Below are positions 1-36,026 of a stretch of DNA of 36,026 nucleotides, piece by piece. The stretch is from a virus. Taxonomy: Duplodnaviria; Caudoviricetes. The notes under the pieces were generated by a model. The model saw only the letters and a list, made by a program, of their open reading frames with translations, did no database searches and was not told the origin of the DNA. The DNA lies in IMG/VR virus record IMGVR_UViG_3300030392_000710, positions 1 through 36,026 of that record; one strand, given 5' to 3'. Within the stretch, counting starts at the first letter, position 1. Every line of letters begins with the position of its first letter. Both the position numbers and the translations under genes were made by a program.

Positions 1-1
1 A

Positions 2-160
2 GGCACAGGCGTCAGCGACAGTATACCCGCCATGCTGAGTGACGGAGAATTCGTCATGACTGAACGTGCCGTTAAAGGTGCCGGTAATGGCAGCAGGCGT
101 CAGGGCGCGGCGCGTATGTACGCAATGATGCAAGACTTTGAGGGTAAGCAACATGCCTGA
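2..160 (+). CDS. C-terminal fragment of a phage virion-associated protein (truncated at window edge)
   Basis: Frame 2 reads GTGVSDSIPAMLSDGEFVMTERAVKGAGNGSRRQGAARMYAMMQDFEGKQHA*. The SDSIPAMLSDGEFV motif recurs in phage structural proteins. Not in the ORF track; overlaps the start of the next gene. Confidence 0.75.
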   Translation, partial: GTGVSDSIPAMLSDGEFVMTERAVKGAGNGSRRQGAARMYAMMQDFEGKQHA

Positions 161-1283
161 AGAAAGTTTACAAACGATAGTCTCCCGAGAAGCCCCCGAA
201 GTAGAGGCTTATAAGCTAGGGCTACTAGAACTGGCCAAACAACGAGCGGACATCCCTGTGGACATGTCCGATATGGCCTATAAGACTGCGCCCCTTTCGG
301 ACTTGCAACGCATGGCCATGAGGCGGGCAACAGAGGGGGTGGGGTCTTACCAGCCGTATTTAGAGCAAGGCATGGGGGCGTTGGGCACTGGTGTAGCCAC
401 CGCCGGTGATATAACAGGACTAGGCACCGAGGCCGCTGGCCTATTCCGTGGGGCACCCCAATTTGGTTACGATGCCGCCGCACTGGCTAACCAGCGAGCA
501 TTGGGCGCTATGGGTGGCACCGGCATGTACGACCCTAACGAAGCCGCCGCCTTTATGGATCCTTACCAGACACAAGTCACCCAACAGGCTTTAGAGGAAA
601 TCGACCGACAAGCCGCTAAAGACTTAACTGGTATCAGAGCACAGGGGGTGGGTGCTGGTGCTTATGGTGGTACCCGACAAGCCGTTGCCGAACAGGAATT
701 CCAACGCAACATTAGCGATATAAAAGCACGGCGCATTGCCGAAGACTACAGCCGCAACTACCAACAGGCGTTGGGGGCCTCTATGCAGGGGCGAGAAGCC
801 CAACAACAACGCTTGCTACAGGCGCAGGGGATGGGCGCACAAACCGCACTAGCCGGGGGGCAACTTGGTCTGGCGGGGTTGCAACAGGGGGCTGGTGGCC
901 TTGGGGGCATAGGCAGTCTGTACGGGCAAACCGCTGGCATACTGGGTGGCCTAGGCGAAGCCTACGGAACAATGGGCGCACGGCAGGGGGCATTGCAACA
1001 GGGGGAGAATCAATTCCTCGGCCTGCTGGGGGGCCTAGACCAAGAAACACAACAAAAAGCCATGGATGCCTACCGCCAAACCGCCGTTGGAGAAGCCTAC
1101 GAACCGTTCCAGCGCATAGGGTTCCTAAGCGATATGTACAAGGGTGCGCCCACGAGTGAGTCGGCCATTACGTCTACCACGGCACCGGGCGCAAGCCCCA
1201 TGAATGCTGCGCTGGGCACGGGCATATCGGCGTTGGCGGCGTTTCAGGGGTATCAGAACTTGTTTGGGAATGTAAATCAATAG
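153..1283 (+). CDS. Putative internal virion / DNA-ejection (pilot-like) protein
   Basis: Gly/Ala/Gln-rich ORF with MDPYQTQV...AGAYGGTRQAVAE motif and G/A-rich hydrophobic C-terminus, typical of podovirus ejection proteins. ATG 153 follows GAGGG (the track uses 138). Confidence 0.6.
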   Translation: MPEESLQTIVSREAPEVEAYKLGLLELAKQRADIPVDMSDMAYKTAPLSDLQRMAMRRATEGVGSYQPYLEQGMGALGTGVATAGDITGLGTEAAGLFRGAPQFGYDAAALANQRALGAMGGTGMYDPNEAAAFMDPYQTQVTQQALEEIDRQAAKDLTGIRAQGVGAGAYGGTRQAVAEQEFQRNISDIKARRIAEDYSRNYQQALGASMQGREAQQQRLLQAQGMGAQTALAGGQLGLAGLQQGAGGLGGIGSLYGQTAGILGGLGEAYGTMGARQGALQQGENQFLGLLGGLDQETQQKAMDAYRQTAVGEAYEPFQRIGFLSDMYKGAPTSESAITSTTAPGASPMNAALGTGISALAAFQGYQNLFGNVNQ

Positions 1284-1295
1284 GAACACCGCTAA

Positions 1296-4157
1296 GTGCC
1301 TACCTTAACCCGACCCATGTTTAGTAACCAAGCCCAGAACGGGGGCATTGTAAGCACTTTACCCCCACAGGCACCGGGCATGACCCCAGAGGCACAGACT
1401 TTGCCCCCAGAAGCACGGCCACAGGCGCAGGCACAGGCACAGGGCATGATGGGGTCTGCTCTTCAGGGGCCTATAGATTCAGCCGTGGCCGAAGAAGTAG
1501 CCGCCACCAACATGGAGTTAGACTCTGCCGAAACCGTAGACGAAATCCTTGCCGCCATGGGCGGTACGGCCAGTTCCACAGAAGAGGCCCGCACTGAACT
1601 AGCCACCATAGTTGGCGAACAAGACGCTAACAACACCCCGGAGAGCGTGTTACCCATAACACAAACCACCTTACAGCTTGTAGCGGCGGTGGAGTCTACC
1701 AACGGGCAGGGCGGTTTGGGTAACTTGTTAGGCGCACCCGGTGAGTTAACAGCCAACACCATGGGGACTCCTCTGGGCGACCCCACCAACCCCCTAGCTG
1801 CGCCCACTATGGAAGTACCCGCTGAGGGGTTTCAGCCCGTAGCGGGGTTTTTCCAAGGGGGGCTGAGTGGTACTCCACCAATTTACGGGCCGGGGAGTAA
1901 TCCGTTACTTACCACCGTACCCACTGATGACCCTACCACCTTGCCCGCTGTTAACCCTACCGCTGCCGCTGTTGACCCTACCACTACACCTGTTGACCCT
2001 ACCGCTGCCGCTATTAGTGAGCCTTATGTTCCTCAGTATCCAGCTTTAAGTGGGTGGAGAGGTCATGCACCCAGCGTTTTTCCTCCGGGGGCACAAATGG
2101 ATGAAGCCGGAGCACCTCGACTGGTTAGTTCAGGAACAGGGTGGAATATTCCCTCTGCAACGGCTCGTGGTATAGATGTGGGCAGGATGGAGAATCTTTC
2201 ACAATACTACAAGGATTTTATAACTCCCTCCTTACCAGAAGTAGAACCTGTAGAGGAACGTATAAAAAGAAGAATAGACGCATACGGCGAATATCTGCCT
2301 GATAAGGACAGAACAACCAGAGATATAATAGAAGAACAAAGAGCCGTAATGGGTGAATACTTAACAAAGCCACTCACCTACGAAGAGGCCCTTGCACAAC
2401 GTACAGAAGATTATGGTGATACTCAAAAAGACTTTGAAACTCAAGCATGGTTACACTTGGCCCAATTTGGTGCCCACATAGCCACGAGTAATAAAAGTCC
2501 TTTTTACGCCATTGCCAAGGCGCTTCCTTATCTTGCTGAGGGAATGAGCACGGTGGCTAAAGAAAAAAGTATATTAGACAGAACAATAAGAAAAGAATCC
2601 CGTGATGATGTTAACAGGTTAAAAGAAAACAGAAATCAACAAGAACTGGCGCTGGCCCAAGGGGCATTTGAAAGAGTTAGAGGATTAAAAGATGAATATA
2701 ACACACTGCAAAGAACTCTAAGAGACCAAGCCGTAACCACGTATGAGCATGAAATGTCCGATCTGGCTAAGTTAACTCTTGACTTAGGCACTGGTGCCTT
2801 ACAGTGGGGCCAAGTACTAGCTAGTGAAGAACTCAGCACCCTTATTGATACAGAAAAGCACCGAGATAGTATTGTAGCGACCTATGCCCAAATCCCCGCT
2901 GAATACTATATGAAAGAAAACAAAGAAACAGGAGAATGGGAACCCTTTGCCGGGAGGTTCCTACCACATGGCTTATTTGATTTAGCAGGTAACTACGAAG
3001 CTGATCCTAACATAATAAAAATAGACGCTTCTACGTATGCCGCTCGTACGGGGACTGGACTTATAGACCCACAGAAAATAGACGTTGTTTTGTTTGGCGA
3101 CGAATATGGCGGCGAACAAGGTTGGGAGGTATTTGGGGGCTCCTACGACGGAGGCACTGGTAAGTACTATGTTGACATAGACGGGGAAAACGTACATCTT
3201 GACGAGAATTTTGACTGGGTTCCAGGAGATGCTGATTCTATACAACGAATTGACCACGATGAAACAGGTAGAACATACATAACAAACAAGCACACGGGGT
3301 ACACGCACCAAGTACAACAGAGAAGAAGGAATCCAGAAACAGGGGAAATGGAAATCATCACCGTGACTCCTCGGGCCGGAATAGGGGTGGATGAAAAACA
3401 TCCTTACTCGGAAGAAATGTCACCTTCCACAGTGCCGGTAGAGTTTCAGACCGCAGCAATGCAAGCGGAAATCATGAACTCTATAAATGAATATGAGAGT
3501 GCTTCCATAGCATTAGAAAATCATCTATCAGAAATGATGGACTTTACTGGTCCCGAAGCTGGCTTTAGACGATTGGGTACAGGTATAGCTGCCTTTTTGC
3601 CTCCGGGAAAATGGAACGATTGGTTCACCAACGTAAACACCGAACGAGGCAGAGCTCAGTGGTTATTAGTTACGGAGACTTTGGTTAGGGCGCAGGTGCC
3701 TTCTACCCGGTACCCAGAAGGCCAAGTACAGTATGTACGTAATGAGTTGGGTGAACTACCAAGAATGTTTAGGGAACCAGAAGCAGCCAGAGCAAGATTT
3801 ATGGAACTGTTACGCGAAACCAATAACAATTACTCACAGGCTGTTAGCCGGGTATCGGGTAATCCTTACTATTATCAACATCCGGTGCCTACTGGGGGAA
3901 TAAACGATGCCTTCAACTTTGCTGACCCCCGCGCCCGATTAATGGTACAAGATACCCTAAAAGCCGACGATGAACGAATAAGAGCAACTCTAGAAGATAA
4001 ATGGGTATTTTACCCCGTACCTGAGGGCAAGGACGCACAAGCCAAAGAATATATTGAAAGTAACCCCCAACTAGGTATGCCGTGGAGTGAGCCACAGGGT
4101 AGACAACACGGTAAAGGTCGTGGTATTTGGTATCAAATTCGGCTTCCTAGGAACTAA
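1296..4157 (+). CDS. Large hypothetical protein, probable internal virion protein (953 aa)
   Basis: Long ORF in the structural block with a P/Q/T-rich N-terminus and helical middle; no catalytic motif recognised. Confidence 0.55.
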   Translation: MPTLTRPMFSNQAQNGGIVSTLPPQAPGMTPEAQTLPPEARPQAQAQAQGMMGSALQGPIDSAVAEEVAATNMELDSAETVDEILAAMGGTASSTEEARTELATIVGEQDANNTPESVLPITQTTLQLVAAVESTNGQGGLGNLLGAPGELTANTMGTPLGDPTNPLAAPTMEVPAEGFQPVAGFFQGGLSGTPPIYGPGSNPLLTTVPTDDPTTLPAVNPTAAAVDPTTTPVDPTAAAISEPYVPQYPALSGWRGHAPSVFPPGAQMDEAGAPRLVSSGTGWNIPSATARGIDVGRMENLSQYYKDFITPSLPEVEPVEERIKRRIDAYGEYLPDKDRTTRDIIEEQRAVMGEYLTKPLTYEEALAQRTEDYGDTQKDFETQAWLHLAQFGAHIATSNKSPFYAIAKALPYLAEGMSTVAKEKSILDRTIRKESRDDVNRLKENRNQQELALAQGAFERVRGLKDEYNTLQRTLRDQAVTTYEHEMSDLAKLTLDLGTGALQWGQVLASEELSTLIDTEKHRDSIVATYAQIPAEYYMKENKETGEWEPFAGRFLPHGLFDLAGNYEADPNIIKIDASTYAARTGTGLIDPQKIDVVLFGDEYGGEQGWEVFGGSYDGGTGKYYVDIDGENVHLDENFDWVPGDADSIQRIDHDETGRTYITNKHTGYTHQVQQRRRNPETGEMEIITVTPRAGIGVDEKHPYSEEMSPSTVPVEFQTAAMQAEIMNSINEYESASIALENHLSEMMDFTGPEAGFRRLGTGIAAFLPPGKWNDWFTNVNTERGRAQWLLVTETLVRAQVPSTRYPEGQVQYVRNELGELPRMFREPEAARARFMELLRETNNNYSQAVSRVSGNPYYYQHPVPTGGINDAFNFADPRARLMVQDTLKADDERIRATLEDKWVFYPVPEGKDAQAKEYIESNPQLGMPWSEPQGRQHGKGRGIWYQIRLPRN
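1948..2012 (+). repeat. In-frame 21-nt tandem repeat (3 copies) encoding V(N/D)PT(AAA/TTP)
   Basis: ctgttaaccctaccgctgccg / ctgttgaccctaccactacac / ctgttgaccctaccgctgccg at 1948, 1969, 1990. Confidence 0.85.
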
Positions 4158-4162
4158 TAGCT

Positions 4163-7100
4163 ATGCCTGACGAACCCACCCCACAGCGAGACATAATATT
4201 CGTACCCTCTACCCCCCCTGAGGTAGATCCCGCTGCCGCTAGGCAGGAAGCCTACCGTAGTGCCCCCATGGTTCAACCAGGAATCAGAACCCCCCCTGCT
4301 GCTACAGCAACACAGGCCGAGGCTGAAGGAACTGAACCCCACAGAGATATGGTTCTTGTTGGAGAACGTACCCCTGAGGGGTATTCCCTTTTCGGGGGCG
4401 GTGAGAAGCTGCCTACTACTGGGGTTTCGGGAGGGGTAGCGGAGTCTATTGGGGGAATACTCACCGGGCTTAATGAAGCCATTTTGAGCGTACCAGATTT
4501 AGTAATTGACTCTGCAGTAGAAGGACTAAAAATGGCTGGGTTAGTCCCTAAAGACGCAAATATTCCCAGAAATATGTTGAGTCGCATTATTAACGCAGGA
4601 GATTATGAAACCGTTAATGCTCTTTGGAATGGACCTCTTGGCCAATGGAGTTTTGGTCAGGGAGAATTTATTGGGAAAACAACAGCTCCCGGACGTATGG
4701 GGATGGCCGCAGGGGAAGTAGCATCTTGGGGTGTACCACTAACAGCGGCTTCTAAATACGCCAGCACGGGCTATCAAGCTGCAAAAACGGGTGCCGATGT
4801 TATGCGGCAACAGCTAGCAAGAGAAGCCCAAAGAGAAGGTATTGCTGGGACAGGAAAAATAGCTCAAGCCCGACAATGGTTAAGTGGCGCAGGTGCGGGG
4901 CTCCGTACATTTGCGGCGGAGGCGTTTCCTGCTCGCTTTCTTGGCGGGGACAAATTTGCCGGTGCAGGGAGATTAGCCGCTACTGAAACCATAGCCGGTG
5001 GAATTGGTGGAGCGTATATGCAGGGTGCGGAAGAAATCGTCCCTGGATCTGGCCCGTGGGCACTTGCTGCTCCTATGGCAATTTATGCTGGGGCAAAGCA
5101 GCTCCCTGGAGCTATAGGGTCCTTCCTACAAGGGATAACAAGAGCTACCCCCGCTGGGAGAGCAATTACCTTTTTTAGTGAACAAGCCCCCGAACAAGGT
5201 GGGGGAGCAATAGCTACGGGACTAGCATACGGACAAAGACAGGCTAGAAATATACGTGGGGCACCCATAACAGGGGGTAGAGGAAGAGCTCGAAGATCCA
5301 CACAAGATAAAGTCGACTACGAGCTACAGTTGGAAGAAAACGCTGCCCATACCGCCCGTACCAGAGAGGTACAAGCCGCCATTGAAGAAACAACGGGGGA
5401 ACAACTCGCACTCAGCCCTGCAAGAGTAAGTGGGTCTCGTGCCTTGATAGGAGAAGAAACCAGAGTAGCCAGCACATTGGGGCAAGAATCTGCGGCTGAG
5501 TACAGGGCACTTCAACGAAAAAACTCTCAAGTAGTTGCAGATTTTGTAGATAAACAATTTATGGGTCCGGTAATAGACCCTAACACCGGCCTCCCTATGA
5601 TCAATGCTCACGGGGAGGCCGTTTGGGCACAGCCTTCTTTAATAATAGATGCAGCCACAGGGCGGCTAACACGCTTACAAAGTAGTGTAAGCAGAAACAT
5701 AACCGACGTAGAGTCAACGCTTAGTCATCTCTCTGGAGGTGCAGGGGCACCCGAGAGAACCCTAGCTCTTTCTTCCTTAGAAGAAGGCGCAGGGGCCACA
5801 GGTCGGTCGATACGGCAGCAGGAACAAGTACTAATGGACGCGGCGGAAAAATACACACAAGCGGAAGCTACACGCTTGGGGGTAAACACAAGAACTTCTG
5901 TGGGAGATTTAGGACAACAAACAGTGGATGGTAAGATTATACCCCCAGTAAAAGAAACACTGTTGTCTGAACTAAAAACTGATCCCGACTTTATTAGCTA
6001 CAGAAGACTACCCCCCATAGTACGGGAATTTTTAGAATTTGAATTCCCAAATAACCAAATAAATTTTCAAGACTGGAGTGCTTTCCGTAAACAGGTTACA
6101 AACGAAATGATAAGCCTTAGAGGAGTACCGGGGGCAAGACAAAAGATAAGACAGCTAAACACTTTAAGGGTTTCACTAGATGGCATAAAAAACGGCCCAG
6201 CGGGGCATTTTGGGAGAGCTACGGATAATTACCAAGAATTTTCTCGGATATTCGATCGAGTTCAGGTCTTACCCTTTGAAGGAGGCGTTGTACGTAGAAC
6301 CCTACAAACTGGCCCCGGCACAAGGCCAGCAAGAACAGGTCCGGGAGGAGAAGAACTCCCAGCCGTAACACAATACACCGTTGCTGATGAACATGTAGCC
6401 GCAGCGTACTTGCAGAGTTCTACCACTGCCAGACAATTTATGGACATAGCAAATTCTGAGGCACTTACAGCCGTAGAAAGAAGAAACCTACTCACTGATA
6501 TGAAAGGGGTTATTCTAGACCAAGCTAGAAACTCAAGTGGTGTTTTAAGAGATGGAGTAATAAACCCCGGTAAGCTAGACGACTATGTGCGTAACAACAG
6601 AGAAATGCTAAATGCTATAGAGGTTCCTAACCCCCTATGGAACCCACCGGCCAAACCACCGGAAGTAAGAGGACTAATGGTTGAACAAGCAACAGGTGAA
6701 ACCATAAGACCACTCTTAAACACAACAGATCAGTTTATTCCCGCTTCTGAACTGTTAACCAATGTTTCTCAGCGAAGCGCACACTTAATTGCCCGACAAG
6801 CTCAACTCCACGCACGAGAAGCCTTTATAAACGACACCTTGTTGAATAGAACTCTTAATTCAGTTATGAGAAGATTTGGGGCATCGGAAGTAAAAGGATT
6901 AACAGATGAAGGTAGAACAGCACTCTTAAACACAGCTATAGATCAATCCGTAACTGGTAATCCCACGTTGTTAACAGAAATTGTAAAAAGCGTAAGAAGT
7001 GGGCCAGAAAGTTTCCCAGGAGGGCAACAGGCCCTAAACCGTGCCATTCTTGACCGATTATTTATAAGTTCTTTTTCTAGTCCAGAGGCTCTCGCAGGTT

Positions 7101-7924
7101 CTGCTGGGCAGGCGGCGGGGTTATCGGTTTCTTCACCATTGGTTGCCAAAGATATAACGAGATTTTCTACTTTACTGGGAAAAAACGAAGGAACTTTAAG
7201 AACAGTGATGGGCGACGAACATTTTGAAGATATGTTAGTGGCCCTTGATGCCTTTGATAGAGTATTCAAATTGGGTCCGATAGAGTCGTTTGGGGCGAGA
7301 GGACTTGATAAAGATCATCTAACGGATAAACTTGCGGACATATCTGGAGTTACCCCACAGGGGTGGTCTGCACGTATGATCAATATGTTAGAGCGCCGCG
7401 TAAGTCCCCGCACCACTAGCGTTTGGTTGGCCGCACAGGCTTGGCGAGCTGGGGAGAGCCGCACAGCGGATAAAATAATAGAACAAATTATCTTAAACCC
7501 TGAATTAGCCAAAGCAGCAACCAGACTAGGCCCTAGTGCTTTTTCGGTTACTCCTGTACAAGCAAACCAATTACGTAGACTACTGTACTTAGCGGGGATA
7601 GCTGACCCAAGTGCTTACGAAAGAGCAGAAGTTATGGGTGAATTAAGACCAACTAGAGAAGCCCCCCCAACAGAAACCCTTATAAGATATCCACTAGGAG
7701 AGCAAACACCCCCACAGGTTGAACCCACGGTGCCCGATACACAACCTGTACCAGAACAAGAAGGGCCACCAATAGCCTCGGTGGCACCCAGTCCAACGCC
7801 CCCAACGGGTGCGGTTGGGGCAACGGACTATTCCACCCTGTTCCCCAACGATCCTCTAGGGCAAGCGGTGGCCGAACGTAGGCAACCACGCGATAGATCT
7901 GGAATTATGTCCTTGCTGGGGTAA
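4163..7924 (+). CDS. Large putative internal virion/ejection protein (1253 aa)
   Basis: Long ORF with G/A-rich amphipathic N-terminal third, Pro-rich linker and terminal YSTLFPNDPLG...GIMSLLG motif; last gene of the structural block. Confidence 0.55.
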   Translation: MPDEPTPQRDIIFVPSTPPEVDPAAARQEAYRSAPMVQPGIRTPPAATATQAEAEGTEPHRDMVLVGERTPEGYSLFGGGEKLPTTGVSGGVAESIGGILTGLNEAILSVPDLVIDSAVEGLKMAGLVPKDANIPRNMLSRIINAGDYETVNALWNGPLGQWSFGQGEFIGKTTAPGRMGMAAGEVASWGVPLTAASKYASTGYQAAKTGADVMRQQLAREAQREGIAGTGKIAQARQWLSGAGAGLRTFAAEAFPARFLGGDKFAGAGRLAATETIAGGIGGAYMQGAEEIVPGSGPWALAAPMAIYAGAKQLPGAIGSFLQGITRATPAGRAITFFSEQAPEQGGGAIATGLAYGQRQARNIRGAPITGGRGRARRSTQDKVDYELQLEENAAHTARTREVQAAIEETTGEQLALSPARVSGSRALIGEETRVASTLGQESAAEYRALQRKNSQVVADFVDKQFMGPVIDPNTGLPMINAHGEAVWAQPSLIIDAATGRLTRLQSSVSRNITDVESTLSHLSGGAGAPERTLALSSLEEGAGATGRSIRQQEQVLMDAAEKYTQAEATRLGVNTRTSVGDLGQQTVDGKIIPPVKETLLSELKTDPDFISYRRLPPIVREFLEFEFPNNQINFQDWSAFRKQVTNEMISLRGVPGARQKIRQLNTLRVSLDGIKNGPAGHFGRATDNYQEFSRIFDRVQVLPFEGGVVRRTLQTGPGTRPARTGPGGEELPAVTQYTVADEHVAAAYLQSSTTARQFMDIANSEALTAVERRNLLTDMKGVILDQARNSSGVLRDGVINPGKLDDYVRNNREMLNAIEVPNPLWNPPAKPPEVRGLMVEQATGETIRPLLNTTDQFIPASELLTNVSQRSAHLIARQAQLHAREAFINDTLLNRTLNSVMRRFGASEVKGLTDEGRTALLNTAIDQSVTGNPTLLTEIVKSVRSGPESFPGGQQALNRAILDRLFISSFSSPEALAGSAGQAAGLSVSSPLVAKDITRFSTLLGKNEGTLRTVMGDEHFEDMLVALDAFDRVFKLGPIESFGARGLDKDHLTDKLADISGVTPQGWSARMINMLERRVSPRTTSVWLAAQAWRAGESRTADKIIEQIILNPELAKAATRLGPSAFSVTPVQANQLRRLLYLAGIADPSAYERAEVMGELRPTREAPPTETLIRYPLGEQTPPQVEPTVPDTQPVPEQEGPPIASVAPSPTPPTGAVGATDYSTLFPNDPLGQAVAERRQPRDRSGIMSLLG

Positions 7925-7930
7925 AGGTAT

Positions 7931-9370
7931 TCAAATAAGCCATTCTCGGTAGCCTTCTGCCATTACCTGACTAGCAATGTCTATTTTGCCCCGCAGGGCT
8001 TTTAGTATTTTTTCGTCCACGGTGCCTTCGGCAACTATGTCGATGTAGGTTACTTTGTTTTCTTGCCCTATGCGGTGGGCGCGGTCTTCGCTTTGCAGGC
8101 GTACCTCTAAGTCGTAGCCGTTGCTGTAGTAGATTACGGTTTTGGCTTCGGTTAGGGTCAGGCCGTAGCCTCCTGTGCGGGGCTGGCCAATAAAAAACCG
8201 CAGCGGATGGGCGGGGGTTTGGAACATTTCCACTATTTCTTGCCTGTTTTCTACGGTGGTATTGCCGTAAAAAGTGGTGCAAGAGTCCTTACCGTACAGT
8301 TTTACAAGTTCTTTTTCTATAGTTAGTAGGTCGTTGGTAAAATTAGCCCAGATAATAACCTTGCCCGAAGTCTCCTCCACCACCGAGAGTAACTCCTTTA
8401 GCTTGTTGGTGGGCATGTGTTTTACGGTGCCGTCGTCCATGCGGGCGTACCCACTACATACCTGTTGTAGCCGCAGGATCTGTGTAAGCACGTTAGGGGT
8501 GCTTATTAGGGTGCCTTCTATAACGGCTAGAGCAGCACGCTTTAACGTCGTGTAGACCTCCTGCTGCTGTTTGGTGAGTTCTACGGTGCGTTGCAAGTAA
8601 ACTTTGGGGGGCAGGTCAAGGCAGTCTTCTTTTCTAACCCTGTAGCTAAAGGGAGCAATTATGTTGTTAAGCTCTTCTAGGTTGCGGTACCCCACCACCT
8701 GATTAAACGAATGACTGCCCAAGTTCCGGCGTATCATTTTGGCATACCTGTTCTGAAACGCCCAATAACTCGACTGCGCTAGGCTACTTTCCTCTAAAAA
8801 CTCGCACTGCGTAAACAGGTCTAGTGGGGACTTTGTAATGGGCGACCCCGTGAGTATTCGCTTGTACTTGGCTAGTTTTCCAAGGTTTATTAGGTTCTTG
8901 GTTCTGTTGGCGGTTCTGGTTTTTATGGTGGTGCTTTCGTCCACGGTTAGCAGAACCTGCCACCGCTGCAGGAACAACTTTGCAAAGGCAACGCCTTTTT
9001 TAGTGCTAAAGGCTTCTACGTTTATTAGTAGTATTTTTAGCTCTTCTGGGGAGTCGGTGAACAGTGTGTCCAGTTCTTTTTTCTTTTTTTGTGTGTTCTT
9101 AGGCGACCACGCCACCACATGGTGCAGGATGTGGTCGGGCATGTGTTTGGGGATTTCGTTACGCAGCCAGTTACGGTACACACTCTTTGGGGCAACAATC
9201 ATTGCGGCCTGTATGTGGCCCTTGTCGTAGAGTATGGCGGTGGTGTCTATTAGCACCTTGGACTTACCCGTGCCCATGTCCATAAAAAGGGCGTAATACG
9301 GCTTATACCAAGAGCTTTTTAGGGCTTCCATCTGGTACCCGTAGGGTGTGGACTTAAATTTATACCTCAT
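7931..9370 (-). CDS. SNF2-family (SF2) helicase/ATPase
   Basis: Motifs MDMGTGKS (I), VDES (II), LTGSP (III), GGYGLTL (V), QSEDRAHRIGQ (VI). Confidence 0.92.
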   Translation of the reverse strand: MRYKFKSTPYGYQMEALKSSWYKPYYALFMDMGTGKSKVLIDTTAILYDKGHIQAAMIVAPKSVYRNWLRNEIPKHMPDHILHHVVAWSPKNTQKKKKELDTLFTDSPEELKILLINVEAFSTKKGVAFAKLFLQRWQVLLTVDESTTIKTRTANRTKNLINLGKLAKYKRILTGSPITKSPLDLFTQCEFLEESSLAQSSYWAFQNRYAKMIRRNLGSHSFNQVVGYRNLEELNNIIAPFSYRVRKEDCLDLPPKVYLQRTVELTKQQQEVYTTLKRAALAVIEGTLISTPNVLTQILRLQQVCSGYARMDDGTVKHMPTNKLKELLSVVEETSGKVIIWANFTNDLLTIEKELVKLYGKDSCTTFYGNTTVENRQEIVEMFQTPAHPLRFFIGQPRTGGYGLTLTEAKTVIYYSNGYDLEVRLQSEDRAHRIGQENKVTYIDIVAEGTVDEKILKALRGKIDIASQVMAEGYREWLI

Positions 9371-9432
9371 AACCTTTGCTTTCTACCAAGGCGCACAACC
9401 ATTTTACCAAGGCATTAAGGGAAAAACACACT

Positions 9433-9513
9433 TTTTTACCCCCCTTTTAGGCAGGTAAAGGAGGGGTAATTTTTACCCCCCTTTTAGGCAGGTAAAGGAG
9501 GGGTAATTTTTAC
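9433..9513. repeat. 37-bp tandem direct repeat (2.2 copies), each unit an imperfect hairpin
   Basis: TTTTTACCCCCCTTTTAGGCAGGTAAAGGAGGGGTAA at 9433 and 9470, with a partial third copy at 9507; TTACCCC-CCTTT pairs with AAAGG-A-GGGGTAA. Confidence 0.9.
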
Positions 9514-9699
9514 TTTGCTATATAGGTGGTATATCGGACGAAACGATGTTGTTGAAGTTACCAACTGCCCGCTATACAATATATGACTATACATTAGTGA
9601 ACCTTTTCCGCTACGCGAAGGACAAAAAATAGCTGTACTTTCCAAAGCCTATTTGGTTAATAGCACTACTATATATAAACCTGCCACTAAGGACAGTAA

Positions 9700-10983
9700 A
9701 TGAAGTTTTTAATGCTCCTGTACCAAATACAGGACTACGGCGGCATAATCAACCATGCGGAGCACCTTGCAAAAGGTATAAAAGAAAACGGACACGATAT
9801 AGACTTCTTACAGCTAGTACCAAAAACAGAAGTCCAAAACCGCCCCCGCAAACTAAAAGACGAACACCAATACCGTACCTATGGCACAGGGTATTTGCAT
9901 CATCAGGCACGGGGATGGGCTAATTTACCTAAAGTAGCTTACCTTGGTGAGGAGAATACGCAGCGGTTTAAGGAGCTGTGTTCTACTTACGATGCCGTGC
10001 TGTGGCATATCCCGGTACCCACGCTTAATAAGGACAATAAAAACATATCCGCGTGGCAAGACTTATACAACCACGGCACTAAGAACATAGCCATTATCCA
10101 CGACGGCAACCTGCAAAAGCTGTACCCACACCTGTTGCATGTTTCAAAGCACTTTTATGCCGCCGTATGCGTACACGAAGCCGCCTTTAACTCCGCAGCG
10201 TGTTTGGATATTCCCCGTAAAATGATTCTAAACCCCTTTTGCATAGACAACGTCACCACGTACCGTGACTTTGGCGAACGGTCCGGTTTTGCTGCCGTGC
10301 AGATCTTCAAGGCATGGAAACGAATGCACACCCTAGTAAAAGCAATTCCCCACATGCAAAACACCGAGCAAAAGCTAATCGGTGGCGCGGGTATTGAATA
10401 CCGCTACATGACCAGTGCAGACAAATGCAAGCCACAGTACTACAACGAAGCTGGCGAAAGAATATGGGATGCCGCCCTGCACAACGGTATGCTGTACCAA
10501 GGGGTGATACCTAACAGTAAGGTACACACCTTATTAGGGGGGGTAAAGCTGCAAATAGACCCTAGCTGGTCAGTTAAGTATTCGGGGTATGGGGCGCATT
10601 TTAACCGTACCACTGTAGAGGCAATAATTCAGGGTGCGGTGCCCGTAGCCACCGACTTAGGCATGGCTAACAGTAAGGTGTTTTTAAGAGGCAAAAACTA
10701 CATAGAACTCCCCCATACGGCTACACCAAAGGAATTTGCCGAAATCATAGACAACGCCCTGCTGGACAACACCCAATGGAGCCGCATAAGGGAATATAAC
10801 CTGCTCTTGCGTAAGCATTTTGAACAATGCTACGTGGCTAAACAATACGCTGACCTAGTAACCAGCCTAGACGGCACCATAACGGGCAAACCCGACACAA
10901 TTACACAGGAAGCCTGTAAAAAGAACCTTGGATTCTTCAACATTTTACCAGACACAGACCCCATACAAGCGGGGTTGTTTTAA
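9700..10983 (+). CDS. GT-B fold glycosyltransferase (GT4-like), candidate DNA-modifying enzyme
   Basis: N-terminal YGGIINHAEHL...GHDIDF, IIHDG, and C-terminal FNRTTVEAIIQGAVPVATD resembling the GT4 donor-binding signature; first gene of the replication/modification operon. Confidence 0.7.
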   Translation: MKFLMLLYQIQDYGGIINHAEHLAKGIKENGHDIDFLQLVPKTEVQNRPRKLKDEHQYRTYGTGYLHHQARGWANLPKVAYLGEENTQRFKELCSTYDAVLWHIPVPTLNKDNKNISAWQDLYNHGTKNIAIIHDGNLQKLYPHLLHVSKHFYAAVCVHEAAFNSAACLDIPRKMILNPFCIDNVTTYRDFGERSGFAAVQIFKAWKRMHTLVKAIPHMQNTEQKLIGGAGIEYRYMTSADKCKPQYYNEAGERIWDAALHNGMLYQGVIPNSKVHTLLGGVKLQIDPSWSVKYSGYGAHFNRTTVEAIIQGAVPVATDLGMANSKVFLRGKNYIELPHTATPKEFAEIIDNALLDNTQWSRIREYNLLLRKHFEQCYVAKQYADLVTSLDGTITGKPDTITQEACKKNLGFFNILPDTDPIQAGLF

Positions 10984-10986
10984 CAC

Positions 10987-11015
10987 TTGCTAGTCCAGTA
11001 GCCAGCCCGTATAGT
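10987..11015 (+). promoter_or_regulatory. Sigma70-like promoter
   Basis: TTGCTA-17 nt-TATAGT upstream of 11044. Confidence 0.55.
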
Positions 11016-11043
11016 TAATAACCAGCAGCATGGGGATAAAGCC

Positions 11044-11388
11044 ATGACGGTTTACATAGTGCAAGAGATGCGTGGTCGGGATATTACCGACGCCGCCTCC
11101 TTTGGCAATTTAGAAATACTCCTCCCAGCAAAAGAACAAGTCAGTTTCAGCACACAGCCCACCGTAAGGCGTATGGCTGCGGTGTTGTCAAAGTTCACAG
11201 ATGATGACTACTTGCTCTTGGGCGGAGACCCAGCGGGGGTGGCAATAGCGGCGTCGTTAGCGGCGCAATACAACCGTGGGCGTTACAAATTGCTCAAGTG
11301 GGACAGGCTGGAAAAGCAGTACTTTCCCCTACAGGTGGATATTTTACAACGCACCACTCCCGAACCCACAGGAGAACCAAGTGAGTAG
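11044..11388 (+). CDS. Phage hypothetical protein (114 aa)
   Basis: RBS-like GGGGA; natural-looking alpha/beta sequence (VYIVQE...DDYLLLGGDP...LLKWDR); overlaps the next start. Confidence 0.7.
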   Translation: MTVYIVQEMRGRDITDAASFGNLEILLPAKEQVSFSTQPTVRRMAAVLSKFTDDDYLLLGGDPAGVAIAASLAAQYNRGRYKLLKWDRLEKQYFPLQVDILQRTTPEPTGEPSE

Positions 11389-11935
11389 TTTTGAAGACGT
11401 AGCCAATGAGCTGTCCGCTGTGGACGAGGTAGGTCTAGGCCGGGTAAGTAAGTTGGCCAGCACCCAATTAGCCTTAGAACAGCACGTACAAAACATAGAA
11501 GAACAATTAAAACAGGCAAAACGCGACCTTAGAGAAATAGCAGAAGACAAACTCCCCGCAGCCATGTTGGAATATGGCATAAGAGAATTCAAACTGGAAG
11601 ACGGTAGCCAGATCACGGTTAAGAACTTCTACGGAGCCAGCATAACTAAAAACAAGCAAGAAGAGGCTTTTTCTTGGCTTGTGAACAACGGCTTTGGTGA
11701 CTTGATTAAAAACCAAGTCAGCGTTAGTTTTGTACGTGGGCAAGAACACAATGCCACCGAGCTTTTACAAGAGCTAGAAAAACGGCAATATCAGCCCGCA
11801 ACCCGTAAATGGGTAGAACCAATGACGCTAAAAGCGTTTGCCCGAGAGCAGGTGGAAGCTGGAAACACGCTCCCATCTGATTTGTTTGGCCTTTTTATTG
11901 GTGAACAGGCCAAAATTACTAAACCAAAGAGGTGA
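11381..11935 (+). CDS. Coiled-coil replication/recombination-associated hypothetical protein
   Basis: GTG 11381 after GGAG RBS (track start 11276 overlaps the previous gene); N-terminal coiled coil, WL..NG.GDLIKN and VEPMTLKAFARE motifs. Confidence 0.65.
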   Translation: MSSFEDVANELSAVDEVGLGRVSKLASTQLALEQHVQNIEEQLKQAKRDLREIAEDKLPAAMLEYGIREFKLEDGSQITVKNFYGASITKNKQEEAFSWLVNNGFGDLIKNQVSVSFVRGQEHNATELLQELEKRQYQPATRKWVEPMTLKAFAREQVEAGNTLPSDLFGLFIGEQAKITKPKR

Positions 11936-11938
11936 TAC

Positions 11939-12739
11939 ATGGCTAGTAAAGCACTTGCCGAAGTCGATGAGACTCAAAATCAAATCGCCGTTTATAAGGA
12001 ACTGGAAGATTATGCTGCGGAAGGATTTAGTGAGGTAAAAACAGAAGACCTTGCTATACCTTTTTTACGTATTCTGGCGCAGTTAAGTCCACAGGTTGAT
12101 AAGCGGAACGGTGCTTACATAGAGGGTGCCGAAGCAGGGATGATCTTTAACACTGTGCTGAACGAAGTCTACGACGGAGAACAGGGCATACAGGTTATAC
12201 CCGTACACTACAATAGACGCTTTGTAGAATGGACACCCCGTGAAAAGGGCGGTGGCTATATGGGTAGTTACGAAACCACCGACCCCATAGTCAACACTGT
12301 TGTACGCAACGAGCGTGGAGAGGATTTATTGCCAAACGGCAATTTACTCGCCAACACGGCACAGTTTTTTGTGCTGTACGAGCACCCCACGCAGGGGCTA
12401 CAGCGTGCAATGATTCCCATGACAAGCACACAGTTGAAAAAGTCGCGTAAGTGGTTGACACAAATGCAGTCTTTAACAGCCAGTGGTGCTAATGGTATAT
12501 ACACGTTACCTATGATGTCACAGGTGTACCGTTTGACTACCGTTGCAGAGCGTAACGATAAGGGTAGCTGGTTTGGGTGGGAAATAACCCGTGCCCACAG
12601 CATTAACCTAGAACTCGACCAAGGTAAGGCTAACTTTGACACCGCCGTGGCCTTTGCTCGTAGTGTTAAAGCTGGGGATGTACAGGTCAGAGCAGAACAG
12701 CCAACAGACCCAGACGAGCAGGACGATTCTATTATCTAA
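11939..12739 (+). CDS. Putative single-stranded DNA-binding protein
   Basis: GAGGTG RBS; IPFLRILAQLSPQV, aromatic GSWFGW and acidic C-terminal tail (DPDEQDDSII); directly upstream of primase. Confidence 0.6.
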   Translation: MASKALAEVDETQNQIAVYKELEDYAAEGFSEVKTEDLAIPFLRILAQLSPQVDKRNGAYIEGAEAGMIFNTVLNEVYDGEQGIQVIPVHYNRRFVEWTPREKGGGYMGSYETTDPIVNTVVRNERGEDLLPNGNLLANTAQFFVLYEHPTQGLQRAMIPMTSTQLKKSRKWLTQMQSLTASGANGIYTLPMMSQVYRLTTVAERNDKGSWFGWEITRAHSINLELDQGKANFDTAVAFARSVKAGDVQVRAEQPTDPDEQDDSII

Positions 12740-12783
12740 CACAGTCTCGTTGGTTTCCTAGGCAACCAACGAACCGCTGTGCA

Positions 12784-12838
12784 GGAGTAGAGGGGTGCTT
12801 CTGTTACACATTAGAGGTGCCTCTTTGCTCCGTTTTTT
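12784..12838 (+). terminator. Long G-U-rich stem-loop followed by a T run (terminator/attenuator)
   Basis: GGAGTAGAGGGGTGCTTCT (12784-12802) pairs with AGAGGTGCCTCTTTGCTCC (12813-12831) if G-U is allowed; TTTTTT at 12833-12838. Confidence 0.55.
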
Positions 12839-12850
12839 AGGGGTAAGCCT

Positions 12851-14377
12851 ATGCAAGAATTAGCCAAAGAGTTTTTTGAACTCTTTGCTGGAAGTGACAT
12901 AGCTCACGGAACTTACGAAGTCAACGGCGAAGAACGCTCAGATGGCAAAAAACAAGGACAAGCCAAAGTTCTGCGTCAGCCTCCTACCCTAGAACATTGG
13001 GTGGAGCACTTACAGGGAGGTATGGGACTAGGCATTATTCCCATACGCAGCGATAACACCTGTAAATGGGGCGCAATAGATGTTGACAGTTACGACACTG
13101 ACCATAAGTTAATAGTTAAAAAACTACGGGAAAATAAAATCCCCGCCATTGTGGGTCGTAGCAAGTCGGGTGGGGCACACATCTGGCTTTTTGTAAAGCG
13201 GCACATTCCAGCGGCCGACATGCAAAGAAAAATGACTAACTTAGCCGCTGCCCTTGGCTACGCTGATAGTGAAATTTTCCCCAAACAGACCTCTATACTC
13301 GTTGACCGGGGAGATACGGGTAATTTTCTTAATATGCCGTACCAGTCTGGCGACCGCACCGTGCGCTACGCCTTTAACACTAGAGCCGAAAGCCTAACCA
13401 CCACCGAATTTATTCAACAGGCCAAAAAACGGATCCTGACCCCCGCAGCTTTTGCAAAATTAGACGTTAACTTCGGCACTAAAGAAACCATTCTAAAAGA
13501 GGGGCCTCCCTGCCTACAGCACTTATGTCGTCAGGGGTTTACGGAGGGAAGCCGTAACAATGCTCTGTTTAACTTGGGGGTGTACGCCAGACTATTCAAC
13601 CCCGATAACTGGGAAAATCTGGTTCAAAAGTACAACGTAGACCACCTAACACCCCCCCTGAGCCACTCGGAAGTGGGCACGGTCATAAAGCAGTTGCACA
13701 AAAAAGACTACTTCTACAAATGTGAAGACCAGCCCATTAAGCCCTTTTGTAACAAAGAAATCTGTAAAACCAGAAAATACGGTGTAGGTCCTGCGGGGGC
13801 TTCACATGATCTGAGCAGCCTTACCAAAATAGACGGCGACCCCCCTATATGGATACTAAACGTGGACGAACAGCGCGTGGAACTATCCACACAGGGGCTT
13901 ATAAGCCAGTCGCAGTTTCAAAAGGACTGTGTTTCACAGATAAATAAATTCCCCATTACTATCACGCAGCGGGCGTGGCAAACCAGAATACAAACCCTGT
14001 TAGATAGCCTGACTATAGTGGAGGTGCCTCCGGATGCAACAATTTCTGGGGAATTTGAAGATTTACTCCACAGCTTTTGCACAGAAAGGGCGCGTGGTAC
14101 AGAAAAAGAAGACATTTTACAGGGTATATCTGTGTGGTGGGATGGCAGGGTGTTTTTTCAGGTAAAAGACCTTAGAAAACACTTAACCGTTAATGACTTT
14201 ACGCACTACACCTCTAACAAAATAACCTTAAAGCTAAGGGACTTAGAATCGGACAAAACCTTCTGGCGAGTTAAGAGTAAAGGGGTACATGTTTGGAGTT
14301 TATCACAAACTTACTTTGGTGAGAATGAAATCAGCGTTGACCTGCCCCCCCTAAGCGGGGAACAGGAAATACTCTAG
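12851..14377 (+). CDS. AEP-superfamily primase(-polymerase) with PriCT-like domain
   Basis: WGAIDVD (DxD), RSKSGGAH (motif II), GNFLNMPY, PPCL and GSRNNALFNLG (PriCT-1-like). Confidence 0.85.
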   Translation: MQELAKEFFELFAGSDIAHGTYEVNGEERSDGKKQGQAKVLRQPPTLEHWVEHLQGGMGLGIIPIRSDNTCKWGAIDVDSYDTDHKLIVKKLRENKIPAIVGRSKSGGAHIWLFVKRHIPAADMQRKMTNLAAALGYADSEIFPKQTSILVDRGDTGNFLNMPYQSGDRTVRYAFNTRAESLTTTEFIQQAKKRILTPAAFAKLDVNFGTKETILKEGPPCLQHLCRQGFTEGSRNNALFNLGVYARLFNPDNWENLVQKYNVDHLTPPLSHSEVGTVIKQLHKKDYFYKCEDQPIKPFCNKEICKTRKYGVGPAGASHDLSSLTKIDGDPPIWILNVDEQRVELSTQGLISQSQFQKDCVSQINKFPITITQRAWQTRIQTLLDSLTIVEVPPDATISGEFEDLLHSFCTERARGTEKEDILQGISVWWDGRVFFQVKDLRKHLTVNDFTHYTSNKITLKLRDLESDKTFWRVKSKGVHVWSLSQTYFGENEISVDLPPLSGEQEIL

Positions 14378-15906
14378 TGCTGAACGTCATACTGGGGCCT
14401 CCCGGAACGGGGAAAACAGAAACCAGTATTCGTACGGTGGAAAAGTTTTTAGAGCAGGGGGTTTTGCCAAGTTTAATTGGGTATTTTGCTTTTACCCGCA
14501 GAGCCAACATAGAAGCCAAACACCGCGCCATGACTAGGTTTAACCTCTCCTCTAACGACTTACCCTACTTCCGTACACTGCACTCACTGGCCTATAGCCA
14601 GTTAGGCATCAGCCGTAGCCAGATCATGACCCGTAAACACTACGACGAAGTCAGTAAGTGGCTAAAGATTGGCAGCTTTTTTGCCCGAGAAAGTGACCAC
14701 GGCCCTTTCAAGGATATTGGCTACGGAGACAAGTTCCTAGAACTTATTAACATGGCTCGTATTACACAAAGGCCGTTAAAAGACATCTATAACGCCAGCC
14801 GAGTACGCTACAAGGCTGATTGGCGCTTGGTTGACTACGTTAACCGTGGACTAAGCCACTATAAGAGTACTTATCATTTATTAGACTACACCGACATGTT
14901 AGTGCAGTTTGTAAAAGCAGACCTAGCCCCCAGATTAGAGGTAGTTATTATAGACGAAGCACAGGACTTATCCGCTCTGCAGTGGCAGATGGTCACGTTA
15001 CTGGCAAACAAGGCACAACATGTGTTTATAGCTGGCGATGACGACCAAGCCATCTACAGATGGGCAGGTGCGGATATAGATAAGTTCTTGCAACTGGAGG
15101 GTAACATCAGTGTGCTTTCAAAAAGCTATCGTATCCCCGCCAAACACCATAGAATTAGTCAAAGACTTATACAGAGAGTCACCCACCGACACGTTAAAAA
15201 CTTTAGCCCCCGTGATGAAGAAGGCCACCTACAGTGGCACCGTCACAGTGAGCAAGTAGACTTACACAATGGAGGATGGTTGTTGCTTTCCCGTACTACA
15301 AAGGGGGCTAATCAGCTAGAGGAAGAGGTCAGGCAGCGGGGACACCTGTACACGTATGATTCTAGTCGCAGCACCGACAGCAAAGCCCTACAAGCGGTTA
15401 TTCTTTGGGAAAAACTCCGCAAGGGAATAAAACTCCCGGTAGAGGATATTCATAAGATATACGCCCAAATGTTGCTGCATACACAAATAGTGTATGGATA
15501 CAAGACACTGTCCAACATAAACGTAGATGGATTTTACAACATAACTGATCTACAAACCGACCACGGCCTGTTAACCACAGACCCTTGGGACGAAGCACTC
15601 GGCAAAATATCAAACAGGGACAAACGCTACATCTCAGCTTGTTTGCGTAAAGGCGAAGATCTAACAAAAACCCCTAGAATCACCATTTCCACCATCCATA
15701 GGGCTAAGGGCGCACAGGCAGAAAACGTACTTCTCCTCACCGACACCACTGGCAGGTCTAATAGTCAATGGCGATTTAGCGAAACCGAAAAGGAAGATGA
15801 GGCCCGTGTGTTCTACGTGGGGCTAACCCGCGCAAAGCAGACCCTACACTTAATCCACCCTATGTATTCAGCGGGGTACTCCATACCCCATGGAGGAAAA
15901 AGTTAA
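14377..15906 (+). CDS. UvrD/Rep-like SF1 DNA helicase
   Basis: GPPGTGKT, TLHS, IDEAQD, GDDDQAIY, SYR, STIHRAKG, YVGLTRAK. Confidence 0.93.
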   Translation: MLNVILGPPGTGKTETSIRTVEKFLEQGVLPSLIGYFAFTRRANIEAKHRAMTRFNLSSNDLPYFRTLHSLAYSQLGISRSQIMTRKHYDEVSKWLKIGSFFARESDHGPFKDIGYGDKFLELINMARITQRPLKDIYNASRVRYKADWRLVDYVNRGLSHYKSTYHLLDYTDMLVQFVKADLAPRLEVVIIDEAQDLSALQWQMVTLLANKAQHVFIAGDDDQAIYRWAGADIDKFLQLEGNISVLSKSYRIPAKHHRISQRLIQRVTHRHVKNFSPRDEEGHLQWHRHSEQVDLHNGGWLLLSRTTKGANQLEEEVRQRGHLYTYDSSRSTDSKALQAVILWEKLRKGIKLPVEDIHKIYAQMLLHTQIVYGYKTLSNINVDGFYNITDLQTDHGLLTTDPWDEALGKISNRDKRYISACLRKGEDLTKTPRITISTIHRAKGAQAENVLLLTDTTGRSNSQWRFSETEKEDEARVFYVGLTRAKQTLHLIHPMYSAGYSIPHGGKS

Positions 15907-15907
15907 A

Positions 15908-15936
15908 TTGTTTCTCAATTGTTCCTTTAGTAAAAT
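15908..15936 (+). promoter_or_regulatory. Sigma70-like promoter
   Basis: TTGTTT-17 nt-TAAAAT, followed by AGAAAGAGG RBS and ATG 15975. Confidence 0.45.
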
Positions 15937-15974
15937 AAAGGGTGCCTAAACCACACTAGAAAGAGGTAGTTAAA

Positions 15975-16301
15975 ATGAGTTCTGGAGAAGAAGGAGCAGC
16001 AATTATTGCTGCGGTTGACGAGGCCATTGAAAGGTTAGACCACGAACAACCTGCACCAATAAAGCCAAAGCACAGAAGAGTACACATCAAGCCTGATGTT
16101 ATTATTTCCAAGCGAATGGAAAAGCCCCCCATCCGTAGTGACACCAACCGTTACCGTAATATGGTGATAGTAATGCAGTGTCATACAGTGGGCGAAGCCC
16201 TTAAACGGCTAAAAGCACTTGAAAAGTCCCCCGGAGGCAGTACAGATATTAAGCTTGCCGAAAAGGCGGGTGCAATAGCGTTGTTACACCCCTCAGACTA
16301 G
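15975..16301 (+). CDS. Small basic hypothetical protein (108 aa), possibly DNA-binding
   Basis: Strong RBS (GAGGT); K/R-rich; first gene of the nucleotide-modification sub-cluster. Confidence 0.65.
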   Translation: MSSGEEGAAIIAAVDEAIERLDHEQPAPIKPKHRRVHIKPDVIISKRMEKPPIRSDTNRYRNMVIVMQCHTVGEALKRLKALEKSPGGSTDIKLAEKAGAIALLHPSD

Positions 16302-16311
16302 GGAGAACAAC

Positions 16312-17232
16312 ATCTGGCATAAAGCAGCTTACGCTAACCCCGAAGCCGTAGAAAGGTTTTTTGGCTGGATTAATGAGCGACACGCCATTTACCAGCGCAG
16401 AGCAGCAGGACACCCTGCCCCTTGGACTAAAGACCCCATACTCCAGCAGTACAAGTTTACTAACCCCTTTAGAGAAAATGACCGTGTTACCGTATGGATG
16501 CGGAAAAACTGGACTGACCCCAACAAGGATAGACCTTGGGGGGAGATTATATTTAATTGCTGCTTGTTTAGGTCGGTGGGGACTTCTGCTTTTGCACAAG
16601 AACACGGATGGGTAACGAGTTGGGATCCTGACTACACTAAATCTATTATTGAGGAAAGACTGAGTAATAACCTCAGCACCTTTACGGGAGCCTATATTGT
16701 TACAAATCAAGGACTTAAACTTAAGAAGTCAGAGGTGGTGTCCGATTACTTTTTAACCCCTATATGGGAATCACGCAATAGCCTAGTACTGGTGGCTGAA
16801 ATAGCTAACACCCTGCAAGACGTACACAAAATTCTGGGTACTTTTACGGGTTGGGGCGGCGGAGGGTTTATGGCCTATGAGGTAGTAACAGACCTTAATT
16901 ACACCCCTGTGCTGCAACACGCACAGGACAGATTTTCTTGGGCTAACGCTGGCCCCGGAGCTAAACGAGGACTAAACCGCATACAAGACCGCCCCCTTAA
17001 CAAGAGCATTACTCCATCTCAGGCTAATAAAGAGATGCAGGAACTCTTGTTTGCTGCGGTGTACTATTGCAGAGGGCATTGCCCAATAAATCAAATAGAC
17101 ATGCGTACCATAGAGCACAGCTTATGCGAATGGGACAAATACGAGCGCGTACGACTAGGCCAAGGTAGGCCAAGGGCGCGTTTTGATGGGTTTAACAGGG
17201 ATAGTGCTACCGTTATTGGAGCCGTTGGGTGA
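16312..17232 (+). CDS. 5-hmdU DNA kinase-like protein (aGPT-Pplase1 / HMUDK helical family), apparent ATC start
   Basis: The frame is open upstream of track start 16498 and reads FFGWINERHAIYQRRAAGHPAPWTKDPILQQYKFTNPFRENDRVT, the family N-terminal signature. Also FMAYEVVTDL, GPGAKRGL, RTIEHSLCEWDKY. GGGAG RBS at 16301-16305, then in-frame ATC at 16312. Confidence 0.8.
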   Translation: MWHKAAYANPEAVERFFGWINERHAIYQRRAAGHPAPWTKDPILQQYKFTNPFRENDRVTVWMRKNWTDPNKDRPWGEIIFNCCLFRSVGTSAFAQEHGWVTSWDPDYTKSIIEERLSNNLSTFTGAYIVTNQGLKLKKSEVVSDYFLTPIWESRNSLVLVAEIANTLQDVHKILGTFTGWGGGGFMAYEVVTDLNYTPVLQHAQDRFSWANAGPGAKRGLNRIQDRPLNKSITPSQANKEMQELLFAAVYYCRGHCPINQIDMRTIEHSLCEWDKYERVRLGQGRPRARFDGFNRDSATVIGAVG

Positions 17233-18320
17233 GCCCCCCGTTAGTTTACCCGGATTTATCCCCCGTTAAGGGGGTTAGAACTTTTACTGTGAAAAACCCC
17301 AGCGAAGCCCTATACCTTTGTAAATGTGCCATAGAAAAAGAGGGCACCCCAGTGGAAACCCGCAATGGCTCCGCTTTAGAATTTGATACCCCCGTAGCCA
17401 TTACCTACAACAAACCACGCGAGAGAGTACTTTTTTACGCACAAAGAGATGCTAACCCTGTATTCCACTTAATGGAATCACTATGGATGTTACAGGGGCG
17501 CAACGATGTTGAATGGATCAGCCAATTTAATGGAAGAATAAACACCTACAGTGATGACGGGGCGCATTTCCATGGGGCTTATGGCTACAGGTGGAAAACG
17601 TGGTTCAAAAAAGACCAGTTAGAACACGCCACCCACCGCTTACTAACGTACAAAAACGACAGACGCACTGTACTTACCATGTGGGATCCGCACCACGATT
17701 TAGTAAAAACAAACGACGGTAAAGACTACCCCTGCAATACCCAGATTTTTCTGAAGAAAAGAGACAACTACCTAGACATGACCGTTATTAACCGTAGTAA
17801 CGATATGATCTGGGGAGCCTTGGGGGCTAACGCGGTACACATGTCGTTTTTACAGGAGTATATGGCTGCAAAAACAGGCACAAAGGTGGGAATTTACACC
17901 CAATTCAGCAATAATTTACACGTATACTTGGACACTTTGGAAAAGCTCAACACTCCGCAGCCCCTACGGGCTGACTACGATGCCTACGGCACACGTTCAA
18001 TAAAGCCCCAGCCCCTAGTGGACGATATAGAATGTTTTAACAAAGAACTAGAGCTCTTTTTTAAGGTAGACCCTATTACATGGGCTTACTATGACTGGAC
18101 ACCGCGTGGGAGCGGAAGTTCGGGCAGGTGGGTAACTCCCTTGTGGAAAAATTCCTTTTTCCCCGGAGTAGCGTTGCCAATGTTAAAGACATGGCAACTA
18201 TATAAGAAAAAAGACCTTGTGGCTGCAAGGGAAGAGACTTGTAAGATTACCTCCCCAGATTGGGCAATAGCATTAAGAGAATGGCTAGATAGAAGACGGA
18301 TTAGAACCCATGCCAAGTAA
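17229..18320 (+). CDS. Thymidylate-synthase-family protein, probable dUMP hydroxymethylase
   Basis: GAYGYRW, DRRTVL.MWDP, catalytic DYPCN, NRSND..WGA.GAN (Asn indicates a dUMP-type substrate), NNLHVY; coupled to the 5-hmdU kinase gene. Confidence 0.82.
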   Translation: MSPPLVYPDLSPVKGVRTFTVKNPSEALYLCKCAIEKEGTPVETRNGSALEFDTPVAITYNKPRERVLFYAQRDANPVFHLMESLWMLQGRNDVEWISQFNGRINTYSDDGAHFHGAYGYRWKTWFKKDQLEHATHRLLTYKNDRRTVLTMWDPHHDLVKTNDGKDYPCNTQIFLKKRDNYLDMTVINRSNDMIWGALGANAVHMSFLQEYMAAKTGTKVGIYTQFSNNLHVYLDTLEKLNTPQPLRADYDAYGTRSIKPQPLVDDIECFNKELELFFKVDPITWAYYDWTPRGSGSSGRWVTPLWKNSFFPGVALPMLKTWQLYKKKDLVAAREETCKITSPDWAIALREWLDRRRIRTHAK

Positions 18321-18609
18321 AACCATAGAAACAGTACAAAAACTACTAGAATCTGATTTAATAGGTCTAACCGAAGCAGAACAAGCCTATGGCAATAGTT
18401 GGAAAAAACGCGGAGGCATAGGCGCATTTATGATGTTGGCCCGTAAATGGGATCGTATAGAAAATCAAGTAAAGACCCATGATTACGACGTGTTAAAAGC
18501 CCTACAGGCAGATGGGTCCGAAACAGGAATATTAGACGACATAAGAGACTTACGCAGGTACTTATTGCTGGTAGAGTCTGAGATAGTGATATGGAAAAAT
18601 CAAACGTAA
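18310..18609 (+). CDS. Small all-alpha nucleotide-modification-associated protein (MazG-like pyrophosphatase candidate)
   Basis: YGNSWKKRGG...ARKWDRIEN...DDIRDLRRY pattern; between the TS-like gene and PolA. Confidence 0.55.
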   Translation: MPSKTIETVQKLLESDLIGLTEAEQAYGNSWKKRGGIGAFMMLARKWDRIENQVKTHDYDVLKALQADGSETGILDDIRDLRRYLLLVESEIVIWKNQT

Positions 18610-18776
18610 TTTACGAACAGGAAGCAGCGCGGGAGTCTAATTTAGATGTACCTATTACGGCTATTTGCCATTGTAAAAAGGAAACAAAAGACCTCACTTA
18701 CAGAACGCTCAAGAATAAGTGGCCGCATTGTTCATGTAGGCAGTCCATGAAGATATTAACCCAAGATGCAAGTTAG
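18591..18776 (+). CDS. Small Cys-containing hypothetical protein (61 aa)
   Basis: CHC...CSC pairs; fills the gap with overlaps on both sides. Confidence 0.5.
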   Translation: MEKSNVIYEQEAARESNLDVPITAICHCKKETKDLTYRTLKNKWPHCSCRQSMKILTQDAS

Positions 18777-20628
18777 CCTATTCAAGACAGACTCCGAGTG
18801 GGTTTGTCCCCAAAGCTACCCAGACCTAAGTGCTGCCAAAGAAATCGCAATAGACCTAGAAACATGCGACCCCACCCTAACCACTCTTGGGTCTGGATGG
18901 CCCACGGGCAATGGACACATAATTGGAATTGCAGTAGCCGTGCAGGGGGAACAGTGGTACTTTCCCATACGACATGAAATCGGCCCTAACCTAGACGATA
19001 AAGCCACCCTGCGTTGGTTACAGGACGTAATCAGCGTAGACAGAGACTACATCTTCCACAACGCCATGTACGATGTAGGCTGGCTACTACAGGAGGGGTT
19101 AACCCTTAAGGGGCGTATAGTGGATACCATGGTGGCTGCGCCCCTACTGGACGAAAACCGCTGGAGCTATGCCCTAAACGCCCTTGGAAGAGACTACTTA
19201 AGCGAAAGAAAAAACGAACGAGAACTCCGCACCGCCGCCGCTGAATTTGGCGTAAATGCCAAGAGCGAAATGTACAAACTCCCCGCACACCACGTAGGAG
19301 CCTACGCCGAACAAGACGCTGCCCTTACCCTGCGACTATGGCAGCACTTTAAGTCCCTTATAGTACAGCAGGACGTACAAGACATTTTTGATTTAGAACT
19401 TAAGGTGTTGAATGTGGTACTGCCCATGAGACAAAAGGGCGTACGAGTGGATGTGGAAAAAGCTGCCCTGCTAAAAGACCAGTTACAGGAAAAAGAAAAG
19501 AACATCCTCAACACTATCACCACCCAATACGGTGTACCCGTGGACTTATGGGCTGCTGCCAGTATTGCTAAAGCCTTTGATGCCGCTGGACTAGAATACC
19601 CCTACACAGAAAAAACAAATGCTCCGTCTTTTACCAAGAACTTTTTATCCACACACAGTCACCCATTGCCGCAGATGGTGGTACAGGCAAGAGAATACAA
19701 TAAAGCAAGAGCCACTTTTATAGACACCATACTCCGCCACCAGCACAACGGGCGAATCCACGCCGAAGTCCACACCCTACGCAACGATGGCGGAGGCACC
19801 GTTACGGGTCGCTTTAGTTACAGTAATCCAAACTTACAGCAGATTCCAGCACGCCACGGGGAAATAGGCCCCATGATTCGTAGCCTGTTTTTACCCGAAG
19901 AAAACGAACAATGGGGAGCCTTTGACTACAGCAGCCAAGAACCCCGAATAGTGGTGCATTACGCCAAGTTGCTGGAATTCACCGGAGCTGACCAATTTGC
20001 ACAGCAGTACCACGAAAACCCCCACACGGACTTCCACCAAATGGCAGCAGACATTGTAGAAGTACCCCGTAAACAGGCTAAAGATATAAACCTCGGCTTA
20101 TTCTATGGTATGGGTACACGCAAGTTGGCGTATACCCTAGGGTTAGAACTAGAAGATGCCAAGGATTTATTCGCCACCTACCACGACAAAGTACCCTTTG
20201 TACGACAACTAGCCGACTACGCCACCAACAGAGCCACTAACCGTGGCGTTATAAGAACGCTGCTGGGGCGCAGGTGCCGTTTTGAAAAATGGGAACCCGC
20301 CAAGTACGGCACATGGAAGCCCCTGTCCTACGAGGAAGCCTACGCCGAACACGGCCCAAGTATTAAGCGATCTTTTACCTACAAAGCTCTCAACAAGCTC
20401 ATACAGGGTAGTGCAGCAGACCAAACAAAGGCTGCTATGGTAGCCCTGTACGAAGAGGGCATACTGCCCATGATACAGGTACACGATGAGTTGGACATTT
20501 CCGTACACAGCAGAAAACAAGCCCAACAGATAGTTGAAATAATGCAAAGCTGCGTCGACTTAGAAGTACCCTCCGTAGTGGATGCAGAACTGGGTCCTAA
20601 TTGGGGGGAAGCTAAAATTGCCCTCTAA
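18766..20628 (+). CDS. polA: DNA polymerase family A with 3'-5' exonuclease
   Basis: ExoI DLET, ExoII HNAMYD, ExoIII YAEQDA; TVTGRFS..NPNLQQIP; motif A DYSSQEPR, motif B KDINLGLFYG, motif C VHDE. Confidence 0.96.
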   Translation: MQVSLFKTDSEWVCPQSYPDLSAAKEIAIDLETCDPTLTTLGSGWPTGNGHIIGIAVAVQGEQWYFPIRHEIGPNLDDKATLRWLQDVISVDRDYIFHNAMYDVGWLLQEGLTLKGRIVDTMVAAPLLDENRWSYALNALGRDYLSERKNERELRTAAAEFGVNAKSEMYKLPAHHVGAYAEQDAALTLRLWQHFKSLIVQQDVQDIFDLELKVLNVVLPMRQKGVRVDVEKAALLKDQLQEKEKNILNTITTQYGVPVDLWAAASIAKAFDAAGLEYPYTEKTNAPSFTKNFLSTHSHPLPQMVVQAREYNKARATFIDTILRHQHNGRIHAEVHTLRNDGGGTVTGRFSYSNPNLQQIPARHGEIGPMIRSLFLPEENEQWGAFDYSSQEPRIVVHYAKLLEFTGADQFAQQYHENPHTDFHQMAADIVEVPRKQAKDINLGLFYGMGTRKLAYTLGLELEDAKDLFATYHDKVPFVRQLADYATNRATNRGVIRTLLGRRCRFEKWEPAKYGTWKPLSYEEAYAEHGPSIKRSFTYKALNKLIQGSAADQTKAAMVALYEEGILPMIQVHDELDISVHSRKQAQQIVEIMQSCVDLEVPSVVDAELGPNWGEAKIAL

Positions 20629-21127
20629 CAACTTAGTTGCCCTTTTAGAAAACCGCTTGTTAGGGGGACAAGTAACACGCTACCACACCCGACCAGAAGT
20701 AGGAGAAAATCAAAGCGTAGCCGAGCACACTTGGCGTGCTTTAGTAATACTCAATACCCTGTGGCCAGAAACCAGCAAACAGGCCATGTTGTATTTGCTC
20801 TACCACGACGTAACCGAGGCCGAGCTAGGCGATTTACCTGCCACCACCAAGTGGAAGTACCAATTTTTGGCTGAGGAGTACCGCAGGGCGGAGTCTGAGT
20901 GTACAAAAACACTTGAAATAACTTACGAAATCACAGAAAGAGAAAAAAGCATCTGCAAAATGGCAGATATGTTAGAGTTAGTGCTACATTGCTATGGGAA
21001 AATGCAAAAAGGAAACACGTTGGCCAGACCTATTTTTGAGAATGGGATACATTTTCTCAGGAACAACTTTTCAGACAACCCTAGCTTCCCCCCCGTTGAA
21101 AAAGTACTAACTGAGTTGGAAAAATAA
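20618..21127 (+). CDS. HD-domain phosphohydrolase (YfbR-like 5'-deoxynucleotidase)
   Basis: RYHT...SVAEH...YHD..EAELGD...ADMLE; probable TTG start at 20618 after GGGGGA. Confidence 0.8.
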   Translation: MPSNNLVALLENRLLGGQVTRYHTRPEVGENQSVAEHTWRALVILNTLWPETSKQAMLYLLYHDVTEAELGDLPATTKWKYQFLAEEYRRAESECTKTLEITYEITEREKSICKMADMLELVLHCYGKMQKGNTLARPIFENGIHFLRNNFSDNPSFPPVEKVLTELEK

Positions 21128-21642
21128 TGAAAGAAAATTTTGAAAAAAGTCTTTCCATCCTCCTAAAGCACGAAGGAGGCTTTGTAGACCACCCCAAAGA
21201 CCCCGGAGGAGCCACTAACAAAGGTATAACCAAGAAAACTTACGAACAGTTCCTTGGAAGAGATGTTACAGTGGAAGAAATAAAAAATATACCGGATGAA
21301 GACGTAGAATTGATCTATAAAACTCTCTACTGGGACGTAGTCAAGTGCGATAAACTCCCTGCCGGAGTAGATTTTGCAGTTTTTGACTGGTGCGTAAACG
21401 GTGGCCCGAGCAGGGCAGCAAAAACTCTGCAAAAAGCCCTGAACGTGGATGTAGATGGCGCTATAGGACCGAATACGTTGTCCACAGCCACCAGCGCAGA
21501 CTCTACACAAACTATTGAACTATTTACCAAGGAAAGAGAAGACTTTTACCGAGGTCTAAAAACATTTGACACTTTTGGCAAAGGGTGGATAAGACGTAAT
21601 AACGAAACTTGTGAATTTGCAATCTCCTTGACGAAAAAATAA
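21127..21642 (+). CDS. Endolysin, glycoside hydrolase family 108 with peptidoglycan-binding C-terminus
   Basis: HEGGFVDHPKDPGGATNKGIT, FDWCVNGG, DGAIGPNT, FGKGWIRR. Confidence 0.92.
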   Translation: MKENFEKSLSILLKHEGGFVDHPKDPGGATNKGITKKTYEQFLGRDVTVEEIKNIPDEDVELIYKTLYWDVVKCDKLPAGVDFAVFDWCVNGGPSRAAKTLQKALNVDVDGAIGPNTLSTATSADSTQTIELFTKEREDFYRGLKTFDTFGKGWIRRNNETCEFAISLTKK

Positions 21643-21708
21643 ACCCCATGCTCCCCTACCCACCCGTTAAACTATAACTACATTTTATATTTACAAAAAA
21701 TTAAGTAT

Positions 21709-21777
21709 GGAGGGCGGCTAAATTCTATAAACGTACAGAAACTCGCAAGCTCTGTTAGGTGGTCGCCCTCCTTTTTT
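21709..21777 (+). terminator. Stem-loop plus T run downstream of the endolysin
   Basis: GGAGGGCGGCTA (21709-21720) pairs with TGGTCGCCCTCC (21760-21771), followed by TTTTTT. Confidence 0.5.
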
Positions 21778-21790
21778 AAGAGGAATTTAT

Positions 21791-22006
21791 ATGTCAAATG
21801 TTCTTAGCTTCAAGTTACCTACTAAAAAACATAAAACCAACATGGATAAGCCCCCGGTGGAAAACCCCCCCGCCACAATGGAAATACAGGTCATGTTGTG
21901 TGAGAGCTGTGGGGGCAAAACCTTTTTACTTTCTTCACAGACCACAGACATATACTGCTCTGGTTGCCTTGTACCTGTGTACATTCTACAGTGGGGTGAA
22001 AAGTAG
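21791..22006 (+). CDS. Small zinc-ribbon hypothetical protein (71 aa)
   Basis: GAGGA RBS; CESC...CSGC. Confidence 0.65.
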   Translation: MSNVLSFKLPTKKHKTNMDKPPVENPPATMEIQVMLCESCGGKTFLLSSQTTDIYCSGCLVPVYILQWGEK

Positions 22007-22035
22007 TTGCCGCTCCTGTAAGTGGTGTGTATTAT
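22007..22035 (+). promoter_or_regulatory. Sigma70-like promoter
   Basis: TTGCCG-17 nt-TATTAT upstream of 22078. Confidence 0.55.
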
Positions 22036-22077
22036 AGTAATAAGTAGCGTATTTTCAACGTATAAAGGTGTGAAATT

Positions 22078-22347
22078 ATGAGTAAGTACAAGATAGAAAC
22101 AAACATACCGTTGCCCCAAAAGGGCGAAAGGGCGACCGGAAAGGGATTCTCAAAATTCCCTGTAAGGGACATGAAGGTTGGAGATAGCTTTTTTGCCCCC
22201 GGATACACCCCAGTGTCTATTAACTCTGGGTTGTACGCAGCTTCCACTAAGCTAGCAGCGGAGTTGGGCAAGCCAAAGCAGCGACACTACAAAGAAGAAA
22301 CCGAGGTAGACGGTGTTAAGGGAACACGAGTGTGGCGTAATAAATGA
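22078..22347 (+). CDS. Small basic phage protein, possibly DNA-binding (89 aa)
   Basis: AAGGTG RBS; IETNIPLP...KFP...MKVGDSF...GTRVWR pattern common in phages. Confidence 0.7.
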   Translation: MSKYKIETNIPLPQKGERATGKGFSKFPVRDMKVGDSFFAPGYTPVSINSGLYAASTKLAAELGKPKQRHYKEETEVDGVKGTRVWRNK

Positions 22348-22367
22348 ACGAAACGATAAGTAACATT

Positions 22368-22533
22368 ATTATAAATAAGTTAGCTGCCTGAGGGTGCGAC
22401 GGCGCTGTGGGGAGACTCACGAATAGGGTTAGAGAGCGCACGTTCTTGAAAGGTTGGTTGTCTTTGCCGAATCCTAGGAATGCGCGATTGCGAGAACGGC
22501 AAAGGGAGGTAAGGCAGCTATCTTATTTATAAT
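22368..22533 (+). ncRNA. Candidate structured non-coding RNA / inverted-repeat-bounded element (166 nt)
   Basis: 22-bp terminal inverted repeat with 1 mismatch; internal stems GTGCG/CGCAC, GTGGG-GAGA-CTCAC (GNRA loop), CTTTGCCG/CGGCAAAG. Family not recognised. Confidence 0.5.
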
Positions 22534-22560
22534 GAGCACAACTCGTAGAAAGGAGAAGCA

Positions 22561-22740
22561 ATGAACGAAAACGAAACAGACCTAATTGCAATCACAGAGA
22601 TAGCTCGTGTTGCGTTGAAAAATAGAGACATTGATTTACCGGGCGGGGAAATTGGACGCCAGCTTGATTTGTCTGATGAAGAACTAGACCGAATTTATGA
22701 AGTAACAAATAAAAAATTAGAGAATCTATTAAGGCAATGA
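22561..22740 (+). CDS. Hypothetical protein (59 aa; below ORF-track cutoff)
   Basis: AGAAAGGAG RBS; MNENETDLIAITEIARVALK...LDLSDEELDRIYE...; ATGA overlap with the next gene. Confidence 0.7.
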   Translation: MNENETDLIAITEIARVALKNRDIDLPGGEIGRQLDLSDEELDRIYEVTNKKLENLLRQ

Positions 22741-22925
22741 GTAACCGCTTAATACTCGGTTATTGTGATAACCACCCCAGTCGCAAGGCCATTCTGCAAA
22801 CAGCAGCAACTAAGCACTGCTCTAGCTGTGCCCGAAACCAACACGGCGCAGCTCCCTTTACGCTATGGCGCAGCAAGCGCGATAGAGAACTCTGTTATAA
22901 CTTTTGGCAAGAGAGGTCAGAATAA
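22737..22925 (+). CDS. Hypothetical Cys/His-containing protein (62 aa)
   Basis: Coupled by ATGA overlap; CDNH...CSSC. Confidence 0.55.
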   Translation: MSNRLILGYCDNHPSRKAILQTAATKHCSSCARNQHGAAPFTLWRSKRDRELCYNFWQERSE

Positions 22926-22990
22926 TGTCTTACTATATTTTATTGGCTCTGGTTGTATTTGTTGTATGGATTTATTCACAACGTATATGA
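22925..22990 (+). CDS. 21-aa hydrophobic micro-protein
   Basis: MSYYILLALVVFVVWIYSQRI*; GAGAGG RBS; TAATG and ATGA overlaps with neighbours. Confidence 0.5.
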   Translation: MSYYILLALVVFVVWIYSQRI

Positions 22991-23223
22991 GTACCATTCA
23001 CCAGATATACACTACTGTCCTAAACGGGTTGCCGTGTATGGTGGATTTTTATTTCCACTCCCCGGAACCAGAAGTAGGCCAGTTTACCGACGCAGTGGAA
23101 GTGGTTATGCTGCGTTCCACTAATGGAAAACCCGCCCCGTGGATAGAGAATCGTCTTGCTGAAAAAGATTGGGAAAAAATCCACAAAGAATGCCACTCCG
23201 CCATGGAGACTAACTATGCCTGA
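22987..23223 (+). CDS. Hypothetical protein (78 aa)
   Basis: 3' part of track ORF 22765..23223; ATG 22987 overlaps the preceding stop. Confidence 0.6.
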   Translation: MSTIHQIYTTVLNGLPCMVDFYFHSPEPEVGQFTDAVEVVMLRSTNGKPAPWIENRLAEKDWEKIHKECHSAMETNYA

Positions 23224-23413
23224 CCCCATTACCTTGAAAGAAGCTCAGCGCACCGTAGTACTAGCCGCTATGAAACGTGCCCGCAACCCCGAATTCCGGG
23301 CAATGTGGGAGCAAATCTACAAACAGTTACTTGAACCCAGCCACAAAGTTGACACAGGCGAAGGGCTTTGTGCCGATATCAGCGCACGAGATGAGTTTGT
23401 ACCCAAAAAATGA
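23216..23413 (+). CDS. Hypothetical protein with A.NPEF..W motif (65 aa)
   Basis: GGAG RBS then ATG 23216 (track start 23156). Confidence 0.6.
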   Translation: MPDPITLKEAQRTVVLAAMKRARNPEFRAMWEQIYKQLLEPSHKVDTGEGLCADISARDEFVPKK

Positions 23414-23427
23414 GGATAAATTAAGGG

Positions 23428-23456
23428 TTGTGCTTCCCGTAGCTGGGTAATACTAT
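23428..23456 (+). promoter_or_regulatory. Sigma70-like promoter
   Basis: TTGTGC-17 nt-TACTAT, then AGAAAGGAG RBS for 23494. Confidence 0.5.
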
Positions 23457-23493
23457 AAATATAGTAGCTAACCACTCGTAGAAAGGAGTAGTC

Positions 23494-23769
23494 ATGGACT
23501 TGTACTGTAGCCATTGTGGGGAACCATGGGAGCTTGAATCCCTGCACGAAATAATAGTGGCTGAAAAAATAGCCCCCGATTTTGAAGCCGCCCGCAAGCG
23601 TTTTTATAAGTACGGTTGCGGAGCCTTTGATGCTGTTGCCCAAAAATGCCAGCATCCCCCCGTTACCTCTTCCACTAAAATAGCGGCCTATTCTGCGTTA
23701 CAAGACCTCTTAGGGGACGACGTAGACGGCCTATGCAGCATGGAAGATGAACTCGACTTTATCCTTTAG
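23494..23769 (+). CDS. Hypothetical protein with N-terminal CxxCGEPW motif (91 aa)
   Basis: Strong RBS; MDLYCSHCGEPWE; acidic C-terminus. Confidence 0.75.
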   Translation: MDLYCSHCGEPWELESLHEIIVAEKIAPDFEAARKRFYKYGCGAFDAVAQKCQHPPVTSSTKIAAYSALQDLLGDDVDGLCSMEDELDFIL

Positions 23770-23784
23770 GAGCCACGTAAGCTA

Positions 23785-24030
23785 ATGAAACGACTGTGCT
23801 ACGCATGTAAAGAGCAACCAGCCAGAAAGCTCAAAACAAAACGCGTCCACTACCGATTTGCCGTAAAACAGGCTGTTTTTTGCAGTCGCGGCTGCGCTGC
23901 CGACTGGGCATTGTTACAAATTGAAATGGGCGGGGAACTTGCCCTTTATTTCTGCAAAACGCATGGTTGGGATGACGATTTAGAGGTTGAGTGCGGTGAA
24001 TGTGATTATTTAAGTAAACACGGGGACTAA
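23785..24030 (+). CDS. Cys-rich hypothetical protein (81 aa)
   Basis: AGGAG upstream; CYAC...FCSRGC...CKTH...CGEC. Confidence 0.65.
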   Translation: MKRLCYACKEQPARKLKTKRVHYRFAVKQAVFCSRGCAADWALLQIEMGGELALYFCKTHGWDDDLEVECGECDYLSKHGD

Positions 24031-24031
24031 A

Positions 24032-24229
24032 ATGGAAATTCCACTATCAAAAGAAATATGTACAATCTGTTTTCTAAAGATTCCACCCACCCTAGACTCT
24101 GAGGGCAAAGTTATTTGGGATGGGGAAAACAAAGCATGGCCAATAACAGACGGCCTATGTTGTGACCTCTGCCAAGCCAACGTGGTACTCCCAAGAAGAG
24201 CTAAAAATACTATTAAGGCACAGCAATGA
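24032..24229 (+). CDS. Zn-finger-like hypothetical protein (65 aa)
   Basis: CTIC...AWPITDGLCCDLC...VVLPRR. Confidence 0.65.
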   Translation: MEIPLSKEICTICFLKIPPTLDSEGKVIWDGENKAWPITDGLCCDLCQANVVLPRRAKNTIKAQQ

Positions 24230-24447
24230 GTGCCCCACACCCCCACGGCGACAACAAGCCCCTGCACGACTGCACTAATTTAGAACTAGTACAGGAGTTG
24301 TGCTTTGGCGACACCAGAGGGTGGCTGTTCTGGGGTTCTAGGGGTGAGGCTCGCAGTCCAACAGGGGAAACATGGCACCGAGAGGAACTACTAGATGCCG
24401 TTAACGACCTGTACCTTGGTCGGGCGTTTTCCTGTGGGGAGCACTAA
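24226..24447 (+). CDS. Hypothetical protein (73 aa)
   Basis: ATGA overlap with the previous gene. Confidence 0.55.
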   Translation: MSAPHPHGDNKPLHDCTNLELVQELCFGDTRGWLFWGSRGEARSPTGETWHREELLDAVNDLYLGRAFSCGEH

Positions 24448-24450
24448 CAC

Positions 24451-24786
24451 ATGGGCATGGGATACTACTGCGACGGTTGCCACGAGGTAATTGCGCCCGC
24501 TGAGGAGATGGCCTTTTCCCACGAGGTGGAGGTACAACCCCATGTACACTACACGGCAGAACTGTACGTGAGTCCCCTGACGGTTAACAAGACCTTAGTG
24601 GGCTGGGGGAGTATCCCCACCTACTACCGAAACGTGCTACTAAAGTTAGAGCCACTAGATATCTCTGGCTTGTGGGCACCCGAAGAAGAGGAAATAAAAC
24701 ACTACTGCATGAACTGCGCAATGACAGAAGAGCTTATTAACAAAAACGAGTTAAAAAAGCTCATGGGAATAAAAAATGGCAAATAA
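24451..24786 (+). CDS. Hypothetical protein with two CxxC pairs (111 aa)
   Basis: GGGGAG RBS; CDGC...CMNC. Confidence 0.65.
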   Translation: MGMGYYCDGCHEVIAPAEEMAFSHEVEVQPHVHYTAELYVSPLTVNKTLVGWGSIPTYYRNVLLKLEPLDISGLWAPEEEEIKHYCMNCAMTEELINKNELKKLMGIKNGK

Positions 24787-24895
24787 CCTCCCAAAAGCAC
24801 CTTACACGGTACTAACGACATTTTTAGACTTTACCAGTGCCCTCGTAGACAACTTTTTTGCCGTACTGGTACCAACCCTAGGGGGTAAAAAATGA
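24776..24895 (+). CDS. 39-aa hypothetical micro-protein
   Basis: MANNLPKAPYTVLTTFLDFTSALVDNFFAVLVPTLGGKK*; fills the gap, with an ATGA overlap at 24892. Confidence 0.4.
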   Translation: MANNLPKAPYTVLTTFLDFTSALVDNFFAVLVPTLGGKK

Positions 24896-25074
24896 CAGCT
24901 AATAACCAGTGCGACTCTTGCGAAGCCCTAATGATTAATGGCGTATACTGCCACGAATCCGGTTGCCCCAACATGTGGAAAACCACCTCTGTTGACTGCC
25001 GCGAGTGTGGGTGTGGGTTTTACCCCAAGCACGAGGGGCAAGAGCTCTGCCACGATTGTTATTGGCCATTTTAA
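24892..25074 (+). CDS. Cys-rich hypothetical protein (60 aa)
   Basis: CDSC.ALMINGVYCHESGCPN...CRECG...CHDC. Confidence 0.7.
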   Translation: MTANNQCDSCEALMINGVYCHESGCPNMWKTTSVDCRECGCGFYPKHEGQELCHDCYWPF

Positions 25075-25225
25075 GGAACCGCCACATAAAAGGTTCTAAT
25101 TGGTAGGGTTGTGTTTCCTTAAAGGGGAGCTTAACCTATAGTTATAGCGGGGGGCTCCTGTTTACCCCGGTTGGTTGCCATTTGTCAGGGGCTCCTCGCG
25201 ACTTACAAAGAATGGAAAAGTAGAG

Positions 25226-25510
25226 ATGGAAGACAATTTCAAAAAGTGTAAGCAAAGTTTTGAAGAATCCGGAGATCCAAAGGGCAACCTTGATGTACTT
25301 AAGATAGTTTTTATAACGGAAGTACTAAACAATCAAACAATGCAGGGTTTATACGAATTAGCCTGCGCTGGACTTGTAGAAAAGTACAAAGACCTTAACC
25401 ACGACGAAATGATAGCCGAACTCTGCCACTTAGGCTACGAAGAACTCTTAGACTCCTACCTAAAAGACTCTTTAGAGATGCAGAAAACGAGACTAAGACA
25501 CTTACAGTGA
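25226..25510 (+). CDS. Hypothetical protein (~94 aa)
   Basis: 3' part of track ORF 25175..25510; start uncertain. Confidence 0.5.
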   Translation: MEDNFKKCKQSFEESGDPKGNLDVLKIVFITEVLNNQTMQGLYELACAGLVEKYKDLNHDEMIAELCHLGYEELLDSYLKDSLEMQKTRLRHLQ

Positions 25511-25524
25511 GTCAAGTGGCAACT

Positions 25525-25574
25525 CCTTAAAATGGGCACTATACTATAAGGGTACAAACAGCCACAGAAAGGGG
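25525..25574 (+). promoter_or_regulatory. Repeated promoter+RBS cassette, copy 1
   Basis: CCTTAAAATGGGCAC-TATACT-ATAAGGGTACAAACAGCCAC-AGAAAGGGG, ATG at 25581. Confidence 0.85.
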
Positions 25575-25580
25575 CACTAC

Positions 25581-26228
25581 ATGACAACACCATACATAAG
25601 TCCACTAAAGGACTTTGCCAAAGCTTACGAACCCGTAACAGCGGCATTAAACCCGTTTAACGAGTTCTACAGTGTGGAGTACTTTAACTACAATCCTAAC
25701 GTGGGTAGGATTTCCCGCAAATGGACCAATGACCCCGCAGGCGACTTGGAGTTAAACTACTGGCAGGATCGGGAAGCAACAGAAAAAAACGGCTACCTGC
25801 CTCTGCTTGCTATGCAAACAACCGAACTAGACGCTACGTGCTTTATAGAACTTGGCAAAGCCGACGCGGAAAAAATGCACCGCCGCACTCCCAACCTGTT
25901 TGCGTACATAGAACGCATAGCACACCGCCTGTGGGAAGCACAAGAGGTACGGGAAACCACATTCCTTAACTGGTACGACCGTAAGCCCGGTACCACACTT
26001 CCACGGGGTTTTATTAGCCTTAGAGAGGAGGTTTTACATTGGAGTTCCCAAAGCGTGGTGCTGGTGCTAGAGCTGGGGCGCGAGGATGACGCCGTACTAA
26101 GTAAAGTAATCAGCATAAACGGCAAAAAAGACTGGAGCTACGTGTGGGGTTTAATCCCCATGCCCACCATGGGGTCGGGAGAATGGCATTTTAGCAACGA
26201 GCCGACCTATAACCTCCAAACTTCTTAA
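25581..26228 (+). CDS. Hypothetical protein (215 aa)
   Basis: Bounded by cassette copies 1 and 2. Confidence 0.75.
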   Translation: MTTPYISPLKDFAKAYEPVTAALNPFNEFYSVEYFNYNPNVGRISRKWTNDPAGDLELNYWQDREATEKNGYLPLLAMQTTELDATCFIELGKADAEKMHRRTPNLFAYIERIAHRLWEAQEVRETTFLNWYDRKPGTTLPRGFISLREEVLHWSSQSVVLVLELGREDDAVLSKVISINGKKDWSYVWGLIPMPTMGSGEWHFSNEPTYNLQTS

Positions 26229-26232
26229 CTGG

Positions 26233-26290
26233 TTGTGGCTCCTTAAAATGGGCACTATACTATAAGGGTATAAGCAACCACAGAAAGGGG
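26233..26290 (+). promoter_or_regulatory. Repeated promoter+RBS cassette, copy 2
   Basis: TTGTGG-17 nt (CTCCTTAAAATGGGCAC)-TATACT-ATAAGGGTATAAGCAACCAC-AGAAAGGGG. Confidence 0.85.
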
Positions 26291-26297
26291 AAAGCAC

Positions 26298-26615
26298 ATG
26301 TTTCAGGAAAAATACGGAAAAATAATTAAAGAAGATTTGAGGCAAGAGGAAGGCGAAGCTCTTATAAAAGAGCTAGAAGCCGCTAACCCAAACAGATGGT
26401 ACGTGAACGTATACCATCGTGCCGTACTGCTGAGAAGAGGAAGGGCCAAAAATCCTAATGAACCCTCATACCATAATTGTTTTGCCGTGGAGGAAGTCAG
26501 CAGTGAGGCAATAAAAAATAGGCACGAAGAAGACTCCATGAATTGTACAGGTCACTATCGTAGACCTAACATATTAGCCACTGGCTATTTTATTGACGAA
26601 CGCGAAATACTATAA
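26298..26615 (+). CDS. Hypothetical protein (105 aa)
   Basis: Starts after cassette 2; its stop lies inside cassette 3. Confidence 0.75.
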   Translation: MFQEKYGKIIKEDLRQEEGEALIKELEAANPNRWYVNVYHRAVLLRRGRAKNPNEPSYHNCFAVEEVSSEAIKNRHEEDSMNCTGHYRRPNILATGYFIDEREIL

Positions 26616-26640
26616 GGGTACATACAACCAAAGAAAGGGG
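26607..26640 (+). promoter_or_regulatory. Repeated cassette, 5'-truncated copy 3
   Basis: ATACTATAAGGGTACATACAACCAAAGAAAGGGG, identical to the 3' part of the copy at 27877. Confidence 0.8.
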
Positions 26641-26646
26641 AAATAA

Positions 26647-26844
26647 ATGAAAACGGAACATGGTCCATTAACACTGTCTGTGGAAGGATACTTCAGCCCC
26701 AGAGAAATAAAAGCCATTCAAAGTGGTAAAGCAATGGTGTTCTTAGAGCTGGAAGATGACGCTATACAACGAGAATTTGATGTAGACAAGAACAGCCTTA
26801 AACAAGGTGAAAAACCATATGGCGTTAACAGCAGCGCAGACTAG
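26647..26844 (+). CDS. Hypothetical protein (65 aa)
   Basis: Starts after the cassette 3 RBS. Confidence 0.65.
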   Translation: MKTEHGPLTLSVEGYFSPREIKAIQSGKAMVFLELEDDAIQREFDVDKNSLKQGEKPYGVNSSAD

Positions 26845-27004
26845 GGGTGTTCTAGCACGCAGGGCTTTATTTGAGTCCTACAAGGAAACTCTAGCCAATA
26901 CCGGGTGTACTAAACCCTACGACATAATTATGGAGACTATCCATAATTTGGAATCAAAAGGCTACAGGATTACCAAAACTCCACAGAAAGGGGTAAAACC
27001 ATGA
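26807..27004 (+). CDS. Hypothetical protein (~61-65 aa)
   Basis: AAGGTG upstream of ATG ~26819; ends overlapping the next start. Confidence 0.55.
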   Translation: MKNHMALTAAQTRGVLARRALFESYKETLANTGCTKPYDIIMETIHNLESKGYRITKTPQKGVKP

Positions 27005-27348
27005 GTACAAGAGCCACTTACCAGTTTGTTCCCGCAGACCAAAGATTTAGACCCATCACCACGGTCTACGTTCACCATGACGGGTACCCAGAAGGTGCAG
27101 CAATGTATCTAGAGGGCGTGGAAACTGCAGAACAGTTTATTCGCAAAAACAACAAAGCAGAAATAACGGACAGTCACCAGACGCACTCCGACACAGAGTA
27201 CCGCTACACTATTTACGAGGGCAATGGTTTGCTGAACGTTGAAAAGAGAACCAATGTTAATTATTGGAGCGGAGGGAGCGTAATAGCGGAGTGGGACTCC
27301 ATTTTTGAGGGCCTCCTGACCCGGTTTACCGAAAACGGAGGCATCTAA
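27001..27348 (+). CDS. Phage hypothetical protein with MSTR...Y.HHDGYPEG motif (115 aa)
   Basis: Preceded by an RBS half-cassette CCACAGAAAGGGGTAAAACC (26981-27000). Confidence 0.75.
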   Translation: MSTRATYQFVPADQRFRPITTVYVHHDGYPEGAAMYLEGVETAEQFIRKNNKAEITDSHQTHSDTEYRYTIYEGNGLLNVEKRTNVNYWSGGSVIAEWDSIFEGLLTRFTENGGI

Positions 27349-27362
27349 AGTATGTGGCGGTT

Positions 27363-27412
27363 CCTTAAAATGGGCACTATACTATAAGGGTATAAGCAAC
27401 CACAGAAAGGGG
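27363..27412 (+). promoter_or_regulatory. Repeated promoter+RBS cassette, copy 4
   Basis: 50 nt identical to 26241-26290. Confidence 0.85.
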
Positions 27413-27419
27413 TAAAACC

Positions 27420-27866
27420 ATGAGTACAACCAAAGACGGCTGGTGCATCACGCGGCCATTTAGACAAGACCCAGAGGAGTTCCTTAACAAGCTCTCCTGC
27501 GAAAACGAAAAAGATAACGCAACACCTCTTAACTGGGTAGAGTCCATGGCGGTGGTGTCGGCTATTAGGTACGTTATACTCACCCACCTGCCTGACTGCC
27601 ACGGCATGACAGACTCTGACTTTAATAACTACGAGTGCTGCTTTTATGAGGGTGACTACGGTTTAGACACACCAGCAGACATAGACCGTGTTCTTACAAT
27701 ATTGCCAAAGTCTGTTATAGAGTGGAACGAAGAATTCACTCTGGGCACTAAGTTTAATATCCGTACGACACGGTATTTGGACTACACTTACATTGACGTA
27801 CACTGGGGGGAGGATCGCGGTGGACCGTCAGTGATTCCGCTGTACCTGCGCCTAGACACAAAGTAG
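27420..27866 (+). CDS. Hypothetical protein (148 aa)
   Basis: Bounded by cassettes. Confidence 0.75.
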   Translation: MSTTKDGWCITRPFRQDPEEFLNKLSCENEKDNATPLNWVESMAVVSAIRYVILTHLPDCHGMTDSDFNNYECCFYEGDYGLDTPADIDRVLTILPKSVIEWNEEFTLGTKFNIRTTRYLDYTYIDVHWGEDRGGPSVIPLYLRLDTK

Positions 27867-27876
27867 TATGGCGGTT

Positions 27877-27926
27877 CCTTAAAATGGGCACTATACTATA
27901 AGGGTACATACAACCAAAGAAAGGGG
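27877..27926 (+). promoter_or_regulatory. Repeated promoter+RBS cassette, copy 5
   Basis: CCTTAAAATGGGCACTATACTATAAGGGTACATACAACCAAAGAAAGGGG. Confidence 0.85.
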
Positions 27927-27932
27927 AAAAAT

Positions 27933-28343
27933 ATGTATTCACAACAACAGTATCTAGAGGAGTTAAACTACGCCAACGACAGGCGTAACTGCGCCCACGC
28001 ACCAGAAAAAATTACGGTATACCTCCCAGAGGAAGAAGCCGAGGTAGAACTGCCCACTAAGTACGTGGTCTGCGACGTGTGCCAAGGCGAAGGCTCCTAC
28101 GTTAACCCCGCAATTGACTGCGGCGGTATGTTCTTTACTGATGAGGAATACGAAGACTTCCAAGAGGAATACCACCGTGGCGACTACGACGTAACCTGCA
28201 ATCGCTGCCAAGGCAAACGTGTAATAAAGGAAGTGGACTGGGACGCCACCCCCCAAGAACTCCTGAAAGCGTACAAAGCCCAACAAAAAGAACTAGACGC
28301 CCTAGCACGAGAGGAGGCGTGGGAACGCAGCAGGGGGTGTTAA
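27933..28343 (+). CDS. Protein with DnaJ-type CxxCxGxG zinc-finger repeats (136 aa)
   Basis: CDVCQGEG...CNRCQGKR. Confidence 0.75.
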   Translation: MYSQQQYLEELNYANDRRNCAHAPEKITVYLPEEEAEVELPTKYVVCDVCQGEGSYVNPAIDCGGMFFTDEEYEDFQEEYHRGDYDVTCNRCQGKRVIKEVDWDATPQELLKAYKAQQKELDALAREEAWERSRGC

Positions 28344-28345
28344 GT

Positions 28346-28395
28346 CCTTAAAACAGACCTTATACTGTAAGGGCATAAGTAACCACAGAAAGGGT
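28346..28395 (+). promoter_or_regulatory. Repeated promoter+RBS cassette, copy 6 (variant)
   Basis: CCTTAAAACAGACCT-TATACT-GTAAGGGCATAAGTAACCAC-AGAAAGGGT. Confidence 0.8.
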
Positions 28396-28401
28396 AAACA
28401 C

Positions 28402-28731
28402 ATGACCAACAACCCAAAAGGAGACTGCTTTGCCGCAGCGGGACGCGCCATACTCAACGGGGACTCCACAACGGAAATGCGGCTGGTGCATGCGGTCGTT
28501 ACGCAACCACTGCAACCGTCTTGTTCGTACCCGCACGGGTTCAACCTAGTGGGGGAAACCGTAATAGATAACAGCAACGGCGGTTGCCTGACAATGGCCA
28601 AACAGGAGTATTTTAATACCTTTAAGATACGCCAAAAGGAAGGCCTCTACGCTGAATACACCGCAGGCGAGGCGCTGTTGAAACTGGTGCAGAGTGGGAA
28701 TTTCGGCCCGTGGGATCTCGGGGGGTATTAA
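28402..28731 (+). CDS. Hypothetical protein with possible Cys-His-Asp triad (109 aa)
   Basis: GDCF...YPHGF...VIDNSNG...FGPW. Confidence 0.7.
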   Translation: MTNNPKGDCFAAAGRAILNGDSTTEMRLVHAVVTQPLQPSCSYPHGFNLVGETVIDNSNGGCLTMAKQEYFNTFKIRQKEGLYAEYTAGEALLKLVQSGNFGPWDLGGY

Positions 28732-28733
28732 AT

Positions 28734-28783
28734 CCTTAAAACAGACCCTATACTATAAGGGTAAGTACAACCAAAGAAAGGGT
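28734..28783 (+). promoter_or_regulatory. Repeated promoter+RBS cassette, copy 7 (variant)
   Basis: CCTTAAAACAGACCC-TATACT-ATAAGGGTAAGTACAACCAA-AGAAAGGGT. Confidence 0.8.
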
Positions 28784-28789
28784 AAACAA

Positions 28790-29215
28790 ATGGAAAAACC
28801 AAACCAAGACGGCTGGTACACCTACCAGACCAAGGACCACACACAGGGGTTCTTTGGCCAACTGGCACTGGAAATAGAAACTCTAGAAAAGCACGAACAA
28901 CAACACTACATGCTTCTAAAATCACTGGTAGAAACGCTACTGGTCACGCGCCCCACGTACGACTACTACTTTAGTGAGTGCTACGACACCCCCACCCCCG
29001 CAGACATGCCACGGCAGTCAGGCAGTGAGTGGCAAACCCTGTACGACAACAGCCCCCTGTATGGGAAACCCTACTGGCCTTATGCCTACGACACCATATA
29101 CGTAGCGGACAGCTACGGCGACTATGTGTACTTTGCCCTCTGCCGTAACGGGTGCAGTCACAGTAGCGCACTTGCTGAATACATAAGGGTGAACACAGTG
29201 GCGGCTCCTACGTAA
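28790..29215 (+). CDS. Tyr-rich hypothetical protein (141 aa)
   Basis: ATG 28790 follows the cassette RBS (track start 28694 reads through the cassette). Confidence 0.75.
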   Translation: MEKPNQDGWYTYQTKDHTQGFFGQLALEIETLEKHEQQHYMLLKSLVETLLVTRPTYDYYFSECYDTPTPADMPRQSGSEWQTLYDNSPLYGKPYWPYAYDTIYVADSYGDYVYFALCRNGCSHSSALAEYIRVNTVAAPT

Positions 29216-29256
29216 GGAGCCTATACTGTAAGGGTACAAGCAACCACAGAAAGGGT
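29198..29256 (+). promoter_or_regulatory. Repeated promoter+RBS cassette, copy 8 (variant with hairpin spacer)
   Basis: GTGGC-GGCTCCTACGTAAGGAGCC-TATACT-GTAAGGGTACAAGCAACCAC-AGAAAGGGT. Confidence 0.8.
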
Positions 29257-29262
29257 AAACAC

Positions 29263-29607
29263 ATGTTAAAAATGGAAATAGATGGTATAAACGAACCCGT
29301 AGCCGAATGGCTACCACTTAGTCCGGGCGTGGACTACTGCACCACCAAACACGCCTTTGTAATTGAACTAGACAAAACCCCCCAAGACCCAGAGTGGGGA
29401 CCGCAGCACCTTACGGTGGAGGACTTCAAACCCTGCCACCCCCACACCGAATGGCTACCCGTAGAAGTCTACGAAGCCCGCACCGCAGACCACAACTACG
29501 TGCTCCTGCACCAGCTACAACACGAACCCCCCACACCAGAGTGGCCCATTGGCAACTCAACCCTTACGCTGGAATGCCTGCTTAGGTTCAAACGGGTGCC
29601 CGCATGA
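29263..29607 (+). CDS. Hypothetical protein (114 aa)
   Basis: Starts after cassette 8. Confidence 0.75.
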   Translation: MLKMEIDGINEPVAEWLPLSPGVDYCTTKHAFVIELDKTPQDPEWGPQHLTVEDFKPCHPHTEWLPVEVYEARTADHNYVLLHQLQHEPPTPEWPIGNSTLTLECLLRFKRVPA

Positions 29608-29801
29608 GGTGGCAACAACGGCAACGAAACCCAAGCCCATGGCAACGGAATTACAACTACACTCAAGGGGTTATTCGCGCGGGGTTACGGCCAACTCGGC
29701 ACAGGGCTGCCATAACCGCGTGCCGGAAAGCCCAAAACCCGGAATTCAAAATACTATGGCTGACCATAGCCGCCAAACTAAGACCACAGGACCAAGACTA
29801 A
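29604..29801 (+). CDS. Basic hypothetical protein with A.NPEF..W motif (65 aa)
   Basis: ATGA overlap; CRKAQNPEFKILW resembles MKRARNPEFRAMW in 23216..23413. Confidence 0.6.
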   Translation: MRWQQRQRNPSPWQRNYNYTQGVIRAGLRPTRHRAAITACRKAQNPEFKILWLTIAAKLRPQDQD

Positions 29802-29813
29802 AAGGAGCTCAAA

Positions 29814-30050
29814 ATGGGCTATATTATTACTCACAATGTAATTGACGAACGCAAAGCAAAAACAAGAACACCTCAGCAGGAAAAAACGCACCCACACTAC
29901 TTTGAACTACGGGACGATGACAACGAACTGTATTTCAGGGGCTACTCCACGTGTGACAGCTCCTTCGCTCCACTTGACTATGTAGGGGAATCTTACGGGT
30001 GTACTACAATAAGGTACAGGGGAAACACCGGGGAAATGAAAACACTGTAA
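29814..30050 (+). CDS. Phage hypothetical protein (78 aa)
   Basis: AAGGAG RBS; FELRDDDNELYFRG...FAPLD...GCTTIRY. Confidence 0.75.
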   Translation: MGYIITHNVIDERKAKTRTPQQEKTHPHYFELRDDDNELYFRGYSTCDSSFAPLDYVGESYGCTTIRYRGNTGEMKTL

Positions 30051-30266
30051 GTAGTCCTTAAACAAGGAACTCTGCTATATAGATGGTATATTGGACAAAA
30101 CGAGGTGTAAATAATTCTTAAGTCCAGGCTATACAATATCAAAGTATATAGGTTAGAGTCCTTATACAAGGACAGGTATTTCCGCTGATTTAAGTCCAAT
30201 TAAGGTGTTTTAATTTGAAGCCGTTTCTGGTACTATCACATCTATAGAACAAAGTGGCTCCTTACC

Positions 30267-30815
30267 ATGCCAAAGTCCAAACAAACTCATAAACCCAAGC
30301 TCGCAGTAGTGGCAAATCCGCGTACAGAAAAACACATAACTCCCAAACAAGAGGAGTTCTGCCGTATATACAGCAGCGAGGATGTGACCCAGACCGAAGC
30401 CGCCGTCCGTGCGGGGTACAGTCCTGCAAGTGCTCATGCTATAGCTAGTCAGTTACTTAACGGGCGGAATTTCCCCCATGTGGTTGCCAGAGTACGGGAA
30501 ATCAAATCCGAGTTGGCTAGAAAATACGAAGTCACCTTTGAAAATCATGTGCAAAAACTGGCGGAACTACGCGACACCGCCATACAGAACAACAATTACT
30601 CTGCAGCAGTCTCAGCTGAAAAGTACCGTGGTCAGGCTGCGGGGCTGTACATAGACCGCAAGGAAATACTACACGGAAAGATAGACCAGATGTCCCGAGA
30701 CGAGGTGCTGCGGGAAATAAAGAGACTCCAAGAGGACTTCCCGGGTCTAGCAGCGGTTGGCGCGGGAAATGTAATAGACGTTACGGACGCAGAACTGGTG
30801 GAGGAGTCCCCGTAA
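30267..30815 (+). CDS. terS: Terminase small subunit
   Basis: ITPKQEEFCRIY...TQTEAAVRAGYSPASAHAIASQLL...PHVVARVRE, the HTH pattern of Terminase_2-type TerS; SAAVSAEKYRGQAAGLY. Confidence 0.85.
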   Translation: MPKSKQTHKPKLAVVANPRTEKHITPKQEEFCRIYSSEDVTQTEAAVRAGYSPASAHAIASQLLNGRNFPHVVARVREIKSELARKYEVTFENHVQKLAELRDTAIQNNNYSAAVSAEKYRGQAAGLYIDRKEILHGKIDQMSRDEVLREIKRLQEDFPGLAAVGAGNVIDVTDAELVEESP

Positions 30816-30831
30816 GGGAACACGTTTAGAG

Positions 30832-31284
30832 TTGCCTAGCAAAGCGGAGAGTCGGCTGTGGTACCACCTGCGTGATGCCACTAAGAATCTGTACAGTGAA
30901 TACCCCATACTGTGGACACGCATAGAGTCATGGGCAGCTCCGGGTGTACCAGATTTACACGGTCTAATTAAGGGGCGGTCGTTTTGGGTGGAACTCAAGA
31001 TTCACAAATTAAAGTCGCTTAAGTCAGTAAAGTTCCGTCCACATCAAATATCTTGGCAGACTAAGTATTCTATGCACGGGGGACACGTTTGGAACTTGGT
31101 TAGTCATCCTCCGTCACGATCACTCAATTTATTTTCAGGAGAACAGGTCATGGGCCTAGCTGGATTGGACGCTGACGCTGCCCCGTTGACCCCGGTCTGG
31201 TCGTCGGGGATTCCTTTTAATTGGTCAGGACTCCTCAATCATCTTCAGTCTTCATCAATGGATTTACCTCCAGAAGAGACTTGA
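30832..31284 (+). CDS. PD-(D/E)xK nuclease (VRR-NUC / Holliday-junction resolvase-like)
   Basis: ESRLW...RIES...PGVPDL...FWVELK...RPHQISW. Confidence 0.8.
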   Translation: MPSKAESRLWYHLRDATKNLYSEYPILWTRIESWAAPGVPDLHGLIKGRSFWVELKIHKLKSLKSVKFRPHQISWQTKYSMHGGHVWNLVSHPPSRSLNLFSGEQVMGLAGLDADAAPLTPVWSSGIPFNWSGLLNHLQSSSMDLPPEET

Positions 31285-31432
31285 CTTGAACCGTGAACCA
31301 TAGCCCCTGTACCATGGTCAATAGTCTTCTGTCCTCTTCACTAATCATCAATCGTCCTCTTTCTTCAATTCTCGTCCATTCAAGTCTGGTCTACAGGCCA
31401 CGGGAGGATTGATAATAAAACCTTATTAAAGC

Positions 31433-31461
31433 TTGCAATGAACATGTTCCTAAAGTACACT
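31433..31461 (+). promoter_or_regulatory. Sigma70-like promoter
   Basis: TTGCAA-17 nt-TACACT with AT-rich upstream sequence. Confidence 0.65.
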
Positions 31462-31516
31462 ATACTTAGTGGGGTGCAAGGGGCAGTCCACAGTTTCTCA
31501 AAGAAAGGAGAATCAC

Positions 31517-31972
31517 GTGCAAAAAGCACTAACTAAGCAGATCACAGCCAAGGCCGTGGTCAATAAAGCCAAGGCAGTAGACTTTACTGTGCCACAGGGC
31601 GAAGAAGTCACCGCTGCTGCGGTATGGGAATGGGTACAAGCTGAGGCCGACGGGCAGCTAAACAATGTGGTAGTCACCCCATTGGATAATTGCCGCCTAA
31701 AGGACCAGAAGCGTACCCCATTCGGGTATTCTGGCAAGCCGGACGGCGTGCGGGCACGGTACCATGACTTCCACCTGTTTGGGCTGCGTCCCCCGCATGG
31801 TAAAAAGGGCGACCGCCGCCTAGGGGAAATCCTAGCAGCCATGCGTAAAATAGACGGCCACAGCAAGCAGACTATGCTCTGTACCGTGGCACTATTGAAC
31901 GGTGGTTACAGCCCGTCCGCAGGGACTTGGCTGCAAGGTCCTTGGATTAAGCTCAGCGTAGTTAAAGCGTAG
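31517..31972 (+). CDS. Hypothetical protein (151 aa), paralog of 33212..33841
   Basis: GTG 31517 after AAGAAAGGAG; shares NNV, PFGYSGKPDGVR, LFG and ALLNGGYSP with the downstream gene. Confidence 0.8.
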   Translation: MQKALTKQITAKAVVNKAKAVDFTVPQGEEVTAAAVWEWVQAEADGQLNNVVVTPLDNCRLKDQKRTPFGYSGKPDGVRARYHDFHLFGLRPPHGKKGDRRLGEILAAMRKIDGHSKQTMLCTVALLNGGYSPSAGTWLQGPWIKLSVVKA

Positions 31973-31987
31973 CTGAATCCGGGCAAG

Positions 31988-32019
31988 GGTCGGGGGGCTG
32001 TGGCTTCCCGGCCTTTTTT
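31988..32019 (+). terminator. Rho-independent terminator
   Basis: GGTCGGGGGGC-TGTG-GCTTCCCGGCC followed by TTTTTT. Confidence 0.7.
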
Positions 32020-32126
32020 ATACGTGAGATTTAGTATAAGAAATGATAAGACTTGACTAGACTCCCCCCTACCCATGGGCGTATCACTATACCTTTCATT
32101 ATAGATCCATATAGATCTGGGGTTAG

Positions 32127-32184
32127 TTGTGGCTCATGCCACCAGACTTTATACTGTAAGGGTAAGTACAACCACAGAAAGGGG
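32127..32184 (+). promoter_or_regulatory. Repeated promoter+RBS cassette, copy 9
   Basis: TTGTGG-17 nt-TATACT-GTAAGGGTAAGTACAACCAC-AGAAAGGGG. Confidence 0.8.
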
Positions 32185-32190
32185 TAATAA

Positions 32191-32655
32191 ATGAGCATCA
32201 GCTTTGATGGTATTAAAGACTTGACGGGGCCACTCAGCCCTGTTGCCTACACTCCCGACGAGTTAGAACATCAGGAGTACATGTTCTGGCGGCGTTACCG
32301 TATGCTGACTAAGCGCAAAAACAAACTCATTACCCGGTTGCAGTGCGGTCGTGTGCGGGTGGTAGAACTAGAAAAACGGTGCGCCAGTACTACACGGCCA
32401 TGGCATCCCCGCACACCAAACGTGTGTGACTGGGCTATGCAAGAGGGGGAAATTGTGCCAAGGCTTAACGCCACGGAAAAGGCAATAGAACGGCTGGTTG
32501 CTAAAATGGCAGCCATCGTGGCGGGGTATTCAGCCAGTATATATGCTGCTAACACTCCGGCGGCGGACCAGTTCATGGGTGCGGTGTACAAGGCAACGGA
32601 ATGGCAAACACAACAGTACTCCTGCCCCTGCTGGCGTTGCCAGTCCCGTGGGTAG
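32191..32655 (+). CDS. Hypothetical protein (154 aa)
   Basis: Follows cassette 9; C-terminal CPCWRC. Confidence 0.7.
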   Translation: MSISFDGIKDLTGPLSPVAYTPDELEHQEYMFWRRYRMLTKRKNKLITRLQCGRVRVVELEKRCASTTRPWHPRTPNVCDWAMQEGEIVPRLNATEKAIERLVAKMAAIVAGYSASIYAANTPAADQFMGAVYKATEWQTQQYSCPCWRCQSRG

Positions 32656-32659
32656 ACTT

Positions 32660-32696
32660 TACACTGTAAGGGTGGCAATTAAACCGCAGAAAGGGT
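32660..32696 (+). promoter_or_regulatory. Degenerate cassette, copy 10
   Basis: TACACT-GTAAGGGTGGCAATTAAACCGC-AGAAAGGGT. Confidence 0.65.
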
Positions 32697-32706
32697 AGAA
32701 AATACT

Positions 32707-32910
32707 ATGGCTATATGTAAAAACAAAATTGAACTATCAGTGTCCTCTGACGGGTGGAATTATAGGGTCAGAGAATATCCCTGTAGCAGCACTGGTCCAG
32801 AGGGTCAGTTGATTCTGTGTGAACAGTGCGAATGGAAGCGCAAGGACAAGCAAGCAGACATAGACCATGATAACGCTTGGTTGCGGTCCGCCGGGTGGGG
32901 GGAGATTTAA
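32707..32910 (+). CDS. Cys-containing hypothetical protein (67 aa)
   Basis: C...CSSTGPEGQLILCEQC; follows cassette 10. Confidence 0.7.
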   Translation: MAICKNKIELSVSSDGWNYRVREYPCSSTGPEGQLILCEQCEWKRKDKQADIDHDNAWLRSAGWGEI

Positions 32911-32996
32911 TGAAACTAACACCCACCGTGATTACGTTGCAGATAGGACTGGTCTGTTTAGTCTATATTCTGCTAGCGTTTATACGATTTACCTAA
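32910..32996 (+). CDS. 28-aa hydrophobic micro-protein
   Basis: MKLTPTVITLQIGLVCLVYILLAFIRFT*; GGGGAG RBS; TAATG overlap. Confidence 0.45.
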   Translation: MKLTPTVITLQIGLVCLVYILLAFIRFT

Positions 32997-33096
32997 AAGA
33001 GGATATATATACCCGATGAGGAGACTCTCGGCGCGGGTCTGCGTGCATAGGTGTGCTCTGCTCATATCGTATCAAGTCTATTCCTGGCTGGGGCTG

Positions 33097-33133
33097 GTTG
33101 GGCACACATTACTAGTTGGGCACACACTTACTA
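33097..33133 (+). repeat. Tandem 18/19-nt direct repeat just upstream of the -35 box
   Basis: GTTGGGCACACATTACTA followed by GTTGGGCACACACTTACTA. Confidence 0.8.
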
Positions 33134-33139
33134 TAGGGG

Positions 33140-33167
33140 TTGCAATACGTGTGCATAGGCCTATAAT
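33140..33167 (+). promoter_or_regulatory. Near-consensus sigma70 promoter
   Basis: TTGCAA-16 nt-TATAAT. Confidence 0.7.
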
Positions 33168-33211
33168 GTAACTGTGCACTAACGCACAGTTACCATATAA
33201 AGGGTAAACAA

Positions 33212-33841
33212 ATGGCAAAAAGTAATACAGTAAGTAAACCAGCAACCGCCACTGCTACAGTGGCCAAGGTTGCAACCGTACCCATACCTTGCGTGCAAAC
33301 GCAAAGCAATGGGGTTGTGGTACCAGTAACGTTTGCAAACCTAAATGGTTTTATTGCAAGTGTTGGTGGTGCTAATAACGTTACTTGGGTGTTAACCGCT
33401 GCGGGTAAGCTTGCAGTACAAAATGCACCACAACCGGGTATAAGTGTGTTGCCTTACGGGTATGGTGGCAAGCCAAACCATGTACGGCCTACACAAATTA
33501 ACTGGTTGTTGTATGGCATGCACCCACAGTATGCGCAGGGTGTTACCACCATACGCAACCAAAAGCTTAGCAAACCCCAGCAACAAGCTGCTGTGTTAAG
33601 TAGCAGGCAATGCCGGCATGGTGGCGCGTATAAGGTAACACCGGCTACCCAGCCAGTGTTTAATTTGCACGCTTACTACCAGCTTATTGCGCTGTGTACA
33701 GGTGTACCAAAAAGGCCATGCGTACTAATGGCCTTGTTAAATGGTGGTGGTAGCCCATGCAACCATACCTTTGGTGCAAAAACTTTGCCAAGTTTTGGCC
33801 AAGCCATTATTGCGCTACAAGTTGCCAAGCCTGCTAGCTAA
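33212..33841 (+). CDS. Hypothetical protein with no Asp or Glu (209 aa)
   Basis: Own promoter, AAAGGGT RBS and terminator; motifs PYGYGGKPNHVR and ALLNGGGSP shared with 31517..31972. Confidence 0.85.
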   Translation: MAKSNTVSKPATATATVAKVATVPIPCVQTQSNGVVVPVTFANLNGFIASVGGANNVTWVLTAAGKLAVQNAPQPGISVLPYGYGGKPNHVRPTQINWLLYGMHPQYAQGVTTIRNQKLSKPQQQAAVLSSRQCRHGGAYKVTPATQPVFNLHAYYQLIALCTGVPKRPCVLMALLNGGGSPCNHTFGAKTLPSFGQAIIALQVAKPAS

Positions 33842-33857
33842 ACACTAGCAGCAAACC

Positions 33858-33894
33858 GGGCGCGCTAGGGTTAGGTACCTAGCGCGCCCTTTTT
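33858..33894 (+). terminator. Rho-independent terminator
   Basis: Perfect 12-bp stem GGGCGCGCTAGG/CCTAGCGCGCCC, 8-nt loop, TTTTT. Confidence 0.88.
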
Positions 33895-34173
33895 GGTTTT
33901 TGGTGTTGGCTATAAAATAGCCAGCACCCCGCTTGCGGAGGAAGGTGTTATATGCATCGCATGTAACACTGTTTTGACTAGAAATCCTGGTGTATTTTTT
34001 ATAAAGTTCCTTACATGAACCAATGAACATTCCCCCTTGTTGTGGGTTGCTGGGCTGTGTGCTTTGTGTAATTATTGTGTTTTACACCCTAGTGCCCTTA
34101 GCCGATTGCTGGAGTTCAAACGGGGATAGTGTGTTCAGAGTGTGGTCCCCGCAGATGAACCACCCTGAACTTT

Positions 34174-36006
34174 TTGAGGAATGAGTGGTGGAATTTTCCA
34201 AAATTTTTTATTTTTATGCCCCCACCCGCAGCATATAGCCGTGGTGCGGGGGTTTACGCCCCCCCGGTGCGTTTGCCGCCGGACCCCAGTTGGGGTTTTG
34301 GCAAGAGTATACAGGGTGGTATTGGCCGTTGGTTACGTGCTGTGCCCGAAACCAACACGGGGCTGCTCTCCACCAATGTTGGCCGTGGCGACGAGCAGCC
34401 CGAGTGGCGGCGTAAAATACTTGAGCAGGTTGAGCGTGGTGAGATTCCCCGTTCTTACTACCATCTGATGTCGCGAGAGATGCCGGCCAACATATCGCCT
34501 GCCCAAGCCGTATGGGGCGCGGGCCTTTTGACGGGCGTGGGCGGTATTGCCGAGGCTGCCGGTAAGTACCCTGAACCCCCTGCCTATGGCACCAGCATTT
34601 ACGAGATGGCTACTGGCCCCCGCAGCCCCAGTGCGGAGGAACACTGGCAGACGGGGCATCCGTGGATAGCCGGGTTGCAGGGTGTGGGTGCCGTATTGCC
34701 CGCTGCGGCTTATGGCAGGGCAGCTTTACGGTCTGCCCCTGTGCAGAGGGGCATTGCCAGTTTAAGAGGCACCAGACCCGTGGCAGAGGCCGGTGCTGAT
34801 TTACCCGACCCCACCCGCCGTGCTTTATTGGCTGGAGGCATAGGCGCTGTGGCGGCTGCGCCGTTTGCTGGTATGCGCCGTTTGTTAACCCCTGCGGCTG
34901 AGTCCGTTGGTGCGGCTGAGGCTGCTGGTACTGGTGCGCGTGCGGCGGCGGCGGTTGCTGCGCCCACGGTGGCCGGAGCGGAGAGTTTTTTACGCCGCTT
35001 GCCCAATTTTTGGACTGAAGCCTATTCTGCTGGTACGCGGGCGGCAAATGTGGCTGGGGGGAGAATTAGCGAGCGTGTGGCTACTCTTGCAAGGAGGAAC
35101 ATAAGCCCGAACCCTATGTCGGAGGTGCGTAATACAGAAGGCGTACAGGGGCTTGAAAATGCCCTGCGCGGACCTGAAGCCTATAGAGTACCCTACAGTG
35201 GTGGGGAAAGAGCGTTGCCGGAGATCCCGCGTGGCACCCCCCCGTCGCCTGAACTCAACAGGGTGGCGGATGAGTTTTTCCACCCCCATGGGGTTTTACT
35301 CGACCTTGACATCCCCCGCACACGTAATAGACCACGTCTAAGCGGCGAGTTGGACCCTACTCAGTTGGACCCTGCTCATTTTAACTACGGGCTTGAAGAA
35401 CTAGACACTTTAACTTTTACCCGCATGGACGAACTGTTGCGCCAAGACCAAAACCTGACCAGCATGAACATGCGGCTAAACAGACCGTCTAGAGCTATGG
35501 ATGAAGCGTCTGTAAGAGAGATTACAGAGGGCGTTGCTGAGGGTGCCGAAACGGCCCGCCAAGCGTTTCTCCCCAACGCTATAGCCCAAACGGCCCCCCG
35601 CAGAGTACTGAACCTGCAGACTGACGAATTCCTAACCGAAGCCGCAGACCCCGCCCTTGTTGACAAGTTGGCAGAGATAGACACTTTACCCCCACATACT
35701 TTTTCCGCCGCATTAACGAAAATTACCGATGCCCCCGCCGCCGCCCGCACCGGCCCCTTTGAAGGCCGCCACATAGCCCGTTACTACGTTATAGACGATG
35801 TCCCCGTTGTTACCCTTAGCTACAGTGACGATGTACTCAGAGCCAACAACCTCAACCGTGCCCACACCGACATTGTGATACACCCCAGTCGGGCGGGTAT
35901 ACTCCAAATGATAACCCCCCCCGGCGAACCCATAAGTATGGGGCAGACAGTAGGAAGCCCAACTATCTACGTTGAAAAAATGCAAAAAATGCGCAGTTCC
36001 GAATAA
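34174..36006 (+). CDS. Large hypothetical protein (up to 610 aa; start uncertain, ATG 34216 possible), possibly virion-associated
   Basis: Long ORF with an Ala/Gly-rich middle, a GIASL motif and internal DPTRRALLAGG. Confidence 0.6.
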   Translation: MRNEWWNFPKFFIFMPPPAAYSRGAGVYAPPVRLPPDPSWGFGKSIQGGIGRWLRAVPETNTGLLSTNVGRGDEQPEWRRKILEQVERGEIPRSYYHLMSREMPANISPAQAVWGAGLLTGVGGIAEAAGKYPEPPAYGTSIYEMATGPRSPSAEEHWQTGHPWIAGLQGVGAVLPAAAYGRAALRSAPVQRGIASLRGTRPVAEAGADLPDPTRRALLAGGIGAVAAAPFAGMRRLLTPAAESVGAAEAAGTGARAAAAVAAPTVAGAESFLRRLPNFWTEAYSAGTRAANVAGGRISERVATLARRNISPNPMSEVRNTEGVQGLENALRGPEAYRVPYSGGERALPEIPRGTPPSPELNRVADEFFHPHGVLLDLDIPRTRNRPRLSGELDPTQLDPAHFNYGLEELDTLTFTRMDELLRQDQNLTSMNMRLNRPSRAMDEASVREITEGVAEGAETARQAFLPNAIAQTAPRRVLNLQTDEFLTEAADPALVDKLAEIDTLPPHTFSAALTKITDAPAAARTGPFEGRHIARYYVIDDVPVVTLSYSDDVLRANNLNRAHTDIVIHPSRAGILQMITPPGEPISMGQTVGSPTIYVEKMQKMRSSE

Positions 36007-36026
36007 AACCCCCATGCCCCTGTACT

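Follow-up and report, generated by a model that had tools for sequence, protein, structure and literature searches.

A gene unit purged of GA and TC on both strands in a pelagiphage with a predicted thymine hypermodification cluster

The DNA analysed here, referred to as the window, is the whole 36,026-nucleotide stretch of a virus record (IMGVR_UViG_3300030392_000710), and the features found in it are collected in Table 1. Judged by its gene sequences, the phage is an HTVC023P-type pelagiphage with a hypermodification cluster: PolA, primase, helicase and the small terminase subunit (TerS) are related to those of HTVC023P, and the genes for a thymidylate synthase (TS) homolog and aGPT-PPlase1 lie near polA. 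HTVC023P-type pelagiphages of clades V, VIII and IX are described, in the available text of Wittmers et al. 2022 (PMC9599517), as carrying a cluster of TS, aG/PT-PPlase1, deoxynucleotidase and glucosyltransferase genes whose modification is uncharacterised. The window shares both the phage group and the genes near polA with these clades, and the curli genes that we read from the ORFs of one relative (G001) are a further likeness to them; the island and the twin gene considered below are not mentioned in the available parts of that paper.

Table 1. Features of the window (a dot denotes both strands).
Feature	Position	Strand	Remark
Predicted GT-B (GT4-like) glycosyltransferase	9700..10983	+	Via homologs only
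Small conserved protein before aGPT-PPlase1	15975..16301	+	Kept in 14/17 clade genomes
aGPT-PPlase1 (Pfam PF18723, HMUDK_hel)	16312..17232	+	Frame opens at ATC behind GGAG, as in G001
TS homolog, predicted M6/YuA dUMP hydroxymethylase type	17229..18320	+	Profile and sequence match
Small cassette protein	18310..18609	+	No library match
Family A DNA polymerase	18766..20628	+	52–56% identical to HTVC023P-type phages (HTVC023P, HTVC027P, psg01)
HD-domain 5'-deoxynucleotidase	20582..21127	+	Profile match
Repeated early promoter/leader units, ~10	25516..32665	+	TC at −16 in most, GA at −5 in many
Terminase small subunit	30267..30815	+	Sequence match
Ordinary twin gene	31517..31972	+	151 aa; 13 Asp/Glu; 71 GA+TC per kb
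GA/TC-free island	33083..33938	.	856 bp; dinucleotide scan
Sigma70-like promoter, TTGCAA-16-TATAAT	33140..33167	+	10/12 consensus matches; without the TC/GA spacer pair
Leader/RBS	33191..33211	+	Repeated early-gene leader CCACAGAAAGGG copied with GA removed, giving CCATATAAAGGG
Purged twin gene	33212..33841	+	209 aa; no Asp/Glu; Ser codons AGY only
Intrinsic terminator	33858 to ~33889–33899	+	Top-ranked terminator of the scan

The TS homolog is 42% identical to M6 gp58, a dUMP hydroxymethylase of the M6/YuA type (E 2e-76), and this sequence match bears out the TS-family hydroxymethylase proposed in an earlier note on this DNA. The same note had taken a second protein for one resembling a 5-hmdU DNA kinase, a function that proved to be wrong, as its Pfam family (HMUDK_hel) is that of the helical aGPT-PPlase1 protein, which has no P-loop. 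No P-loop 5-hmdU DNA kinase was found in the 36-kb window by Pfam or by a Walker-A scan; the scan of ORFs shorter than 330 aa in the window and 11 relatives returned a single P-loop protein, in the early region of G001, and among 54 window ORFs there was no Pfam match to the clade 2 aGPT-PPlase amino-acid:DNA transferase. In M6, ViI, phiW-14 and PaMx11 thymidine hypermodification is reported to be derived from 5-hmdU (PMC5889632; PMC8989533; PMC6449724). The window has the dUMP hydroxymethylase homolog, aGPT-PPlase1 and HD nucleotidase in common with phages of the M6/ViI type, but differs from them in that no P-loop kinase was found and a GT-B enzyme appears to replace the kinase and transferase steps. 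The glycosyltransferase (GT) of the earlier note is supported through homologs, as many of the 120 listed carry PF00534 or PF13692, but not through the window protein, which itself gave no Pfam match when Glycos_transf_1 and Glyco_trans_1_4 were sought; its 60%-identical ortholog matched GT4 models at E 9e-6, under the cut-off. The GT gene lies between those for aGPT-PPlase1 and TS in most relatives, and its family varies, another one occupying the GT slot in island-bearing genomes. The small protein encoded after TS is presumably Nmad1/MazG-like.

A dinucleotide scan of the whole window gave counts of zero for GA and TC on both strands of the island, whereas the second-longest gap free of GA and TC was 85 bp, so that the report of a gene lacking these dinucleotides was correct. 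For all other dinucleotide pairs the longest gap in the window was at most 145 bp. At the window's GA/TC rate such an island has a probability of ∼1e-35 by chance, and its non-coding parts alone one of ∼6e-10. The purge starts 57 bp before the −35 hexamer and continues past the terminator to a conserved boundary, between CCCCGCTTGCG and GA, at 33938. Random synonymous recoding of the Asp/Glu-free island protein (n = 5000) gave on average 16 GA and 21 TC, and zero GA or zero TC was reached in 0/5000 recodings; with ∼37 sites expected, the protein sequence does not account for the purge, which acts at the level of the DNA. Islands of 850–875 bp are also present in four further loci (L001, L005, L006 and L009), and the purge persists despite 57–71 synonymous codon differences from L001 and L006. 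The G001 island has one exception to the absence of GA and TC, and in the G019 lineage the residual sites are all TCG (10/10 and 16/16), the pattern that a context-specific DNA enzyme would leave.

By sequence, the island gene is a recoded twin of the ordinary gene beginning at 31517, which has a promoter of its own at 31433, and the twin pair is present lineage-wide. Both genes have sigma70-like promoters with a similar match to the consensus; the island gene had been called strongly promoted, and the promoter stands, its strength being read from the consensus only. The twins had no match in sequence searches of Pfam, PHROGs, NCBIfam, PADLOC and PDB, or among cultured phages, and in a search over 1.84 billion representatives Asp and Glu made up <1% of the protein in 44/108 family matches. 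An AF2 model of the ordinary twin (pLDDT 88.7) gave weak structure matches (best Z 5.1, rows at Z 3–5, residues ∼60–151), which included many Fur, MecI/BlaI, SAMD1, KAT6A and MCM winged-helix domains, and Foldseek returned none at E ≤ 0.001; as modelled, the domain weakly resembles winged helices. The AF2 model of the purged twin, built from 9 sequences, had a pLDDT of 42 and its fold search gave no match. A Pam3 gp34-like identity (PF23977) was also considered, as the purged twin gave an ESM feature match of 0.95, but it was rejected: hhalign gave 0.09%, none of 87 members had a Pfam match to it, and the ordinary twin yielded no usable ESM Atlas match. The G024 pair matches the twin family (hhalign 85%), and no homology to it (hhalign <1%) was detected in the island proteins of G019 and G033–G035, the family of the small protein at 15975 or M6 gp49. 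Several of these non-homologous proteins look winged-helix-like by eye.

In one protein, P0203, an HNH_2 nuclease is preceded by the twin domain (E 8.7e-12; hhalign 98%), at the place where the closest relatives of this nuclease have EVE-like or other sensor domains. Modification-dependent endonucleases of this sensor-HNH kind include EVE-HNH and PUA-wH-HNH proteins (PMC11037411, available parts), but the phage twin proteins, unlike these, are stand-alone. The fusion is a singleton (1 among 110 family matches); no other was found, and the twin domain was not detected in 80 bacterial HNH loci.

With positions counted from the −10 hexamer, 17/20 distinct early-promoter spacers of the window's sub-lineage have TC at −16 and 14/20 have GA at −5, the middle of the spacer being variable. 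Both are missing from the spacers of the island promoters (3/3 found). Among the relatives compared the TC...GA pair is confined to this sub-lineage, and the promoters that bear it are paralogous repeats.

The distribution of the island was examined in loci upstream of the terminase gene, TerL lying ∼0.2–0.5 kb after the island in relatives. The twin family was present in 60/62 related loci and the purged island in 51/62, compared with 0/96 control loci (0/38 and 0/58 in the separate clades); as the loci are redundant and clade-bound, so that co-occurrence is confounded by clade, no significance value was used. Control clades were those in which no TS was found (the TS query, which matched 41/50 elsewhere, gave nothing in the 19 longest of their records), loci with <1.3 kb before TerL were excluded (17/79, 42/80 and 22/80), as were G010 and G032, which are incomplete around TerL, and trees were built with FastTree. 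The association of islands with modification genes predicted by the earlier note holds up at the level of the thymine-modification clade. It is strengthened by three records from other phage families (G033, G034 and G035) that encode TS, aGPT-PPlase1 and GT; they too carry GA/TC islands, on genes that are unrelated. However, six records with GT, aGPT-PPlase1 and TS (G003, G008, G009, G012, G015 and G025) have an unpurged second twin (75–97 GA+TC per kb) at about the same cassette identity, and in 4–5 cassette-bearing records (G026, G027, G028, G029 and G031) both the twin and the island are missing. No gene content was found that separates purged from unpurged genomes, and no alternative k-mer was missing from the unpurged twins beyond chance. 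A change of a GT residue from K to R or V was tried as a marker of unpurged genomes; it fits G003, G008 and G012 but fails in G025.

Tentatively, and with a probability that we place only a little short of even, we interpret these observations to mean that glycosylation of thymine at TpC blocks the host RNA polymerase and that the modification-free twin bootstraps expression. TS would make hmdUMP for incorporation by the phage polymerase, the GT-slot enzyme together with aGPT-PPlase1 would leave the TpC sites of virion DNA with a glycosylated base, and the adduct would hinder sigma70 RNA polymerase both in promoters and along genes. The winged-helix-like twin might then read and open the marked sites, that of the ordinary twin included, resulting in positive feedback. 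Counting for this model is the purge of a full unit (promoter, RBS, gene and terminator) on both strands with the loss of all acidic residues, and it gains from the unpurged twin and from the symmetric TC...GA pair kept in other early promoters of the sub-lineage. Thymine modification in M6, ViI and phiW-14 occurs in TG/TC contexts (PMC6449724) and 5mYOX97 prefers NTC (PMC13229309), according to the accessible portions of these reports. Bacterial RNA polymerase is reported to be inhibited by bulky major-groove groups and phosphorylated hmU (PMC6457204; PMC11550810). On the other side, templates with glucosyl-hmC are still transcribed (PMC11550810), six full-cassette relatives have an unpurged twin, and M6, whose DNA is modified at TG/TC, lacks an island free of TC or TG. 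The confinement of the spacer pair to one sub-lineage of paralogous promoters, the similarity of the two twin promoters, the weak fold match and the single occurrence of the P0203 fusion also count against the model.

The bootstrap model has a likeness to T4 MotA/AsiA, where, by way of a box near −30, an early protein enables sigma70 RNA polymerase to use promoters on glycosylated DNA (PMC6755090), although the T4 early genes are, as far as the accessible account goes, not purged of the modified base, and in the present phage the site is a palindrome in the spacer. Our searches gave no sequence or fold match between MotA and the twins. A more elaborate version, which is possible but doubtful, is a modification-based switch consisting of the TpC sugar, paired marked operators and a reader encoded twice, a copy in a mark-free dialect being readable from the incoming virion and switching on the ordinary-code copy; bacteria would have captured the reader for an anti-phage nuclease.

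Other causes of the purge have to be weighed against the bootstrap model. In one of them the phage's own TpC modification is again the agent, but the danger comes from a modification-dependent nuclease of the host (type IV or END-like); the island, being unmodified, would escape cutting, and its product could coat or mask modified sites as a decoy reader. The fusion of the twin domain to a modification-dependent-type HNH_2 in P0203 is consistent with this, END nucleases are reported to attack hypermodified phages, and phages to encode inhibitors (PMC12191111, available parts), and dependence on the host would explain why the purge has been relaxed repeatedly although the cassette is intact. 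We nevertheless consider it unlikely, as the fusion is isolated (0/80 bacterial HNH loci), the TC and GA kept at fixed promoter positions are left unexplained, and cuts elsewhere would still be lethal unless the island enters first, of which no sign was found. An operator placed between the −35 and −10 hexamers usually acts as a block to RNA polymerase, and the position of the spacer pair would suit a twin protein, basic (net +16) and encoded beside TerL, that silences or packages TC-marked DNA, with its own unit purged against self-repression and the spacers acting as early shut-off operators. But the ordinary twin, of the same family, is unpurged, and escape from self-repression needs a clean promoter rather than a clean coding region, which makes this quite unlikely.

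Avoidance, until an anti-defence is made, of a host defence directed at unmodified TC/GA (DarT, phosphorothioate, a TC deaminase or GA restriction sites), with the cassette as a fellow traveller, would fit the genome-wide depletion of GA/TC (rho 0.72) and the cassette-bearing records without an island. However, GAAC (1.08), TCT (1.34) and TNTC (0.77–1.17) are not avoided beyond the dinucleotide, and these counts lend no support to the DarT/Dnd alternative offered previously; islands also go with the cassette across phage families, control loci have none and TC is kept in promoters. We regard this explanation as distinctly improbable. Selection on the mRNA, for instance by an RNA toxin like CmdT that is specific for GA, or on a protein without acidic residues would require a GA-free mRNA or an Asp/Glu-free protein, and both are real. 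Yet the removal of TC is as complete as that of GA, the purged stretch reaches beyond both the −35 hexamer and the terminator, and synonymous recoding would leave ∼37 sites; the strand symmetry already contradicts this idea, to which we attach very little probability.

A dinucleotide purge of both strands that costs a protein all its Asp and Glu, with an unstripped twin alongside, has the look of a footprint of unknown DNA chemistry, and it sits in an abundant marine phage group. The modified context predicted from sequence is TpC, or TC[ACT] in one lineage. The observations bear on how transcription of hypermodified phage DNA by the host RNA polymerase gets under way, and they provide candidate parts, namely two GT families, a kinase-less aGPT-PPlase1 and a small family that may read modified thymine; gene pairs that are nearly identical, one purged and the other relaxed, offer natural controls. 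A literature search, with most subscription journals outside its coverage, returned no description of such an island. The DNA of T7 and T5 that enters first is reportedly free of restriction sites, which resembles the short motif-free unit thought to be expressed first here; those phages avoid host motifs of 4–8 bp, whereas here a dinucleotide is purged, two amino acids are lost and an unpurged twin is kept. A location of the island at a genome end was considered and not adopted: contigs examined around the island showed no ends, and contigs ending 750–1000 bp before TerL (9/79) gave no clear signal. The only hint of such a location came from G018, which has an imperfect 1.1-kb end repeat.

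Both GA and TC are absent from a single 856-bp island of this 36-kb virus record, where the second-longest GA/TC-free gap in the window is 85 bp; when the island protein was synonymously recoded at random, ~37 sites arose, with a minimum of 21 across 5000 trials. The gene free of these dinucleotides claimed in the earlier note is confirmed. The island begins 57 bp upstream of a promoter-like TTGCAA-16-TATAAT, runs ~100 bp beyond the stop codon and contains a 209-aa ORF without Asp or Glu, together with a terminator. A repeated leader, found before ~10 early genes as CCACAGAAAGGG, is present in the island as CCATATAAAGGG. As islands of 850-875 bp are conserved in four related loci (proteins 51-90% identical), and the island is spanned by assembled strains from four other runs, it is not an artefact.

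Positions of features in the window and in related loci (L) and genomes (G)
Feature	Sequence	Position	Remark
GA/TC-free island	window	33083-33938	
Purged twin	window	33212..33841 (+)	
Ordinary twin	window	31517..31972 (+)	
TS	window	17229..18320	
aGPT-PPlase1 (Pfam HMUDK_hel)	window	16312..17232	apparent ATC start at 16312-16314
Glycosyltransferase (GT)	window	9700..10983	
TC-rich stretch	window	31001-31500	53 TC in 500 bp, directly before ordinary twin; similar peaks before twins in relatives
Direct repeat TTGGGCACACA-TTACTA	window	33099-33132	upstream of island promoter; one strain contig lacks one copy
Boundary CCCCGCTTGCG followed by GA, then hairpin	window	33938-33975	conserved across five loci; may be a site for packaging or a late promoter
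610-codon ORF	window	34174-36006	no library match; between island and expected TerL, also in L006; TerL directly after island in L001, L009, G001
Second twin	L126	9322-9732	
Second twin	L128	3344-3754	
Gene in island slot, G019 lineage	L101	9098-9760	
Gene in island slot, G019 lineage	L102	838-1500	
Island, other family	G033	41817-42496	
Island, other family	G034	38788	
Island, other family	G035	8413-9484	
Second GT-like family	G042	20546-21514	no Pfam match

An ordinary paralog of the island gene lies 1.7 kb upstream, and a survey of 79 further loci fetched by TerL revealed this twin pair throughout the clade, each twin having its own sigma70-like promoter. In the first copy, acidic residues are conserved and GA+TC sites typically number 65-150 per kb; in the second, directly before TerL, the sites mostly number 0-20 per kb, with D replaced by N/Q/A/G and E by T/A/L. 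When 1.84 billion representatives were searched with a twin-family profile, 110 matched, and Asp/Glu content was below 1% in 44 of the 108 newly listed; three ankyrin proteins among the matches were false. The ordinary twin gave a predicted structure (pLDDT 88.7) with weak structural matches (best Z 5.1), many of them winged-helix domains. In P0203, a 420-aa singleton, a whole twin domain precedes an HNH_2 nuclease, and the nearest bacterial relatives of this nuclease carry EVE-like or other sensor domains (named by eye) in the twin-domain position. The start of P0203 is also EVE-like by eye.

The DNA polymerase of the window is 52-56% identical to those of HTVC023P-type phages. The cassette is already described: in the available text of Wittmers et al. 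(PMC9599517), TS and aG/PT-PPlase1, sometimes with a nucleotidase and glucosyltransferase, occur in three clades and are absent from others. By sequence comparison, the TS-family hydroxymethylase of the earlier note belongs to the same type as the dUMP hydroxymethylase of M6, whereas the supposed 5-hmdU DNA kinase-like protein is a helical aGPT-PPlase1. The M6 kinase is, in the available text of PMC8989533, a separate P-loop protein, and a Walker-A scan of the small ORFs (under 330 aa) of the window and 11 relatives found none of that kind; its one P-loop protein was in the early region of G001. In both the window and G001, the aGPT-PPlase1 seems to open with an ATC codon preceded by GGAG; gene callers would shorten it by 62 residues. 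The proposed glycosyltransferase is supported through its homologs; the window protein itself matched no Pfam model. Gene order in relatives is mostly aGPT-PPlase1, GT, TS. In seven records (G041-G046 and G048) the GT slot is filled by a second GT-like family, accompanied in four by an FkbM methyltransferase. Given this slot and the absence of a kinase match, direct glycosylation of hmU would be the likelier chemistry.

In loci that extend 1.3 kb or more ahead of TerL, the island was present in 51/62 and the twin family in 60/62 window-type loci, and both in 0/38 psg01-type and 0/58 HTVC023P-type loci, a contrast confounded by clade. No TS match was found in 19 long control records (4 at least 90% complete), and no island in HTVC023P and M6 (whole), HTVC027P and psg01 (1-30 kb) or DSL-LC04 (1-45 kb). 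Of 26 long TS-bearing records, 17 had an island, 7 had none and 2 were incomplete at that place; three of those with an island are phages of other families, in which unrelated genes are purged. The link between the island and the modification-bearing clade holds in these counts. Against it, an unpurged second twin accompanies the full cassette in G003, G008 and G012 and in three of 18 further fragments (G009, G015 and G025), and the cassette occurs with no twins in G026-G029 and G031. In a FastTree tree, second twins that are unpurged or relaxed branch at several points from within purged groups, so the constraint has been lost more than once. No gene, residue or other k-mer accounted for the difference in the genomes compared. 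The second twins of L126 and L128 are near-identical (6 amino-acid and 30 synonymous codon differences), with 0 GA/TC in one and 12 in the other, a case of recent relaxation. The islands of the other families hold small basic genes whose C-terminus is winged-helix-like by eye; in G033, the island flanks are rich in GA/TC, and the genome has a further four short stretches that are depleted.

The purged twin and its island are real, conserved and unexplained by known systems, and no description of the twin was found in the literature searched; its mechanism we infer. TC and GA are lost symmetrically, which points to double-stranded DNA. In the G019 lineage, where a different Asp/Glu-poor gene occupies the island slot, all residual TC/GA in the island genes is in TCG context (10/10 and 16/16), and this tolerance of TCG alone points to an enzyme with a context preference. 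TC is a context of phage thymine modification in the available text of PMC6449724 and PMC13229309, and the agent behind the purge is probably the phage's own TpC modification. Shielding of the island from modification-dependent nucleases, of the kind treated in the available text of PMC12191111, is unlikely, and avoidance of host motifs, akin to the evasion of TC/GA-targeting defences raised in the earlier note, still more so.

How such a TpC modification would act is less certain. In the portions available of PMC6457204 and PMC11550810, bacterial RNA polymerase can be silenced by bulky groups at C5, though neither hmU itself nor glucosyl-hmC has this effect. The full transcription-bootstrap model, in which a modification-free gene comes first, is a tentative reading with slightly less than an even chance; its closest working analogy, with no claim of a shared family, is T4 MotA (PMC6755090, available text). 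Among 27 non-island early promoters of the window, G001, L006 and L009, which are paralogous, TC lies ~16 bases before the -10 hexamer in 25 and GA ~5 bases before it in 19; the 20 distinct spacers keep the exact TC position in 17 and the exact GA position in 14, with a variable middle. TC and GA here form an inverted pair spaced by one helical turn, which all three island promoters found lack; thus the promoters of the other units hold the dinucleotide step that one unit has purged. A crude scan did not reveal the pair in the rest of the clade. Escape of the purged unit from self-repression is improbable. TCGA occurs at only 0.25 of its Markov expectation over the window as a whole.

Follow-up and report, generated by a model that had tools for sequence, protein, structure and literature searches.

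An uncultured marine phage of ~48% GC carries an 856-nt island devoid of GA and TC dinucleotides. Our analysis confirms this island, finds it conserved among relatives and costly to the protein, and ties it to a cluster of genes predicted to glycosylate thymine. The window, i.e., the whole stretch of DNA analysed here, is a 36-kb fragment (36,026 nt) that makes up the entire record IMGVR_UViG_3300030392_000710. Positions refer to this window, and features lie on its plus strand unless stated otherwise.

A transcription unit free of GA and TC

An earlier note on this DNA had claimed that 856 nt (33083..33938, no strand) contain no GA and no TC, and our recount returned 0 GA and 0 TC. Its expectation of ~100 sites was too high, the genome's own rate giving 77; at that rate, the chance of an empty island is log10 P ~ -35, and that of its 226 non-coding nt taken alone log10 P ~ -9. 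Elsewhere in the window, GA/TC-free runs reach no more than 85 nt, and every other dinucleotide class tops out at or below 145 nt. Moreover, 200 Markov simulations gave a longest GA/TC-free run of 83 nt on average and 126 at most, and redrawing the codons synonymously 20,000 times for the unchanged protein left a mean of 38.6 sites and a minimum of 18. Base composition or amino-acid bias alone is therefore excluded. Outside the island, the genome retains 3,235 GA/TC sites.

An assembly artefact or a synthetic insert is excluded by the islands of relatives (the island is conserved in loci L001-L008) and by independent contigs from the runs of two other studies, which span most of it (X5, 33086-34125; X6, 33131-33663). 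Among the differences listed, none of the 15 substitutions inside the island creates a GA or TC, as against 33% of all possible substitutions; 124 further differences are spread over the whole stretch. No published account of such a dinucleotide-free island was found in the literature covered, which lies largely outside subscription journals.

The island is a complete unit in which a promoter-like site, an ORF and a terminator-like hairpin are all free of GA and TC. The sigma70-like promoter TTGCAA-16-TATAAT (33140..33167), identified by its match to the consensus only, has no TC or GA in or around it, and similar sites occur in L001, L003 and L006. The -35 box lies 57 nt from the left edge of the island, close to the ~55 nt given before. 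Its RBS ATAAAGGGT (33197..33205) is a GA-free form of AGAAAGGG. The AAAGGG type as such, which the earlier note had singled out, is not special to the island, since AGAAAGGG serves 11 other small genes; what is island-specific is the change of AGA to ATA. The gene (33212..33841), the purged downstream copy of a pair, encodes a basic protein of 209 aa with a weak winged-helix resemblance and without Asp and Glu, in accord with the two amino acids said to be missing. The codon usage described for it also holds (Ser AGT 6 and AGC 5, Phe TTT 5, Ile ATA 3 and ATT 5, stop TAA). An intrinsic-terminator-like hairpin with a T tail follows (33858..33903, stem 33858-33889), and a C-run and then GA (33927..33941) form the right border, found in most relatives 50-100 nt 3' of the gene.

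At window positions 33927-34020, the C-run and GA border recurs at equivalent positions in most of L001-L092, and a distant clade shows a TAGGTTCATTG box ~170-280 nt past the gene, ahead of terL. Contig ends are enriched in the 250 nt that follow the gene on its right, where 20 kb of exposure gave 12 ends, two of which cut the gene itself, vs ~1.3 per 10 kb elsewhere; this border region is a candidate genome terminus. Two complete records (G051 and G058) break between the twin copies. Between the island and the expected terL lies an unannotated ORF of 610 aa (34174-36006), with a counterpart of 597 aa in L006 and none in L001.

The island gene is the purged twin of a paralogue of normal composition 1.7 kb upstream (31517..31972), which encodes 151 aa from the GTG after its RBS, with 13 Asp and Glu and 33 GA/TC. 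A TC-dense patch (31201..31400; 32 TC in 200 nt) lies 5' of this ordinary twin, and similar patches occur in relatives, many of which have them before both copies (L016, L034, L063, L073, L089 and L091). Boxes resembling TCATCAATC recur within the patches in either orientation, and the patches of the distant clade hold ~45-50 GA/TC per 250 nt; this could be the DNA with the densest marks, or a signal for packaging or insulation.

The gene family comprises 146 proteins by profile search and 46 representatives by full-library search, none with a name. Two tandem copies are present in 77 of the 89 sequences with a match, and the 12 single copies are mostly at contig ends. With respect to the terminase small subunit gene terS (30267..30815), the twin pair of relatives, L001 and L006 among them, sits between terS and terL. 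The downstream copy has fewer GA/TC than its upstream twin in 55/55 unique pairs: 29 downstream copies are strict (at most 25 GA/TC per kb), 7 intermediate and 19 relaxed. The nearest relatives have zero-site islands of 850, 868 and 875 nt, and the four zero-site islands differ pairwise at 76-325 aligned positions while still holding 0 GA/TC. On a tree of the copies, a quick version with long branches at the window clade, upstream and downstream copies mostly fall apart (3 changes), and strict and relaxed states are scattered (7-8 changes). A longer avoided motif in relaxed copies was ruled out, as TC is found there with each of the four bases on its 5' side and with each on its 3' side. In a further record (G059, L242:2688-3468), at least 781 nt without GA or TC contain a divergent ORF that has family-like motifs but went unscored by the profile; it adjoins a weakly matching ordinary copy.

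The island-family protein is basic with a lysine-rich tail, and downstream copies have a mean net charge of +9.9, upstream copies one of +7.8. The family alignment shows no conserved acidic residue, which speaks against a metal-dependent nuclease. Predicted models reach a pLDDT of 77 and 88, the latter for a compact member. The VIA search returned many winged-helix/wHTH and RRE rows in the C-terminal half (Z 3.0-4.0, residues ~50-141), the best Z of 4.8 being below the tool's stated background, and Foldseek searches of PDB and BFVD with the family models gave no match. Sequence searches of Pfam, PHROGs, PDB sequences, GenBank phages (tblastn) and GTDB genomes gave no match to the family either, an absence that does not amount to a new fold. 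DNA binding by the island protein is plausible. We rejected an identity with Pam3_Gp34 (PF23977): despite an Atlas feature match of 0.95, the hhalign probability against the window's own Pam3_Gp34 gene is 0.1%, and there is no Pfam match.

Predicted thymine-modification genes and the company they keep

The terS of the window phage is closest to those of the Pelagibacter phages HTVC023P and HTVC027P and of DSL-LC04. The window encodes PolA, a thymidylate synthase (TS)-family enzyme, a PF18723 protein, an HD nucleotidase and a 427-aa GT-B-like protein. The TS-family enzyme (17229..18320) has a dUMP hydroxymethylase signature, with Asp at ThyA L143 and Asn at N177 (KDYPC vs ALPPC and GANAVH vs PFNIAS in the alignment), and the motif is the same in 8/8 relatives (7 DYPC, 1 DHPC). 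A kept N177 together with a non-Leu residue at L143 is reported to denote a dUMP substrate and a non-methyl product (PMC13326640), and by this rule the window enzyme would have both. Its best GenBank matches are M6/YuA-like enzymes, at 42% identity. The adjoining gene encodes the PF18723 protein (HMUDK_hel, 16498..17232), a family that we take, given the gene context in PMC9599517, to be aGPT-PPlase clade 1. A domain match identifies the HD-family 5'-deoxynucleotidase (20582..21127).

The predicted GT-B glycosyltransferase (9700..10983) is the candidate writer of the mark. The assignment comes from an Atlas match of the 427-aa protein (0.98-0.99 to Glycos_transf_1 and AGT, i.e., DNA alpha-glucosyltransferase, clusters) and from the Pfam matches of its orthologues, which lie between PF18723 and TS in relatives and match PF00534 at E 9e-9; the window protein alone reaches only E 0.011. 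GT-B enzymes are reported to lie often beside thymidylate synthases (10.1101/2023.12.21.572611). Sugar transfer to hmU of DNA in a TC context is a candidate activity of this enzyme, and from the predicted gene set we infer that the phage DNA may carry hmdU that is then glycosylated. In the divergent gap between the SNF2 helicase and glycosyltransferase genes, we also noticed a 37-nt direct repeat (~9410-9510, seen on the minus strand), a possible replication origin.

By Pfam, neither an amino acid:DNA transferase above cut-off nor a recognised P-loop hmdU kinase is present among 49 window proteins and 63 proteins of the relative G001; a sub-threshold ADDT match falls on the PF18723 protein, and G001 has a small AAA_33 protein. 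The G001 scan covered ORFs of at least 75 aa outside the terL-portal part in L001, and among the same 63 proteins Pfam gave no guanine-modification gene. G001 also encodes a CHASE2 adenylate/guanylate cyclase and a pyrimidine-dimer glycosylase (L010:9749-11278 and L011:12096-12587).

The island and the gene family appear tied to this predicted thymine-glycosylation cluster, as judged from co-occurrence in both directions. A forward check took in 28 records behind 29 loci, taken from longer contigs. In the records at least 90% complete, a TS-like gene and PF18723 are each present in 11/11 and the 427-aa glycosyltransferase is clear in 8/11; the other three have, between PF18723 and TS, a 323-364-aa protein that aligns with the glycosyltransferase end to end (308 columns, 11% probability). 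In three complete relatives, this second GT-like protein replaces the 427-aa one (L093:1547-2518, L094:1911-2933, L095:2584-3678 and L095:1814-2554), one of them with an added FkbM methyltransferase, which suggests different sugars with the same TC avoidance. For the reverse test, 49 loci were chosen by the glycosyltransferase alone, and 18 previously unexamined records were searched. The family matched in 9 of these 18, with both copies in 3/3 complete ones, and in six of the records the copy lies in a clean run of 539-832 nt. No family match was found in G053, a glycosyltransferase-bearing record that is 89% complete.

The control consisted of 80 loci chosen by the terS of HTVC023P, which represent one AT-rich clade and of which 44 span terS to terL. 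These loci contain no family gene and no modification-gene match, their longest GA/TC-free run is 108 nt, and PF18723 is present in 0/20 records of this clade, 4 of them complete. The whole genome of phage M6 has no island either (longest GA/TC-free run 51, TG/CA-free 79). Conversely, G009, G016 and G018, which are complete and have an intact TS signature and the glycosyltransferase, keep 34-43 GA/TC sites in the downstream copy.

Strand asymmetry, promoters and what the island may avoid

The earlier note had ascribed the island, without naming a cause, to selection that acts on the DNA itself, in every frame and on either strand. This view is backed by the clean nucleotides outside the transcript, by synonymous sites and by the divergence of the zero-site islands. 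Upstream of the transcript, 92, 90, 92 and 90 nt are clean in four islands, so the constraint acts on DNA. Furthermore, the 8 fully purged copies have no GA and no TC at synonymous sites, with coding-strand TC at 0/449 opportunities. The two strands are, however, unequally constrained. At the synonymous sites of 18 relaxed copies, TC on the coding strand has returned to background (ratios 1.08 and 0.98), whereas coding-strand GA is low (0.26 and 0.16, vs 0.65 and 0.63 in the upstream twins). Coding-strand GA is template-strand TC. GA is below TC in 27/41 copies, above it in 5 and tied in 9, a difference for which the nominal P of 1e-4 overstates the case, the copies being related. The other window genes under-use synonymous GA/TC as well (0.29-0.76). 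The structural genes of HTVC023P show no under-use (1.00-1.23) although some of its gene groups are low (0.52-0.66), and ratios for gene groups of HTVC023P, DSL-LC04 and M6 range from 0.52 to 1.44.

We lean modestly towards reading the island as a starter copy, kept free of the mark, of a factor that likely binds DNA, in a phage whose glycosylated T at TC would impede host transcription. The phage would replicate with 5-hydroxymethyl-dU and glycosylate T before C, giving a residue in virion DNA that we presume to be base J-like. The mark may be costliest on the template strand, because relaxed copies purge template-strand TC, and this asymmetry suggests that it would affect not only promoter use but also elongation, which it would slow or stall. 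Once the DNA has entered, the mark-free island would be transcribed first, from its plain sigma70-type promoter. The least certain step is that its basic, weakly winged-helix-like product might bind marked DNA and open other, TC-bearing promoters to the host polymerase; the ordinary twin, which keeps its acidic residues, would take over later.

Several reports bear on this starter-copy reading. Phage T hypermodification is reported in TC and TG contexts (PMC6449724, PMC13458397), and one phage T-dioxygenase is described as preferring NTC (PMC13229309). Bulky major-groove groups are reported to inhibit bacterial RNA polymerase in vitro (PMC11550810); the same source attributes the inhibition to promoters, in which case a purge of the coding region would not be required, a point against the starter copy. 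Also counting against it, T4 is reported to be transcribed with fully glucosylated C (PMC6755090), and M6 lacks an island despite proven TG/TC hypermodification. The relaxed state of G009, G016 and G018, and the scatter of strict and relaxed states on the tree, weigh in the same direction. So do the upstream twins of the window and L006, which have no TC at -16, the lack of a family match in G053, the weakness of the fold match and the restriction of the controls to one AT-rich clade.

The window has nine copies of a promoter-RBS cassette that serve small genes (25516..32702), each with TC exactly 16 nt before the -10 box; these are the promoters that such a factor might open. In three genomes, where cassettes were picked only by their -10 box and tail, TC stands 16 nt 5' of the -10 box in 22/22 cassette promoters and GA at -5 in 16/22, with no further site from -27 to -1 and with variable bases in between. 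They also keep a degenerate -35 at 17-nt spacing (T at -23 in 21/21, G at -21 in 19/21) and G at -5 in 21/21. As the cassettes are related copies with other invariant bases, the fixed TC may be inherited among them and is a lead, not proof. The idea that they lack a -35 and are MotA-like was dropped, since the degenerate -35 is present and the TC..GA pair lies in the spacer. A perfect TCC-N7-GGA dyad was likewise rejected as a general feature: with a -10 box after it, it occurs once in the window, 5 times in G001 and 7 times in L006, and the distant clade lacks it except for one row overlapping an RBS. In G001, the upstream twin has a cassette-type promoter with the dyad; in the window and L006, its promoter is sigma70-like with a GA..TC palindrome in the spacer. 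In the distant clade (L016-L092), GA recurs near -36, -26, -14 and -5 relative to the -10 box, about one helical turn apart, in 70 roughly aligned, partly homologous promoter-like sites.

A two-state epigenetic switch seems to us rather unlikely, but it deserves consideration: glycosylated TC would silence virion DNA, and the exempt starter gene would encode a reader that activates promoters with the mark at a fixed spacer position, making the modification a regulatory code beyond armour.

That the island escapes a host nuclease cutting modified DNA, of the type IV restriction or END-like kind, and enters first or survives to encode an inhibitor, is in our opinion unlikely. END nucleases are reported to target diverse hypermodified phages, some of which encode inhibitors (PMC12191111), and patchy strictness among kin with the same enzymes would fit a host-dependent defence. 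The location of the pair between terS and terL and the contig ends to the right of the gene also agree with this explanation, but such breaks may stem from strain variation or hairpins. A double-strand nuclease should, moreover, hit both strands alike, while relaxed copies regain coding-strand TC only, which favours a transcription cost over a strand-blind nuclease. Finally, the fixed TC of the other promoters would be left unexplained.

We give little credence to the protein being a silencer or packaging-type coat that represses marked TC DNA, with its own starter copy mark-free to escape self-repression. Its basic nature, lysine-rich tail and weak winged-helix matches would suit such a role, as would the TC-dense patches before both copies and the TC..GA dyad in promoter spacers. 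Repressors commonly bind promoter spacers. Autoregulation, however, normally needs no purge of a whole coding region and terminator, and there would be no reason for silencing unrelated promoters of small early genes.

There is a similarly small chance that the avoided agent is a host or competitor enzyme damaging unmodified TC or GA (of the deaminase or DNA ADP-ribosyltransferase type), or a phage mark on another base. Strict lineages purge strand-symmetrically, as expected from such an agent, but the family and the island go with the T-modification cluster, the dUMP-specific position of the TS is Asn, no guanine-modification gene was found by Pfam in the 63 G001 proteins mentioned above, and the 3,235 sites of the remaining genome are kept.

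The strand asymmetry also fits mRNA-level selection on GA, and a GA-free transcript that resists a CmdT-like toxin, so that the gene is still translated in an intoxicated cell, is the least probable of these explanations: CmdT is reported to ADP-ribosylate the adenine of GA in single-stranded mRNA (10.1101/2024.02.24.581662) and relaxed copies hold GA but not TC low, yet it accounts neither for zero coding-strand TC (0/449, 8 copies) and 90-92 clean untranscribed nt nor for the link to modification genes, and would be at most a second pressure.

Known systems and significance

The gene set resembles that reported for the thymidine hypermodifiers M6, ViI, phiW-14 and SH-Ab 15599 (PMC6449724, PMC8989533, PMC13458397), with a dUMP-hydroxymethylase-type TS, PF18723 and an HD nucleotidase near PolA. 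The window phage differs from the M6/ViI type in having a GT-B enzyme and, among the window and G001 proteins scanned, no transferase above the Pfam cut-off and no recognised kinase, and from M6, with its reported TG/TC contexts, in having a dinucleotide-free island. Uncultivated pelagiphages of the HTVC023P type (clades V, VIII and IX) are also reported to carry TS and aG/PT-PPlase1 in the neighbourhood of PolA, in some cases together with a nucleotidase and a glucosyltransferase (PMC9599517). A purged gene or a twin pair, both present in the window phage, is absent from the available part of that description.

The role proposed here, an early factor letting host sigma70 polymerase use a second promoter class on sugar-modified DNA, is reminiscent of sigma appropriation by MotA/AsiA in T4 (PMC6755090). 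According to the accessible part of that account, every C of T4 is modified with no mark-free gene, unlike the window phage with its GA/TC-free gene, and the MotA box replaces the -35, whereas the cassettes keep a degenerate -35 with the TC..GA pair in the spacer. Searches by sequence and fold gave no match of the family to MotA. Restriction-site avoidance reported in the T5-like BF23 (PMC10644984) and in Autographiviridae (PMC12455610) is also a local motif purge, possibly near a genome end. In the window phage, the motif is instead a dinucleotide, its purge removes two amino acids, and it goes with the modification genes of the phage itself rather than with a host restriction site.

The candidate glycosylated-thymine reader and the candidate TC-specific DNA glycosyltransferase would be useful tools if confirmed. 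To our knowledge, protection against nucleases is the role chiefly assigned to phage hypermodification, and what it costs the gene expression of the phage itself is largely untested. A gene that gives up Asp and Glu to avoid one dinucleotide shows the cost of modification directly in its sequence, and such a purge allows the modified context to be predicted for an uncultured phage from sequence, without any chemistry. The purged and ordinary twins constitute a natural matched pair for the effect of a bulky base on transcription, strand by strand.
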